A stretch of DNA of 64,000 bases from NCBI GenBank assembly GCA_964016885.1, contig OZ024757.1, forward strand, positions 7,626,001 through 7,690,000. Direction: 5' to 3'. A program made the translations under genes and the position numbers. The DNA is from Eledone cirrhosa (Eukaryota). The notes beneath the pieces are model-generated. The model did no database searches and was not told the origin of the DNA. It saw nothing but the letters and a program-made list of their open reading frames with translations. This document shows, piece by piece, positions 1 through 64,000 of the stretch. Every line of letters starts with the position of its first letter. Within the stretch, counting starts at the first letter, position 1.

Positions 1-1838
1 ATGGTGCGACACACTATGGTCACCCGTATAGTTATCTAAGTAATACAGAATGGGGTCATACCAAAAGACTGGCGTAGCAGCATCATTATTAACTGCTACA
101 AGATAGGGGAAACTATAGAGGCATTAAGTTAGTTGACCAGGTCATGAAGGTCACAGAAAGAGTTATAGCGTAACTAATCAGAGAGCGAATTGATCTAGAT
201 GAAATGCAGTTTGGGTTTGTGCCAGGTAAAAGTACCACAGACGCTCTTTTCTTTGTATGACAACTACAAGAGAAGTACCTAGCTAAAAGTAAACCCCTCT
301 ACTTAGCTTTTGTAGATCTGGAGAAAGCTTTTGACAGAGTCCCCCGCTCAATTATCTGGTGGGCTCTCAGAAAACTAGGTGTAGATGAATGGCTTGTGAG
401 AGCTATACAAGCTATGTATAATGAAACAGTCAGTAAGGTTAGAATTAACAATGAATATTGTTAAGAATTTAGTGTAAAATTTGGCATTCATCAAGGCTCT
501 GTCCTTAGCCCCCTCTTATTTATTATTGCCCTTCAGGCTATAACAGAGGAGTTTAAGTCCGGCTGCCCATGGGAACTCCTATACGCTGATGATCTAACAC
601 TCATAGCTAAATCAATGGCTGAACTAGAGAAGAAATTCCAAACATGGAAGCATGGCCTAGAATCAAAAGGCCTTAAAGTTAACTTGTCTAAGACGAAAGT
701 TCTAGTTTGTAGAAAGGAAAATAGGGCACAGGTGCCCTCGGGGAAATGGCCATGCTCAGTGTGTAGGAAAGGAGTAGGTAGAAATTCCATTTTATGTCCC
801 AAATGCAAAGTATGGGTACATAAAAGATGTAGTGGGCATCACAGGTAAAACTATCTAAGAACGTAGACTTTATATGTGGCTGATGCTCAGGTGCAATAAG
901 TAGCAAGTGTCCAAAGGATACTAGCTCCTTCTATTGCCCAGATGGTTCTGTAGAAATACTAGACACTTTCCGTTACCTGGGTGACGAAATCAGCAGTGGT
1001 GGAGGGTGTTCTGAAAGTACAGTAGCCAGTCAGAACGGGATGGAAAAAGTTCAGAGAGCTTATACCGCTGTTGGCCACAAAAGGTTGCTCTCTAAAAATG
1101 AAAGGCATATTGTATGATGCTTGTATATGAACAGCAATGCTACATGGCAGTGAGACATGGGCATTACGTGCAGAGGACCTGCGTAGACTGGAAAGGAACG
1201 AAGCATGTATGCTCCGTTGGATGTGTAATAGTAATATACGTGAACAGCAAAGCATAAATGAACTAAGTGAGAAATTAGGAATGAGAGGGATCAGCTTCTG
1301 TTTACTCGAGAGAAGACTACGTTGGTATGGCCACGCGATGCGCGTGAAAGACGACAGCTGCCTAACAAATCAGTAGGGCGATCAAAATTGATGGTAGTTA
1401 CGGAGTAGGTAGACGCAGAAAAACCTGGGATGAAATACAGAAGACCCGCCTTGCCTATGTACAAAGCGAAACCTATAGTCAGTAGGCACCTCTTGACCAA
1501 ATATACACCCCAGTCCACTACCCCTACCCTATCCTCCCACTCCCACCAACAGCACGAGAAAATGAGCTCGATATCGTGTAGGTGTCACGACAAAAAAACA
1601 CACAGTCCACACTGTAATGTGGCCGTGTAGGTAACACGGTAAAAAGTTCCCAGTTCCACGCAGTAAATGTGGTTGGTGTTAGGAAGGGCATCCAGCCGTA
1701 GAAAACCTTCCAGATAGTCCTATATGAGGAGACGGTTACCCGACCAGCCTTGCCTCAAATGGGACAACTCCCGTCTAACCCATGCTAGCGTGGAAAATGG
1801 ACGTTAAACGATGATGATGATGATGATGATGATGATGA
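1..1838 (+). mobile_element. RTE-clade LINE remnant (RT, Cys-rich PHD-like insert, 3' UTR, (GAT)n tail); cut by window start
   Basis: Translated motifs NYRGIKL, QFGFVPGKSTTD, AFVDLEKAFDRVPR, GIHQGSVLSPLLF, LLYADDL, CSVC..CPKC..WVHKRC, MLHGSETW, RRLRWYGH, with several stops and frameshifts; ends in (GAT)n at 1810-1838. Confidence 0.88.
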
Positions 1839-2327
1839 ATGGAATGTTTGATTTTTCCTTTTAGATAAATGTCATTCTATATATAAATTTCAGCGACTTC
1901 TGTCTCACACACATACACACACTGTGTGTGTGTAAAAGGAAAGAAGGATGGAGAAAAACTATAGCAAAACGGTCACTGGTGTTCCATTTGATATGCTGTG
2001 TGTGAGTGTTTGTGTATGTTTGTGTGAATGTGTGTATTTGTGGGAATGTATGCCCGTGAGTGTATTTTTGTGTTTATATTTATATACTCATACATATAAA
2101 TGTATGCATATGCACGTACACACACACACACATATACACATACACGTCAGCATGTTGAAAAAAATCCTAGTACTGTAAAATAACACAGCTTTTTATTATC
2201 GAACCAGGGGTGGTTTCAGGCAGTTTGGTATCAAAGAGGTCCAGAGATATCTTCCTTCAATTCTCCCACTAACCTTAACTTGTTGAATTTATTCATTTAT
2301 TATTAATTAATTTAATTTTCTTAACAG

Positions 2328-2532
2328 ATTAATGAACTAATTAGCCCCGAACAGCATTAAAAAAATAAATGATAAGAAATCTGTCTTTTATATGATGGAG
2401 AATATCGCAAACTTTCTAAAAGCCACTGAAGACTATGGTGTGATGAAGAATGACCTCTTCCAGACTGTTGACCTTTATGACAAAGTAAATATGTTACAGG
2501 TTGTTAATACCCTACATGCTTTAGGGAGAAAT
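2328..2532 (+). pseudogene. Exon of calponin/transgelin-family (myophilin/MP20-like) gene, CH domain C-terminal half, in-frame TAA at 2338-2340
   Basis: ttaacAG acceptor and GTaaat donor; translation LMN*LAPNSIKKINDKKSVFYMMENIANFLKATEDYGVMKNDLFQTVDLYDKVNMLQVVNTLHALGRN matches the CH-domain signature MENIxxFL..DLFQTVDLY. Confidence 0.9.
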
Positions 2533-3768
2533 GTAAATATGTTTAATTAATATTTTATTATTTTCCGTTATTTCTAACCCTTCCCCTTCATCGTCCCATC
2601 TTTTTTTTAAATTTGGTTTTTTAACTTTTTTTGTTAATCATATTTTCAATGAAATACTGTGCCTTTGATTTCAAATAATTTTGAAAAAAAAAAAAAAATC
2701 AAGAATTTGGAGAGATCTAAACCTTTAGTTTCCATGTTTCTAATGAGACTGCTAACACAGGAGGCTCTATGTGGTCACTCTACATGCTAACAATTAAAGA
2801 CAAATTTCCCTCAAATCAGGTGATAGACTTAATCTGTTACCTGGTTTAACCCTTCAGTTAGTATATTTCTAATGAAAGACATTGCCCATGGTTTTCAAGT
2901 TATTTTGAAAATAATCAAGAATTTGACTACAGGACCACAAGGGATTATAAAAAGCTGCAGTTGGTGGAGGACGATTGTGACTGTCTTTTACTGTAGTTGA
3001 GCAATAATGATGATCGCTCTCACTCCGATCGATCAAGATCCCAGACCTCATTCGCTTGCCAAGTGCGGTGGACCTCATCAAATGGGACCAAGGAAACAAG
3101 GTTTCCATTGGTTTTTCCATTTTTCCATTGTTGATACTGGTTGCAACTCCTGGCAGAAGGAGCAACGTGAAATAATGTCTTGTTCAAGGACACAACACAT
3201 CACCCGATCTGAGAATTGAACTCACAACCTCATGATTGCAAATCCAACCACTAAGCCATGTGCCTTCACATCATGATGATACAGAGTTAATTTTAATTCA
3301 ATGTTTTCAATAAATAATGTTTATTTTAGATAAATTTTGTGACACCTTACTGATTACTATTTATGAATTCACCTTTTTTTATATCAAACTGCTCAAAATA
3401 TGTTCTGGTTCTGTTAAACTATTTTAGAAAATTTATATTTATCTATAAACCAAATGCTAGCGTGGAAGATGGATGTTAAACGACGATGATGATCATGAAA
3501 CCTTTCATCATAATTCTGTGAAAGAACTTTTTAACTTATGTTATGAACAGCAATTTAATAATGAGGAAGTTAGTTATTTTCAAGTCGCTCCAAATTCTTG
3601 ATTATTTCTAAAAATTATTTGAAAATCAATCGTAGTCAGTGAACTTCATTAGAAATATTGTAAGAAAAGGGTTAAGCTTAAAAAAATCTCAATATGATGA
3701 ACTTAAAAAAATGTCATGTATCTTCTTTATATCTTACATTTGAAATGCTAATATTTTTCTACTACTAG

Positions 3769-3951
<183 letters not shown>

Positions 3952-4165
3952 TGCATTTACAACTTGCCTTTTTCAAATGTGACTCAAATGTTTTTGTTTT
4001 TCCCATATAAATATATATATATATATATATATATGCAAAAGTTTTATTTAAAATTGTTGGGTTACAACAAGTAAATATTTTATAACTGAAATAAAGCACT
4101 CGACAAGTTTTGGGTGTAGATATACGATATTAAACAAATGGAAACTATATTTATAAAACCATATT

Positions 4166-4231
4166 TATTTCATTATACATATTTCAGGGATACCATATTA
4201 AAAATATGGCTTGCCTTCGTAAGATAAAATA
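4166..4231 (-). ncRNA. Hammerhead ribozyme motif, core mutated (CUUACGA)
   Basis: Homologous to the intact copy at 7180-7245 with G>U in the CUGA core. Confidence 0.6.
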
Positions 4232-4732
4232 CAATATATAAACAGTTTTATAAATAATATTGACGTACCATATTATAAGCGACCATTATATTAGGAAGCT
4301 GTCTGGATAATGAATTGTTTATAATTATTTAGTTATAGTGTTAAGCACAGTTAGAAGAAAGACGGAGAGAAAGAAACGGAGAGAAAGAAAAGGAGAGAGA
4401 GAAAAAATATATAAATAGATAGGAGAAAGAAATAAGAGAGGCAAACGAAAGCAACAGATAAATAATAATTCCCCATACATATAGAGAAACTCAAGAGAGA
4501 GGGAGTCCTATATATAGAGAGAAGGATAATAATTATTTAAAAGATTTAGAAGACCCAGTGATTCTACGGATGCCCTTATATTTAGTATAGAAATTTATCT
4601 TGCGTAAAATTTAGAGTAGTTTATTACATCTTTGTTTATATTTAGGAAGAAGGTTTAAAAAGAAAAAGGTGAAGGAATCAAATGATTTATCGTCAGGTTT
4701 CAGATATGAACTAAATTTCTTAATTAATTATA

Positions 4733-6954
4733 CTACATTTTAAATTTATATTTATATTTAAACGTTGAGTTCAATCTATGTCTGCAGCAACTGAATAAAT
4801 TGCTCCTTAAATTAAGGAAATGTTTGGACTTTAATATAAAGAATACCTCCTCCACACAGAGATCACATGTCTCTGATGAGGAATTAAAAGGAATCCCTTT
4901 TGAGACAATATTCCAAAACATCGAATACTTAACATTATCTCGTTTAAGTTGCCAGAGTAGGCTTGATAGCGAAGTTGAGGATTTTGTGTTTGGATCTGTG
5001 AAAGAATTCTTATGATTATTGAAGCGAAGTTTAAATTCTGTCGAGGTGGAACCAACATAGTTGAAAGAATTTAAGTTAGTTTTAACATTACAATTGTATA
5101 CTACATTTTTAACTAAGCAATTGTTATTTAACGGACAGTTAGATTTATTTCTACAGTTACAGTTATTTAATTGAATATTATTTGGGTTATTATTGGTATT
5201 TTGGTTAGGTTTTAAATTCCTATTATTAATTCTGTTAATATTTTGTGCTAAATTTTTGTTGGACGAGTAAGTTAATTTTATAGTATGTCTATTAAAAATT
5301 GAGTGATATTTATGTGTTCCAGGGAAGCGTTTGTCAAGAGCATTAAAGAATAGTTTAGCAATATGGGTTTTAATATTTAGTGAAAAAAAGGGGGGGGGGA
5401 CCATATTATATTTCTAGTTCTATTTCTTTTTCGGCTTTTGGAATTATTGTAATGTTTTCTATTATAGTTGTTAATGTTGTTACCGTAATTAAAATTGTTA
5501 TTATTTTGGTTAGTTTGTTTATTATTATCGATGTACTTAATTTTATCACTATATCCTGCTCTAGCTAACGCTTCATTGTAATACTGCGCTTTTTCATCAA
5601 AAATATTTTTATTAGATGAAATTCTTGAAATTCGTTCTTTAACAGAGTTCACTATAGTATTTTTAACAGATCTGGGGTGATTAGAGTTAAAATTGACATA
5701 ATTCAATTTCTCATTTAGTTTGTGAAATGGATAGTGAAGACATGTGTTGAGATTTAGTGTTACATCCAGGAAATTGACTATTCTATGGTTATTCTCTATT
5801 TCTATTTTTAGATTAAGTTAATTAAAAAATTGTATATTTTGTTTTCTTTTTCTATTTAGTTCACAGTTATTATTTTCAATAAGTAAAAGCATGTCATCAC
5901 GATATAATCCTCCGGTTACACCTGGAATTTTTCTATGCAGCGAATTAATTATAAATAGGTCCACAAGATCCGTTACCTGAGCTGAGTCATATGATCCCAT
6001 AGTTATGCTGAAATTATTATCTCTATCTGCCCTAGTCCATAGTTGGTTATTAAATTCTATCAATGTTTTCCTTGCCGATAATATAATGTGCATTTCATTG
6101 CTAGTTAGGTCTGTATGTTTAAATGCGTAATTTAGTGCCTTATTCAGTAGATTAGGAGTGATAGATGAATAGTAGTTAGCAATATCAAGTTGAATAAATT
6201 TATTATTATAGTTATATTTAATTTCTTTAAACCACTCAATAACCTCACCAGTCCCCTTCCATAACTTTAAGTAAGGTAAATTATGTAAGTTTTTAATTTG
6301 CTGTATTACCCTGTCTAGAATGTTTTTGCTAAGTTTTCCCATGTCATATTTTGATGGTGCAATCAATCTGACTGGCAAATCATTTTCAAAATTTCTTTTG
6401 TGATCTTTCATATTGATCTTGGGTTTCCTAGGCATGAAGGGTTGTGTTTTATTCTCAATGTCTAATTCATGCATTATACAAGATGCCTCTGTATTCATTT
6501 TTTCCAGTTCGTCCTTACTTGCTACCTTGTACTTTTTCCTTAGTTCTTTCAATATAAGGCCGTTATACATGTCCTTTTGTACTCCATAAAGGTTATTGGT
6601 TTTGTCCGATTTCACTAAGATCTCTGTTTTTTCCAAGCCTTCAATATTATCCTTAATGCATCTTAGATAGTCCTGGCCTTTGAAGTTTCTCTTGAATTTG
6701 ATTCCTTGGATGATAGAAGTTATATCGTTTTCAAAATCCATTAATAGTTTGTTGGGGGGTGGATTTTTTTTAAATTTGAAAATTTTATCCAAATCTGAAA
6801 CATTTTCATTTAGATTAGATTTATCAAAGTGGAAGGCACGCCACCTGATTCTTCTTATAAAAGAGTCTGATTTTTCTATTAATTGTTTAATAAAGTCTTT
6901 GTTCCTAGGTAGAGGTATGTCTTTTAGAGAAGAAGATATCTTAAAGAATTCCAT
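4733..6954 (-). pseudogene. Penelope-like RT + C-terminal GIY-YIG endonuclease ORF, two frameshifts (near 5820 and the G-run near 5395); Hydra-clade-like
   Basis: LDIANYYSSI, MGSYDSAQV, GLYRDD, FLDVTL, SNHP; linker CNCRNKSNCPLNNNC (CxCx5Cx5C); VVY...YVGST..FKLRFNNH; CDLC..E, CRH. Confidence 0.9.
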
Positions 6955-7086
6955 TTTTTCAGTTATAATATAAAGCGCTCATATTAATGACATTCAAATA
7001 ATAAAAAAAAAACCGTTTAACTTAACATTATTAAGTGTATGGATGTAATATTGCTTTGCTAATGCCTGTGTGATTTACAACTAACA

Positions 7087-7141
<55 letters not shown>

Positions 7142-7179
7142 GATATTAAACAAATGGAAAATATTTATAAAACCATATT

Positions 7180-7245
7180 TATTTCATTATACGTATTTCA
7201 GGGATACCATATTAAAAATATGGCATGCCTTCGTCAGATAAAATA
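7180..7245 (-). ncRNA. Minimal type I hammerhead ribozyme in the PLE terminal repeat
   Basis: Minus strand reads uauuuuau CUGACGA aggcaugccaua-loop-uaugguaucccu GAAA uacgua UA augaaaua: stem I and II pair, palindromic stem III, AUA cleavage triplet. Confidence 0.85.
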
Positions 7246-8071
7246 TAATATATAAACAGTTTTATAAATAATTTTGATGTACCATATTATAAGCGACCAT
7301 TATATTAGGAAGCTGTCTGGATAATGAATTGTTTATAATTATTTAGTTATAGTGTTAAGCACAGTTAGAAGAAAGACGGAGAGAAAGAAACGGAGAGAAA
7401 GAAAAGGAGAGAGAGAAAAAATATATAAATAGATAAGAGAAAGAAATAAGAGAGGCAAACGAAAGCAACAGATAAATAATAATTCCCCATACATATAGAG
7501 AAACTCAAGAGAGAGGGAGTCCTATATAGAGAGAGAAGGATAATAATTATTTAGTTATAGTGTTAAGCACAGTTAGAAAAAAGACGGAGAGAAAGAAAAA
7601 ACGTAGATAAAGAAAAAAGAAAAAACGGAGAGAGAGAGGGGGGGAGGAGAAAAAAGAGAGAGAGAATATAAATAGATAAGAGGAAGTGAAAAAGAAACAA
7701 GAGAGAAATAAGAGAGGCAAACGAAAGCGACAGATACATAATAATTCATCATACATAAAGATAAACTCAAGAGAGAGGAGAAAGTGCTATATATAGAGAG
7801 AAGGATACAGTTACATCTTTACGTCATGTCATATCAATTTGAATTATCAATTCATATGAAATGGATAATAAAAATGCAAATATCAATATTCATGAATGAG
7901 ACATAGATATATAATATGAGAAAATAACATTGTTCAATAATGACCATATGTTTAGTTTAAAACTCTGAGGTCAATATATCAAAAACTGAGATAAAACCTT
8001 CAAAAAATTACCCTATTTATAAAAATACGGAAATATATATGTATATATATATACACGTATATGTACTTCCT

Positions 8072-8207
8072 GAAAAAAGAAAAAAGAAAAAAGAAAAAAG
8101 AAAAAAGAAAAAAAGAAAAAAGAAAAAAGAAAAAAGAAAAAGAAAAAAGAAAAAAAGAAAAAAGAAAAAAGAAAAAAGAAAAAAGAAAAAAGAAAAAAGA
8201 AAAAAGA
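8072..8207. repeat. (GAAAAAA)n-type purine tandem repeat
   Basis: About 19 imperfect 7-mer units; the homologous site at 12320-12340 has only about 2. Confidence 0.9.
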
Positions 8208-8933
8208 GAAAATTATGTCTAACTCTAGTCAATAATATAGACATACATATGACTTCACCTGATCAACTCTATAATTTCTTGTGTCATGAAAAAATGTCTT
8301 GTGTTATAAAAATGTCACTGTATATATACATAAAATATACGATTAATATTCATGTCCTCACATATATTATTACCGTTCATGTATTTAATATTATGCATAT
8401 CTGTAACATATACAGAACCATACCTAAATATATATATATATGTATATATAAAATATCTGCGTGAGTTTTCCAGCATCTTTACGCACATATACAGACACAT
8501 GAACACATAAATTAAACTCTATAAACCTTCTATATGCATGTTAATACACATATGGCCTTTGTATAGAGATAATCAAATATCAATATATCAGCACAGAAAC
8601 ATCAAAACATTAAAATACTTTCAACACACTATAGAGTATCTCAGGCCAAAAACAATATGCTTCATATATTTACTACAGAAATCTATCCTTCCTATATTTC
8701 AAACAATATATTGCAAAGTTAGTTAGAAGCTATTAGAGTAAAAAACAAAAATTATTGTGCTTAACACTATAACTAAATAATTATAAACAATTCATTATCC
8801 AGACAGCTTCCTAATATAATGGTCGCTTATAATATGGTACGTCAAAATTACATATAAAATTGTTTATATATTGTATTTTATCTGACGAAGGCATGCCATA
8901 TTTTTAATATGGTATCCCTAAAATATGTATAAT

Positions 8934-9113
8934 TGTTTCTACTTTAGGCACAAGGCCAGCAATTACCCAGTGCATTACTGGTACTTTATTTTATCGACCC
9001 CGTAAGGATGAAAGGCAAAGTCAACCTCGGCGGGATTTGAACTCAGATCGTAAAGGGACGTAACTATGCTGGAAAGCATGGCGTCCGACCCTCTAGCGAT
9101 ACTGCCAATCCAC
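8934..9113 (-). mobile_element. tRNA-head SINE with Meta-like core, inserted in the PLE hammerhead
   Basis: A-box TGGCAGTATCG, B-box GAGTTCAAATC, core gcctttcatccttacggggtcgataaaataaagtacc; TSD TGTATAAT at 8926-8933 and 9114-9121. Confidence 0.9.
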
Positions 9114-9305
9114 TGTATAATGAAATAAATATGGTTTTATAAATATAGTTTCCATTTGTTTCATATCGTATATCTACTCCAAAATCTTATCGAGTGCTTT
9201 ATATCAGTTATAAAATATTTACTTGTAACCCAACAATTTTAAATGAAACTTTTGCGTATATTTTTGCTCCAATATTGTTGAGCGCTTTATATTATAACTG
9301 AAAAA

Positions 9306-11529
9306 ATGGAATTCTTTAAGATATCTTCTTCTCTAAAAGACATACCTTTACCTAGGAACAAAAACTTTATTAAACAATTAATAGAAAAATCAGACTCTTT
9401 TATAAGAAGAATCAGGTGGCGTGCCTTCCACTTTGATAAATCTAATCTAAATGAAAATGTTTCAGATTTGGATAACATTTTCAAATCTAAAAAAATCCAC
9501 ACCCAACAAACTATTAATGGATTTTGAAAACGATATAATTTTTATCATCCAAGGAATCAAATTCAAGAGAAACTTCAAAGGCCAGGACTATCTAGATGCA
9601 TTAAGGATAATATTGAAGGCTTGGAAAAACCAGAGAAGATCTTAGTGAAATCGAACAAACCAATAACCTTTATGGAGTACAAAAGGACATGTATAACGGC
9701 CTTATATTGAAAGAACTAAGGAAAAAGTACAAGGTAGCAAGTAAGGACGAACTGGAAAAAATGAATACAGAGGCATCTTGTATAATGCATGAATTAGACA
9801 TTGAGAATAAAACACAACCCTTCATGCCTAGGAAACCCAAGATCAATATGAAAGATCACAAAAGAAATTTTGAAAATGATTTGCCAGTCAGATTGATTGC
9901 ACCATCAAAATCTGACCTGGAAAAACTTAGAAAAAATATTCTAGACAGGGTAATACAGCAAATTAAAAAACTTACATAATTTACCTTACTTAAAGTTATG
10001 GAAGGGGACTGGTGAGGTTATTGAGTGGTTTAAAGAAATTAAATATAACTATAATAATAAATTTATTCAACTTGATATTGCTAACTACAATTCATCTATC
10101 ACTCCTAATCTACTGAATAAGGCACTAAATTACGCATTTAAACATACCGACCTAACTAGCAATGAAATGCACATTATATTATCGGCAAGGAAAACATTGA
10201 TAGAATTTAATAACCAACTATGGACTAGGGCAGATAGAGATAATAATTTCGACATAACTATGTGATCATCTGACTCAGCTCAGGTAACGGATCTTGTGGA
10301 CCTATTTATAATTAATTCGCTGCATAGAAAAATTCCAGGTGTAACCGGAGGATTATATCGTGATGACATGCTTTTACTTATTGAAAATAATAACTGTGAA
10401 CTAAATAGAAAAAGAAAACAAATTATACAATTTTTTAATTACCTTAATCTAAAAATAGAAATAGAGAATAACCATAGAATAGTCAATTTCCTGGATGTAA
10501 CACTAAATCTCAACACATGTCTTCACTATCCATTTCACAAACTAAATGAGAACTTGAATTATGTCAATTTTAACTCTAATCACCCCAGATCTGTTAAAAA
10601 TACTATAGTGAACTCTGTTCAAGAACGAATTTCAAGAATTTCATCTAATAAAAATATTTTTGATGAAAAAGTGCAGTATTACAATGAAGCGTTAGCTAGA
10701 GCAGGATATAGTGATAAAATTAAGTACATCGATAATAATAAGCAAACTAACCAAAATAATAACAATTTTAATTACGGTAACAACATTAACAACTATAATA
10801 GAAAACATTACAATAATTCCAAAAGCCGAAAAAGAGATAGAACTAGGAATATAATATTGTTTGCCCCCCCCCCTTATTTTCACTAAATATCAAAACCCAT
10901 ATTGTTAAACTATTTTTTAATGCTCTTGACAAACGCTTCGCTAGAACACATAAATATCACTCAATTTTTAATAGACATACTATAAAATTAACTTACTCGT
11001 CCACCAAAAATTTAGCACAAAATATTAACAGAATTAATAATAGGAATTTAAAACCTAACCAAAATACCAATAATAACCCAAACAATATTCAATTAAATAA
11101 CTGTAACTGTAGAAATAAATCTAACTGTCCGTTAAATAACAATTGCTTAGTTAAAAATGTAGTATACAATTGTAATGTTAAAACTAACTTAAATTCTTTC
11201 AACTATGTTGGTTCCACCTCGACAGAATTTAAACTTCGCTTCAATAATCATAAGAATTCTTTCACAATCCAAACAAAAAATCCTCAACCTCGCTATCAAG
11301 CCTACTCTGGCAACTTAAACGAGATAATGTTAAGTATTCGATGTTTTGGAATATTGTCTCAAAAGGGATTCCTTTTAATTCCTCATCAGAGACATGTGAT
11401 CTCTGTGTGGAGGAGGTATTCTTTATATTAAAGTCCAAACATTTCCTTACTTTAAGGAGCAATTTATTCAGTTGCTGCAGACATAGATTGAACTCAACGT
11501 TTAAATATAAATATAAATTTAAAATGTAG
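9306..11529 (+). pseudogene. Penelope-like RT + GIY-YIG ORF, more degraded copy
   Basis: Same motifs as 4733-6954, with more frameshifts and stops (ORF pieces 9306, 9451, 9689, 10296, 11341). Confidence 0.9.
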
Positions 11530-13166
11530 TATAATTAATTAAGAAATTTAGTTAATATATGAAACCTGACGATAAATCATTTGATTCCTTCACCTTTTTC
11601 TTTTTAAACCTTCTTCCTAAATATAAACAAAGATGTAATAAACTACTCTAAAATGTATATGCTCCCAATGTATTAAATACATTTTACGCAAGATAAATTT
11701 CTATACTAAATATAAGGGCATCCGTAGAATCACTGGGTCTTCTAAATCTTTTAAATAATTTTTGTTACATAATTTTTATTTTTTATTTTTTTACTCTAAT
11801 AGCTTCTAACTAACTTTGCAATATATTGTTTGAAATATAGGAAGGATAGATTTCTGTAGTAAATATATGAAGCATATTGTTTTTGGCCTGAGATACTGTA
11901 TAGTGTGTTGAAAGTATTTTAATGTTTTGATGTTTCTGTGCTGATATATTGATATTTGATTATCTCTATACAAAGGCCATATGTGTATTAACATGCATAT
12001 AGAAGGTTTATAGAGTTTATTTTATGTGTTCATGTGTCTGTATATGTGCGTAAAGATACTGGAAAACTCACGCAGATATTTTATATATACATATAAATAT
12101 ATATTTAGGTATGGTTCTGTATATGTTACAGATATGCATAATATTAAATACATGAACGGTAATCATATATGTGAGGACATGAATATTAATCGTATATTTT
12201 ATGTATATATACAGTGAAATTTTTATAACACAAGACATTTTTTTATGACACAAGAAATTATAGAGTTGATCAGGTGAAGTCATATGTATGTCTATATTAT
12301 TGACTAGAGTTAGACATAATTTTCTCTTTTTTCTTTTTTCAGGAAGTACATATACGTGTATATATATATACATATATATTTCCGTATTTTTATAAATAGG
12401 GTAATTTTTTGAAGGTTTTATCTCAGTTTTTGGTATATTGACCTCAGAGTTTTAAACTAAACATATGGTCATTATTGAACAATGTTATTTTCTCATATTA
12501 TATATATCTATGTCTCATTCATGAATATTGATATTTGCATTTTTGTTACCCATTTCATGTGAATTGATAATTCAAATTGATATGACATGACGTAAAGATG
12601 TAACTGTATCCTTCTCTCTCTATATATCACTTTCTCCTCTCTCTTGAGTTTATCTTTATGTATATTTATTATGTATCTGTCGCTTTCGTTTACCTCTCTT
12701 ATTTCTCTCTTGTTTCTTTTTCACTTCCTCTTATCTATTTATATTCTCTCTCTCTCTTTTTTTTCTCCTCCCCCTCTCTCTCTCCATTTTTTCTTTTTTC
12801 TTTATCTACGTTTTTTCTTTCTCTCCGTCTTTTTTCTAACTGTGCTTAACACTATAACTAAATAATTATTATCCTTCTCTCTCTATATAGGAATCCCTCT
12901 CTCTTGAGTTTCTCTATATGTATGGGGAATTATTATTTATCTGTTGCTTTCGTTTGCCTCTCTTATTTCTTTCTCCTATCTATTTATATATTTTTTCTCT
13001 CTCTCCCTTTCTTTCTCTCCGTTTCTTTCTCTCCGTCTTTCTTCTAACTGTGCTTAACACTATAACTAAATAATTATAGACAATTCATTATCCAGACAGC
13101 TTCCTAATATAATGGTCGCTTATAATATGGTACGTCAAAATTATTTATAAAACTGTTTATATATTG

Positions 13167-13232
13167 TATTTTATCTGACGAAGATATGCCATATTTTTAA
13201 TATGGTATCCCTGAAATATGTATAATGAAATA
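13167..13232 (+). ncRNA. Hammerhead ribozyme motif at the PLE 3' end
   Basis: tattttat CTGACGA agatatgccata..tatggtatccct GAAA tatgta TA atgaaata. Confidence 0.8.
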
Positions 13233-13563
13233 AATATAGTTTCCATTTGTTTAATATCGTATATATATATATGCATGTTAGTTGTAAATCACACAGGCAT
13301 TAGCAAAGCAATATTACATCCATACACTTAATAATGTTAAGTTAAACGTTTTTTTTTAAAATTATTTGAATGTCATTAATATTAACTGCATAACACATTC
13401 ATCTTCCTTACGTAACTGAGAAAAGGGACCAATATTGGGGATTAAAATGGTACCAAGAGATTGTGCAACATGTATTTCTTCAACATTTCTCATTTGTCAT
13501 TCTATTAATTTTTTTTCATTTTGTTTTATTTTATAATCTCAAACATATTATTGTTGCTGTTAA

Positions 13564-13677
<114 letters not shown>

Positions 13678-13836
13678 ACTGCTACTTACCATATTTCCTG
13701 GTATTGAAGATGCTCTGACTTTCAAGATTCTACAAGCTCGAAGACGCATCCCAATTTTGACTTAACACCCGCCCCCCCCACACCACCACATAAGGTCTCA
13801 GCATTTTCATAGATTTTACAAATACATATAGATAAT

Positions 13837-14013
13837 TGTTTCTACTTTAGGCACAAGGCCAACAATTACCCAGTGCATTACTGGTACTTTATTTTATCGA
13901 CCCCGTAAGGATGAAAGGCAAATCAACCTCGGCGGGATTTGAACTCAGATCGTAAAGGGACGCAACTATGCTGGAAAGCATGGCGTCCGACCCTCTACCG
14001 ATACTGCCAATCC
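13837..14013 (-). mobile_element. SINE, near-identical to 8934-9113
   Basis: Same head, core and tail; TSD ACATATAGATAAT at 13824-13836 and 14014-14026. Confidence 0.9.
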
Positions 14014-14049
14014 ACATATAGATAATGACTTTGATTTATAGTTTCTGTT

Positions 14050-14252
14050 CTAGTTAGTGACTTAGTAATATATTATTGTTGATCCCTTATAGTTAGTGAT
14101 TTAGTGATATATAGTTACTGTTGGTACCTTATAGTTAGTGATTTAGTGATATATAGTTACTGTTGGTACCTATTGGTTAGTGATTTAGTGATATATAGTT
14201 ACTGTTGGTACCTTATAGTTAGTGACTTATAGAACCTGTTGGTACCTTATAG
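14050..14252. repeat. Minisatellite, ~42-bp unit tagttagtgatttagtgatatatagttactgttggtaccttat, about 5 copies
   Basis: Direct reading. Confidence 0.9.
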
Positions 14253-14479
14253 TCTGCTTTTGTACTTTTACTTTTACCTCTTCCTTTGTTACTTGATAAC
14301 GCTGTTAAAATTAATATTTTTATAAATTACCTTTAGTTTTAGTTATCTCCCAATAAAGGAATGAGGTTTTGTAATGAGGTGTTTTTTTTTCTTGTTTTAT
14401 AAATTTTTTAATACGTTTTGATAATTTATTTAAAATAAATGAAGAAAAATGTATCATTAAAATATAGTATGAAGTTGTA

Positions 14480-14647
14480 GTGGCCTACATTCTGCGGGCT
14501 CACATACATTCTCTGTGCGTGATTTGGCTCAGCTCAGCCAATCAGCGCCAGTAGAAGAGGATGTATCCCTACGCTTTCTGAGGGAGAAATAGCCCGCAAA
14601 GATTTGAGGACGCTATCACTCGCAGCTTCGACCGTGCTAAGGTAAAC
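14480..14647 (+). promoter_or_regulatory. Possible Pol II promoter and first exon (CCAAT box, CpG-enriched, splice donor)
   Basis: AGCCAATCAG at 14536-14545 within a locally CpG-rich non-repeat island; AAG|GTAAAC donor at 14641/14642. Confidence 0.45.
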
Positions 14648-14979
14648 AAACATTTTTCTTGCGCCGTGAAAGCACAAACAATATGTAACGACAAAACATT
14701 ACCTACGAGCCTGGCCAAACCCCTTCAGCCAGTCGCCCGTATTTTCTCTTGTAATCTTAATTGAATTATTTCATTTCTCTTGGCATGCCAGCTTAATTCA
14801 CTTCTTAACCGTTGTTAATAAATAATGTAAAACCAAGCTAAAGTCGTTGTCGATATTTCCTATCATATCTTTCTACCTAACCTGGTTCCTCGTGGCGACA
14901 TTACAACTCTCTAAATACTTCTCCGCTAAATTGGTGACTTATATTCAACAAAGAGAAACATTCATTTCCTTTAAAGTCA

Positions 14980-15270
14980 TGGATTAATGGTTAGTGTGTT
15001 GGGCTCATCACTATCGTAAGATTGTGACGAGAAGTGTGTTGTCCTTGAGCAAGACACTTTATTTCATGTTACTCCAGTCCACATGGGTGGTTAAGATGAG
15101 TTATGATGACACTAGTGCCAAGCTGAATCAATCTTTGCCTTTCTCTTAGATAACATCAGTGATGTGTAGAGAAGATTAGCATGCATGGGTGACTTCTTGT
15201 CTTCTACAAAAACACCATGACCTGGCTTGCACCTTGGAGTGGAACTTTTCATGTACAAACCTGTGGTCAG
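14980..15270 (+). mobile_element. Degenerate SINE of a second family (gtgtccttgagcaagacactttatttca core)
   Basis: Related pieces at about 3160-3270 (-), 19460-19680 and 23150-23430. Confidence 0.6.
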
Positions 15271-16626
15271 GATCATATATTTTATTATACTATCTTCTCT
15301 TCTACTTTATTATTAAATTCCTTTCTATAGGGGAACATTCCCCATTGGTTAAAATTGATTTAGAAAAATGCAACCTTCGTCTTCTCGGATGCATGGTAAA
15401 TTTTCAAGACTCATTTTAAGAAAAAAAACAGCATCTTTCACACTTGTAAATATGTTAATTGTATAGTAGTTTTTTCTTTTTCTTTTTTTATTTATTTTTT
15501 ATTTTATTTACAATTGCATATGTTAATGTGAAAATTCATTTTCTGAGATATTATTCCAAACCAAAGCCCGAAATTCTTAAAAGATGAAAGTTCATGTTAC
15601 ACAAACAGAAAGTAGAAATGTCTTGCAAATATTTTTAATTTATGTAAACTAAATAGATAGTTTAATTAGATAAACTTTTTTTTTTGTTTTTGGTTTAAAT
15701 CATTCATATTAAGCATGGCATTATGTTTTCTTTATATTAATCCACCCACCTACATATAAAAATAAAATAAAACAAATTATATCATACAAAATATTGATTT
15801 TGTAGTTTACAGTATTTTGAAAAAAGAAAAAAAAATCTCTTACTAACACATAATATAGTTTTACTGAAAAATCATGGAAACATTTTTATATTAATTGTTA
15901 AAATAATACAGTCTGTCTGTTAGTAGACTAGACATCAACTCCTGATTATATTTAATAAAAGAAACCTTTTATACAGCTAATACCATATATACACACACAC
16001 ACACACACAAGCATAGCCCCCCAATTGCTCAGTCTAATTGTAGTTGTTTTGTAACTTCCTTTCTGTGTTCCCCTCCCCCCTTTCTTATGATAATCATTGC
16101 TAATGTGCTTTGCATATTAAAATTTTTTTTAAATATTTTTTTTTAAAGAAATAAAAAATATATATATTGGAAACTTTTTTTAAATAAAGAATAAAATAAA
16201 TAAAATCCCAACAAATTCTTTTTTGAAATAATCAAAAATAAATTACAATTAAAAAGGCTTTAACTCTTGTTTCCTTATATCTCTAGTCATCCTCCAAATG
16301 TGCTATCACCATGCTCAGCAATTTGAAATGTTACTAACTCACATTAAATCTTTATTATTAGTCAAGCCATAACAGATTAGAAATTATTACATAAGCAAGT
16401 AATTCTCTCTATTCAGACACTAAAATATTTGGGATGTATTACACTATTAGCTAAAAAGGTATAATATGCCCATAAGGCAAAAAAAAATAAATAAATAAAT
16501 AAAAACGCCACAAAACACATGATGCCTAACTTATTGTAAAGTTAAGGAAATGTAGTATTGATATATATTGGAACCATATATATATATATAATATATAATA
16601 TATATATATAGACACACACACTCATG

Positions 16627-16689
<63 letters not shown>

Positions 16690-16719
16690 AGATCAAAAGA
16701 TGGTTAAAAGAGTTGCGAG

Positions 16720-16790
16720 TATTTTATTATGCGCATTTCAAAAACAAATATCATCATAGGATGATATCTGCGTTCTCATCAGATAAAATA
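16720..16790 (-). ncRNA. Solo hammerhead ribozyme inside a ~190-bp unit with 18-bp inverted ends
   Basis: tattttat CTGATGA gaacgcagatatcatc..gatgatatttgttttt GAAA tgcgca TA ataaaata; flanked by aatataagatcaaaagat (16684) and its reverse complement (to 16870). Confidence 0.8.
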
Positions 16791-16883
16791 GGGATACATG
16801 ATATGAAGCTTAAAAAACACTTGTGAATAGTGAAGTTTTAAATCAACATAAGATCTTTTGATCTTATATTATTTATACTCCAG

Positions 16884-17069
16884 GGGGGAGGATTGGCAGT
16901 ATCGGTAGAGGGTTGGACGCCATGCTTTGACGTATAGAGTTACGGTCCTTGCCATTCTGAGTTCAAATCGCGCCGAGGTTAACTTTGCCTTTCATCCTTT
17001 CGGGGTCGATAAAATAAAGTACCAGTAATAGACTGGGTAATTGCTGGCCTTGTGCCAAATGTAGAAACA
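16884..17069 (+). mobile_element. SINE (Meta-like core)
   Basis: TSD ATTATTTATACTCCAG at 16868-16883 and 17070-17085. Confidence 0.9.
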
Positions 17070-17210
17070 ATTATTTATACTCCAGTCCTACAAACTGTAG
17101 AGTGCTACTTATCCGATATTTGCATTGATTTATTGTGCTACAATAAAACTCACCTCCTACATATATATATACACACACACACATATAAATACACACACGC
17201 ATGTGTGTGT

Positions 17211-17250
<40 letters not shown>

Positions 17251-18351
17251 ACACACACGCATACGTATGTGTCTATAATTTTTTTGGGGGAAAAGACCAA
17301 TACATTCAGTTTGAATAAAATGGTGTTTGCACCCCCGCTCTTTCCTTGATGCCATAAAGTATGTGCTTATTTTGATATTTTGCTTAATATTTAATCCTAT
17401 CCTGAATGGAAGATATGAGCAAGATGAAGTAGGTCTGACCCATCTGATCTCAGACTCTGACAACCCGTCCAATCCATGCCAAGATGGAAAGTAGATGTAA
17501 AATGATGATGATGATGATGATGTCTACTTTAGAGCTGCATTATTTTTTTTGTTTGTTTACCTGTGTATATTGTATATCAGATACACAAGTTACACTACAC
17601 CTATATGTGTATAGTGCTGCAACACTGTTTCCTTTACATATTTATACACACACACACATATGGATAATACCATACTCCATATATACATATATAAAGGAAA
17701 CTGTTTCCTGTTTGATATCATCTTAGTTAATTCCTATGTCCTTCAGATTGGCCCCTTAAATATTCTTTGCCAGGTGTGCCTTGCTTGTCCTCACTTTTAC
17801 TTATCACCTATTGGTAGCCAACTTATAGCAGTTCTTAAAGGTCACTGTTCTGACCAATGTAAAACATTCTGGGCTAATCAGTATTGGAATTCTGTATTGT
17901 AGCATATTAACGTTTAAAGTTAAAGAAAAACTCCTGTAATATTTGCTAATTTTAGAGAGATTATACTCACGTACATACATACGTATGTATGTATGTGTGT
18001 ATATATATATATATTTGAAAAAAAGGAAAATGACTTCACTTGTAGTGTTTAACATTTTTTTTATATAATTTTATATTATATTATCAAATAAATTTTAACA
18101 CTCAAGTGAAGTCATTCTTTTCCTTTTTTTCATATATACCTAACTGTACCAAGGATCTCACACATTTTCCAATATATATATAATACACTGTGTGTGTGTG
18201 TATATATATTGTGTGTATATATGTATACACACACATACAGAGTGTCCATAAAAATATATACACTTCAACAGCGTTCTAATGAATAATGCCTGTATAAGTG
18301 ATCAGTGTGTATACATTTTTGGGGGACACCATGCGTGCATGTGTGTGTGTG

Positions 18352-18406
<55 letters not shown>

Positions 18407-18444
18407 TTGTAGACAATTGCATTTTTTCTTTTTTTTTCTACTAG

Positions 18445-18538
18445 ATAATTTTGATAGGGTGCAAAAAAATCTATACACAACTTCAGTTACGGAATCTTTC
18501 TCTGAATGTAGATTATTAAACAGTGAAACCAAAATATG
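18445..18538 (+). other. Candidate internal exon of an unidentified transcript
   Basis: Long polypyrimidine tract + ctactAG, ATG|GTAAGC donor; one open frame NFDRVQKNLYTTSVTESFSECRLLNSETKIW; no recognisable homology. Confidence 0.45.
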
Positions 18539-19756
18539 GTAAGCAGGCTGTGACTTACATACAAATGTATGTGTTTGTGTGTACAATACATAGATCACTC
18601 TTCTTTCCTCTACCTTTTCTATGGAAATACTTAACACACACACACAAACACACAAACACTCAACACAATGCAATGTTGAGGATATTGTTAAACATAATTG
18701 CTGAAAGAAGCATTTCAAGATATTCTTAGCATTGTTAGGATGAGAATTATGGTGAGATTAATAATCAAAAATATTTGTGACAGTGATAATACTTTAACCC
18801 TTTAATGTTCAAACCGGCCAAAACCAGCCAGAATTCTCTACCTCTTTCTGTTGAAACTGGCTGTAACTGGTCGCTCAAACTGATGTTAAGGTATTGTTCT
18901 CAAAATAAATACTTTCAAAATCTCATAGATTCAATATTATGTGAGGTAAAGCCTTTACCATGAAAATATAATAGTATATATAAAATAATGTGACAGTGAT
19001 AAAACTTTTATTGTACAACGACAACCAAGCATTTTAAGGCCTTTCCCCTTCTAAGGGCCAGTTGGTTAGCCTTATGAGTCCCATGATATTCTCTTCATAT
19101 TCACCACGGAGTTCTGCCTGTCTGATATCAACCCCTTATAGTTGCTTCCTATGACATTCAAGGATTTGATGTAACTACTCTAAATTGGACTGACCCCCCC
19201 CCCCCCCACACACACACACATGGGCACTTTGAGTTCGTTTGTTGAGTAAACCCAAGGAATAACCATCTGAGATCCCTGACCAGCTTCATACTCATCATGT
19301 GGTCCACTTGAAGATGACATTATTTCTTGGTTGGATGCCCTTCATAGTGCCAACTTACTTAGTCACTGTCTAATGACACAGGGATATGGCATACCTATTC
19401 TACACTGGATACATACAGAAATAACATTGTTGTTAGTATATATTATCTGTGAAGGCAATTCACAATTGTGAGGTTGCAAATTCAATTCTCAAACCAGGTG
19501 ATGTGTTATGTCCTTGCACGACACTTTATTTCATGTTGGTCTTTCTGCCAAGATTTGCAACCAATAGATAATATTAGCAATGGAAACATTGTTTCCTTGG
19601 TCTGATTTGACAACTTCCACCCCACTTGCTAAATGAGTGAGGTCTGGGATTTATTTGATCGATCAATATATTACCAACTGATGGAGATAATATATTTCTA
19701 TAAAGTTGTTACAAATATTTTTCACTTCACACTTTTTTAGTGAGAGTATGTTATTA

Positions 19757-20252
19757 TTGGATTGGCAGAATCAGCACAGTTGCGCCTCTTTATGGTTTGA
19801 GTTCAAATCCCGCTGAGGTTAATTTTAACTTTCATCCTTACGGGGTCGATAAAATAAAGTACCAGTAATGTACTGAGATAATTCCTGGCCTTGTGCCAAC
19901 AGTAGAAACAATTATTATTATTATTATTCTTTCATCTGTATGGGCTCGATAAAATAAAGTACCAGTAATGCACTGGGGTGATTTAATTGACTTTCCCCTC
20001 CCCCTAAAATGTTGGCCTTGTGCCTAAATCAAAAACCACTATTATTATTTAGGGCAGTGGATTGGCAGTATGAGTAGAACATTGGACAGCATGTTTTGTG
20101 GCATATAGTTATGTCCCTTCACATTCTGAGTTCAAATCCTGTTGAGGAGTTGATAAAATAAAGTTCCTGTACTGGGGTCGATTTAATCAACTTTCCCTTC
20201 ACCCCGAAATTGTTAGCCTTGTGCCTATATAAGAAACCATTATTATTATTAT
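19757..20252 (+). mobile_element. Three tandem SINE copies or fragments, each ending in (ATT)n
   Basis: Repeated head, core and tail motifs separated by attattatt. Confidence 0.85.
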
Positions 20253-20982
20253 TTTATTTTATTTCTTGTATTTTTTTCTTGCTTTCTATGAGTGAATTTA
20301 AACTTCTGGGCTGATGATCTTTCCCTGAGGAATTCAAACTTTTCTCAGTATGATCTCTGTTTTTTCCCTTGGTAAAACACATACTACTACTATAACGACT
20401 GTTGCTGATACTACTACTATTTCTACTATAACTACTGCTGCTACTGTTACTTCTATTACTACTGCTACCACAACTATTATTATTGCTGCTACTACTCTGA
20501 TTACTACAACTGCTACTGCTACTATTACTACTACTACTACTTGCCTTAGTGTGTGTTGGATACAAAACTTTCTACTCTCACTTTGTTTTTTCTTTCATTT
20601 GTTTTTTTTTAATGTAACCTTGTAATCTTAGGAGGTCATTCCTGATTAGACAGATAGACCTATTCACTTCATGGCTGAGTGATTAACTATGATAATAATA
20701 TCCTCTACCACAGTAAAAACAAATTCCTTGCTTCAACAGAGGAAATTGGATTTTTTAAAAACAAACACCTCGTTGTTTTCTTCTCTTTTTTTTATTTTTT
20801 TTATTTCTGTTTCATTTTCTGGGTTTTTTTTTTTCTTGATTACAATCTACACCACAACTCACATTTTCCACATAAGTGGCTCATTGGCAGAGTCCTTAGA
20901 GCATTGAATTTGTCCCAGCATTTGTTCTGACATATTATATTCTGAGTTCAAACTCTGCCGAGGTCAACTTTGTCCTTTAGAA

Positions 20983-21232
20983 GTCTTCTTCTTCACCCAC
21001 TCATATCTGAGAGGGTCTTGGAGGCAGAGTCTGCAAACACACCTTCCAGTGGGTCCTGTCAGAAGCAACCATCTCCACCTAATTCGGCAGGATCCCCAAG
21101 TGAGACCAACCAATCTCATGGATGTTATCCAACCATCTTGCTTGTGGGATCTACCTCTGGGTCTCCTGCTGGTTGGTTTTGCTTGTAATATCTGTCTAAT
21201 GATTCTTTCCTGAGATATTCTAACCACATGCC
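20983..21232 (-). mobile_element. 3' fragment of an RTE-type LINE with (GAA)n tail, inserted into a SINE (20870-21270)
   Basis: GHVVRISQERIIRQILQAKPTSRRPRGR; imperfect TSD cctttagaagtc / ccttttgaagtc; SINE core resumes after 21240. Confidence 0.7.
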
Positions 21233-22124
21233 CTTTTGAAGTCAATAAAAATAAAGTACCAGTCCAGTGGGCAGGGATTCGGTAGAATTTGTTAAATAAT
21301 CAGATAGAATATTTTGCAGCATGTGACCTAGCTCTGTTGCAGTCTTGAGTTGAAATCCTACTTCCTCCTGCCAGGAATTGTAACGTTCAGATAGTTTCAT
21401 CAATGGAAACATTGATTTGTTGGTTTGGTCTGACAATTGGCTATTTTCCTTTTTTTTTTTTTTTTTTTCATATTTAAAAAAAGTACAATTTAAAAAAGAA
21501 GTATTCACTTATTGTGTTAATGTCAGTTATTAGTTTATACTAGCTAGCCACAGGCCGTCAAAAATGACAGCTAATTGTAATATCTATACATAATATAAAA
21601 AAGAGGTGTTTGTTGGTTGCTTGGTTGTTTGGTTGCTTGCTTGCTTCCTTCGCACTCACACAAGTGATACAAACATACAAACACAGCTGTGACGAATCTT
21701 AGAATACTGGACTTCTATTGTTTCTCACCCCATCTTCCTTCATCAGTCATTATATAGATGTATGTGTATTAGACACCCTTTCCTTCCCCAGTCGACATAA
21801 TCACTACTTCCTTCCTCAATCGACATCAGCCATCTCTATTGTGTGACAGACGAATACACAAGGCTATTATATTACTAAGAAAATATACAAATGCTATAAT
21901 TATTTTTATTATTGGTGGCATAAAACAAGATAAAAATAAAAGCTGTTAAAATTTATTCTACAAAAAGAATCTTTCAATATTATATATACATATATACATG
22001 ATGTAAGTTGGTCAGGGTTAGGAAACTACAGTCATAGAAGCCATACTAATGTGGAAAGCAGACTTAAAAATGATGGTGTTATATATATACATACACAACA
22101 CACACACACACACTTATATGGGTA

Positions 22125-22164
<40 letters not shown>

Positions 22165-22298
22165 CATATATATATATTCATATATACACATAAATAGACA
22201 CACTCTGATATTCACTCTGTTCCTGAATCTGCATCCACTACTATATTGATCTGGTTTGTCCTGGTCTTCGAATTGCAAACACTTCATATCTGTATATT

Positions 22299-22345
<47 letters not shown>

Positions 22346-24460
22346 GTGTGTGTGTGTATGTGTGTGTTTATATATGTATATATGTGTATATAAATGTTTA
22401 TATATATATATGTGTGTATATATATGTTTATATATATATGTGTGCATATATATGTATATACATATGTGTGTGTATATATATGTGTGTGTATATATATATA
22501 CGTGTGCGTGTATGTATGTATATATATATATATCTGAGTAAGGGTTAGTAGACATTCTACAATAGTTGAAACAGGAATTACAACTGACATAGTATCAACA
22601 TTGAAAAGACCAATGAAGACAGTTTCCTTGGTCAGTCAGATCTGGCAATTGGTTCCTTTCCTTTTTTTTTATTCTTCTTTACATCATTTTTCTTTAAAAC
22701 AAAACACTAAAAATATGGTGGACCAACTAAGAAAACACAACACAAAACATGTTTATACATATTTTTTTTTATATTTTGTTTCCATTGTTCGTTCATGTTC
22801 CAGTAAAACACAAAGCACTCTTTTAGTCATTTTTTTTTCTAAATAATTGTGCAATTGCTTTAATAAAGCTGGATTATTATAATGTAAATTATTTTGGGTT
22901 TTTAATTATGTCTCTGTATTTGTGTGTGTGTGTGTGTGTGTGTATGAAGATGCATAACTTAACCCTTTAGCATTTAAATCGGCCAGAATTCTCCCACTTT
23001 CTGTTCATATCAGTGGCCACCCATACTAATGTTAAGGTATTGTTCTCAAAATAAATAATATCAAATCTCATAGATTCAATATGTAAAATAAAGATTTTAC
23101 TGTGAAAATACAATAGTATATAGAGTAATTAATGTAAATGCTAAAGGATTAATAATTAAGGTTTTGGACTCATGGTTGTAAAATAAGGAGTTTTGATTCT
23201 TGAACCTGGCCACACATTGACTTGAGCAAGATATTTCATTTTATGTTGTTCCAGTCCACTCAGCTTAAATAAAAATGTGCTTGTATGTCAAAGGGCCAAC
23301 CATGTTACACAGAATCTCCCTAAAGACTATGTTAAGGATGCATATGTCTGAGGAATGCTCAGCCACTTGTTAATTTCATTATTAAGCTGTTCCATTCTTC
23401 AAACAACTGGAACACTCATTGTCGAAACTGAAAGAGGTCCAACAGCAATGCATGTGTGTGTGTGTGTGTGTATGTATGCATACATGTATGTATGTCTTCT
23501 ATTTAGAAAAATTATATGAATTCTTCCAGTAAAGAAGGAGCTAGTTTCTACCAAAGGACCAAATTCTCTTGATAGAATTTAAATAACAAAAATGGTGAGT
23601 GTCATTTGTTGAACTTTAGAAAAGTCTTGCATATCTTTACTGCTACATTCAGATTGTTTTTGTAAAGTATCACTTAGATTTTTACTAACATGTATGTATG
23701 AATAATCAGATGAAGAAAGAAGCTGGTCTCTAAGAAACAAAGGCTCCATTGCTAGAATTTAAACAACACCAGACTAAAGAAACAATTGTTAATACGTTGA
23801 ATAAACCCTATTGTACAGCCGACCACGTTATTCTTCACTCATTTACTATTATTATTCAAAGAACCGCTTACTGAGGAACTGTCTTGAATTGGCCACCCAA
23901 CTAAGGAAACTTCTTGTTGAGTCAAACAACGCCGAATGTTAAAACTATCCTCGATACAGAGTAATCATAACCTCTACTAGGATTACCTTAAATGATATCT
24001 CGTTAACTTATATATTTAGAATGTTAGGAAGTGACACTCTAGTTGATATATATAATAATAATAAAAAAAAGTAGAAAATGCTAATGCGATTTTTTTATAG
24101 AATAACAGCAAAACATTTATTTACAAAAAAGAAATTTATCATACCGGTTTTAGCCACGTGGGCTTCTTCATACTACGGAAGTAATAACATTTATAATGGA
24201 GTTGAGTTGGATAATAATAAGAATATGGTATAAAATAACATGCTTTACATACATATATATAGAAGTTGGTGGTGTTGACTATAACTGCAGCAGTGGTAGT
24301 GAAAGTAACAGAGGAGAACTAACTTGTTCTATGTTCTTGGTGTTGACCTCGACAGTTGAGGTCAACACCATATATATATAGGTATTAGAGGTGCAAATTA
24401 ATTGCTTACATAGCCTGTATGCCAAGATGAGCACTTGATGTTCGTGGGGAGCAGAGTATC

Positions 24461-24880
24461 AATAATAACAACAAATAGGGAACAAAGAATCAGTATTACA
24501 TCATATACATATTTAATTACATATTACATGTTTCACTGTCGATCAGCTCGAGGAACGATCGATTAATGATCGATGCTGACTCTGGAATCGGAAGGTCCTC
24601 AGATATGTGTTCACATATCTAACTTAATAGCACCGCCTGGCGAAGTCTTTCAAATTAGGATTTGGACACCATGGCCCTCTCAAGTAGAGAGTTATTGTTT
24701 ACTGTAGAGTAATGAGTCTACACATGAACATATATCAGAGGAGCTTCCAATTCCAGAGTCAGGATCGATCACTATTTGCTCGTTCCTCGAGCTGATCAAC
24801 AGTGAAACATATGTAATATGTAATTAAATATGTATATGATACAATACTGATTCTTTGTTCCCATATATTGTTATTATTAT
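24461..24880. repeat. Inverted repeat with ~150-bp arms, each carrying a hammerhead-like motif (probable PLE remnant)
   Basis: 24461-24613 is the diverged reverse complement of 24722-24880; left arm minus strand acatat CTGAGGA ...GAAA catg TA atatgt. Confidence 0.8.
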
Positions 24881-24909
24881 TATCATTATATATATATACA
24901 CATTACCCA

Positions 24910-25105
24910 CTCTACTACCCGATTGGGGGAGGGGAAAGTCGATTAGATCGACACCAGTGCATGATTGGTACTTTATTTTATCGACCATGGAAGGATGAAA
25001 GGCAAAGTTAACCTCGGCAGGATTTGAACTCAGATAATAAAGGGCCGTAACTCTTTGCTGCAAAGCATGGCGTCCTTCCCTCTACCGATACTGCCAATCC
25101 ACCAC
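24910..25105 (-). mobile_element. SINE (Meta-like core)
   Basis: Same head and core as the other copies. Confidence 0.85.
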
Positions 25106-25139
25106 CCTAGAGTGTAATATAATTATAACAATAATAATG

Positions 25140-27010
25140 TATTCTTTATTGGCCACAAGGGCTAACATGAAGAAAAACATTACAGACGACACAGAACAGT
25201 ACAGGATGATACAAAGTGGGTTTTGGTCGTGTAAACAGGTTATAACAGGCTAGAAATCAAAAAAATTCAAACAACAAAAATTACCCAAAAAGGGGGGAAG
25301 CTTCCGAGGGTCACTCGTGGCGAAAACTCCCCAAAAGGCCACGGCCACCCTGACAACCAGGGCAAGTGCCCTCTCAGTTTTCCACTCCTCAGTCTACAGG
25401 CGCATACTTTGAGCAGCCCCGTTCACTCGGCCAGACACGCCACTTTCTCCCACCTTTCAACAAAATTACTAGAAGACAGCACTTGCCTCTCTATCCCGAT
25501 TTTCCAAATTCAAGTGAAATTTGAAAAAGTTAATCAGGGATTGGCCGAGGAGGAAAGTCTCCGTCTTCAATCCTTTCAACCATGTCCACCATACAATCTC
25601 TTTCACCATGGCCACCAGGCGATGAAAACTGCCTGCCCTTCCTCCTCTTTAAAGGAAGACGCCGGGGCTATCTGCACAAGCTGATAACCGGATCCGTCTT
25701 ACACGTGACAGCAAATGTTCGACATAGCTCCACGAGTCAGCAATGCTCGGACACTGAACGAGTGCGTGCACAACGGTTTCGTCGCCATGTGCGCATCTCG
25801 GACAGATTCGGCTGACGGCACTTCCGTGCCTGTAGAGCTTATCTTGAACCGTAAAACGCTTCCCGGTAGCACTGCCAGGCCAGGGATTTCTGGAAGTTGT
25901 CCATAGGCCCCGGGCTGAAAGTTCTCTTGAATAGAGCGAACAGCTGATCGTCGCTTCCATAAAAAGCGGAAGAGGAGGCGCTCCATTTTTGTCAGAGTTG
26001 GGGCTGGGGCGGTAGCTGATGACGGATGCCATGAACGTGTTCGCCACCTCTGCTCGACCTTTCAGGGACAGCTTTCTCCCGGCCCATTTCTGGGTGAGAC
26101 AGGCCACCCTGCTCGTCACCTCGCTCCAGGTTTTCTCCATCTGGAGCAATTTAACCGGTCCTTCCGTCCAGCGCCCTACGACGCTGTCGGGCGGCATGAA
26201 CTTGCCTTTCCAGGTGCCGAGCTGCAAGCCCACCGACTATTCCTGGTTTAACTTTGCTCCTATCACTTTCATATTCCTTGAGAGCAGTGCCGAGCATCTG
26301 GACATGACTGGTGCTTGATACCACCACGGTGACGTCGTCGGCGTTAGCCGATACGGATCTCCTACATCCCAGTTCACGTGGACGCCTGTCATCGCCTCCA
26401 ATTTGTGCAGTAACGGCTCTAGGGCCAATACGTACAAGAGCGACGAGAGTGGACAACGCTGGCGGACCGAGCGCATGATTCTGAACGGCTGTGACAGATG
26501 ACCTTTCACCTTCATAACTGAGAAGACGTCGCTGTGCATCGCAGCGATCCAACCCCTGAAAATGGACTCGAAACCGGCCGCCTTGAGGACCGCAGCAAGG
26601 TACCGATGGTCGACCCTAGAAAATGCCTTAGATTGATCCAAGTTGATCAGGGCCCACCCGTGCCAGGTTCGTTAACCACCCTCTCTATGATGTATCGCAT
26701 GAGGTGGAGGTTGTCGTGGACGGATCTGTCTGGAATGGCGCATGTCTGCGGCTCTCCCACCAGATAACCGACAACAAGCGCCAATCTCGTTGCTAACACC
26801 TTGGCCAAAATCTTGAAATCTGCGTTTAACAGAGTGGTTCCTTCTTTGGTAAGAGTCGGCCTCGAGGCCAGCCCGTCCAAGTCGGAGGTGTCAACCACGA
26901 TTCAGAGAGCTTTACAATCTTCGTCTCGGACGCGCGATCTATACTCCTCCAGGTACAAGAGTCCCCTAAAGAGGATGTCCTAAACCTCGGATCACCGATC
27001 CACCTGCCGG
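25140..27010 (-). mobile_element. L1/Tx1-like LINE, internally deleted and degraded, intact 3' end
   Basis: TLLNADFKILAKVLA, DQSKAFSRVDH, SVRQRCPLS, CPRCAHGDETVVHALVQC; homologous to 56718-59115 and 61360-63415; 3' end gcccttgtggccaataaagaa + (ATT). Confidence 0.88.
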
Positions 27011-27014
27011 CCAT

Positions 27015-28225
27015 CAGGTCTAGGCTCCAGCAGCTCAAGATCCTCACGAGCTGACTGAGCATGATTGACGTCCACCCAGCCCTCTTCCTGTTGAGGAACT
27101 GCTTCACCATGCAGAAGCTCCTCTATATTCTTCGTAGCGATCCTTGCAACAGCCACACATCTGTACTTGCTGACCCCGACACTTGTATCCGAGCAGCAGC
27201 TAAGGAGATATGCAACGTCAACAGGCCATCTTACCTATTCGATACGGCGGCCTTGGCCTCCGGCCCCCGATCTCGCTGGCTTTGCCGGTGTTTCTTTCGT
27301 CGGTAACCTTATGCCGCATCCTCATCAAAAAGGTTCTCCTAAACACAATGGAACCCACTGAGATCGAGGAATGTGAGGCCGCCTGCGAGACGTGGAACCG
27401 GCTCGGACTCAGCCCAGTAGACGATTTTATGCTTTCCCCCTATCGAAGTCATGTCCCCCCAGAGTATTTGGGATGCCATCCAGTGCAACATGGCCTCGGA
27501 CAGGCTAGCGCGCCAGTTCGACCAGCACCGCCTCGCATTTTTTCGCTCGGCATTGCAATCTCACAGCACTTCCTGGCTCCATGCCTTACTCTCCCTTTCT
27601 ACTGGAACGCAGCTGGACAATGATAGCCTGCGCATCACGGTTTCACTGAGGCTTGGCCTCCATATGTGCAATCCACACAAATGTCGCTGCAGATCCACCG
27701 TAGACTCTTTTAGCCTCCACCTGCTGTCCTGTCACTACATTGCTGGCCGCCTTCCACACCATGCTGTTCTCAACGAGGTTATAAAGCATGGCTTGGATGC
27801 TGCAGGCTTTCCCTCCTAGCTTCAGCCGGTGGGGCTGGACAGAGGTGAAGGCAAAAGGCCAGACGGCATGACCATCTTCCAGTTACGTGGTGGTAAACCC
27901 CTAGCCTGGGATGCCACATGCAGCGACACATTCTCCAGCGGCAACCTGGTGCAGTCTGCAACTAACCCAGATTCTTCTGCACTTCGGGCTGAGGAGGGTC
28001 TACTCTCCAAATATCGATTGCTCTCCAACAGGTTTGCAGTCAAGCCCCTAGCAGTGGAAACCTCCGGTGTCTTTGGCCCTAGGGCTATCTCCTCAACTAC
28101 CACCATAGGCGCTGAGCTGGGGTGCCGCAGGTGTGAGCCTCACGAGAGGGAATGACTTTTCCAGCGCATCTCCTTTACCATCCTCCGGGGAAACGCCTTC
28201 TCCATTCTGTCCGCCGGAGCCATGG
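27015..28225 (+). mobile_element. CRE-clade (RLE) non-LTR retrotransposon, 5'-truncated remnant
   Basis: LPIRYGGLGLR, CRC..HLLSC, H..LN, KRPDG, LAWDATCSDT, KY, PLAVETSGVFG: C-terminal zinc knuckle plus PD-(D/E)xK endonuclease of CRE type. Confidence 0.8.
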
Positions 28226-28361
28226 GCGGCCAGCGCATGGGGTCCCATTTGCTCATGATAGTGAGAGTTGGGGAGGGCGAGAGAGATGGAGGCGATGACA
28301 GTGGGAGTTCAGACTTGGATCTACGTGCATATGTATGTTTACCATTATTATTATTATTATC

Positions 28362-28530
28362 GAGGGTCGGACGCCATGCTTTGCAGCAAAGAGTTACGGC
28401 CCTTTATGGTCTGAGTTCAAAGCTCTCCGAGGTTAACTTTGCCTTTCATCCTTACGGGGTCGATAAAATAAAGTACCAGCAATACACTGGGTAATTGCTG
28501 GCCTTGTGCCAAACGTAGAAACAATTATTA
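28362..28530 (+). mobile_element. 5'-truncated SINE
   Basis: Core and tail present, flanked by (ATT)n. Confidence 0.85.
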
Positions 28531-28990
28531 TTGATTTCTTTATTGGCCACAAGGGCTGACATCAAGAAATAAGTATGTCTCCAGGCCCTCACTGCCCTCT
28601 GCCAGCTAGGCACCAGTATCAGTGGAACATCCACCTCGGCGTTCCCTAGAGGACTAGTGGAGGGGAAGAGCGACGACGTTCTCGGAGAGATCCTGGGCGT
28701 CGAAAAAGATCAGCTGTTTGCTCTCTTCCGGAGAACTTTCAGCCCAGGGCCTATGGATAACTTCCAAAAATCCCTGGCCTAGCAGTGGTGGGTGAATGTA
28801 TTGAGAATGGTCCGAGTGAACGCTCTCAATATACGCCTGTAGTTTGAGAAATGGAAAAACTTGAGAGAGGGCGCTGGCCCTGGTGGTCAAGGTGGCCGTG
28901 GTCTTTTGTGTGGTTTTCGCCACGTGTAACCCTCGGAGGTTTCCCCCCTATTGGGGAATTTTTCATTGTTTCAATTTGATTTTTATTGTT
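28531..28990. mobile_element. Rearranged Tx1-like 3' fragments (inverted 3' tip followed by sense pieces)
   Basis: 28531-28570 is the reverse complement of the Tx1 3' end; 28575-28990 matches 62480-62690 and 63130-63295. Confidence 0.75.
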
Positions 28991-30419
28991 TACATATGTT
29001 TATATATATATATCTGTTAGAACACGAAAAGTGTGATACAACAGAATGTTCACTTTTCGTGTTCTTAACATATATGCCTAGCTTCTTAAAAAATTTTTCG
29101 GGGATAGCCGTGGTGGTGGTGATCGTATGTCATTGGCTAATTTTCAACCAATCAGAGTACCTCTCTCTATATCTCTTCCACTGTTACTTACGCCTGTTTC
29201 TCTCTATCTGTTCCGTCTCTATATATATCTCTTACTCTTTCGCTTTGCACTCCTCCCCTTCAATACCATCTCTCCCCCTCTCTATATATTTGTTACTCTA
29301 TCGCTGCACGCTCCTCTCCTTCAATATATCAATTACACACGCTTTACACTCCTTTATCCCCAGCGCCCCTATATATACACCCCACCTCTCCCGCATCTAT
29401 ATTTTAATGTACCGTTGCACCGTGAATATATGTGTCTATATATATATACATATATATTGTATATACACATTCATGTATGTGTATACACACTCATGTATGT
29501 ATATACACTGGTTTTATGTGTGTATTGTAAATTTGTACTGTTAAAACACGAAACTAACATTCGATTGACACTTTGATTACCTGTACAGGCAATAGTTATT
29601 AGAATGCTGTTGAAGTGTGTATATATTTTTGGGGGACATCCTGTATATACACACATTATATATAATACAATAAACAGATAAATACACACATATATATATG
29701 AGCTTATTTAATTATAAATATTGTGAATTTTTAACTCAGTTCAATTATATATATATAAATGGCTTCTACAGGACTAGAACTGTTTCATTCGAAAGAAATC
29801 ATCATAATATTGAGAGGGGGGACTAGATAAAATATTTCAAATCAAATGTGTATAAGTTATAAGTTAAAATGTATAAATAGAGACGATAGTGGAGGTATAT
29901 CTGTTTAGTGGAACAGTAGACGATAGAATTAAATACAGACGATAATCTCCCTTTAATGAAACAGCAGACGATAGAATTAAGGCAATTTAAATTTTAAGCA
30001 TTTGCATTTTTGCCTTTCATCGTTACGGGGTCGATAAAATAAAGTACCAGTAATACACTGTCACTAGACGACTTTCAAATTGAATTGTTGGTTCCATTTC
30101 TTTAGTATTTTCAATTGTAGTTATCTACTTAAAAAGCGTTACACGGTTAGAGACATAATTCGTAAGTTATATCTTCCCTATTAAACCATTGCATTATTTC
30201 GCCTACAATAGAACAAAAATGAAATGTTCTTTAAAGAAACAGGAATATAACTTTATAAAAAAAAAAGTTGCATCCGCTTCTTTTATCATTGATAATTTTT
30301 TCGTTTTAATATTAATCGTTTTTTGTAGTTGTTTATATTAAAAATCTTACTGTAATATTTACTTAAACGAAGGCAAACATCTAAACTTATAGATTAATCT
30401 TGAGCGAAGGACTAGATAA

Positions 30420-30497
<78 letters not shown>

Positions 30498-31611
30498 GAA
30501 GAATGATAAAAATTCAAGCAAAGAGTTTAATTAGGTATATTTTGTAATATTATTAACTAATTATTATAATTAACGCGCATATTTTGCTATCCTCAAACAC
30601 GTTTACACATGGCATGAAATATAACTAATCCGAGATGGCTAGGTTTCATCTTCTAACTGGATATACGAAATCCATTATGTCTTGACAACAACATGAGGTA
30701 ACATTATGTTATTCACAGACACACTTTGTACACTGTTCCATATCAGAATGTATTTCCTTCGTCACATTCACAAACAGTATTGAAAATATGTTCTTCGGCA
30801 AATAAAAATGTTTTGTTCATAATATTTCAACTAGCGATTGCTCTACTCCACGCACGACCACCATAAATTAATGACCAGCTCAACACAAGTATTGGTAGAG
30901 CGTCAGACACCATGCTTTGCAGTATCGTTATGGTCCTTTGCATTCTAAGTTCAAATCCTGCCGAGGTTAACTTCGACTTTCATACTTACTAATTCGATAA
31001 AATAAAGTACCAGTAATGGACTGCCGTAATGGATTTGTGCCGAAAAATAGAAACACTATTAATGTGCAATAAGAGCAAAATATAACGACATTGCTCAATT
31101 ATTTTATCTAATGTTGTAATAACACAAGGAAATGTTGTTTGTGTATTTTTTTTTATATTTGCTCATAGGCTTTTACAATTTCGCTCAGCCAACAACTATT
31201 AAAAAGTGAGTTGCTTAAGATAACAATTTAATCACAAATTGTTGCTATCTTTTAATACACTCCAACAAGTCATCAAATTATGTACAATAAAAACAAATCT
31301 TATTAATGTGCTCAGGGAATATAAAGAAAATGTATATACACTGATAATTGCAATTGTATGTAAATATTTTGTTTTTGTATTGTATATTTTATGTTTTCTA
31401 TTATGTATAATATATTGATTTAATATTGATTGTTTTTTGTAGTTGTTTATATTAAAAGTCTGAAAATATTTTTATACATCTTACACTAATATTTATAAGA
31501 TAATTTATAATAACAATTACATAATCTAATTACATTACAACGATAATTTATTATTAATATATATCCTGTTTAACTAGAGTTATTACAAGCGTTGCCTTAA
31601 AAAAATATTAA

Positions 31612-31936
31612 ACTAGACATGAAAAATGCGCAAGCTCAAAAGTGCCACAGAATGTTATAATAAACCTTCAAAAGTGTGGGACTAGAGTTGTTGCTAAAAA
31701 ATATTGTAATCATTATATATCGTACATTCTGTGGCATCCTTTATAAAAATAGCTTAAACCAAATAGCGTAAAAATAAAGGCTTCGTTGGTTTAAGCTATT
31801 TTTATAAAGGATGCCACAGAATGTACGATATATAATGATTACAATATTTTTTAGCAACAACTCTAGTCCCACACTTTTGAAGGTTTATTATAACATTCTG
31901 TGGCACTTTTGAGCTTGCGCATTTTTCATGTCTAGT
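31612..31936. repeat. Apparently perfect palindrome, 151-bp arms and 23-bp spacer
   Basis: 31612-31762 is the reverse complement of 31786-31936; spacer plus right arm repeated directly at 32651-32826. Confidence 0.95.
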
Positions 31937-32505
<569 letters not shown>

Positions 32506-32834
32506 TGAAAATTGACTGGCTCCAACTCAGGATCCGATACTCCATTATTTCCTAAATTTCAACTCCGCAGCTCTGTTATTATATTAATTAATTTATTTTA
32601 TAGTTGTAAATCATATTTTTATATGTTACACTCTAAGAATTAACTAAGTGAAATAGCGTAAAAATAAAGGCTTCGTTGGTTTAAGCTATTTTTATAAAGG
32701 ATGCCACAGAATGTACGATATATAATGATTACAATATTTTTTAGCAACAACTCTAGTCCCACACTTTTGAAGGTTTATTATAACATTCTGTGGCACTTTT
32801 GAGCTTGCGCATTTTTCATGTCTAGTATATATAT

Positions 32835-32985
32835 GTTTCTATGTCTTTTTTTCTTCTTTTCTTATATAAATAATAAAAATCTTTACACGCACAAAACCCA
32901 GATCGTACCGTCCTGTACCGTCCTATGCCGTCGTCTGTAATCTTTTTCTTGATGTCAGCCCTTGTGGCCAACAAAGAAATCATTA
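32835..32985 (+). mobile_element. Tx1-like 3' terminal fragment with (ATT)n tail
   Basis: gtaccgtcctgtacc...gcccttgtggccaacaaagaaatc(att)n, resembles 63340-63420. Confidence 0.75.
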
Positions 32986-33006
32986 TTATTATTATTATTA
33001 TTATTA

Positions 33007-33057
33007 CAGTTGCATTTATCTTGCTTTATGTTCATACGAGTTATCACCAAGTCACAA
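33007..33057 (-). mobile_element. 50-bp 3' tip of Dong-like family B
   Basis: Identical to 38179-38229, flanked by (ATT)n. Confidence 0.85.
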
Positions 33058-33077
33058 TTATTATTATTATTATTATT

Positions 33078-36000
33078 TTTTTTTTTTTGAGTCTCAGTCA
33101 TTGATGTTAGTTAACTGGAAAGTTTGTTGAAATGAATATCAAGCCACTACCTGCAGCCTCAGATATTCAGGACGTATCGGAGGGTTCTTGCTGTTCCCAG
33201 CAAGCATGCCTTTTGAAGCGTTCCAAAAAGCGTGAAGGGGCCAATTTTCTTTAACCATCCCTGGAAACTTTTGGAGATAGTCCCTAGTGCGCCTATGACA
33301 ATCGGGATCACTTTGACTTCATGGCAGTTCCAAATCCTTTTTACCTCCCACTTTAAGTCCTGGTATCGGTTAATTTTCTCCCTCTCCTTCTCTTGCACTC
33401 TCGTGTCGAATGGGCAGGCCACATCCACAATCAGACACGATCTTTTTTCTTTGTCCACAACCACCAGGTCAGGTCTATTGTGTTCCAGTTTCTTGTCCGT
33501 CTGTATCCTAAAATCCCACAGCACCTTCACCTGATCGTTTTCTATCACCGACTCTGGCTTATGCTCATACCACTTCCCAGAATGTGGTAAGTTGTTTACT
33601 TTGCACAGGTGCCAGTGGATCACCCTGCCCATCACATCATGTCTCCAGCCCTTATAGTGAGTCTGGGCTAGGTGTTTACATTCGGATACAATGTGAGCCA
33701 CAGTCTCCTCTCTCTCTCCACAGATCCTGCACAGTGGGCTAGCCTCCTCCTTGTAAATGTGGTGTTTCAACCACTTCGTTTTGAGGGCCTGCTCCTGCGC
33801 AGCCATTAACATTCCTTCTTTAGCCTTTTTAAGGTCTTCTCTTTTCAACCAGTTCCATGTCTGTGGATCTCTAAATTCAGTTTTCTCAAAGAAGGTACTA
33901 TGAAGGGATTTTTCCTGAAGACTTCTCTTTCTCCTTGATGTTATTTCCTCCTTGGACATCCCCTGGCCTATTGTCCTCTCCTTCAGTACATTTCTGAGCA
34001 TTGGCTCCTTACTATCAGTCACGTATTTGTGTAGGTTGTTTTTCTCCATCTGAACACAGTCCTCTATGCTGACAAGACCTCTTCCACCCTCAGATCTCCT
34101 TAAGTAGAGTCTATCGACATCACTCCTCTTGTGGAACATGTTGTAGATAGTCAATAGCTTCCTAGTCTTCCTATCCATTTCTTTTTGTTCAGCAACATTC
34201 CATCTCAGAATTCCCGCACTGTACCTAATAATAGACACAGCTCGGGTATTTACTGCACTTATGGCATTCCTACTGTTCAGATGTGACTTTAATACGCTCC
34301 TTACTCTCCGAAGGTATTCACTTCTTATCAATTCCTTCATTTTTTTTGTTCTTGATGTCATCAGCCTCCAGAACGCCCAAATACTTGTATCCTTCCTCAG
34401 AGTCAATTTCCTTTATCAACTCACCTGTTGGTATCTGGATTCCGTTACTTCTGCTCAACTTACTCCTCCTCATCACAATGACTCCACACTTACTAATACC
34501 AAATTGCATACATATGTCATTGCTGAAAATACGGACAGTGTCAACAAGCACATCCAACTCCTTCTCACTCTTCCCGAAGAGCTTAAGATCGTCCATGAAG
34601 AGGAGGTGATTGATGGTAAGCCCTCCCTTTTCCAACCTGTATCCTGCTCACACTTTTCGCAGTACACTGGTCAGGGGCATCAGGGCAAGGACAAACAACA
34701 GAGGGGAGAGACTATCTCCATGGAAGATACCTCTCTTGATCTTCACGCTTCCCAAGGATTCTCCAGTTGATGTTAACTCTGTTTCCCAGGACTTCATACT
34801 TTTGCCCAACAACTGTCTGATGTTATCTGCCACCTTGAAGATCTCCAGGCTTTTGGTGATCCAAGAATGAGGCACCATGTCAAATGCCTTTTTGTAGTCT
34901 ATCCATCCCATGGCAAGACCAGTGTGTCTTCTCTTGCAATTCCTCATTACCATCTTATCAATAAGTAACTGGTCCTTTGTACCACGTGACTTCTTTCGGC
35001 ATCCTTTCTGTTCGTCCGGTAACAAGTTGTTTGTGTGGAGGTGATGGTAGATTTCCTCAGACATAATGCTTGTCAACAGTTTCCACATTACGGACAGACA
35101 TGTGATAGATCTATAGTTGGTAACATCATTACCCTTGATTCGGTCTTTCATTATCAGAACTGTGGTACCTTTTGTCAACCACTCTGGTATCTCACCTGAC
35201 ATCAAGCAGTCATTGAACATGGTTATCAGTTTCGGGTGGAGGGATGTTATGTTTTTAATCCAATACCCCTGCACACCTTCTGGGCCAGGTGATGTCCAGT
35301 TGGTTAGTTTTTTGGCCTGCCCCTTAAGAGTTTCAACTGTGATACTCAAATCAGTTTGTTGGTGTGCCTGTTCACTGATCTCCTTCTGTACTGTCTCAAT
35401 CCACACTGCCTGGTCATTATGTTTAACATCCTGCTCCCATATTCCTCTCCAGAATGTTTTAGTTTGTTCCGCCTCAGGGATCAAGTCGTTGCCTCTTTCT
35501 TTCCCTTCAAGCTGTCCAAACAGCATCTTCTGGTTGTTGTCGAACATGCGGTTCTCTCTATACTGGCTGACTCTTTTCTCGTATCGCCTGATTTTTGTAC
35601 TCTTTGCTACAATGCGTTACTTCAGTTCTTCTATGATAATATTTAGCTTTTTCCTCCGAGTTTTTTACTTTATTTCCAGTCTATTTTTAGTATCTATGTT
35701 TTTTAGTGTCCCATTCAGTAGGGACTCAAGCTTTTCAATGTCATTTCTCATTTCCCTGATTTGACCACTCAGTCGTTTCTTCCACCAAGGCTCTGCTCTT
35801 TCTTGTCTGTTGTTTCCTCTCGCTTTTATACCAAGTAGTTTCCTCACCGTATATGCTGTTGCTTTGAGGATATTGTTGCACTGATGAAGGCTCCTCGCCT
35901 CAAGGTATGGGATGACTTTGTTTACCTTAGCTGTTGTTTCTTTTAACTTTTTCCTATCTACAAATCTTAGGTTCATAGGTCTCCCACTATCATTGTTCAA

Positions 36001-38158
36001 TTCATCTACCACTAAGTTTAGGATATCTACCAAATCTTGTCCTAGCCCGTCAGCATTCATCTCCTCAGTTGCCGTATCTCTGTTCCAGGTATTATTTATC
36101 TCAGCATTCAGATCATTGTCTGTTTCGGATGGTTCCTCCGTTCTCTCGACCTCCCCACCTTCATTTCCCACTGGCTCGCTTGCCTGGCATACTCCACCCT
36201 CCATCTCCAAGCTAATCTCTCTGCTCAGTTCTTCCAGTTCCAGCTCGCTTATCCACCCATTAGTTCTTATTACCCGAGCCTGCCCGGCCAGTTTTTGTTC
36301 ATCTAATTTAAATGGACCAATCTCGTTCCAGATGTTATGCATCCTTTTCCTATAGCCTTTCTCCTTGGGGTTACTCTTCAGGTAACATTGCATAACAGTT
36401 CTATTCAATTCTTTCGTCCAGTTGGTTCTGGTCTCTTTCCTTCTTCTTCTTCCTCCGACACCAGCAGTATTTGGTTGACAGCCAGGTCCCTGCTGCTGAG
36501 TCAGGGAGCACCTGTTGGGTGAGAGTCTGTCACATGACATTCTAGTCTCCATTTCACCGTTATTCGAACTGTTTAGGTTCGACATTTAAACACTCTTATC
36601 GAGGATTGGCGAATGTATGGTTACATAACCACCGGTGAATTACTTGTCTCCGGTGGTTTCGTCACTCCACGTGACTTTTGTGTGGCATTATCACGCTGTA
36701 GACGAACCCAAATAAACAAAGAAACAGGCAGAAAAAAACCCAAAAATGAATAAGCATAAGTTTCATTGTAATGTAGTGTTTGAATGTCTGACTTAGTTTT
36801 TCCCTTCCCTTCTCTGTCCGTCCGTTTGTTTTTCTCTTCATTTTTATTTCCTTTACGTTTTTCGTTGTTGCTGTGCTGCTTTGATTTTGATTTTTTTTTT
36901 TTGATTTTGACCAGGTCATCAATTCAGTCTATTTATATATTTTGATGCCTTCCTCTTTTAGTGAGAATTCTACAATGTAGCAGGAGCTATCGGGAGAGAA
37001 TAGCGGCGGTAGTGACAATGAGGCAGCGGTAGCGGCGATTGCGGTGCTGTGCCAGCAGCAACCAGCAGGAGGTAGTGGGAGAGAATAGCGGCGGTAGCGC
37101 TAATGAGGCAGCGGCGGTGGCGATGTGGTCGTATTATTGTAGCGATGGTGTTGAAGATGGAGTAGAAATTTGAGTCGACTTGACCAGGGTTTTCATCGTG
37201 GCAGTGGTGGTAGCACTGGTGGGAAAATTATCTTTAGTGAAATTATCATTAGTCGCGTATATGTGTTGACATAAATACCTTAATATTGGAATTAAACATT
37301 TTGTGAAAACTAAAACTTGATTTTGATTATTGTTTTTTTTTTTTTTGACCGGGTCATCAATTCAATCTATTTATATATTTTGGTGTTTTCCCCTTTTAGT
37401 GAGAATTCTACAATGTAGCAGGGGGTAGCGGGAGAGAATAGCGGCGGTAGTGATATTGAGGCAGCGGCGGCGGTGGTGGTGGCGGTGCTGTGCCAGCAGC
37501 AACTAGTAGAAGGTAGTGGGAGAGAGTAGCGGCGGTAGCGATAATGAGGCAGTGGTGGTGGTGATGATGTGGTCATATTACTGTAGTGATGGTGTTGAAG
37601 TTGGAGTAGAAATTTGAGTCGACTTGACCAGAGTTTTCATCGTGGTAGTGGTGGTGGTATTGGTGGTGAAATTATCTTTAGTGAAATTATCGTTAGTTGC
37701 GTATATGTGTTGACATAAATACCTTAATATTGGAATTAAACATTTTGTTAAAACTAAAACTTGAGGCAATAGAAATAGTAATTATTATTATTATGCTGAG
37801 ATTAGTGGTGGTGGTGGTAAAATTGCCGTTATCTGGCTGTTGTGTTTAGTGTACACAGAGGGGTAATGGGGTAGGTGGTGTATCTAGTTTCTGATGTTGG
37901 TGAAATTGCTGGTATTTGGCTGTTCTATATAGTGTAGACAGAGGGGGTTTTCTTCCATTTGTAACCATTTTCTCTTTTGAATATAAAATGTATAATACAA
38001 AATTGAATATTTGAGCGATATAACAATATATTGTGGATCCGAATTTTTTGGGACTCAAGCTGGATGTTTTATGCAACATTTGTACTAAGAATTGTTATTT
38101 CACAATTGATTTAAATATGTTAAAAAATCAAAACTTACGGGAGCGATTTCTCGACCTT
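33078..38158 (-). mobile_element. R4/Dong-like RLE retrotransposon family A, full-length, frameshifted (ORF 36585 to 33159)
   Basis: ORF pieces 35665-36585, 34648-35547, 34318-34635 and 33159-34406 are collinear with the intact 1130-aa ORF; (TAA)n on both sides; ~430-bp tandem duplication in the leader. Confidence 0.92.
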
Positions 38159-38178
38159 CTATTATTATTATTATTATT

Positions 38179-40119
38179 ACAGTTGCATTTATCTTGCTTT
38201 ATGTTCATACGAGTTATCACCAAGTCACAACCAGTGACCTCAAGAGACAACAAGCTCCGCCATGTTCAAGAAAGAACATACATACTCACACATGCATCTT
38301 TGGTGTTTAGACTTGTGATGTACTTATATTGACAGAATCTTCCTTAGTATATGGGCAGTTCCCATTAGTACTCTCTTTTGTATTTCTCCTATACGCGGGT
38401 TTCCTGGGATTTGCGATAAGTAATCATTAGACCCCTTAGGTATCATTCCCAGAGCGCCTACAACCACTGGTATTGTTTTAGTACTCAATTTCCACATTTT
38501 TCCAATTTCTATCTCCAGGTCCTTATACTTGCTAAATTTTTCAAATGTTTTTATAGATACATTCTTGTCTATTGGAACAGACATATCAATTAGCAGTCAT
38601 ACCCTCTTTTGAAAGTCCTTCAATATTATATCAGGTCTATTTGCATCTATTTTTCGGTCTGTTTGGATGCTAAAGTTCCACAAGATTGAGATGTGATCTT
38701 TTTCAAGTATGGGAGGTGGTTGATGCTCCCACCAATTCTTTTGATGGGGCAGGTCAAAATGCTTACACATTATCCAATGTATGTATTGTGCAGCTCTGTC
38801 ATGCCTGTTTAGGTATTCGGTTGGAGCTATAGGACTGCACATTGAAATTATATGGTCAATGCTCTCTGGTTGTTTTTTGCATACAGGGCATAATGGGCTG
38901 CACCCATTTTTTATTATGTTGGGTTGGTAATTTTTTGTTGGCAGACACTGATCTTGTGCTGATATAATCAGTCCTTCAGTCTCCGATTTCAGTCCAGAGG
39001 ATGCCAACCACTGATGGGTTAAAGTTTTGTCAACATCAGGATTGTTAGCTCGCTCTGGGTATTTTCCATATAGAGGCTTTTCTTGCCATTTCTTAGCCAG
39101 TTTCTGTAGCAGTTCTTTCTTTGCAGTTACTTTTACTTGTTTTGCTTTTTCTGTGTTTTCCATTTCAGCAGTAAATGGGACTTCTGAAATTTGTAGTCCA
39201 TTACTGTATCTTTGTGCATCTTTTGTAATGGAATATGATCTTTTGATGCTTTCGTGTTTCAAAACGAGTTTGATCATCCAATCATGTGATTCCCTTAGAT
39301 ATGTAGATAATCCAATTGTTGCAGTTTTCAACGCAATGTCTAACTGAATTAACCCACGTCCTCCTTCTTTCCTAGGGAGATATATTCTATCTATATCTGC
39401 CTTAGGGTGATGCATTCTGTGCATGGTTAAGAATTTTCGAATTTTTGTATCGAGCCTATGGATCTCTGTGCTTGACCAGTTGATGACATTGTAACTGTAG
39501 GTTTCTACTGGTATGGCAAGCGTGTTTATGGCATCGATCCTATTCCTTGCATTCAATTCCGTTCTTAAGATTGCTCTGACTCTGCGGTAACATTCCTTCC
39601 TTATCCTTTCCCACATTGTCGAGTGCTTGATTCCGTCTCCTTCACAAACACCTAGATATTTGTAAGTTTTTTCTTGATCAAGTTCTCTTATCACGTTCCC
39701 CCGATCAAGATTAATGTCTGAACTCTTCAGCAGCTTTCCTCTGCTGAACGTTGCTTTGGCGCATTTATCTAGTCCAAACTCCATTTTAATGTCATCACTG
39801 AACTGCTCCACAGTGGATAATAGACCTTGCAATTGTTCATCATTTATTGCAAATAGTTTCAGGTCATCCATGTAGAACAGGTGATTAATGGTTTTGTCAT
39901 AGACTTTATATCCATGTTTTGTTTCATTGAGCATTTTACTTAATGGTATATGTGCGATGCAGAATAAAAGCGGTGATAAAGAGTCACCCTGAACAATTCC
40001 ACAATTAATATTAACCTCTCCAGCTTCCAGTGATTTTGTTTCACTATTCAAAAGGAGTGTCGTTTTCCATGTTTTCATACTGAATGACAAAAACCTCCTG
40101 ACAACGGGGGATATTTTGA

Positions 40120-40120
<1 letters not shown>
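38179..40120 (-). mobile_element. Dong-like family B, 5'-truncated
   Basis: QGDSLSPLLF, FYMDDLK, YKYLG, RKEGGRGL, CPVC..H..C, RHD, RPD; (TAA)n flanks. Confidence 0.92.
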
Positions 40121-40164
<44 letters not shown>

Positions 40165-40170
40165 GTTGTT

Positions 40171-41531
40171 ATTCCTTGAATCTCAGTCATTGATGTTGGT
40201 TAACTGGAAAGTCCGTTGGAATGAATATCAAGCCACTACCTGCAGCCTCAGATATTCAGGACGTATCGGAGGGTTCTTGCTGTTCCCAGCAAGCATGCCT
40301 TTTGAAGCGTTCCAAAAAGCGTGAAGGGGCTGATTTTCTTTAACCATCCCTGGAAACTTTTGGAGATAGTCCCTAGTGCGCCTATGACAATCGGGATCAC
40401 TTTGACTTCATGGCAGTTCCAAATCCTTTTTACCTCCCACTTTAGGTCCTGGTATCGGTTAATTTTCTCCCTCTCCTTCTCTTGCACTCTCGTGTCGAAT
40501 GGGCAGGCCACATCCACAATCAGACACGATCTTTTTTCTTTGTCCACAACCACCAGGTCAGGTCTATTGTGTTCCAGTTTCTTGTCCGTCTGTATCCTAA
40601 AATCCCACAGCACCTTCACCTGATCGTTCTCCGTCACCGCCTCTGGCCTATGCTCATACCATTTCTCAGAATGTGGTAAATTGTTTACTTTGCACAGGTG
40701 CCAGTGGATCACCCTGCCCATCACATCATGTCTCCAGCCCTTATAGTGGGTCTGGGCTAGGTGTTTACACTCGGATACAATGTGAGCCACAGTCTCCTCT
40801 CTCTCTCCACAGATCCTGCAGAGTGTGCTAGCCTCCTCCTTGTAAACATGGTGCTTCAACCACTTCGTTTTGAGGGCCTGCTCCTGCGCAGCCATTAGCA
40901 TTCATTCTGTAGCCTTTTTGAGGTCTCCTCTTCTCAACCAGTTCCATGTCTGTGGATCTGTAAATTCAGTTTTCTCAAAGGAAGGTACTATGAAGGGATT
41001 TTCCCTGAAGGTTGCTTTTTCTCCTTGATGTTATTTCCTCCTTGGACATCCCCTGGCCTATTGTCCTCTCCTTCAGTACAGTTCTGAGCATTGGCTCCTT
41101 ACTATCAGTCACGTATTTGTATAGGTTGTTTTTCTCCATCTGAACACTGTCCTCTATGCTGATAAGACCTCTTCCACCCTCAGATCTCCTTAGGTAGAGT
41201 CTATCGACATCACTCCTCTTGTGGAACATGTTGTAGATAGTCAATAGCTTCCTAGTCTTCCTATCCATTTCTTTTTGTTCAGCAACATTCCATCTCAGAA
41301 TTCCCGCACTGTACCTAATAATAGACACAGCTCGGGAATTTACTGCGCTTATGGCATTTCTGCTGTTCAGATGTGACTTCAATACGCTCCTTATTCTCCG
41401 AATGTATTCAGTTCTTAACAATTCCTTCATTTTTTTGTTCTTTATGCCATCAGCCTCCAGAACTCCCAAATACTTGTATCCTTCCTCAGAGTCAATTTCC
41501 TTTATCATTTCACCTGTTGGTATCTGGATTC

Positions 41532-41533
<2 letters not shown>
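40171..41533 (-). mobile_element. Dong-like family A, 5'-truncated
   Basis: Matches the 3' 1.36 kb of A; truncated at gtatctggattcc. Confidence 0.92.
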
Positions 41534-41574
<41 letters not shown>

Positions 41575-41576
<2 letters not shown>

Positions 41577-43506
41577 AGTTGCATTTATCTTGCTTTATGT
41601 TCATACGAGTTATCACCAAGTCACAACCAGTGCCCGCAAGAGACAACAAGGTACGCCATGTTCAAGAAAGAACATACATACTCACACATGCATCTTTAGT
41701 GTTTAGACTTGTGATGTACTTATATTGACAGAATCTTCCTTAGTATATGGGCAGTTCCCATTAGTACTCTCTTTTGTATTTCTCCTATACGCGGGTTTCC
41801 TGGGATTTGCCATAAGTAATCATTAGACCCCTTAGGTATCATTCCGAGAGCGCCTACAACTACTGGTATTCTTTTAGTTCTCAATTTCCACATTTTTCCA
41901 ATTTCTATCTCCAGGTCCTTATACTTGCTCAATTTTTAAAATGTTTTTATAGATACATTCTTGTCTATTGGAACAGACATATCAATTAGCAGGCATACCC
42001 TCTTTTTAAAGTCCTTCAATATTATATCAGGTCTATTTGCATCTATTTTTCGGTCTGTATGGATGCTAAAGTTCCACAAGATTGAGATGTGATCTTTTTC
42101 AAGTATGGGAGGTGGTTGATGCTCCCACCAATTCTTTTGATGGGGCAGGTCAAAATGCTTACACATTATCCAATGTATGTATTGTGCAGCTCTGTCATGC
42201 CTGTTTAGGTATTTGGTTGGAGCTATAGGACTGCACATTGAAATTATATGGTCAATGCTCTCTGGTTGTTTTTTGCATACACGGCATAATGGGCTGCACC
42301 CATTTTTTATTATGTTGGCTTAGTAATTTTTTGTTGGTAATTTGTGCTGATATAATCAGTCCTTCAGTCTCCGATTTCAGTCCAGAGGATGCCAACCACT
42401 GATGGGTTAAAGTTTTGTCAACATCAGGATTGTTAGCTCGCTCTGCGTATTTTCCATATAGAGGCTTTTCTTGCCATTTCTTAGCCAGTTTCTGTAGCAG
42501 TTCTTTCTTTGCAGTTACTTTTACCTGCTTTGCTTTTTCTGTGTTTTCCATTTCACCAGTAAATGGGACTTCTGAAATTTGTAGTGCATTACTGTATCTT
42601 TGTGCATCTTTTGTAATGGAATATGATCTTTTAATGCTTTCGTGTTTCAAAACGAGTTTGATCATCCAATCATGTGATTCCCTTAGATATGTAGATAATC
42701 CAATTGTTGCAGTTTTCAACGCAATGTCTAACTGGATTAACCCACGTCCTCCTTCTTTCCTAGGGAGGTATATTCTATCTATATCTGCCTTATGGTGATG
42801 ATTCTGTGCATGGTTAAGAATTTTCGAATTTTTGTATCGAGCCTACGGATCTCTGTGCTTGACCAGTTGATGACATTGTAACTGTAGGTTACTACTGGTA
42901 TGGCAAGCGTGTTTATGGCATCGATCCTATTCCTTGCATTCAATTCCGTTCTTAAGATTGTTCTTACTCTGCCGTAACATTCCTTCCTTATCCTTTCCCA
43001 CATTGTCGAGTGCTTGATTCCGTCTCCTTCACAAACACCTAGATATTTGTAAGTTTTTTCTTGATCAAGTTCTCTTATCATGTTCCCCCGATCAAGATTA
43101 ATGTCTGAACTCTTCAGCAGCTTTCCTCTGGTGAACGTTGCTTTGGCGCATTTATCTAGTCCAAACTCCATTTTAATGTCATCACTGAACTGCTCCACAG
43201 TGGATAATAGACCTTGCAATTGTTCATCATTTATTGCAAATAGTTTCAGGTCATCCATGTAGAACAGGTGATTAATGGTTTTGTCATAGACTTTATATCC
43301 ATGTTTTGTTTCATTGAGCATTTTACTTAATGGTATATGTGCGATGCAGAATAAAAGCGGTGATAAAGAGTCACCCTGAAAAATTCCACAATTAATATTA
43401 ACCTCTCCAGCTTCCAGTGATTTTGTTTCACTATTCAAAAGGAGTGTCGTTTTCCATGTTTTCATACTGAATGACAAAAACCTCCTGACAACGGGGGATA
43501 TTTTGA

Positions 43507-43507
<1 letters not shown>
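41575..43507 (-). mobile_element. Dong-like family B, 5'-truncated at the same base as 38179-40120
   Basis: Shared end acaacgggggatattttgaa. Confidence 0.92.
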
Positions 43508-43545
<38 letters not shown>

Positions 43546-43552
43546 GTTGTTA

Positions 43553-44913
43553 TTCCTTGAATCTCAGTCATTGATGTTGGTTAACTGGAAAGTCCGTTGG
43601 AATGAATATCAAGCCACTACCTGCAGCCTCAGATATTCAGGACGTATCGGAGGGTTCTTGCTGTTCCCAGCAAGCATGCCTTTTGAAGCGTTCCAAAATG
43701 CGTGAAGGGGCCGATTTTCTTTAACCATCCCTGGAAACTTTTGGAGATAGTCCCTAGTGCGCCTATGACAATCGGGATCACTTTGACTTCATGGCAGTTC
43801 CAAATCCTTTTTACCTCCCACTTTAGGTCCTGGTATCGGTTAATTTTCTCCCTCTCCTTCTCTTGCACTCTCGTGTCGAATGGGCAGGCCACATCCACAA
43901 TCAGACACGATCTTTTTTCTTTGTCCACAACCACCAGGTCAGGTCTATTGTGTTCCAGTTTCTTGTCCGTCTGTATCCTAAAATCCCACAGCACCTTCAC
44001 CTGATCGTTCTCCGTCACCGCCTCTGGCCTATGCTCATACCATTTCTCAGAATGTGGTAAATTGTTTACTTTGCACAGGTGCCAGTGGATCACCCTGCCC
44101 ATCACATCATGTCTCCAGCCCTTATAGTGGGTCTGGGCTAGGTGTTTACACTCGGATACAATGTGAGCCACAGTCTCCTCTCTCTCTCCACAGATCCTGC
44201 AGAGTGTGCTAGCCTCCTCCTTGTAAACATGGTGCTTCAACCACTTCGTTTTGAGGGCCTGCTCCTGCGAAGCCATTAGCATTCATTCTGTAGCCTTTTT
44301 GAGGTCTCCTCTTCTCAACCAGTTCCATGTCTGTGGATCTGTAAATTCAGTTTTCTCAAAGGAAGGTACTATGAAGGGATTTTCCCTGAAGGCTGCTTTT
44401 TCTCCTTGATGTTATTTCCTCCTTGGACATCCCCTGGCCTACTGTCCCCTCCTTCAGTACAGTTCTGAGCATTGGCTCCTTACTATCAGTCACGTATTTG
44501 TATAGGTTGTTTTTCTCCATCTGAACACTGTCCTCTATGCTGATAAGACCTCTTCCACCCTCAGATCTCCTTAGGTAGAGTCTATCGACATCACTCCTCT
44601 TGTGGAACATGTTGTAGATAGTCAATAGCTTCCTAGTCTTCCTATCCATTTCTTTTTGTTCAGCAACATTCCATCTCAGAATTCCCGCACTGTACCTAAT
44701 AATAGACACAGCTCGGGAATTTACTGCGCTTATGGCATTTCTGCTGTTCAGATGTGACTTCAATACGCTCCTTATTCTCCGAATGTATTCAGTTCTTAAC
44801 AATTCCTTCATTTTTTTGTTCTTTATGCCATCAGCCTCCAGAACTCCCAAATACTTGTATCCTTCCTCAGAGTCAATTTCCTTTATCATTTCACCTGTTG
44901 GTATCTGGATTCC
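43553..44913 (-). mobile_element. Dong-like family A, 5'-truncated at the same base as 40171-41533
   Basis: Same truncation point and the same private frameshift (tcaaaggaagg). Confidence 0.92.
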
Positions 44914-44948
44914 ATTATTATTATTATTATTATTATTGTTATTGTTAT

Positions 44949-47900
44949 TCCTTGAATCTCAGTCATTGATGTTGGTTAACTGGAAAGTCCGTTGGATTGA
45001 ATATCAAGCCACTACCTGCAGCCTCAGATATTCAGGACGTATCGGAGGGTTCTTGCCGTTCCAAGCAAGCATGCCTTTTGAAGCGTTACAAAAAGCGTGA
45101 AGGGGCCGATTTTCTTTAACCATCCCTGGAAACCTTTGGAGATAGTCCCCAGTGCGCCTATGACAATCGGGATCACTTTGACTTCATGGCAGTTCCAAAT
45201 CCTTTTCACCTCCCACTTTAGGTCCTGGTATCGGTTAATTTTCTCCCTCTCCTTCTCTTGCACTCTTGTGTCGAACGGGCAGGCCACATCCACAATCAGG
45301 CACGATCTTTTTTCTTTGTCCACAACCACCAGGTCAGGTCTATTGTGTTCCAGTTTTTTGTCCGTCTGTATCCTAAAATCCCACAGCACCTTCACCTGAC
45401 TGTTCTCCATCACCGCCTCTGGCCTATGCTCATACCATTTCTCAGAATGTGGTAGATTGTTTACTTTGCACAGGTGCCAGTGGATCACCCTGCCCATCAC
45501 ATCGTGTCTCCAGCCCTTATAGTGGGTCTGGGCTAGGTGTTTACACTCGGACACAATGTGAGCCACAGTCTCCTCTCTTTCTCCACAGATCCTGCACAGT
45601 GGGCTAGCCTCCTCCTTGTAGATATGGTGCTTCAACCACTTCGTTTTGAGGGCCTGTTCCTGCGCAGCCATTAGCATTCCTTCTGTAGCCTTTTTGAGGT
45701 CTCCTCTTCTCAACCAGTTCCATGTCTGTGGATCTCTAAATTCAGTTTTCTCAAAGAAGGTACTATGAAGGGATTTTCCCTTAAGGCTGCTCTTCCTCCT
45801 TGATGTTATTTCCTCCTTGGGTATCCCCTGGCCTACTGTCCCCTCCTTCAGTACAGCTCTGAGCATTGGCTCCTTACTATAGGTCACGTATTTGTATAGG
45901 TTGTTTTTCTCCATCTGAACACAGTCCTCTATGCTGATAAGACCTCTTCCACCCTCAGATCTCCTTAGGTAGAGTCTATCGACATCACTCCTCTTGTGGA
46001 ACATGTTGTAGATAGTCAATAGCTTCCTAGTCTTCCTATCCATTTCTTTTTGTTCAGCAACATTCCATCTCAGAATTCCCGCACTGTACCTAATAATAGA
46101 CACAGCTCGGGAATTTACTGCGCTTATGGCATTTCTGCTGTTCAGATGTGACTTCAATACGCTCCTTACTCTCCGAATGTATTCAGTTCTTAACAATTCC
46201 TTCATTCTTTTGTTCTTTATGCCATCAGCCTCCAGAACTCTCAAATACTTGTATCCTTCCTCAGAGTCAATTTCCTTTATCATCTCACCTGTTGGTATCT
46301 GGATCCCGTTACTTCTGCTCAACCTACCCCTCCTCATCACAATGACTCCACATTTACCAATACCAAACTGCATACATATATCACTGCTGAAAATACGGAC
46401 AGTGTCAACAAGCACATCCAACTCCTTCTCACTTTTCCCGAAGAGCTTAAGATCGTCCATGAAGAGGAGGTGATTGATGGTAAGCTCTCCCCTTCCCAAC
46501 TTGTATCCTGCTCTCACTTTTCGCAGCATAATGGTCAAGGGCATCAGGGCAAGGACAAACAACAGAGGGGACAGGCTATCTCCCTGGAAGATACCTCTCT
46601 TGATCTTCACGCTTCCCAAGGATACTCCAGTTGATGTCAACTCTGTCTCCCAGGACCCCATACTCCTGCCCAGCACCTGTCTGATGTTATCTGCCACCCT
46701 GAAGATCTCCAGGCTTTTGGTGATCCAGGAATGAGGCACCATGTCAAATGCCTTTCTGTAGTCTATCCATCCCATGGCAAGATCAGTGTGTCTCCTCCTG
46801 CAATTCCCCATTACCATCTTATCAATAAGTAACTGGTCCTTTGTACCACGTGACTTCTTTCGGCATCCTTTCTGTTCGTCCGGCAACAAGTTGTTTGTGT
46901 GGAGGTGATGGTAGATTTCCTCAGACACAATGCTCGTCAACAGTTTCCACATTACGGGCAGACATGTGATAGGTCTATAGTTGGTAACATCATTACCCTT
47001 GATTCGGTCTTTCATTATCAGAACTGTGGTACCTTTTGTCAACCACTCTGGCACCTCACCCGACACCAAGCAGTCATTGAACATGGCCGTCAGCTTCGGG
47101 TGGAGGGATGTTAAATGCTTAATCCAATACCCCTGCACACCATCTGGGCCTGGTGATTTCCAGTTGGTTAGTTTTTTGGCTTGCCCCTTAAGAGTTTCAA
47201 CTGTGATACTCAAATCAGTCTGTTGCTGTGCCTGCTCACCGATCTCCCTCTGTACTGTCTCAATCCACCCTGCCTGGGCATTGTGTCTAACATCCTGCTC
47301 CCATATTCCTCTCCAGAATGTTTTAGCTTGTTCCGCCCCAGGGATCAAGTCGTTGCCTCTTTCTTTCCCCTCAAGCTGTCCAAACAGCATCTTCTGGTTG
47401 TTGTCGAACATGCGGTTCTGTTTATACTGACTGACTCTGTTCTCGTATCGCCTGATTTTGGCACTCTTTGCTACAATGCGTTGCTTCAATTCCTCTATGA
47501 TAATATTTAGCTTTTTACTCCTAGTTTTGTATTTTATTTCCAGTCTATTTTTAGTGCCTATGTTTTTTAGTGTCCCATTCAGTAGTGACTCAAGCTTTCC
47601 TATGTCATTTCTCATTTCCCCGATTTGCCCACTCAGTCGCTTCTTCCACCACGGCTCTGCTCTTTCTTGTCTGTTGTTTCCTCTCGCTTTTATACCAAGT
47701 AGTTTCCTCACCGTATTTGCTGTTGCTTTGAGGATATTGTTGCACTTGTGAAGACTGCTCGCCTCAAGGTATGGGATGACTTTGTTTACCTTAGCTGTTG
47801 TTTCTTTTAACTTTTTCCTGTCTACAAATCTTAGGTTCATAGGTCTCCCACTATCATTGTTCAACTCATCTACCACTAAATTTAGGATGTCAACCGAATC

Positions 47901-49473
47901 TTGTCCTAGCCCGTCAGCATTCATCTCCTCAGTGGCCGTATCTCTGTTCCAGGTATTATTTATCTCAGTATTCAGATCATTGTCTGCTTCGGGTGGTTCC
48001 TCCGTTCTCAGGACCTCCTCACCTTCATTTCCCGCCGGCTCGCTTGTCTGGCATACTACACCCGCCATCTCCAAGCCATTCTCTCTGCTCAGTTCCTCCA
48101 GTTCCAGCTCGCTTATCCACCCATTAGTTCTTATTACCCGAGCCTGCCCGGCCAATTTTTGTTCATCTAATTTAAATAAACCAATCTCGTTCCAGATGTT
48201 ATGCATCCGTCTCCTGTAGCCCCTCTCCTTGGGGTTACTTTTCAGGTAGCATTGCATAACAGTTCTATTCAATTCTTTCGTCCAGTTGGTTCTGGCCCCT
48301 TTCCTTCTTCTTCTTCCTCCAACATCAGCAGTATTTGGTTGACAGTCAGGTTCCTGCTGCTGAGCCAGGGGGCACCTGTTGGGTGAGAGTCTGTCACATG
48401 ACGTTCTAGTCTCCATTTCACCGTTATTCGAACTGTTTATGTTCGATATTTAAACACTCTTATCGAGGATTGGCGAATGTATGTTTACATAGCCATCTGT
48501 GGATCCGCCATCCCACTTGGCCCTTGTGTGGCATTATCACCACGCTGTAGACGAACACAAATAAACAAACAAACACACGGGCAGAAAGGGCCCCAAAAAT
48601 GAATAAGCATAAGTTTCATTGTAATGTAGTATTCGAATGTCTGACTTAGTTTTTGTTTTTTAAGTTTTACTTTTTCCCCCCTCTTCTCTGTCCGTCCGCC
48701 TGCTTCTCTCTTCATTCTTATTTTCTTTACGTTTTTGGGGTTTCTTTTTTTGTTTTTGTTTTTCTCTGTTTTTCTCGTTTTTTACTGTTGTTGCTGTGCT
48801 GCTTTTGTTGTTTGTTTTTTCTTTTTTCTTTTGAGTCTATCTATATATTTTGATGCCTTCCTCTTTGTTAGTAGTAGGAATTCTATAATGTGGAAGTGGT
48901 AGCCAGCAGAGACTGGCGGCGTTGGCGATACTGAGACAGTGGTGGTGGTGATGTCGATACCGAGGCAGTGGTGGCGGTGATGCGACCGTATTACTGTAGT
49001 GATGGTGCTGTAGCGGTGGCAGCAGCAGTGAAGGAGTCAGGGGGTGGTGGCGGCGGTGATGGGATAGTGGTGGTAATGATGGCCGTAGTGAGCGGTGGCG
49101 GTGAAGGTGAAAATGCTGTTGTGTTTAGTGTACACAGATGATGGGGTGGGTGGTGTATCTAGTTTCTGGTGTTGGTGAGTTTAGCTGTCCTATATAGTGT
49201 AGCCAGAGGAGAGGAGGGGGGGGGGGGTTCTTCTTCTTCCATTTATAGCCATTTTTTTTTGGATATACAGTGTACAATACAAAGTTGAATATTTGAATAT
49301 TTGAGCCTTATAACAATATATTTTGGGTCCGAATTTTTTTGGGGCTCAAGCCGGGTGCTTTACGTAGCATTTGTACTAAGAGTTGTTATTTCACAAATGA
49401 TTTAAATATGTTAAAAATTCAAAACTTACGGGAGCGATTTCATGACCTCCGTCACCTCGTGCGTCTTCTTCCC
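44949..49473 (-). mobile_element. Dong-like family A, full-length, potentially active copy
   Basis: Intact ORF, ~1-kb leader, (TAA)n on both sides. Confidence 0.93.
45024..48416 (-). CDS. R4/Dong-type single ORF: N-terminal domain, RT, CCHC knuckle, restriction-like endonuclease (1130 aa)
   Basis: NYRPITCL, EQKGC, WIDYRKAFDMVPH, GIFQGDSLSPLLF, LFMDDL, RSEGGRGL, CRIC..HIVSEC, RHD, NRPD..DVACP, K..RYQDL. Confidence 0.93.
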   Translation of the reverse strand: METRTSCDRLSPNRCPLAQQQEPDCQPNTADVGGRRRRKGARTNWTKELNRTVMQCYLKSNPKERGYRRRMHNIWNEIGLFKLDEQKLAGQARVIRTNGWISELELEELSRENGLEMAGVVCQTSEPAGNEGEEVLRTEEPPEADNDLNTEINNTWNRDTATEEMNADGLGQDSVDILNLVVDELNNDSGRPMNLRFVDRKKLKETTAKVNKVIPYLEASSLHKCNNILKATANTVRKLLGIKARGNNRQERAEPWWKKRLSGQIGEMRNDIGKLESLLNGTLKNIGTKNRLEIKYKTRSKKLNIIIEELKQRIVAKSAKIRRYENRVSQYKQNRMFDNNQKMLFGQLEGKERGNDLIPGAEQAKTFWRGIWEQDVRHNAQAGWIETVQREIGEQAQQQTDLSITVETLKGQAKKLTNWKSPGPDGVQGYWIKHLTSLHPKLTAMFNDCLVSGEVPEWLTKGTTVLIMKDRIKGNDVTNYRPITCLPVMWKLLTSIVSEEIYHHLHTNNLLPDEQKGCRKKSRGTKDQLLIDKMVMGNCRRRHTDLAMGWIDYRKAFDMVPHSWITKSLEIFRVADNIRQVLGRSMGSWETELTSTGVSLGSVKIKRGIFQGDSLSPLLFVLALMPLTIMLRKVRAGYKLGRGELTINHLLFMDDLKLFGKSEKELDVLVDTVRIFSSDICMQFGIGKCGVIVMRRGRLSRSNGIQIPTGEMIKEIDSEEGYKYLRVLEADGIKNKRMKELLRTEYIRRVRSVLKSHLNSRNAISAVNSRAVSIIRYSAGILRWNVAEQKEMDRKTRKLLTIYNMFHKRSDVDRLYLRRSEGGRGLISIEDCVQMEKNNLYKYVTYSKEPMLRAVLKEGTVGQGIPKEEITSRRKSSLKGKSLHSTFFEKTEFRDPQTWNWLRRGDLKKATEGMLMAAQEQALKTKWLKHHIYKEEASPLCRICGEREETVAHIVSECKHLAQTHYKGWRHDVMGRVIHWHLCKVNNLPHSEKWYEHRPEAVMENSQVKVLWDFRIQTDKKLEHNRPDLVVVDKEKRSCLIVDVACPFDTRVQEKEREKINRYQDLKWEVKRIWNCHEVKVIPIVIGALGTISKGFQGWLKKIGPFTLFVTLQKACLLGTARTLRYVLNI

Positions 49474-49535
<62 letters not shown>

Positions 49536-49537
<2 letters not shown>

Positions 49538-52500
49538 AGTTGCATTTATCTTGCTTTATGTTCATACGAGTTATCACCAAGTCACAACCAGTGCCCTCAA
49601 GAGACAACAAGGTACGCCATGTTCAAGAAAGAACATACATACTCACACATGCATCTTTAGTGTTTAGACTTGTGATGTACTTATATTGACAGAATCTTCC
49701 TTAGTATATGGGCAGTTCCCATTAGTACTCTCTTTTGTATTTCTCCTATACGCGGGTTTCCTGGGATTTGCGATAAGTAATCATTAGACCCCTTAGGTAT
49801 CATTCCGAGAGCGCCTACAACTACTGGTATTCTTTTAGTTCTCAATTTCCACATTTTTCCAATTTCTATCTCCAGGTCCTTATACTTGCTCAATTTTTAA
49901 AATGTTTTTATAGATACATTCTTGTCTATTGGAACAGACATATCAATTAGCAGGCATACCCTCTTTTTAAAGTCCTTCAATATTATATCAGGTCTATTTG
50001 CATCTATTTTTCGGTCTGTATGGATGCTAAAGTTCCACAAGATTGAGATGTGATCTTTTTCAAGTATGGGAGGTGGTTGATGCTCCCACCAATTCTTTTG
50101 ATGGGGCAGGTCAAAATGCTTACACATTATCCAATGTATGTATTGTGCAGCTCTGTCATGCCTGTTTAGGTATTTGGTTGGAGCTATAGGACTGCACATT
50201 GAAATTATATGGTCAATGCTCTCTGGTTGTTTTTTGCATACACGGCATAATGGGCTGCACCCATTTTTTATTATGTTGGCTTGGTAATTTTTTGTTGGCA
50301 GACACTCATCTTGTGCTGATATAATCAGTCCTTCAGTCTCCGATTTCAGTCCAGAGGATGCCAACCACTGATGGGTTAAAGTTTTGTCAACATCAGGATT
50401 GTTAGCTCGCTCTGCGTATTTTCCATATAGAGGCTTTTCTTGCCATTTCTTAGCCAGTTTCTGTAGCAGTTCTTTCTTTGCAGTTACTTTTACCTGCTTT
50501 GCTTTTTCTGTGTTTTCCATTTCACCAGTAAATGGGACTTCTGAAATTTGTAGTCCATTACTGTATCTTTGTGCATCTTTTGTAATGGAATATGATCTTT
50601 TAATGCTTTCGTGTTTCAAAACGAGTTTGATCATCCAATCATGTGATTCCCTTAGATATGTAGATAATCCAATTGTTGGAGTTTTCAACGCAATGTCTAA
50701 CTGGATTAACCCACGTCCTCCTTCTTTCCTAGGGAGGTATATTCTATCTATATCTGCCTTATGGTGATGATTCTGTGCATGGTTAAGAATTTTCGAATTT
50801 TTGTATCGAGCCTACGGATCTCTGTGCTTGACCAGTTGATGACATTGTAACTGTAGGTTACTACTGGTATGGCAAGCGTGTTTATGGCATCGATCCTATT
50901 CCTTGCATTCAATTCCGTTCTTAAGATTGTTCTTACTCTGCGGTAACATTCCTTCCTTATCCTTTCCCACATTGTCGAGTGCTTGATTCCGTCTCCTTCA
51001 CAAACACCTAGATATTTGTAAGTTTTTTCTTGATCAAGTTCTCTTATCACGTTCCCCCGATCAAGATTAATGTCTGAACTCTTCAGCAGCTTTCCTCTGG
51101 TGAACGTTGCTTTGGCGCATTTATCTAGTCCAAACTCCATTTTAATGTCATCACTGAACTGCTCCACAGTGGATAATAGCCCTTGCAATTGTTCGTCATT
51201 TTTTGCAAATAGTTTCAGGTCATCCATGTAGAACAGGTGATTAATGGTTTTGTCATAGACTTTATATCCATGTTTTGTCTCATTGGGCATTTTACTTAAT
51301 GGTATAAGTGCCATGCAGAATAAAAGCGGTGATAAAGAGTCACCCTGAAAAATTCCACAATTAATATTAACTTCTCCAGCTTCCAGTGATTTTGTTTCAC
51401 TATTCAAACGGAGTGGCGTTTTCCATGTCTTCATACTGAATGACAAAAACCTCCTGACAACGGGTGATATTTTGAAAATCTCTAAACATTTTTCAATCCA
51501 ACTGTGTGGCAAACTATCGAATGCTTTTTTATAATCTATCCAAGCAATCGATAGATTTTTGTGTCTATTATGACAATCTTCCAGTATCATTTTGTTAACC
51601 AGAAGCTGATCCTTACCGCCATATGAGCCTCGTTTACACCCTTTCTGCTCAATGGGAAATAGGTCATTTGTTATCAGGTGGTCATATGTGTATTCAGTTA
51701 GGACTGATGTTAAAATTTTATACATTGTGGTCAAGCAAGTTATCGGTCTGTAATTTTGGGGATTGTTTGTTTCATCATTCTTCGGAAGGAGGAATGTAAT
51801 GCCGTTAACTAGCCATGATGGTATCTTTTCTGACTCCTTAACTATTTCATTGTAAAGTTGGGCTAACAGCTCATTAGACTCAGTGAGGGTATTTATCCGA
51901 AAGTTTTTTATTTTGTCTTTTCCTGGGGATTTCCATTTGCTGGTTTTTCTTAGAGCCAAGCGCAACTGTTCAACTGTTATATTTTCCCATATTTGTTCCT
52001 CAAGGTGAGCTGTATCTTTCATTTGTCTGTCTATCCATGGGGCATGTATGTTATGAACTTTTTCTTCGGCCCAGAACTTTTTCCAGAATTCTTGCACTTC
52101 CTCCATGGGTGGTATTGATTTAGCAGTTATTGTTGACTTACCAATATTTCAGTAGAAGTTTCTTTGGTTGTTTTTGAACATATTATTGTCCTTATAGAAT
52201 CTAGATCGTTTTTCAAAGCGCCTGATACGAGCAGCTTTGGCCGACACTTTTTGCTTGATTATTTCTATCAGCATGTCTATGTCACATGTTGATTTTATAC
52301 TGTACTTTTTTTTCAATTTTCTAAGTTTAGTTTGTTTAACATGTTCACCTACTTTATAGTTTGTTAAAATTTCTATGTCAGATCGGAGAAGGTTTATTTG
52401 TCGATTGATGTTCTCTTGCCAAGTATATTTCTTGTGGGAATTCCTTTGTTTTTTCATTTTCACTCCACATAAGTGAGTGGTGACTTTAGCCGATGCATAA

Positions 52501-53495
52501 TAGAGATGATTTAAATCAGTAATGTTTAGTTTGTTTGTGATGATAATGTTTTTGAGAATTATGTTAGTCTTGTGTATTATCTTTTGGTTCTGTTTGGAGT
52601 TCTGGATCTTAGGGAGGGTGTCTCGTTGCCCCATGTCAGATTCTTTCATTTTCATCCATTCGATCATAATTTCATCCTTCAAGTTGGCAAGTTCATTCTC
52701 ATTCATTTCTTTATCATTTACGATCTCATTATTTTCATTTGGAGTTTCATCCTGAGCATGCACTCCCTCCACTTTTTCGCTCCTTTCTTTAATTTGTTCT
52801 GTTGCCAGTGATTCCGCCCCAACTCTGGGATTCGAAGTGTTACAGTTTACCTCGTTTTCACTGACACGTGCTTCATTTTCCCTTCGCTGACTTTGTGCTA
52901 CTAGCTTGATCTGATCAATTTCTATATCAGTTAGTAACTTTTTTCTTACAATATTTCTTCGTATATTGGCTAGTTTGTTACTGTCAATATAGCCTCTGTT
53001 TTCGGGATGTTTCTTTTTTCAGTTGATATATGTTTGTTCTGTATTCGATGTATTTGATGGGTAGTACATGGCAGTGTAGAAAGCCTCAAGGACTTCTTTA
53101 TTATCTTCCCTTGACCATTTTTCTCTCTTTTTCTTTGGATTTCTTGGTGGTGAGCATGGAGGGCCAACAGTAGGAGTATTCCGGTTATGGGAGGTCTCCA
53201 GCTCCGAAGTGATGGGAAGGTTTGAACCATTAGCTGATTTTTCGAACCCAGTCTGGTTCCTCTCTGAGGGACGCGGCCCTTTTTTACCCGGGTGACGGCC
53301 GATGCGGTATGAGATTTTATCATTAGACATTTACTTTATTTTGTCGCGTTTTATCCTTATCCGCCAAGGGGTAATCATTTCGTGTTACCACTTCTAGAAC
53401 GAGTGTCAACCAAGACTAGAGGGGTCGTTCTCCCCTAGAGACATGGCTATTCCCCGCCGGCCGCCATCCCGGTATTTCTTGGTCACGGGGTTTTC
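49536..53495 (-). mobile_element. Dong-like family B, full-length, frameshifted (ORF about 53330 to 49681)
   Basis: ORF pieces 53019-53330, 52149-52772, 50748-52106, 49897-50688, 49681-49893 with the same domain order as A but clearly diverged protein. Confidence 0.9.
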
Positions 53496-53589
53496 TTTTT
53501 TTTTTTTTTTTTTTTTTAATTAAATTGTTATTATCATGAGTGGTTCCTTAATGTGAGCATTGCGTGGCTTAAGAATGAAATTATTAATA

Positions 53590-54360
53590 ATTGTCTCCAC
53601 TCCAGGCACAAGGCCAGCAATCACCCAGTGCATTACAATAATATAATATACTTTTTGTTGTAGTTGGCTGTTATTGTTGTTGGCTATGCCGGTGGTGGTG
53701 CCGGGGCTTTTTATATTGTTGGTGAGGAAGGGGTGAGCCAGCAGTCCCATAATTGTTGATGTAGACGTTTGGCCGTGGCAAGGTCACCAAGTCAGTCTAT
53801 TTATATCTTTTGCTAGCCTCTCTCTTGTCTAGTGCTACCGTCACCTTCCCTTTTCTCTCTCAAGTTAACAGGGGAATAGTGTCAGTAGCATTGAATGAGT
53901 GGTGGCGGCGATGATGGATGTGGTGGGGTGGTGGCAGCGGTGGTGTTGTGGTTACTGATATAGTATCTATGAGTTTGTGTTCGTATGTTTAATATATATT
54001 TTCATTATATTTTGTGTTGACATATTCCCGTAAAATTTGAATTAAACATTTTTTAAAATTTGAGACAATAATACTAGTAATTATTATTATGATGCTGGTG
54101 ATATTATATTTAGTGTGATGGGATAGGTAGTGTATCAAGTGTATCAAGTTTCTGGTGTAGGTGAAATTGAAATTGCCGCTGTTCTATATAGTGTAGACAG
54201 AGGGTGTTTTGTTCCATTTATAACCATTTTCTTTTTTGAATACAAAATATATAATACAAAATTGAATATTTGAGCGATACAACAATATAATATGGATTCG
54301 AAACTTTATGGGACCTCATTCGGTGCCTTTATGCAACATTTGTGCTAAGAATAGTTCTTT
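53590..54360 (-). mobile_element. Copy of the family-A 5' leader module followed by a SINE-type 3' tail
   Basis: 54180-54355 closely matches 37921-38100 and 49190-49390; 53600-53635 is the SINE tail gcactgggtgattgctggccttgtgcc. Confidence 0.7.
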
Positions 54361-54364
54361 CTTA

Positions 54365-54502
<138 letters not shown>

Positions 54503-54710
54503 GGCGACCTACGTAGTAAATCGTATCATCGTGAGCTCCGCAAAGGTTTGTTATTTCCGTTTGTTAAAAATTGTCATTTATGGAAATTTTTTATTGTTAA
54601 CTGTTTATAAGCGCACATACATTGTTTTCCGAAAAGGACACCCAAAAAGATTGGGGCCTTGTGCCCAAAATTTAAACTTTTATTATTATCAAACAATTTC
54701 TTTGAAAAAA

Positions 54711-56683
54711 ATGGCTAATTCACCTCTGCACCAAGCAGCTGAAAGCCTTCCTCACAAAATAACACCTCACACCGACACCACCATTGTAAATGTTACTACG
54801 TTTGCCAACACAAAAAAAAATATAAGCACTAGCAATATTTTAAATTTGTCTCAGGCAGACATACATTTCCCGCCATTACCAATGACTGCAGGTGTTAAAG
54901 CCTCCACCACCACCACCACCACCACCATCGCGACAACCACCACTACCACCACCACCGCGACAACAGAAACAAAAGAAGAAAAAAATAAATTAACTCGTGA
55001 TGTCGAAATGAAATCAAGCAAAATGGACTCTTCCCCACCAAAGACGACTGACGTTACCACCACCACAACTGAAACTAAAATTAATATTAACGATAGCAAC
55101 ACCAACAACAATGACATTATAACCCCCCCCCCCTCAGTTTCGCCAGAGTAGCAAAACAATTCGAAGCATTTACGGTAACTCAGGAGGATTTAGAAAATGC
55201 CTAACAAATGGTAAAGAAAGATGGGTACAGGGTCAACCTCACCCCCCACCTAATAAAATGGAGCATCGGCGCCTATGCACCGTGTCGTATAGAACAATAA
55301 ATGTAAAATCGCGCCGAGTTGAACGGGCATCCGAGTCCCAAATCCAAAAAGCTTTGGGACATGTGTGGGCAAGAAAAACCCACATCAGACGTGGGCAAAA
55401 GTATGGAACAGTGGACGTGTTCTTTGAAACACCAGAGGAGGCTAGAGAACACTCCATGGCCCCATTAAGAAGTGACGACTTCACACTCGTCCCAAGCTAT
55501 TGTGGCCAGAGACTCGTAAAGATCAGGGTGACCCACGTTCCACCGGCCATCGAAATTCCCTGGCTAATAGAAGCCAACACAAAGATAATAGCAATAGCAA
55601 AAGAAAAGCAGGAGAACTGGTGCGGATCTGGGATGGAGCTCCTGATCCAAGCGGACCAAAAAAGCATTGAGGAGATCCCAGAGGTAATAGACCTCACTGA
55701 CGGCAGCCACCTCACGGTAATTGGCGAGGGCAGAAGACCTAGGTGTGTCGTTTGTGGTGAAGGAACCCACCTAAGGGCTTTCTGCCCTCAGGCTAAAAGG
55801 TTGAGGCCACCTCTCCAACCCACCCCAGTGACACAACCATCAACACCACCAGTAGCAGAGATGGCAGCAACAACTGTAGCAGCAACAACAGAAGCAACTA
55901 TAACAGCAACAACCCCAGCAACAGTAGAAAAACCAACACCACCACCACCACCAGCAAAACCAACACCACCACCACCCAACGCTTCAGAACTAGCACCAGC
56001 GCCTACACCATCCACCACGCCACAACCAAAACTAACGGCTGTGGAGGATTTTCCACTCCCCGGCCTATCACAACTGGAGACAGATTGTGACGACGAGGAG
56101 TGGGAAACGTATCCGGAAAAAAAAAAGAAACCAAAAAAGAAAAAATTCTCTTCCTTCCCCCTCCAAAAACAAAATACAGAGGGAAACAAATAAATTAAGA
56201 AACAAAAAAGTTAGGACAGATATGCCACCATCCACACCAGCATCACCAACCCCATCAACCCAAACACCAACACCATCACCATCATTAACCCCAACACCAC
56301 CATCACCTACACCACAAAAGTCATCAAAATGCGAAACAGAAACAAACGCACAACAAACGCAAACAAAACAGAACAACCAAAACGATACACACTACACAGC
56401 ATTAAATTTGAACAACAAGCAATTATTACACTACATCTAACACAACACCAGCATCACAGAAAAAGACAACAAAACAACCCCAAAATTCACACCACCTCCA
56501 CACATACAAATCACTCGCATCACACAGAAAACGTACATGACACTAAAACAAAAATTCCCCAAAGACATCGGAGACTTCCGACAAGCACTCTCCAGGAGGA
56601 TTTATAAGGACATCCTTCCTGAGGAGGCCACAACCAGTGAAAAGGATGGAAAAACCGTCCTTCCCCTACGAGAAGTAAGGTAA
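54711..56683 (+). pseudogene. Tx1-like ORF1 (RRM-like region, CX2CX4HX4C knuckle, Thr/Pro-rich), with stops and frameshifts
   Basis: MANSPLH start; RRGQKYGTVDVFFETPEEA; CVVCGEGTHLRAFC. Confidence 0.8.
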
Positions 56684-56717
56684 GTGGTCTTTCCCATCTT
56701 TTCCACTCCTTTTCAAC

Positions 56718-59115
56718 ATGACCTCACTCAGAATAGGCAGCATAAATGCGCGTGGCTTGGGGTCGTCATGGAAGCAGGGCCACCTGCTCAACGACCTCTG
56801 GTCACTAAACATAGATGTAGTGGCCATCAGCGAGACCAGAATCTCAGAAGCACAGGCTTTCGCACCGATCTTCGGCGGCTACGATGTGTACGCATCTCCA
56901 GCCGCCCGGGATCGGGGGGAGGAGTTGCTGTGCTTTTTCGGAGAGGTTTGGATCTTGCCATACGTGCCATCTTCCTGGACACAGAAGGTAAGTTGGTGGT
57001 GCTGGACGTGACCAGCGGAGACGGCCAAGCTTTCAGGTTAGTGGCCGTCTATGCCCCGACAGGAGCAGGGCGGCGTGATTTCTTCCGGCGTCTGGAGACC
57101 TTTCTTGGAACGTCCCGCTCTTTAGTGTTAGTGGGCGACTGGAACGGGATCTTAGATGCACGCTGGGATTGTGTGGGATTAGTGGATAGGGAAGGAGGGT
57201 GCAAGTGTCTCACCAACCTGCTCAGACGTTTTGAACTGTCTGACAGGTACCGAATGGATTTCCCGAATGTACCAATGTGGACTTGCACAAATCGCATAGG
57301 GTCATCCAGATCATATCTAGATAGAGTATTTTGTAGGGAAATAGATAGGTCTAGCATAGGCTGTCCACAATTCAAAATAGTCAGCTACACGGACCACGAA
57401 TTCGTGATCTGTGTGCTTGACTTAGATAGGCTTCATAGGCGAGGACCCGGCTACTGGAAGCTAAACGCGTCCTTACCATCGCGCAAGGCCTACAGAGACC
57501 GGATTAGCGAACTAGTTAAGCGGGCGTTGACGGGGGCCATCGTCAACATCAAGTGGTGGTTTGCTCTGAAAAGAGCAATTAGAATAGAGTCCATTAGGTT
57601 TAGTAAGACTTTAGCAATAGAGAAAAATAGAGCAGAGGGAGAATTAGTTAGAAAATTAGATGAGGCGCTTAGCAAAGGCATCGCGACCGACGTACTTGCG
57701 GCGAAATTGGCCCTTGACCAATTCTTCAATGCAAAGCACGAAGGCTGCGTTGTCAGAGCTAGGGTGCGTGCTCTCAGACACGAGGGGACGAAAGCCGTTC
57801 AATGGGCCCGAGTGGCGGAGGCACGTCGTGGCAACAAAGCCACGATCCGGTCTTTGGTGGACCACGACGGGCGCATGCTACTCGATCCCGGGCAAATGTG
57901 TGAAGCTTTTCAGCGACACTTCGCTCAACTGTTCGGGGGCAGTGGCGGGCCGGATCGAGGGATGGACTTTAGTGTCTACCTCGACGGACTGCCGCGGCTT
58001 TCGTCCACTGAGGCGATAACAACCACTGAAGTACGGGATGCAATGACTAGTTGCACAAGGGGTAAATCGCCTGGTTTGGATGGTCTGCCCTATGAACTTT
58101 ACGTACAAATGCCAAACTTGTTCGGAGGCCTCTTGGCGGACGTCTACTGCAACTGGCAACAGAACGGGAGAAATCCCTGCTCTGTGAGCCGAGGAGCGGT
58201 GGCGCTGCTGAGAAAGGATCCGAACAAGGGGGATAACAAAGATATTTTTAGGCCCATAACTCTGCTAAACACAGAGTTCAAGATTTTGGCCAAGGTGCTA
58301 GCAAAGAGGTTGGCGCTTGTCGTTGGTGGTCTGGTGGAAGAGGCACAGACATGCGCCATTCCCGACAGATCCATCCACGACAACCTCCACCTCATGCAAT
58401 ACATCGTAGAGAGGGTAGCTAGGGAACCTGGCACGGGTGGGTCTTTGATCAATTTAGATCAGTCGAAAGCCTTCGATAGGGTCGACCATCGTTACCTAGA
58501 GGCAGTCTTGAGGGCGGCTGGTTTTGGGCCCGTCTTCAGAGGCTGGATCGCTGCCATGCACAACAACATCTGCTCTGTGGTGAGAGTGAACGGTCACCTT
58601 TCGGAACCGTTCAACATCATGCGCTCGGTCCGCCAAGGATGTCCCCTCTCGTCCCTCTTGTACGTATTGACTCTCGAGCCATTACTGCACAAACTGGAGA
58701 CGTTGAGGGGGATCCCGCGCGAACTAGGATGCGGAAGATCCGTGTCAGCATATGCCGACGATGTCACCGTAGGGGTGTCGAACGCCAAACACATCGAGGC
58801 GATCGGCACTACACTAAGAGAATACGAAGCGGTGACAGGAGCAATGATCAACCAGGAAAAGTCAGTGGGCCTGCAGCTCGGCACCTGGAGAGGCAGGTCC
58901 ATGCCGTCCAACAGCGTCGTCGGGCGCTGGACAGACGGACCGGTTAAATTGCTAGGGGTCTAGTTCGGTCCAGACCTCCAGACGGACAAAAACTGGGACG
59001 AGGTGACGAGCAGGGTGGCTTCTCTCACCCAGAAATGGGCCGAGAGGAAGCTATGCCTGAAAGGTCGAGCGGTGGTGGCTAACGCGTACATCGCGTCCGT
59101 CATCTACTACCGCCT
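56718..59115 (+). pseudogene. Tx1-like ORF2: APE endonuclease + RT; frameshift near 56905, stop at 58963
   Basis: SINARGL, SET, GGGVAVL, VYAP, GDWN, SYLDRV, YTDH, WKLNAS, KSPGLDGLP, RPITLLN, LDQSKAFDRVDH, RQGCPLS, AYADD. Confidence 0.92.
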
Positions 59116-59117
59116 AC

Positions 59118-60112
59118 TAGTGTTTAGACTTGTGATGTACTTATATTGACAGAATCTTCCTTAGTATATGGGCAGTTCCCATTAGTACTATCTTTTGTAT
59201 TTCTCCTATACGCGGGTTTCCTGGGATTTGCGATAATTAATCATTAGTCCCCTTTGGTATCATTCCCAGAGCGCCTACAACCACTGGTATTGTTTTAGTT
59301 CTCAATTTCCACATTTTTCCAATTTCTATCTCCATGTCCTTATACTTGCTCAATTTTTCAAATGTTTTTATAGATACATTCTTGTCTATTGGAACAGACA
59401 TATCAATTAACAGGCATACCCTCTTTTGGAAGTCCTTCAATATTATATCAGGTCTATTTGCATCTATTTTTCAGTCTGTTTGGATGCTAAAGTTCCACAA
59501 GATTGAGATGTGATCGTTTTCAAGTATGGGAGGTGGTTGATGCTCCCACCAATTCTTTTGATTGGGAAGGTCAAAATGCTTACACATTATACAATGTATG
59601 TATTGTGCAGCTCTGTCATGCCTGTTTAGGTATTCGGTTGGAGCTATAGGACTGCACATTGAAATTATATGGTCAATGGTCTCTGGTTGTTTTTTGCATA
59701 CACGGCATAATGGGCTGCACCCATTTTTTATTATGTTGGCTTGGTAATTTTTTGTTGGCAGTCACTGATCTTGTGCTGATATAATCAGTCCTTCAGTCTC
59801 CGATTTCAGTCCAGAGGATGCCAACCACTGATGGGTTAAAGTGTTGTCAACATCAGGATTGTTAGCTCGCTCTGGGTATTTTCCATACAGAGGCTTTTCT
59901 TGCCATTTCTTAGCCAGTTTCTGTAGCAGTTCTTTCTTTGCAGTTACTTTTACCTGCTTTGCTTTTTCTGTGTTTTCCATTTCAGCAGTAAATGGGACTT
60001 CTGAAATTTGTAGTCCATTACTGTATCTTTGTGCATCTTTTGTAATGGAATATGATCTTTTGATGCTTTCGTGTTTCAAAACGAGTTTGATCATCCAATC
60101 ATGTGATTCCCT
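59118..60112 (-). mobile_element. Dong-like family B fragment lacking its last ~120 bp
   Basis: Matches 38300-39295; fused tail-to-tail to the broken Tx1. Confidence 0.9.
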
Positions 60113-60130
60113 TATTATTATTATTATTAT

Positions 60131-60370
60131 TTGCATTTATCTTACTTTATGTTTATACGAGTTATCACCAAGTCACAACCAGTGACCTCAAGAGACAACA
60201 AGGTCCGCCATGTTCAAGAAAGAACATACATATTCACACATGCATCCTTAGTGTTTAGACTTGTGATGTACTTATATTGACAGGATCTTCCTTAATATAT
60301 GGGCAGTTCCCATTAGTACTATCTTTTGTATTTCTCCTATACGCGGGTTTCCTGGGATTTGCGATAAGTA

Positions 60371-60372
<2 letters not shown>
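60131..60372 (-). mobile_element. Dong-like family B, short 3' fragment
   Basis: Matches 38183-38420; (TAA)n flanks. Confidence 0.9.
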
Positions 60373-60406
<34 letters not shown>

Positions 60407-63400
60407 GAATGCTATAGTTGACGGAGGCTCGGCTCTGTAAGGTATTGCACATTTTGAACGCTATAACAATTGTAAATTGTTAAAACTTTTACCAACTTGT
60501 AGACAAAAACACCCTCCTCCTCGTGAGACGGGTCTTTCTGCCTGTTATTTGGCCCTTCGGGGTTAAATAACTGCTTATTAGGGTTTTGTGCCCAATATTT
60601 AATTTAAACAAAAAAAAACAACATGGCTACGAAAAAGAAATTTCATAGGTCACTCCCACTCATTCCGACTTCTTCTTGCTCAATCGTCACTACAGCAGAG
60701 AGAAGATTGTCTCTCTCCCTCCCTTCTTTAAATGTGTCTCTCTCCCTCCCTTCTCTTTCGCAAGCGGCGACAGAAAAGAAAAGTCTCGTGCAAAGCGTGC
60801 AAGATTTCTCCACGACAACAACGACGACGAAACAGGTGTGCGGGAAATACGAAAACCCATTTCATTCGTCTGACGTCAGGAATAATAGCAGTAGCAGCCG
60901 TAATAACAACAGCAACAGTGACAATGAAAACAACAGCAGCAGCCGCAACAGCATCAGCAGCAGCATAAACAACAACAGCATTAGCAGCAGCAACAACAAC
61001 AACAACCACAGCAACAGCGGCGGCGGCAGTAGTCGTAGTACCTGCAGCAACAACAAAAGTAACAGCAGCTCAAAACTCAAAACGCCAACTAACATAAGAC
61101 TGCTAAAAATAGCACAGAAACAATACACAAACACTAAAACGAAATTCCCCAACGCAGTTGGTAATTTCAGAGACCTAGGAGGTACTATCAACCGAAGAGT
61201 ATATTCGGACATACTCATAGAAGAGCCGATGACCAGTAGAAGGGACGATTCAACGGTCCCTTCACCAGACGATCAAGTGAAAAGGGATGTAAAATCCATC
61301 CCTCCTCTACGAAAAGTACGGTAAGAGGTCTTTCTCATCTTTTCCACTCTATTTTAAACATGACCTCACTCAGAATAGGCAGCATAAATGCGCGTGGCCT
61401 GGGGTCGTCATGGAAGCAGGTTCACCTGCTCAACGACCTCAGGTTATTAAACATAGATGTAGTAGCTAGGGAACCTGGCACGGTTGTGTCCTTGATCAAT
61501 TTAGATCACTCGAAAGCTTTCGATAGGGTCGACCATCGTTACCTAGCGGCAGTCCTGATGGCGGCTGACTTTGGGCCCGTCTTCAGAGGCTGGATCACTG
61601 CCATGCACAGCGACATCTGCTCTGTGGTGAGAGTGAACGGTCACCTGTCGGAACCGTTCAACATCATGCGCTCGGTCCGCCAAGGATGTCCCCTCTCGTC
61701 CCTCCTGTACGTAGTGACTCTCGAGTCATTACTGCACAAACTGGAGACGTTGAGGGGCATCCCGCGCGAACTAGGATGCGGAAGATCCGTGTCAGCATAT
61801 GCGAACGATGTCACCGTAGTGGTGTCGAACGCCAAACACATCGAGGCGATCGGCACTACACTAAGAGAATACGAAGCGGTGACAGGAGCAATGATCAACC
61901 AGGAAAAGTCAGTGGGCCTGCAGCTCGGCACCTGGAGAGGCAGGTCCATGCCGTCCAACAGCGTCGTCGGACGTTGGACGGACGGACCGGTTCAATTGAT
62001 AGGGGTCTGGTTCGGTCCGGACCTCCAGACGGACAAAAACTGGGACGAGGTGACGAGCAGGGTGGCTTCTCTCACACAGAAATGGGCGGAGAGGAAGGTA
62101 TCCCTTAAAGGTCGAGCGGAGGTGGCTAACGCGTACATCGCGTCTGTCATCTGCTACCGCCTGACCGTCGTACCTTGTCCTAAGCCTCGCCTGACTGCGC
62201 TGGAGCGTTTGCTCTTTCGCTTTTTGTGGAAGGGACGCGCTCCGATGGTCAGGCGGTCCATCTGTTGTCAACACCCGCTACGTGGAGGGCTGGGCATGCC
62301 GTGGCTGATGATGCGCAGGCACGCGCTCAGGCTACGACATCTCCACCTCCTCCTCGACGGTGATCAGGTGTGGTCGCCGTTTGCTAGACACGTTTTTCCC
62401 CAGCTCCTTTCCTTGACGGAGCTGCAATCCTGGGTCAAGCGAATACCGAGAGGGAGCGCCTGGAGACTGGAATCTCTTCAGGCGCTCACACCCCTCGACC
62501 AATCGGGCAATGTGATCGGTGGAAACTCCACCTCGGCGTTCTATAGAGGATTAGTGGAGGGGAAGAGCGACGACGTACTTGGGGAACCTCTAGGCGTCGA
62601 CGAAAATTAACTAGCCAATCTCTTCGGAAGAACTTTCGGGCCAGGGCCTATGGACAACTTCCAGAAATCTCTGGCCAGGCAGTGCTACCGAGGAGCCTTG
62701 CCAGTTTGGGATAAACTCTACAGGCATGGAGGTGCCGTCAGCCGGGCATGTCCAAGATGCGCGCAGGGCGACGAAACCGTCCTGCATGCACTCGTCCAAT
62801 GTCCGAAAATTGCTGACTTGTGGGTTTATGTCGAACACCTGCTGTCGCGTTTAGGACGGATCCGGCTATCATCTGAGTCCATCGTAAGGATTGCCCCGCT
62901 CTCCTATTTTAGCCGGGAAGGGCAGACAGTTTTTATCTGTCTGGTGGCCATGGCGAAAGAGGAAGTATGGTGGACACGTTTGAAAGGGCTGAAGACGAGC
63001 ACTTACCTCTTCGGTGATGCTCTGATTGACTTTTTCAAATTTCATTTGAAAAGGAAAATCAGAGTAGAGAGGGAAGTGCTCTCTTCCCAGCATTTTGTTG
63101 AAAGATGGGTGAGAGAAGCAAGAATGGCCCGAGTGAATGGGCCTACTCTGAGTATATATCTGTAAATTAAAGGTGGAAAACTGGGAGACGGCACTTGCCT
63201 TGGTGGTCAGGGTCACTGTGGCTTTTTATTGGGATTTCTCCACAAATGTCCCTCCGAAGTCTCCCCCCTATTGGGGAATTTTTCATTTTTATTTTTGGTT
63301 ACATCCTCTGTTTTTGTTTTTTACACGCAGAAATGCCCATTTGTACCGTCCTGTATTGTCCTGCACTGTCCTTAATGTCTACTTTATGTAAAACCTTGTG

Positions 63401-63415
63401 GTTAATAAATAAATC
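60407..63415 (+). mobile_element. Tx1-like LINE, internally deleted derivative with both termini
   Basis: Short low-complexity ORF1 60623-61324; ORF2 61360-63165 lacks APE and early RT, keeps later RT and CPRC..HALVQC; (ATT)n on both sides. Confidence 0.9.
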
Positions 63416-63440
63416 ATTATTATTATTATTATTATTGTTT

Positions 63441-64000
63441 TTATTCCTTGAATCTCAGTTGGTTAACTGGAAAGTCCGTTGGAATGAATATCAAGCCACT
63501 ACCTGCAGCCTCAGATATTCAGGACGTATCGGAGGGTTCTTGCTGTTCCCAGCAAGCATGCCTTTTGAAGCGTTCCAAAAAGCGTGAAGGGGCCGATTTT
63601 CTTTAACCATCCCTGGAAACTTTTGGAGATAGTCCCCAGTGCGCCTATGACAATCGGGATCACTTTGACTTCATGGCAGTTCCAAATCCTTTTCACCTCC
63701 CACTTTAGGTCCTGGTATCGGTTAATTTTCTCCTTCTCCTTCTCTTGCACTCTCGTGTCGAATGGGCAGGCCACATCCACAATCAGACACGATCTTTTTT
63801 CTTTGTCCACAACCACCAGGTCAGGTCTATTGTGTTCCAGTTTCTTGTCCGTCTGTATCCTAAAATCCCACAGCACCTTCACCTGATCGTTCTCCGTCAC
63901 CGCCTCTGGCCTATGCTCATACCATTTCTCAGAATGTGGTAAATTGTTCACTTTGCACAGGTGCCAGTGGATCACCCTGCCCATCACATCGTGTCTCCAG
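63441..64000 (-). mobile_element. Dong-like family A 3' end, cut by the window
   Basis: Same RLE C-terminus and 3' UTR as the other A copies. Confidence 0.92.

Follow-up and report, generated by a model that had tools for sequence, protein, structure and literature searches.

Elements of the R4/Dong group, among them Dong of B. mori, DongAg, the snail DongBg, the ostracod Dong and the octopus Dong-R4, carry a single ORF with an RT domain and a C-terminal restriction-like endonuclease (RLE), and in the accessible text of the reports they lack an N-terminal zinc finger and have (TAA)n flanks in sense orientation. The accessible part of PMC7998251 gives (TAA)n as the Dong target in most insects, molluscs and cnidarians and describes a divergent N-terminal Myb/SANT-like domain for R4/Dong; a snail Dong is listed in PMC3812793, and Dong of B. 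mori bears a 5′ HDV-like ribozyme (PMC3774820), again in the portions available. In Octopus vulgaris Dong-R4 is described as abundant and recently active (PMC13282606), and active Dong-R4 and L1-Tx1 elements of octopus appear in the available sections of PMC13282606, PMC9115989 and PMC8967140.

Among APE-type LINEs, Kibi at (TC)n, Koshi at (TTC)n and the crocodilian Tx1 elements at (TTCC)n/(TTTC)n have two ORFs and are associated with microsatellites, and the target repeat flanks more than 20% of the copies of microsatellite-specific Tx1 genome-wide, according to the accessible text of PMC4494074. The same source describes SINEU, which shares the preference of the Tx1-Mar family for a Mariner transposon. 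Tandem insertions around a target site duplication (TSD) were also described there. The combination of an RLE and an APE element on one target has been reported for Utopia (RLE) and Keno (Tx1, APE), which insert in tandem at U2 snRNA genes with a common 3′ flank and in the same orientation (PMC4640811, available part).

The locus analyzed here lies in a window of 64,000 nucleotides from Eledone cirrhosa (contig OZ024757.1), by whose positions all features are given. Its RLE families A and B share with Dong the ORF plan and the flanks listed above, but differ in that two families about 35% identical occupy the same tracts, that family A is preceded by a leader of 0.9-1.5 kb, and that the 5′ ribozyme of B. 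mori Dong, a feature not known to extend to the whole clade, was not found. The elements T1 and T2 resemble Kibi and Koshi as two-ORF, microsatellite-associated APE elements, whereas the repeat is here (ATT)n, the element's own tail, and the preference looks like one for a short ATTAT motif. As with Utopia and Keno, RLE and APE elements met on one target with tandem insertions, but their orientations were opposite, and the target used by one kind is likely produced by the other. As with SINEU and Tx1-Mar, a SINE appears to share the preference; it is a tRNA-type SINE with a Tx1-like 3′ tail and TSDs starting with ATTAT, not one directed to a Mariner element. Most of the ingredients are already known, and the case is a variant of known target sharing that may have been described earlier. 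In the mainly open-access literature covered, neither a Tx1 element that prefers ATT nor one that shares a target with Dong on the opposite strand was found to be described; the accessible text of PMC3747384, PMC4758252 and PMC9004415 held nothing bearing on this nest.

Layout and recombination of the nest

Self-alignment, Pfam and tblastn were used to delimit 14 LINE pieces from 32882 to 64000, comprising five pieces from family A, six from family B and three that are Tx1-like (Table 1); the right end of the nest lies beyond the window, where A5 runs off at 64000. All 11 RLE-type pieces were on the minus strand and all three Tx1-like pieces on the plus strand. ATT was carried by 12 of the 13 internal junctions: 11 were simple tracts with 6-21 units each, a T run being added in one of them, one was compound, consisting of poly-T, about 870 bp of leader and SINE, and then (TTC)20(TTA)27, and the junction of T1 with B4 was the only one without it. 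Among ATT runs of at least 4 units, 13 on the plus strand and none on the minus strand were counted after 32900, against five and one before that position. No RT ORF in the nest was broken by insertion of another element. In these respects, the strict strand partition of the LINE pieces, the separation of nearly all insertions by ATT and the sparing of ORFs claimed in the preliminary description were confirmed. Its proposal that insertions regenerate the target was likewise consistent with the 143 units summed over the 12 junction tracts, which fit regrowth; tracts covered 459 of the 31119 bp of the nest (1.5%). The idea of a single (ATT)n microsatellite was not confirmed, since no tract lies to the left of the first piece and the array is interrupted by leaders of 0.9-1.5 kb. 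A minus-strand SINE fragment with an ATT-type tail was also present within the nest, at 53536-53636, outside the junction tracts.

Table 1. Pieces of the nest and related copies elsewhere in the window
Feature	Position	Strand	Description
T0	32882..32981	+	3′-terminal fragment of an older Tx1-like subfamily; ATT tail forms left edge of nest; 76% to T2 3′ end; 5′ flank non-ATT
B0	33006..33056	-	family B 3′ end, 51 bp
A1	33078..36700	-	full-length family A body; ORF in three pieces; dN/dS 0.31 vs A4
A1 5′ leader	36701..38159	-	internal 444-bp duplication; begins at TAA tract; no TAA run before ORF
B1	38178..40119	-	family B, 5′-truncated
A2	40165..41532	-	family A, 5′-truncated
B2	41575..43506	-	B3/B1 mosaic; crossover between 43131 and 43211
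A3	43546..44913	-	A2 duplicate, identical truncation point; 6 differences in 1368 bp
A4	44938..48560	-	full-length family A; only intact ORF; 1141-codon frame with RT, CCHC and PD..D..K endonuclease
A4 5′ leader	48561..49473	-	homologous to A1 leader, 70-79% identity
B3	49537..53490	-	family B, full length, with a disrupted ORF; amino-acid identity to family A ~35%
Region 5′ of B3	53491..54358	-	third leader copy ~53760-54358 (73-85% to A1 leader), 3′ SINE fragment ~53536-53636, A-rich run
(TTC)20(TTA)27 tract	54359..54500	+	5′ flank of T1
T1	54501..59115	+	Tx1-like; 5′ UTR, broken ORF1 (CCHC knuckle, RRM-like by neighbours), APE-RT ORF2; 3′ part deleted
B4	59116..60111	-	family B piece without 3′ ~120 bp; fused to T1 without ATT
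B5	60130..60371	-	family B 3′ end, 242 bp
T2	60405..63415	+	Tx1-like; ATT at both ends; 5′ UTR/ORF1 unlike those of T1; 1.6-kb internal deletion
A5	63437..64000	-	family A 3′ part, continuing past window end
Tx1-like copy outside nest	28533..28987	-	5′ inversion; 3′ end abuts ATT tract, Dong orientation
ATT-tailed SINE outside nest	16884..17090	+	16-bp TSD starting ATTAT
Similar SINE copies outside nest	near 8930-9115 and 13830-14015	-	match to the SINE at 16884..17090

The pieces B1 and B2 had a common 5′ truncation point, as did A2 and A3, which were 99.56% identical (0.44% divergence). At 44 informative sites B2 was B3-like on the left (30 of 31) and B1-like on the right (12 of 13), a pattern that none of 500 permutations equalled, and its divergence from the respective parent was 10/1588 on the left and 1/341 on the right (0.3-0.6%). 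B2 and A3 were likely the product of one unequal crossover between B3 and B1, given a later insertion of A4 between A3 and B3. Because B2 and A3 represent one duplication, about 12 insertions remain of the at least 13 that had been counted as independent. A pure assembly duplicate of B2-A3 was considered and rejected on the mosaic pattern of B2.

At the junction of T1 with B4 the 3′ part of T1 and the last ~120 bp of B4 were missing, and raw reads of other copies ran from 59054-59115 on to 62149-62175, with 123-134 reads per joint. An insertion junction was rejected, as ATT is lacking and the reads of other copies continue into the missing part of T1, and a local deletion is the most likely origin of the join. 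At the other end of the nest, no ATT tract was present to the left of T0, a 100-bp 3′ fragment, and the first tract was the tail of T0 itself. The nest was probably seeded by this tail, although the founding tract could predate T0.

Families A and B and the leader of family A

The frame of A4 was a single ORF with RVT_1, a CX2CX8HX4C knuckle and an RPD..D..K endonuclease motif. Its best solved relatives were R2 proteins, with the endonuclease stretch included in the alignment, and family B matched family A along the length of the A4 protein. An N-terminal zinc finger pattern was found in the first 250 residues of none of 71 full-length proteins of 1050-1260 aa (A4 and 70 relatives). An N-terminal block with W56, W86 and W111 was conserved among A4 and its relatives, and it had no Pfam match at E values up to 5. 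The 3′ end was kept in 10 of the 11 RLE pieces and was followed by TAA repeats on the sense strand in all ten, while TAA preceded all seven 5′-truncated pieces. By ORF architecture and (TAA)n setting, families A and B fit R4/Dong-like elements, the relatives found bearing no clade names. As an asymmetric (TAA)n target fixes orientation, the bias of 11/11 is expected for Dong and no new explanation is needed. Values of dN/dS among A copies were 0.20-0.31; A1 and A4 gave 0.31 over 1138 codons, so these two copies come from separate active (master) lineages. An Rfam search over 24000-64000 gave nine sub-threshold matches, none of them a ribozyme, and a strict descriptor of our own, used without a positive control, matched no HDV-like ribozyme at the 5′ ends. 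The family-B 3′ motif had no match in viral contigs.

Three related leaders of 0.9-1.5 kb with 70-85% identity were found 5′ of A1, A4 and B3. Each began at a tract, and in family A no TAA run separated the leader from the ORF; leader windows were 72-87% identical, compared with 92-97% in the body. The first 250 nt of the leader followed the plan of the T1 and T2 5′ ends, in which some 200 AT-rich bases are followed by an A run, ATGG and low-complexity frames. In DNA comparison T1 and the leaders of A1 and A4 aligned colinearly, their start codons in register, with scores above all 300 shuffles (z 3.5 and 4.5), and the score of T2 with the A4 leader was reached by one of 300; the reverse-complement control of T1 with the A1 leader came close (114 vs 123). 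The remaining pairs were not significant, their scores being reached by 13 (T2 with the A1 leader), 31 (T1 with T2), 82 (T1 with the region upstream of B3) and 233 (T2 with that region) of 300 shuffles. At the protein level, comparison of the leader with Tx1 ORF1 gave only low-complexity matches, and no homologues of two short leader peptides were found.

These similarities allow a possible capture of a Tx1-type 5′ end by Dong family A, the resemblance being weak. The preliminary description had proposed exchange between families; exchange was evident within family B, in B2, and between families it is only suggested by the leader. A more far-reaching reading takes the nest as a site of both feedback and recombination between two clades, in which Tx1 and SINE copies write (ATT)n and enter one strand while Dong enters the other, and in which the leader is a captured Tx1-type 5′ UTR with a decayed ORF1 start, bearing a promoter and replacing read-through plus ribozyme. 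We regard this reading as rather doubtful. If such a capture took place, a 5′ end of the APE clade would have become fixed on a body of the RLE clade.

Tx1-like elements, SINE copies and strand choice

The ORF2 of T1 gave Exo_endo_phos, RVT_1 and zf-RVT in Pfam, with L1 ORF2p as the best solved relative, and its closest named relative was a protein of Argonauta hians with 55% identity. The ORF1 of T1 was of CCHC type, and its neighbours, mostly molluscan, carried zf-CCHC and some also RRM. We take T0, T1 and T2 to be Tx1-like from their architecture, no named Tx1 reference being among the relatives. Two unrelated endonuclease types, as had been proposed, were thus found in one nest, the RLE motif aligning to R2 and an APE domain being present in the Tx1-like element.

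An ATT tail was present on three of the four Tx1-like 3′ ends in the window. Since the 3′ ATT is the tail of Tx1, the 5′ flank is the informative test. Both intact 5′ ends, those of T1 and T2, began at ATT tracts, of 27 and 11 units, respectively. Among all five Tx1-like copies in the window, 5′ ATT was present in these two, both in the nest, and absent in the other three, namely T0, a copy at 25139-26835 and one at 28533-28987, the last of which adjoins the ATT tail of a SINE and faces the Dong way. These three are members of older subfamilies (72-79% identity), and their ends are disturbed. Within the window, the strict microsatellite specificity first ascribed to Tx1 was not upheld, as three of five copies lacked 5′ ATT and one lay in Dong orientation at an ATT tract. 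On the question whether Tx1 flanks and orientations are random, the starts of T1 and T2 at tracts spoke against randomness and the same three copies, with the Dong-facing one, spoke for it.

Parts of the stretch were present in nine public runs from five studies. Four runs were mapped to 54471-64000, with repeat flanks skipped and 5′ flanks unlisted, and in three of them the families were covered in 30 of 30 bins. Among 24 listed loose read ends of more than 7600, none lay at a Tx1 5′ junction. In one run (X2), a single 443-letter contig at depth 160 carried the T1 5′ end and extended 16-22 letters past the boundary. This overhang is a weak hint, as it would be expected if T1-type copies share a repeat flank. 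A metagenome scan returned 80 loci at 25-41% identity, none of which (0/80) had an RLE C-terminus or neighbour and none an informative ATT flank.

The strand used by the APE machinery was approached through an ATT-tailed SINE, of which 11 copies were found; nine were used in the junction count, two without a 3′ tail being excluded. An ATT-type direct repeat was present at the 5′ junction in eight of the nine tailed copies and absent in one. Five of these eight repeats lay in ATT runs, where tail and TSD are inseparable, while three copies had clean TSDs in unique DNA, of 8, 11 and 16 bp, all starting with ATTAT, a motif found in 6.4% of random 20-nt flanks. In standard TPRT geometry, a TSD starting with ATTAT places the first nick on the ATAAT strand, where the RNA tail can pair. 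Because the TSDs start with ATTAT, the SINE machinery would nick the TAA strand, opposite to the strand that Dong would have to nick. The last 40 nt of SINE and Tx1 copies were alike: for 15 of 16 pairs no more than 16 of 1000 shuffles scored as high, and the scores of the SINE with the A and B ends fell below shuffles. From these sequence similarities, Tx1 is a plausible partner of the SINE; the partner could also be another APE LINE such as RTE. These findings support opposite-strand use by the APE machinery through a short ATTAT motif preference, the evidence being fair but local. Opposite-strand nicking was accordingly retained from the preliminary description in the form of the TAA-strand nick suggested by the SINE TSDs, and not as microsatellite specificity.

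Origin of the nest and its significance

The nest is real and its first account was somewhat overstated, as about 12 insertions and one crossover are present and the array was likely seeded by a Tx1 tail. With moderate confidence, we favour a mixed LINE nest whose likely starting point was the ATT tail of an old Tx1-like copy. On the same repeat, two Dong-like RLE families are the likely source of nicks in the TTA strand and ATT-tailed Tx1-like elements of those in the TAA strand, and hence the two kinds face opposite ways. Tx1-type RNAs would end in (ATT)n, so that an insertion leaves a tract. Families A and B would be directed to such tracts in the manner of known Dong elements, with the asymmetric target setting their orientation, and each insertion would split a tract, which may regrow by duplication, tail addition or slippage. 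The APE machinery would prefer ATTAT, probably aided where its RNA tail pairs with the nicked strand, and long tracts would thus be entered in one orientation with no need of strict microsatellite specificity. Finally, unequal crossover between B3 and B1 would have duplicated a B+A unit, A4 would have entered the gap between A3 and B3, and a later deletion would have fused T1 with B4. Counted against this explanation were the number of informative Tx1 5′ ends, which is two, the lack of 5′ ATT in the three older Tx1-like copies and the Dong-facing position of one of them, the five SINE repeats in which tail and TSD are inseparable, the possible other partner of the SINE, a founding tract that could be older than T0, the read mapping that gave no 5′ flanks, and the lack of an RLE neighbour at all 80 metagenome loci.

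An array grown by independent insertions only into a host microsatellite, with T1 and T2 as truly (ATT)n-specific Tx1 elements like Kibi and Koshi, would account for the long tracts of 11 and 27 units at 2/2 intact 5′ ends and for the X2 contig that ends 16-22 letters past the T1 boundary, and microsatellite-specific Tx1 lineages do exist (PMC4494074, accessible text). It is nevertheless unlikely, as B2-A3 arose by recombination, the sequence to the left of T0 has no tract, the SINE TSDs in unique DNA require only ATTAT, and 5′ ATT is absent in the three older Tx1 copies. Those three of five copies, among which T0 fits fully, would instead agree with targeting of the repeat by Dong only, in which Tx1 has no preference, its ATT tail seeds the tracts and the tail alone gives the plus orientation. 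This leaves unexplained the ATT directly 5′ of T1 and T2, for which the chance is about 1.5% each, and, if Tx1 is the partner, the ATTAT-starting TSDs of the SINE, and it is considered quite improbable. The proven duplication and the three leader copies, 70-85% identical and more diverged than the bodies, could also be read as signs that a degenerate tandem repeat or an assembly artefact makes up most of the array, the ~1-kb leader being a repeat unit of the host that carries an ATT tract of its own, and segmental duplication having multiplied the elements. Purifying selection between A1 and A4, the different truncation points of B0, B1, B4 and B5, and the 0.3-0.6% divergence and mosaic structure of the duplicated unit, which set it apart from a simple assembly copy, make this very unlikely.

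Without genome-wide confirmation and confirmation of the leader, the nest would be a neat illustration of Dong targeting as already known. Should the leader prove to be a captured Tx1 5′ end, modules would have been exchanged between the two sides of the deepest split among LINEs. Two unrelated endonucleases that act on a single three-letter repeat would offer a clean test case for strand choice. If the favoured mixed nest, with a tract made by Tx1-like tails and used by Dong-like families, holds true genome-wide, one clade would make the target that another uses while both avoid each other's genes, and this would give a simple reason for the richness of octopods in ATT repeats and LINE clusters.

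5' regions of the LINE elements

Two plus-strand Tx1-like elements of the nest (the ATT-rich LINE pile-up), T1 and T2, were compared, and their RT regions shared 95% identity; the starts of their 5' UTR/ORF1 looked unrelated. A motif like the SINE/Tx1 3' end was observed in the UTRs of both, just upstream of the ORF1 start codon. In the leader copies, which lie upstream of members of the Dong-like families A and B, a TATA-like stretch was kept with an A-rich run after it, and this feature was present twice in the leader of the full-length A1 owing to a 444-bp duplication.

Features by position in the window
Feature	Position	Strand
Additional RT fragment	99-746	plus
Large inverted duplication	4117-13382
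Three SINE copies	19760-20253
Imperfect palindrome, ~420 bp	24461-24878
Tx1-like copy	25139-26835
Decayed RLE-type LINE fragment	26836-28340	plus
Tx1-like copy, 40-bp 3' end and inverted upstream part	28533-28987	minus (3' end), plus (upstream part)
MITE-like palindromic element	31598-31944
MITE-like element, partial second copy	32651-32841
TATA-like/A-rich stretches of leaders	36881-37764, 48840-48870, 53781-53826
T1, 5' UTR/ORF1 start	54501-54720	plus
T2, 5' UTR/ORF1 start	60405-60630	plus

Elements and repeats left of the nest

The decayed fragment of another RLE-type LINE, presumably CRE-like as judged by motifs, stood head to head with the longer Tx1-like copy; after the fragment came ATT, then a SINE, more ATT and lastly a Tx1 3' end. 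The shorter Tx1-like copy had a twin-priming layout and lacked an ATT tail of its own. The additional RT fragment showed ~25% identity to A proteins and to T1 proteins. Arms of ~4.5 kb (92-98% identity) formed the inverted duplication, for whose 190-390-codon frames Pfam returned zero matches, and those of the palindrome were 77% identical. Immediately left of the nest, the MITE-like copies flanked a (TA)n-containing tandem array whose units measured 57-66 bp.

SINE cluster

The three ATT-tailed SINE copies were arranged head to tail, with an ATT run at or adjoining the start of each. This trio is a small-scale version of the nest, made of SINEs only.

Follow-up and report, generated by a model that had tools for sequence, protein, structure and literature searches.

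An intron-shaped 5' leader in a Dong/R4-like retrotransposon family that inserts into TAA arrays

Introduction

To our knowledge, the transcription and translation of retrotransposons that encode a restriction-like endonuclease (RLE) and reside outside the rDNA are poorly known, and the cases that have been studied involve a ribozyme and co-transcription. Dong and R4 start with an HDV-like ribozyme, and Dong inserts with TAA repeats at its junctions, as stated in the relevant sections of PMC3774820. For Octopus vulgaris, an excerpt of PMC13282606 describes Dong-R4 elements as abundant and recently active, with 1129 recent insertions that amount to 4.73 Mb. A 5' UTR with splice signals is found in human L1, which has a conserved donor and a conserved acceptor and most of whose RNA is unspliced. 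Retrotransposition of the spliced L1 5' UTR RNAs occurs in cis and yields promoter-poor, dead-end copies termed SpIREs, which make up about 2% of the full-length copies (PMC5860796, in the portion that deals with these copies).

Here we analyse a retrotransposon family, termed family A, that is found in a 64,000-nt stretch of genomic DNA (the whole stretch is referred to as the window). Its open reading frame (ORF) is preceded by a long leader that has the shape of a spliceosomal intron.

Results

Family A resembles Dong and R4

Retroelements inserted in (TAA)n arrays form a nest that makes up the right half of the window. Family A is represented in it by two minus-strand copies that are nearly full length, A1 and A2, and by three 5'-truncated pieces. 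A2 (44950..49473) is full length, flanked by (TAA)n and has an uninterrupted reading frame, a single open frame of 1141 codons (45024..48446, minus strand) that encodes a reverse transcriptase (RT), a CCHC finger and a restriction-like endonuclease. In A1 (about 33076..38160) the ORF is split into three frame pieces (35665-36585, 34648-35616 and 33159-34412, minus strand). Alignment with 15 homologues places the likely ORF start at an ATG in A1 (36585) and at an ATA at the same place in A2 (48446), the next ATG of A2 being found at 48416. The RT of A2 matches Pfam RVT_1 (E 6e-22), and the CCHC finger at residue 951 is followed by the endonuclease motifs RPDL at 1036 and VDVACP at 1052. The top solved-structure matches of the A2 protein are R2 proteins. 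A single ORF in which the RT is followed by the CCHC finger and then by a PD-(D/E)xK-type restriction-like endonuclease is the organization of the R4/Dong clade. Members of this clade are not known to have an N-terminal zinc finger, and no C2H2-like pattern is present in the first 400 residues of the A2 protein. Moreover, TAA arrays are found at both ends of the full-length as well as of the 5'-truncated copies, which is how Dong-type insertions look. Judged by its domains and its TAA junctions, family A appears to be a Dong/R4-like RLE retrotransposon; in a 40-row RT tree that contains no named R4 or Dong sequence it is found among unnamed relatives, adjoining P0002/P0003.

The window contains a second element of the same kind, family B, which is 45% identical to A across the RT region. 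The region 38160-44949 is a tandem duplication of a 3.4-kb unit, composed of a B 3' part and an A 3' part, whose copies are 98% identical and share the same truncation points, indicating that several copies arose at the DNA level and not by separate insertions. Tx1/L1-like elements are found on the plus strand, and a Penelope-like element is present in two inverted copies (4117-13382), with an RT-like ORF (5818-6978) and a GIY-YIG-like ORF (4733-5413), as judged by inspection; its look-alikes in the atlas are RT-type clusters. The SINE of the window looks octopus-like. Taken together, the repeat mix (Dong-R4, L1-Tx1, Penelope, SINE) resembles that reported for coleoid cephalopods in parts of PMC8967140 and PMC13282606. 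A scan of IMG/VR with family A gave no match, a scan of GTDB gave 18 distant loci, none of which is close to the identity level of A, and ARAGORN found nothing.

The leader is part of family A

Contigs of the public runs X1, X4 and X5 cover positions 46900-49478 in 30 of 30 bins. The summed depth in X1, which reflects abundance and not copy number, is 19,000-89,000 in the leader bins versus 86,000-367,000 in the ORF; in X5 it is 9-60 versus 38-220. Moreover, X4 and X5 each contain one contig that matches the 5' end of A2 with zero substitutions. The leader is part of family A. We also considered that it might be mere flanking host DNA, which was ruled out since in both copies it adjoins the TAA junction, and its depth in X1 is high. 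A hidden ORF1 within the leader was likewise rejected, the longest stop-free run being 95 codons on either strand.

Sequences nearly identical to A are listed for many coded organisms (runs X5-X20), and the X5 contigs, which have a low depth, are almost the same as A2. About 1% of a Hi-C run (X23) of organism F contained one read with A sequence. Library carry-over seems a more likely cause of these occurrences than wide horizontal spread.

The leader has the anatomy of an intron

The original prediction had proposed a spliceosomal intron that spans almost the whole leader, and its positions could be reproduced. On the minus strand the donor CCC/GTAAGT begins exactly at 38138 in A1 and at 49429 in A2, and the acceptor sequence TCGTCTACAG ends exactly at 36696 and 48545, respectively. 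The donor is found 22 nt (A1) and 44 nt (A2) past the (TAA)n junction, within the 20-45 nt that had been given, and the intervals measure 1443 nt and 885 nt, in agreement with the proposed 1.44 and 0.89 kb. The proposed distance of about 110-130 nt between acceptor and ORF holds for A1, where 111 nt separate it from the ATG at 36585; in A2 the ATA at 48446 is only 99 nt away.

In A2, a first segment of 44 nt (49430..49473, putative exon 1), which abuts a (TAA)21 array (49474-49536) and is covered by X1, X4 and X5 contigs, is followed by the 885-nt interval (48545..49429). The latter starts with GTAAGT at 49429, contains branch-like YTNAY adenines at 48610, 48604 and 48600 and ends with a T-rich tract and a YAG at 48545; a second acceptor-like AG, which is C-rich, is present at 49008. 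The proximal 5' UTR (48447..48544, putative exon 2) resembles the final 80 nt of the short UTR of some relatives. The first segment of A1 (38139..38160, 22 nt) corresponds to the 3' half of the 44-nt segment of A2, to which it is identical at 20 of 22 positions. It is followed by the 1443-nt interval (36696..38138), which runs from GTAAGT at 38138 to YAG at 36696 and has branch-like adenines at 36757, 36751 and 36747, and by a proximal 5' UTR (36586..36695) with a 9-bp hairpin. All these features are on the minus strand. The 558-nt difference in length between the two intervals is mostly due to a tandem duplication within the A1 leader (36881..37764; 444 nt, 2.0 copies, 89%).

By generic matrices, the interval shows the anatomy of a U2-type intron: GT..AG ends, a GTRAGT donor, a branch motif and a polypyrimidine tract. 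The two signals differ in strength. The donor matches the consensus on the intron side only; scored with a generic weight matrix that was not trained on the host, the two donors rank 188-189 among the 6990 GT sites of the window (top 2.7%) and are surpassed by several GTs inside the ORF. With an equally generic matrix, the acceptor ranks first among the sense-strand AGs of the element, of which there are 404 in A1 and 401 in A2. It is preceded by an AG-free zone of 92 nt (A1) or 96 nt (A2), by branch-like motifs 52-66 nt upstream and by an abrupt change from A-rich to T-rich sequence. The acceptor is a much stronger signal than the donor. Acceptor-like cut-offs are reached at 11 sites in 128 kb (both strands), which include both family A acceptors and the AG at 49008. 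Based on window frequencies, the probability of finding GTAAGT within a given 50 nt is about 0.009, and that of finding such an acceptor within a given 150 nt is about 0.013, both being post hoc estimates. The pairing of donor and acceptor is probably not due to chance. At neither splice site did folding reveal a significant structure (z -1.3 to +0.5), and a short frame that crosses the predicted junction stops within about 20 codons beyond it.

An alternative is that these motifs are incidental. The leader would then be a fast-evolving, low-complexity promoter region that is never spliced, its AG would be inherited and its T-rich tract would have another job, for example as an antisense poly(A) signal or a translation element. 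A donor without the exonic consensus, which scores below some sites in the ORF, fits this explanation. Against it speak a GTAAGT that is found 22-44 nt from the 5' end together with the best acceptor of the element about 100 nt before the start codon, complete with its AG-free zone and branch-like motifs, and the two low post hoc chance estimates, which apply to each site separately. We consider incidental motifs unlikely, albeit the most serious of the alternatives.

The splice sites are as similar as descent predicts

Donor and acceptor had also been described as conserved while the sequence between them differs. Both copies do share the two sites, which is what descent alone leads one to expect. 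The ORFs of A1 and A2 are 94% identical, and at this level the eight signal bases would match by descent alone with a probability of 0.43-0.61. The bases at the interval ends differ at 9 of 127 positions and third codon positions at 93 of 1140 (8.2%; P 0.40), and the interior is unusually divergent (97/585). The ends have diverged less than the interior (P 0.0014, from two copies only), yet no less than third codon positions, which is a point in favour of incidental motifs. The interior evolves fast, and the match between the copies is no evidence of selection on the splice sites.

A third, older leader-like segment (53520-54361, minus strand) is located directly upstream of family B. It is 85% identical to A1 over 228 nt and 69% to A2 (about 230-250 nt), and it terminates in a SINE-like fragment and poly(A). 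This segment shows that the leader has older variants. It carries neither the donor nor the acceptor, as would be expected if the motifs were incidental.

Leaders of related elements are short

A metagenome scan yielded 79 relative loci; the upstream DNA was inspected for 38 of them, and leaders were measured in the 26 that have a usable start. In the 20 of these 26 that have an upstream TAA anchor the leader is 118-529 nt long, compared to 1.0-1.6 kb in family A. Among these 20, GTRAGT is found in two and an acceptor-like AG in two, and both are combined only in L070, inside a tRNA-like head. Compared with the 20 TAA-anchored relatives, the leader of family A is atypical for its clade. Searches of the open-access literature listed no paper on an intron in the 5' UTR of an RLE-encoding element, and entries in Repbase or Dfam may already catalogue the family and its leader. 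A blastn search with the family A leader gave no match at E<=1e-3 among 97 relative loci.

Rfam found no ribozyme or other meaningful match in positions 30000-64000 of the window and no ribozyme in 16 relatives. An HDV descriptor, used without a positive control, had no hit in A and none in 26 relatives.

The last ~100 nt before the start codon of A align with the final 80 nt of the UTR of three relatives (L002, L033 and L035), and this alignment begins at the acceptor. The z-scores are 4.7-5.3 for A1 and 3.0-4.2 for A2, and the A1 score was reached by 0 of 1000 shuffles; the similarity was seen in three of nine relatives, of which L033 and L035 are almost one and the same element, with gap costs that were chosen after the match had been seen. 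Profiles of the relatives' UTRs used in nhmmer recovered family B (E 1.7e-9) and not A. If the similarity is real, the part of the ancestral UTR nearest the ORF would have been preserved in A, and all sequence upstream of it exchanged. The relatives have a YAG at the position aligned to the acceptor, so that the acceptor AG may be plain inheritance, as the incidental-motif explanation supposes. The proximal-UTR motif had no match in 4.1 million characters of the supplements of PMC9115989 (four of eight files).

The 5' ends of the relatives are diverse. The 5' UTR of family B (53360-53498, minus strand) has a conserved block of ~140 nt in common with the distant relatives L002, L003, L033, L035 and L062, which was recovered by nhmmer with a profile built without B (E 1.7e-9) and has no Rfam match; it is a candidate for an unnamed RNA structure. 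Another motif is shared by L005, L006, L008, L009, L011, L018, L019, L023 and L026 within the first 60 nt after the TAA run. It looks capable of forming a pseudoknot and is possibly an unrecognised self-cleaving ribozyme; Rfam gave no match in the carriers scanned. L004, L007, L053, L070 and L080 are RLE elements with tRNA-like or other SINE-like heads, that of L053 scoring as a tRNA in Rfam, which suggests frequent swapping of 5' modules in the clade. Finally, the distant relative L010 has at ~124-235 a GTGAGT, ~110 nt of AT-rich sequence and an AG shortly before the start codon that is below the acceptor cut-off, a possible small 5' UTR intron.

Contigs run unbroken across both predicted junctions

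Splicing itself, as originally proposed, finds no support in the contigs. A joint 48544-49430, which would result from skipping of the intron, is absent from the 15 best-supported of 41 contig joints, which have depths of 10-15, and this too is compatible with incidental motifs. In X4, record 14 (48266-48620, 355 nt, depth 145) spans the acceptor unbroken, and record 16 (49295-49478, 204 nt, depth 156) spans the donor unbroken. In X5 the two junctions are likewise bridged by continuous contigs (records 22 and 24, depth 28 and 20). Since rare variants are lost from Logan contigs, a minor spliced form, or a class of intronless copies at the level of 2%, would go unseen. As to genomic copies that lack exactly the interval, neither of the two full-length copies in the window is of this kind, and no such joint is listed for X1 or X5.

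X4 comprises 88 million letters, compared to 1381 million for X1 from the same coded organism. Its dominant contigs carry the A2 letters at positions where X1 and X5 mostly differ (e.g., 47489, 47517 and 47532) and show two differences that are not found in X1 or X5 (48005 and 48337). Moreover, the 5' end is deeper than the main ORF contigs (61-77). These features suggest that X4, for which the kind of data is not recorded, represents expressed sequence from few loci. If X4 is RNA, the unspliced form dominates there; strand and tissue are unrecorded, and read-through or antisense RNA would look alike. Most of the RNA appears not to undergo splicing.

In X4 the leader interior (48620-49307) has bins of 499-4269, one single contig reaching 404, which is far above the junctions and the ORF and unlike X1 and X5. 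Leader-derived non-autonomous RNAs, excised intron or unrelated low-complexity contigs could each produce this pattern.

The original prediction had further envisaged a division of labour between a spliced mRNA for translation and an unspliced RNA as the transposition template. In its full form, splicing would be efficient, and the unspliced RNA would be chosen in trans as the template, as in retroviruses. Splicing would indeed leave a 5' UTR of 132-142 nt in place of 1.0-1.6 kb and reduce the upstream ATGs from 18 to 2 in A1 and from 11 to 5 in A2, and a strict selection of templates predicts that common intronless copies are lacking. However, upstream ATGs would persist in both copies after splicing, the unsplit junction contigs of X4 are deeper than its main ORF contigs, the spliced joint is not among the best 15 of 41, no template-selection signal was identified within the interval and, as reported in the section of PMC5860796 on spliced L1 RNAs, such RNAs are copied in cis. 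This division has no direct support, and we regard it as improbable.

Still less probable is that the acceptor serves as an exon trap or trans-splice site, which would join upstream host exons, or a spliced leader if the host has one, to the ORF upon read-through from a host promoter and so replace the job of the Dong/R4 ribozyme. An acceptor that is far stronger than the donor would fit such a role, and so would the contrast with Dong and R4, which free their RNA from co-transcripts by a 5' HDV-like ribozyme (PMC3774820, in the part that concerns these elements), of which Rfam found none in A. However, among the loose contig ends listed, none is at 48544-48545 with foreign sequence attached, the nearest one, in X4 at 48541, belongs to an A1-like form of the proximal UTR, and the full-length copies have a first segment of their own.

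Discussion

Our best explanation is that family A is a TAA-inserting element whose intron-shaped leader of 1.0-1.6 kb likely derives from a host gene, likely contains an internal promoter and is likely spliced rarely, if at all. As a whole we give this explanation about an even chance; that the leader is intron-derived is probable. An ancestor would have lost all but the final ~100 nt of the clade's UTR, and 5' transduction by read-through would have supplied host sequence in front of it, namely a short first exon plus an intron. If promoter elements are located inside the interval, only copies that keep it would found new copies. The unspliced RNA would be the usual template and probably also the RNA that is translated, as cis preference would demand; that copies keep the interval would then be explained by the reverse-transcribed RNA being unspliced. 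Occasional splicing would produce promoterless dead-end copies like the SpIREs of L1, and so act as a brake and not as a step in expression. Several points speak against this explanation. Translation of the ORF past the upstream ATGs of the full leader, 18 in A1 and 11 in A2, is unexplained, the interval ends show no less divergence than third codon positions, the similarity to the relatives' UTR was missed by the nhmmer profiles, and the acceptor AG may be inherited.

A bolder proposal is that a captured spliceosomal intron has replaced the ribozyme-type 5' end, and that regulated splicing sorts the RNA. Translation would then use the spliced form, and only the form that retains the intron, recognised through it, would be copied. 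We think this doubtful. If true, sorting by splicing would mean that a non-LTR element divides labour between its RNAs much as a retrovirus does and dispenses with cis preference. R2/R4-type proteins are under development as gene-insertion tools, and a splicing that is both regulated and template-selective would represent a new expression strategy for such proteins. If splicing is rare, the picture of the L1 SpIREs would be repeated in another clade. A high-copy family with a long, intron-shaped and fast-diverging leader suggests L1-style swapping of 5' modules in this clade, and family A offers a simple test of cis preference, in which intronless copies and junction reads are counted.

With Dong of Bombyx mori and R4 of Ascaris, family A shares the single ORF that encodes an RT, a CCHC finger near the C-terminus and a restriction-like endonuclease, and with Dong its TAA junctions. 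It differs from them at the 5' end, where theirs is a ribozyme and that of A an intron-shaped leader. In human L1, according to the same part of PMC5860796 as above, the donor is likewise near the 5' end and the acceptor near the ORF, with an intron across most of a promoter-bearing UTR of ~1 kb. L1, however, has two ORFs and an apurinic-type endonuclease, whereas family A is a single-ORF RLE element, and the splicing and the intronless copies of L1 have been demonstrated, whereas the interval of family A is putative and its role as a promoter only inferred. TART of Drosophila is another non-LTR element with introns in its transcripts (PMC1636488). The TART introns are removed from antisense RNAs, whereas the signals of family A, an RLE element, are on the sense strand.

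Follow-up and report, generated by a model that had tools for sequence, protein, structure and literature searches.

A Dong/R4-type retrotransposon family of Eledone cirrhosa with a fixed leader that likely derives from a Tx1-type 5' end

Family A, a non-LTR retrotransposon family of Eledone cirrhosa, is best read as a Dong/R4-type RLE element with a fixed non-coding leader, which is likely a decayed Tx1 5' end and is predicted to act as a promoter. A probability of about 0.58 is assigned to this reading. The family was studied in a stretch of 64,000 nucleotides (the window; assembly GCA_964016885.1, contig OZ024757.1, positions 7,626,001 to 7,690,000 of the forward strand), the right half of which is an array of non-LTR retrotransposons set in TAA/TTA microsatellites. 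Family A is represented there by two full-length copies on the minus strand, A1 (44950-49473) and A2 (about 33057-38159), and by three partial copies. The leader forms an extra non-coding front end of 0.9-1.5 kb, with which the 5' region before the RLE ATG reaches 1057 nt in A1 and 1607 nt in A2.

A1 contains a single intact ORF (45024..48416, minus strand; P0001, 1141 aa from stop to stop) that encodes an RT, a CCHC knuckle and a PD-(D/E)xK-type RLE motif in a Dong/R4-like layout. The frame matches non-LTR RT (PF00078, E 6e-22) and the best PDB matches of the protein are R2 proteins. The C-terminal CCHC knuckle and endonuclease motif were read by eye in the translation. In the Pfam search of A1 zf-RVT stayed under the cut-off and there was no PF03372 match that would indicate an APE domain. 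A 3' UTR (44950..45023, minus strand) leads from the A1 ORF into (AAT)n. The target of the family is a TAA microsatellite: (AAT)n follows the 3' ends of A copies, and (TAA)n precedes the two full-length ones. The A2 ORF (33159..36552, minus strand) is broken. The single ORF with these domains, the TAA target and the occurrence of 5'-truncated copies are all shared with Dong of Bombyx mori and the R4 clade, and by ORF layout, domains and target element A is classed at the sequence level as Dong/R4-type; the RT tree, built on 48 of 121 RT rows, is one from which named R4 or Dong references are absent. For Octopus vulgaris, Dong-R4 elements are reported to be plentiful and to have been active in recent times (PMC13282606).

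The leader of A1 runs on the minus strand from 49473, directly after a (TAA)21 target microsatellite (49474..49536, minus strand) that doubles as the tail of the neighbouring element B, and it contains the start sequence quoted in the initial annotation. Its AT-rich head of 221 nt (49253..49473) is likely a remote homologue of a Tx1-type 5' UTR and holds two motif blocks (~49435-49421 and ~49306-49293) together with a donor-like GTAAGT at 49429. The leader body (48650..49252) opens at an A-run with ATGGCT, the ATG lying at 49252 and starting a frame of 20 codons. This motif had been placed about 230 nt into the leader; it is present, at 221 nt from the leader start or ~204 nt from ggtgacgg. 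Past the ATG the body is A+C-rich and G-poor, with the broken Pro/Thr-rich and then Lys-rich frames that had been described. The leader tail (48545..48649) comprises a T-rich tract and a 95-nt AG-free zone and ends in CTACAG, which resembles a splice acceptor. It is followed by the proximal 5' UTR of the family (48417..48544, minus strand), 89% alike in A1 and A2. The leader of A2 (36697..38159, minus strand) has its ATG at 37968, in the variant ATGGTT. Head and tail of the two leaders are ~89% alike, compared with 93-96% identity for the ORFs, and the leader middle is unstable, with a 444-bp tandem duplication in A2 (36881-37764).

The leader is a genuine part of family A and travels with it. 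Both full-length copies in the window carry it (2/2), and the leader-A junction is identical in these diverged copies, with neither TAA nor an A-run intervening. Four public sequencing runs, out of a list with 16 further rows, were mapped on 47300-49485, namely X1, X4, X5 and X23, of which X23 amounts to one uninformative read. In each of X1, X4 and X5, 29 of 30 bins are covered, the empty bin being a skipped repeat, and the leader bins are thus covered in three of the four runs. The leader-ORF junction is bridged by an X4 contig (48266-48620, depth 145) and by an X5 contig (48454-48620, depth 28) under an organism label that differs from that of X4; X1 and X4 may come from the window's own study, and the X5 label may not mean a separate species. 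The initial annotation had named linkage at this locus alone as grounds for refutation, and the second copy and the contigs of X4 and X5 contradict such a restriction. By summed contig depths, which are not copy numbers, leader and ORF are of the same order in X1 and X5. X4 departs from X1 and X5 in that its summed depth over the leader interior (48614-49343) exceeds that over ORF and head by a factor of several to ~20; an RNA library, enrichment of chromatin, a pile-up on low-complexity sequence or free copies of the leader could each account for this. Neither the leader pattern nor any relatives were found in metagenome and viral collections.

Two elements in the window serve for comparison with the leader head, Tx54 at 54503 and Tx60 at 60407, both on the plus strand. 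Their name follows the label of the initial annotation, their placement as Tx1 versus L1 being independent of any RT phylogeny with named references; traits of the Tx1/L1 group are present in the form of PF03372 and PF00078 at 56684-58963. The 5' UTRs lie at 54503..54710, with the ATG at 54711, and at 60407..60622. As had been noted, both elements have an A-run and ATGGCT near their start, at +209 in Tx54 and +217 in Tx60. The leaders resemble them in the ~210-nt AT-rich UTR, the A-run with ATGG(C/T)T, equal motif spacing and the A+C-rich composition after the ATG, and differ in having no ORF1 core, APE or RT and in following the opposite microsatellite strand.

The strongest result came from comparing the A2 head with the Tx54 5' UTR without gaps, with the ATG as sole anchor and the A-run excluded. 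Matches occur at 79 of 183 positions, a count reached by only four other registers out of 126,189. Scored by log-odds, this register ranks 1 of 126,189 (reciprocal rank 5 of 127,337), with a thin lead over the next register (9.5 vs 9.0), and is equalled by 3 of 10,000 run-preserving shuffles. At 172 nt no block shuffle of 5000 reaches the score, and A1 placed on the same Tx54 columns with its indels projected out matches at 75/172. Once the first block is removed (152 nt) the match is weaker, being reached by 62 other registers. The test was picked after inspecting the sequences and concerns one good pair among six. Two motif blocks have equal offsets from the ATG, -176 and -48, in A2 and in Tx54, by patterns defined after inspection, and AAAATGG[CT]T occurs four times over both strands, in the three leaders and in Tx54. 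The two Tx1 heads have 33 8-mers in common (5-6 at the ATG), of which A1 has 13 (2/3022 controls) and A2 has 9 (28/3022). Global UTR alignment to Tx54 is borderline, the score being reached by 2-9 of 1000 block shuffles for A1 and 1-9 of 1000 for A2, and by 3 and 14 of 4898 window controls.

Other comparisons do not recover the likeness. When aligned locally with Tx54, the leader score is equalled by 190/200 shuffles for A2 and 9/200 for A1, the 5'-truncated leader beside family B taken alone is not significant against Tx54 (387/5000), and a blind search for the best Tx54/Tx60 block ranks the leaders 43-227 and fails to single them out. Against the window's Tx1 5' ends the leaders give only low-complexity matches in local alignment, nhmmer and tblastx, methods of the kind that had been proposed for the check. 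The claimed likeness to Tx60 falls within the shuffle range both when the first 300 nt are aligned locally (A1 50/200, A2 77/200) and in global UTR alignment (A1 43-57/1000, A2 174-264/1000 block shuffles). Short blocks are common to leader and Tx60, and A1 reaches 1/500 only under a laxer dinucleotide shuffle.

Leader head and Tx54 are 43-45% identical, with 29 transitions and 66 transversions, a near-random ratio that indicates saturation. At this distance the donor is likely an old or unsampled Tx1 relative and not this neighbour. The proposal that a Tx1-like neighbour supplied the 5' module thus survives in part, as a remote gap-free likeness to the family of Tx54, and fails for Tx60 and for a donor in the immediate vicinity. 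The saturated changes, and the lack of a Tx1 match in local alignment, HMM and protein searches, also suit an explanation in which the leader is a long 5' UTR native to A, or a promoter taken from some host sequence, and in which AT-rich promoters with a strong start context resemble Tx1 by chance or convergence. Mouse L1 is reported to take up 5' UTRs of unknown source (PMC3600994). This explanation is unlikely, although the best placed of the alternatives, as it leaves aside the gap-free collinearity across the 183-nt head in the ATG register, the equal motif spacing and the ORF1-like composition past the ATG. On sequence comparison the descent of the leader head from a Tx1-type 5' UTR is quite probable.

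The part of the leader beyond the ATG is more decayed. The frames opened by the leader ATGs span 20, 40 and 27 codons, the first being that of A1, and the A+C-rich, G-poor composition of the body is like that of Tx1 ORF1 and unlike that of the RLE ORF. The ORF1 core of Tx54 (55243-55806, plus strand) has no Pfam match and has 262 relatives in the 50% library, some with zf-CCHC. These relatives keep N-terminal and C-terminal motifs, and in the Atlas the core resembles RNA-binding proteins of CCHC and ZCCHC3 type. A word-index search with Tx1 ORF1 gave no match, whereas a full HMMER search recovered the relatives. Profiles built from the 262 relatives detect the conserved terminal motifs in the Tx1 controls, which take ranks 1-2, whereas HMM and frameshift-tolerant profile searches for ORF1 protein in the leaders reach best ranks of 20-172 among ~630 peaks. 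The ORF1 portion of the leader is dead, its ORF1 origin being backed by composition only, and A is accordingly not a two-ORF RLE element. An ORF1-like peptide that caught the eye in the leader beside B was rejected (52/1000 shuffles at the DNA level; profile rank 309/638); as a protein search query it gave no match, a result of little weight, and the donor family was not found this way. The leader tail was also rejected as a relic of a Tx1 3' UTR or spacer, with 0 of 36 comparisons under 10/500 shuffles and both controls at 0/500.

Several further features of the window were recorded. Tx60 (60407-63416, plus strand) has lost the ORF1 core and the APE-to-RT stretch through internal deletions but keeps both ends, and is possibly a non-autonomous derivative. 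Both Tx1 ORF1 stops (56675-56685 and 61321, plus strand) lie in a GTAAG splice-donor-like context followed by a pyrimidine-rich spacer. Among database proteins, P0190, P0223 and P0230 have a piece of the ORF1 family fused to host-like domains (astacin/ShK, LDLa) and are probably gene-model artefacts. A large inverted duplication at 4029-13382, with arms 92-98% identical, contains a 386-aa ORF without Pfam matches whose Atlas look-alikes include RT-associated DUF8422/HTH clusters; it is possibly a Penelope-like element. An array of (GAAAAAA)20 lies at 8072-8212.

The splice-like sites of the leader allow another reading, in which it is mainly a 5'-UTR intron behind a short first exon, with the GTAAGT at 49429 as donor and the acceptor at 48545, and the unspliced RNA serves as the template for copying. 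Such an intron would fit either origin of the leader. Donor-like and acceptor-like sites are kept in both A copies, and of the window's 3483 YAG sites 7 equal the A1 acceptor in AG-free length and pyrimidine share. Splicing would also lower the number of upstream ATGs before the RLE ORF from 11 to 5 in A1 and from 19 to 3 in A2. Against this, no leader-skipping joint appears among the 15 listed of 22 and contigs of X4 and X5 span both sites unspliced, in runs that are not on record as RNA. Processed copies would be expected if splicing were efficient, and comparable acceptor-like sites exist in Tx1 3' UTRs. An intron as the main identity of the leader is therefore rather improbable. Translation of the RLE ORF behind 11-19 upstream ATGs may use non-canonical initiation, or may proceed from a minor RNA from which a leader intron has been removed.

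A third leader copy, absent from the initial annotation, stands outside family A. It lies at 53520-54358 on the minus strand, is 5'-truncated and 82-88% alike to the A heads, contains a short SINE tail and is preceded by (GAA)20 and (TAA)27. It is collinear with A2 over three blocks, which are followed by a run of 22 A (53496..53517, minus strand) and then by the 5' UTR of a full-length but broken copy of RLE family B (49537..53495, minus strand). Family B, with one full-length and four partial copies in the window, is distant from A, with 26-44% amino-acid identity and no blastn match, and the two occupy separate, well supported branches of the RT tree (48 of 121 rows, built without named references). 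As A and B diverged long ago, the join between leader and B is recent. A template jump would be expected to leave this pattern, in which A-tailed leader RNA precedes the B 5' end, but the leader also has A-runs of its own. Tentatively, and at somewhat less than even odds, the A-tailed leader before B would stem from a later jump like the one proposed for A. A 10-mer common to the proximal UTRs of A1 and B was dismissed as chance (342/1000). Families A and B also occur together in a 3.4-kb tandem duplication (38160-41568 and 41556-44949, 98.2% identical), the unit of which is a truncated B plus a truncated A. A 3' fragment of family B splits Tx54 (59118-60377) and is accompanied by a 129-bp repeat (59118-59246 and 60249-60377).

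The orientation of the microsatellites bears on how the leaders arrived. Each of the three is preceded on its sense strand by (TAA)n or (GAA)n/(TAA)n, as are A and B. The two Tx1 5' ends are instead preceded by (TTA)n, and the complete Tx1 3' end that was inspected leads into (ATT)n. The microsatellite target said to be shared by Tx1 and A is shared in that the same arrays are used, but the Tx1 and RLE families use opposite strands. As their orientation matches the RLE elements, the leaders were likely placed by RLE machinery and not as Tx1 copies, and the leader likely moved as RLE cargo. It is very improbable that the leader is instead a separate non-autonomous element that targets the same TAA arrays and merely adjoins A and B: the copy before unrelated family B with its 22-A run and the depth excess of the leader interior in X4 (summed contig depth, library type not on record) would suit it, but neither TAA nor an A-run separates leader from A, the same junction recurs in two diverged copies and bridging contigs occur in two runs. 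Free leader copies may nonetheless exist besides the A-linked ones.

Under the preferred reading, a Dong/R4-type element with a leader of likely Tx1 origin, the captured piece would comprise the 5' UTR and ORF1 start of a Tx1-type LINE. An ancestor of A would have gained it when the RLE reverse transcriptase jumped onto Tx1-derived RNA; whether the leader came by such a template jump or by recombination of DNA within the TAA array is evenly balanced. R2 is reported to jump in vivo onto other RNAs, with one event possibly having founded a subfamily (PMC3414825). After the capture, ORF1 would have decayed and the head would have been kept.

An internal promoter is a general trait of L1-group 5' UTRs, and it is moderately probable by analogy that the leader acts as one, which would free A from read-through transcription and ribozyme release. 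Those RLE retrotransposons outside rDNA that have been studied are described as co-transcribed and then released by a ribozyme, and Dong of Bombyx mori as having a self-cleaving HDV-like ribozyme at its very start, next to the TAA repeats that precede it (PMC3774820). A differs from this Dong in its 5' region of 1057-1607 nt with a Tx1-like head and in the absence of a detected ribozyme. For A, including its proximal 5' UTR, and for B there was no Rfam match to a 5' HDV-like ribozyme such as Dong and R4 have, a strict pattern scan gave 0 matches and a looser scan gave only unconvincing, non-conserved matches, all of these being scans without a positive control. A promoter in the leader would take the place of the ribozyme known from silkworm Dong. 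A sigma-70 promoter scan was at chance level, this bacterial consensus being irrelevant to an animal. A more far-reaching and doubtful version holds that the leader is a portable Tx1-derived promoter cassette, which would substitute for a ribozyme and be passed between A and B lineages by template jumps, its coding remnant being spliced out for translation and kept in the RNA that is copied.

Parallels exist in other systems. The R2/R1 hybrid SIDEs of Drosophila are likewise RLE/APE cross-clade chimeras of elements with a common target locus, and in the U12-R2 variant an RLE element likewise received foreign RNA at its 5' end by a template jump, possibly as the founder of a subfamily (PMC3414825). 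The hybrids are reported to be non-autonomous and to join the 5' end of an RLE element to the 3' end of an APE element, whereas in A the polarity is reversed and the ORF is intact; in U12-R2 the ribozyme is reported to cut still at the R2 5' end (PMC3414825). In mammalian L1, as in A, a young coding 3' part takes a new 5' end, with swaps reported between co-active families (PMC3600994). The new 5' ends are described as coming from inside the L1 clade or from sequence of unknown origin (PMC3600994), whereas the likely donor and recipient in A differ in endonuclease class.

No earlier report of such a leader was found in the literature searched, which lay outside Repbase/Dfam and most subscription papers; repeat-consensus supplements may describe it. 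Capture of a 5' end is already known, and the notable new aspect is that a family that appears autonomous would have crossed the RLE/APE divide. In repeat libraries, leaders of this kind may be divided or wrongly labelled. The transcription of RLE retrotransposons outside rDNA is poorly understood, and the leader of family A, if the reading is true, would represent promoter capture across the RLE/APE divide by an autonomous, high-copy RLE family, the reverse of the non-autonomous R2/R1 hybrids.

What the first reader, a model, noticed from the sequence alone, without database searches (positions are those of the whole stretch)
53590..54360. The same leader module sits upstream of the diverged family B but ends in a SINE tail
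Seen: 54180-54355 is highly similar at DNA level to the A leaders (37921-38100, 49190-49390), and 53790-54080 matches further leader blocks, although A and B ORFs are not alignable by eye as DNA. Here the module is followed by the SINE 3' tail (gcactgggtgattgctggccttgtgcc..gagacaattatt), about 70 nt of other sequence and a poly(A) run before B starts. Inference: either A and B share an exchangeable promoter cassette, or leader + tail is an independent bipartite non-autonomous element that can drive whichever element lies downstream in the array.
Basis: partly seen in the sequence, partly recalled or inferred. Interest (0 to 1): 0.75.

Follow-up and report, generated by a model that had tools for sequence, protein, structure and literature searches.

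The report
Two retrotransposons share a captured leader
Two distantly related jumping genes in this genome carry the same roughly 580-base front end; in one of them it is joined on through scraps of other repeats, and that join recurs in many copies and in two other organisms, which likely records a jumping gene picking up a neighbour's front end and, probably, its on-switch.

Summary
A and B are TAA-abutting single-ORF RT + restriction-like-endonuclease LINEs, only 34-35% identical as proteins, yet the leader head upstream of B is 88% and 83% identical to the two A leaders. The chimera is not unique to this locus. Single contigs from two other organisms run from B's ORF through the poly(A), spacer and SINE tail into the leader side. 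In a same-species run that side is about as deep as B's own 5' end (70,000 vs 87,000). No excess of leader+tail without B was seen, and rare variants lack the SINE tail, so an independent bipartite element is unlikely. A B-type relative from another organism starts, right after (TAA)n, with the motif found at 53490, so the 872 nt upstream are a derived add-on. Best reading: B captured an A-type leader plus nest debris by 5' transduction, and the leader likely supplies the promoter (untested; no RNA data). Relatives carry other heads, including tRNA-like ones, which suggests recurrent head capture. It works like L1 5'UTR recruitment or SVA_F1, but here between two deep R4/Dong-like lineages.

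The parts
54139..54362 (-). Leader head, homologous to the heads of both A leaders; starts 56-86 nt inside the A 5' ends, right after (TAA)n(GAA)n
53827..54138 (-). Leader middle: AT-rich block 54097-54013 (in A37, absent in A49) and ACC-rich low-complexity block
   Evidence: local score 106 vs A37, 27 vs A49
53781..53826 (-). Last block shared with A leaders; homology to A ends at about 53781
   Evidence: 84.8%, E 4e-7; 39/45 vs A36
53637..53780 (-). About 145 nt of unknown origin, no A counterpart, multi-copy at B-like depth, ending in an ATT-like tract
   Evidence: 53689 summed depth 70,273 in X1; on X4 contig 9 and (to 53725) X7 contig 17
53589..53636 (-). 48-nt 3' tail of the window's SINE family, a later insertion
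   Evidence: joints 53588>53637 (3 X1 contigs, depth 47.6), 53569>53637 and 53558>53637 lack it
53518..53588 (+). Spacer; probably a decayed antisense Tx1-type 3' tail (an A-type 3' end scores equally for this copy)
   Evidence: X1 variant motif hits Tx1 3' ends at ranks 1, 2, 4 and 6 among distinct sites from 12,750 windows
53491..53517 (-). Poly(A) run (A22-G-A4)
   Evidence: sequence
53380..53490 (-). Ancestral B 5' end: conserved segment predicted to form a nested pseudoknot; no Rfam match
   Evidence: (72-74% to L031/L036; L018 E 7e-5, right after (TAA)n), 82, 88, 14
49537..53330 (-). B ORF (broken by stops and frameshifts; RT, CCHC, restriction-like endonuclease) and 3' UTR ending at (TAA)n
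   Evidence: N-terminus matches relatives
48450..49473 (-). Leader/5'UTR of A copy A48 (1024 nt)
36586..38159 (-). Leader/5'UTR of A copy A36, with an internal ~440-nt duplication
54363..54502 (.). (GAA)n(TAA)n tract (B strand) between the B 5' end and a head-to-head Tx1-like LINE

Best explanation
The 872 nt upstream of B's old 5' end (54362-53491) are joined to B in many copies (shown up to 53822, inferred beyond), and their first ~580 nt are homologous to family A's leader; B likely gained them by 5' transduction, when a B copy sat downstream of an A-type leader fragment and nest debris and read-through RNA from that leader became a new master copy, and the leader likely serves as the promoter of both families. 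Shown: A-B leader homology; deep protein divergence; the multi-copy join; SINE-tail-less variants; an ancestral short 5' end in relatives. Inferred: direction A to B; the order of events (leader fragment, antisense Tx1 tail, B capture, SINE-tail insertion in a B sublineage that then dominated); promoter function. The SINE tail, spacer and poly(A) are passengers, not the terminus of a separate element.
For: (1) Single contigs span the join: X4 contig 9 covers 52600-53822 (19 differences, 10 gaps, depth 31.1 vs 3.4-14.6 for the other seven listed X4 pieces); X7 contig 17 covers 52600-53725. (2) X1 summed depth is 70,273 at 53689 vs 86,747 at 53444 and 71,774 at 53304; the window's own letter at 53689 has depth about 89; 250 of 254 X21 reads from 15 starts carry the other letter. 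(3) Near-identical B-type leader pieces (1-2 differences per 100-195 nt) reach 54358 in X4, and two overlap contig 9 at 53796-53822. (4) A36 vs A48: dS 0.142, dN/dS 0.30 over 1142 codon columns, so two separately selected A lineages both keep the leader, with 5' ends 30 nt apart. (5) A and B each sit among their own relatives on opposite sides of a 100%-supported RT split (92 of 242 rows used; RT identity 43.8%), so 83-88% leader identity cannot be shared descent of whole elements. (6) B-type relatives L018 and L007 have 140-175 nt UTRs right after (TAA)n, L018 starts with the 53490 motif, and none of 80 loci holds the leader. (7) B's leader shares the AT block with A37 but not A49, and debris lies in B, not A.
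Against: No promoter or transcript evidence exists. The head is not more conserved than synonymous sites (88% vs about 87%), and its fold shows 0 of 35 pairs with compensatory change. No single listed piece links B to the head 54139-54361. X1 depth drops to 10-27k over 53839-54133, so many copies may stop short or differ there. The tool dropped 9 loose-end rows at 53484-53529, so B copies starting at 53490 without the add-on could not be counted. Summed contig depth is no copy number, and most rows were not shown (149 letter rows, 544 loose ends, 4677 pieces). The X4 and X7 contigs could each be one orthologous locus. Direction rests on three leader copies.
Confidence: 0.65

Rival explanations
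1. Passenger transduction: the add-on is copied with B only because one master copy was transcribed from an outside promoter; the leader has no promoter role in B.
For: Head conservation is near neutral; the add-on holds 12 ATGs and debris; depth falls toward the 5' end; precedent in SINEU-2B 5' extensions (PMC4494074, passages).
Against: Two A lineages at dS 0.14 and B all begin within 86 nt of the same head position, which suggests the head itself sets the RNA 5' end.
Confidence: 0.17
2. Leader plus tail is an independent bipartite non-autonomous element that drives whatever lies downstream; in a variant, the A-like head plus the spacer read as an A-like 3' end is the bipartite unit.
For: X1 depth peaks at 54193-54251 (60k); diverged leader variants exist (loose ends at 54098 and 54242, X21 joint 53666>53783); the spacer's top window match is the A 3' end, score 35 vs 14.5+-3.2.
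Against: No excess depth next to the tail (X4 31-33 vs B 31; X1 58-70k vs 72-107k); contigs run unbroken into B; some copies lack the SINE tail; the head peak is expected from A leaders laid at 80% likeness; the tail-less variant matches antisense Tx1 ends best.
Confidence: 0.08
3. The join was multiplied by DNA-level tandem or segmental duplication of one nest, not by retrotransposition.
For: The window holds recent tandem duplications (38160-41568 vs 41556-44949, 98%).
Against: Depth is uneven and declines toward the 5' end; tail-less and deletion variants exist; the join is in three organisms.
Confidence: 0.07
4. Unique chance stack: a truncated A relic, SINE tail and Tx1 tail that merely lie upstream of this one B copy (my own first reading).
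For: The anatomy is typical nest debris; a similar tail-to-tail Tx1/SINE junction lies at 28481-28569.
Against:: 39 X1 contigs and depth 70,000 at 53689; spanning contigs in two other organisms.
Confidence: 0.03

Closest known systems
Dong / R4-clade non-LTR retrotransposons (Dong, DongAg, DongBg)
   Same: Single ORF with RT, CCHC and restriction-like endonuclease motifs; 3' ends at (TAA)n. Dong targets TAA, also in a snail (PMC3812793, passages).
   Different: R4 and Dong self-cleave at their 5' end by an HDV-like ribozyme (PMC3774820, passages and section 15); here a ~1-kb leader is copied with the element and no canonical HDV-like fold was found. R4 vs HERO placement was not tested.
Mammalian L1 5'UTR recruitment
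   Same: A lineage gains a new 5' region while keeping its ORF (PMC5872511, passages).
   Different: There within L1, mostly giving non-homologous UTRs, and described as mammal-specific among L1s; here two RLE lineages 34% identical end up sharing one, with capture debris kept.
SVA_F1 (MAST2 exon capture) and SINEU-2B 5' extension
   Same: Upstream sequence fixed as the 5' part of a family (PMC12593883 and PMC4494074, passages).
   Different: Those are non-autonomous, and SVA_F1 arose by splicing to a host exon; here a coding LINE took another LINE's leader.
Shared LINE 5' ends: Nimb/RTE ~70-bp head and LP-SINEs; Pr77 of L1Tc/ingi
   Same: Different LINE families share a 5' extremity with proposed (LP) or shown (Pr77) promoter role (PMC4758252 section 10; PMC4035085 passages).
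   Different: Those are 70-77 bp and old; here about 580 nt at 83-88% in the head, so recent, and no separate SINE-like family was seen.
Bipartite non-autonomous LINEs (Bov-A, RTESINE, Vingi and R2 derivatives)
   Same: A LINE 5' part followed by a tail-like sequence.
   Different: They move alone and join 5' and 3' ends of one LINE; reported only for RTE, Ingi, Vingi and R2 (PMC5786205, passages). Here the unit was not seen apart from B.

Membership tests
R4/Dong clade (A and B) | Single ORF: RT, then CCHC knuckle and PD-(D/E)xK endonuclease | tested here: met
   Pfam RVT_1 E 6e-22 (A) and 4e-28 (B), weak zf-RVT; RPD..D motifs read directly in the translations
R4/Dong clade (A and B) | Insertion at (TAA)n | tested here: met
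   All 5 A and 5 B 3' termini in the tract list abut TAA tracts (target or tail not separated)
R4/Dong clade (A and B) | RT phylogeny places it in R4 rather than HERO or NeSL | not tested
   No labelled reference sequences were available; trees only separate A from B
R4/Dong clade (A and B) | HDV-like ribozyme at the 5' end | tested here: inconclusive
   Strict descriptor 0 hits; Rfam none; a descriptor needing the catalytic strand hit only 1 of 36 relatives' 5' regions, so there was no positive control; a different pseudoknot-like motif is conserved at 53490
Bipartite non-autonomous LINE (leader+tail) | 5' part from a LINE 5'UTR | tested here: met
Bipartite non-autonomous LINE (leader+tail) | 3' part from the same LINE's 3' end | tested here: inconclusive
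   The SINE tail is not A's 3' end; the spacer scores 33 vs an A 3' end and 32-33 vs Tx1 ends; the variant favours Tx1
Bipartite non-autonomous LINE (leader+tail) | Copies independent of the autonomous ORF | tested here: not met
   No excess depth over B; contigs run into B; a minority class cannot be excluded
tRNA-derived SINE or LP-SINE | Pol III head or SINE body ahead of the tail | tested here: not met
   Only 48-50 nt of tail match the SINE; no tRNA hit; no A/B box pair by a regex that also misses most of this window's SINEs
5'UTR recruitment (L1 / SVA_F1 type) | Derived 5' segment upstream of the ancestral 5' end, present in many copies | tested here: met
5'UTR recruitment (L1 / SVA_F1 type) | The recruited segment drives transcription | not testable with these tools
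   Needs RNA 5' ends or a reporter assay
Tx1-derived leader | Homology to a Tx1 5'UTR or ORF1 | tested here: inconclusive
   Score 58 vs 27.9+-4.5 shuffled, collinear up to the ORF1 ATG; rank 1 of 2110 windows from the Tx1 side but third from the leader side, nhmmer E 32; no ORF1 relic against 150 homologs

The most novel reading that the evidence does not exclude
TAA-targeting R4/Dong-like LINEs have no promoter of their own and persist by serially capturing upstream heads in their target nests: tRNA-like Pol III heads in some relatives, and here a leader (perhaps first taken from a Tx1 5'UTR) passed between two deep lineages. The conserved pseudoknot at the old 5' end is an undescribed self-cleaving RNA that is silenced when a head is captured.
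Probability: 0.25. Interest if true: 0.8.

Novelty: new variant of a known kind. Interest (0 to 1): 0.58.

Why it matters
How microsatellite-targeting LINEs of the R4/Dong type are transcribed is unsettled: the model is co-transcription plus ribozyme release, but a TAA tract supplies no promoter. This locus shows such a family carrying a long leader taken from a distant co-resident family, with the capture scar still legible. It gives a defined 220-nt promoter candidate and a 60-nt RNA motif to assay. It also suggests promoter turnover of the L1 kind in an ancient retrotransposon group, and two families sharing one regulatory target for host silencing.

Tried and rejected
No whole genome was held, so the genome-wide table could not be made. 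Earlier-findings look-ups were empty. No RNA holder was listed; this says nothing on expression. The leader pattern found 0 matches in metagenome and viral contigs. A Tx1 ORF1 word-index search found nothing; phmmer found 271 relatives, 150 listed, none matching the leader in translation beyond E 0.008. Low-complexity matches of 53727-53663 to Tx1 ORF1 were rejected because three different Tx1 regions score alike. A post hoc relaxed HDV fold at 53484 (0 of 3000 shuffles) was rejected as probably the wrong register, since relatives conserve different pairings. A generic pseudoknot descriptor did not discriminate (47 plus-strand vs 44 minus-strand hits). One search had one helix out of register and was redone; with 4 sequences neither has power. 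The same motif in A's proximal UTR (48553) came up with a tailored descriptor that also gives many false hits but not with the covariance model, so it stays tentative. Model R1 found no convincing new members beyond its training set in 23 of the 80 loci (best other hit E 0.014 near a 3' region). My first reading, a unique relic, was rejected.

Full report
Setting. The right half of the window is a nest of non-LTR retrotransposons that meet at TTA/TAA tracts. Families A (45024-48449 and 33159-36585, minus strand) and B (49537-53490, minus) are single-ORF elements with RT, a CCHC knuckle and restriction-like endonuclease motifs. Tx1-like elements lie on the plus strand (54503-59115, 60408-63415); that label rests on APE + RT domains and recall. 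The host is probably an octopus or relative; this is recalled repeat resemblance, not a test. No genome was held.

Observation. It is confirmed. The head 54139-54361 is 88.1% and 82.5% identical on gap-free columns to the A37 and A49 leaders, and the two A leaders are 88.2% alike. Blocks at 54013-54097 and 53781-53826 also match A. A and B proteins are 34-35% identical with almost no DNA similarity. In an RT tree of 92 rows (a subset of the 240 fetched homologs plus A and B) each sits among its own relatives across a 100% split; the two homolog sets were picked by separate searches, which favours such a split. Reading B's strand from 54362: shared leader (to 53781), 145 nt unknown, SINE tail (53636-53589), spacer (53588-53518), poly(A) (53517-53491), B core from 53490, ORF from 53330.

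The leader belongs to A. The two long A copies differ by dS 0.142 with dN/dS 0.30, so they come from separately selected lineages, while the B 3' pieces beside them are 97-99% alike. Both carry the leader, starting 30 nt apart relative to a shared landmark. The leader is therefore A's 5'UTR, not a duplicated flank (inference).

The chimera is multi-copy and attached to B. Four of the 23 listed runs were laid on 52600-54358 at 80% likeness. In organism B one contig spans 52600-53822 at depth 31.1; in organism D one spans 52600-53725 at depth 5.38. In organism A (X1) summed depth at 53689, on the leader side of the SINE tail, is 70,273 with 39 contigs carrying T where the window has C; B's own 5' region gives 86,747 (53444) and 71,774 (53304). 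In raw reads 250 of 254 show the same T, from 15 starts. B-type leader pieces with 1-2 differences continue to 54358 in X4. Hundreds of copies or more are likely, though the tool warns that summed depth is no copy number. Against: no listed piece links B to the head in one span; X1 depth is only 10-27k over 53839-54133; 9 loose-end rows at the poly(A) were dropped; and 149 letter rows, 544 loose ends and 4677 pieces were not shown.

Leader+tail is not a separate element. Depth beside the tail does not exceed B's (X4 33 and 31 vs 31). Three X1 contigs skip exactly 53589-53636, and two further joints lack the tail with an older-looking spacer. The tail is thus most simply a later insertion in B's 5' region. 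The spacer in this copy scores equally against Tx1 3' ends (32-33) and an A 3' end (33-35). The tail-less variant's letters hit Tx1 3' ends at ranks 1, 2, 4 and 6, so an antisense Tx1 tail is the better reading.

B's old 5' end is 53490. Among 80 metagenome loci of relatives none holds the leader. The segment 53490-53380 is 72-74% identical to L031 and L036 and matches L018 (E 7e-5), where it begins right after (TAA)n; L007 also has a short UTR after (TAA)n. The motif can pair as a nested pseudoknot: 91.7% of 48 cells pair against 24-49% when slid, with one compensatory pair in four sequences and no statistical power; L018 shows further compensatory changes by eye. Rfam has no match. Whether it self-cleaves is unknown. 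If it did so efficiently in B, the add-on could not be copied (inference).

Heads vary across relatives. Five loci (L011, L020, L021, L022, L037) start, just after TAA, TAAA or TA repeats, with a Pol III A/B box pair; the same expression gave 7 hits in all 265 kb on both strands. Only L011 passes as tRNA-like in Rfam and ARAGORN (1 of 34 loci scanned by ARAGORN). L031 and L036 share a 120-nt head ahead of the motif. These are single contigs, so family-wide attachment is inferred.

Mechanism. Both families insert at the same tracts and stack up. A B copy came to lie downstream of an A-type leader fragment and a Tx1 tail; RNA started in the leader, ran through B and was retrotransposed, founding a B lineage with a 1032-nt 5'UTR, close to A49's 1024 nt. 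A SINE tail then inserted in a sublineage that became the common form. Direction A to B is suggested by the AT block shared with A37 but not A49 and by the debris lying in B. Promoter function is inferred only from the clustered 5' ends. The head is no more conserved than synonymous sites and shows no structural covariation. A Tx1 origin of the leader stays open at about 0.3.

Known systems. R4 and Dong release themselves by HDV-like ribozymes (PMC3774820; passages and section 15). Dong targets TAA (PMC3812793; passages). HERO is a further RLE clade with some microsatellite-specific families (PMC4640811; passages). L1 recruits new 5'UTRs (PMC5872511; passages). SVA_F1 and SINEU-2B fixed upstream sequence (PMC12593883, PMC4494074; passages). 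Short 5' ends are shared between LINE clades (PMC4758252 section 10; PMC4035085 passages). Bipartite LINEs are reported from four other clades (PMC5786205; passages). An octopus repeat annotation counts Dong-R4, Hero and Tx1 families, with no 'chimer' or 'nested' in text or supplement (PMC13282606; passages and supplement term search). PMC10886601 (passages) added nothing. Ten searches listed no paper whose title or abstract opening described leader sharing or head capture in R4/Dong-like LINEs; most hits were seen as listings only. Repbase Reports, consensus libraries and most subscription papers are outside the library and may already hold such leaders.

Verdict. A real and unusual structure: a new variant of 5' capture, between two deep lineages of TAA-associated LINEs, with the scar preserved. 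Confidence in the mechanism 0.65; interest 0.58.

Noticed in passing
L011 84-168, L020 ~92-165, L021 ~10-85, L022 ~24-100, L037 ~85-160: Relatives of A and B begin right after simple repeats with tRNA-like Pol III heads placed ahead of the ORF; only L011 passes tRNA finders.
   Followed up: partly
L031 873-997, L036 394-515: Two A-type loci with different outer flanks share a ~120-nt head between (TAA)n and the conserved 5' motif.
   Followed up: partly
L020-L023, ORF starts: These score as A-type in RT but their ORF-start DNA matches B's (79-88% over ~50 nt), a hint of further module swapping.
   Followed up: no
window 53320-53220 (-): B's first ~30 codons are 72-82% conserved as DNA in distant relatives, more than RT identity would suggest; possible RNA element inside the ORF.
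   Followed up: no
window 48553-48490 (-), 36700-36615 (-): A's proximal UTR may hold the same pseudoknot topology; seen by eye and by a tailored descriptor, not by the covariance model.
   Followed up: partly
window 54503-54720 (+) vs 38159-37960 (-): The Tx1-like 5'UTR aligns weakly and collinearly with the leader head up to the ORF1 ATG.
   Followed up: yes
window 60408-63415 (+): Tx1-like copy with both ends kept but the ORF1 core and the first half of ORF2 missing.
   Followed up: no
window 4117-13382: Inverted pair of Penelope-like elements (RT and GIY-YIG-like ORFs by eye; 4528-6981 vs 11763-9279, 96.6%).
   Followed up: no
window 36881-37764: Internal ~440-nt tandem duplication (89%) in the A36 leader.
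   Followed up: partly
window 38160-44949: Recent tandem duplication (98%) of units made of B and A 3' parts.
   Followed up: no
window 28481-28569: A second tail-to-tail junction of a Tx1 3' end and a SINE tail.
   Followed up: partly
window 31598-31944 vs 32651-32841: 184-nt exact direct and 166-nt inverted duplications around a TA-rich minisatellite.
   Followed up: no
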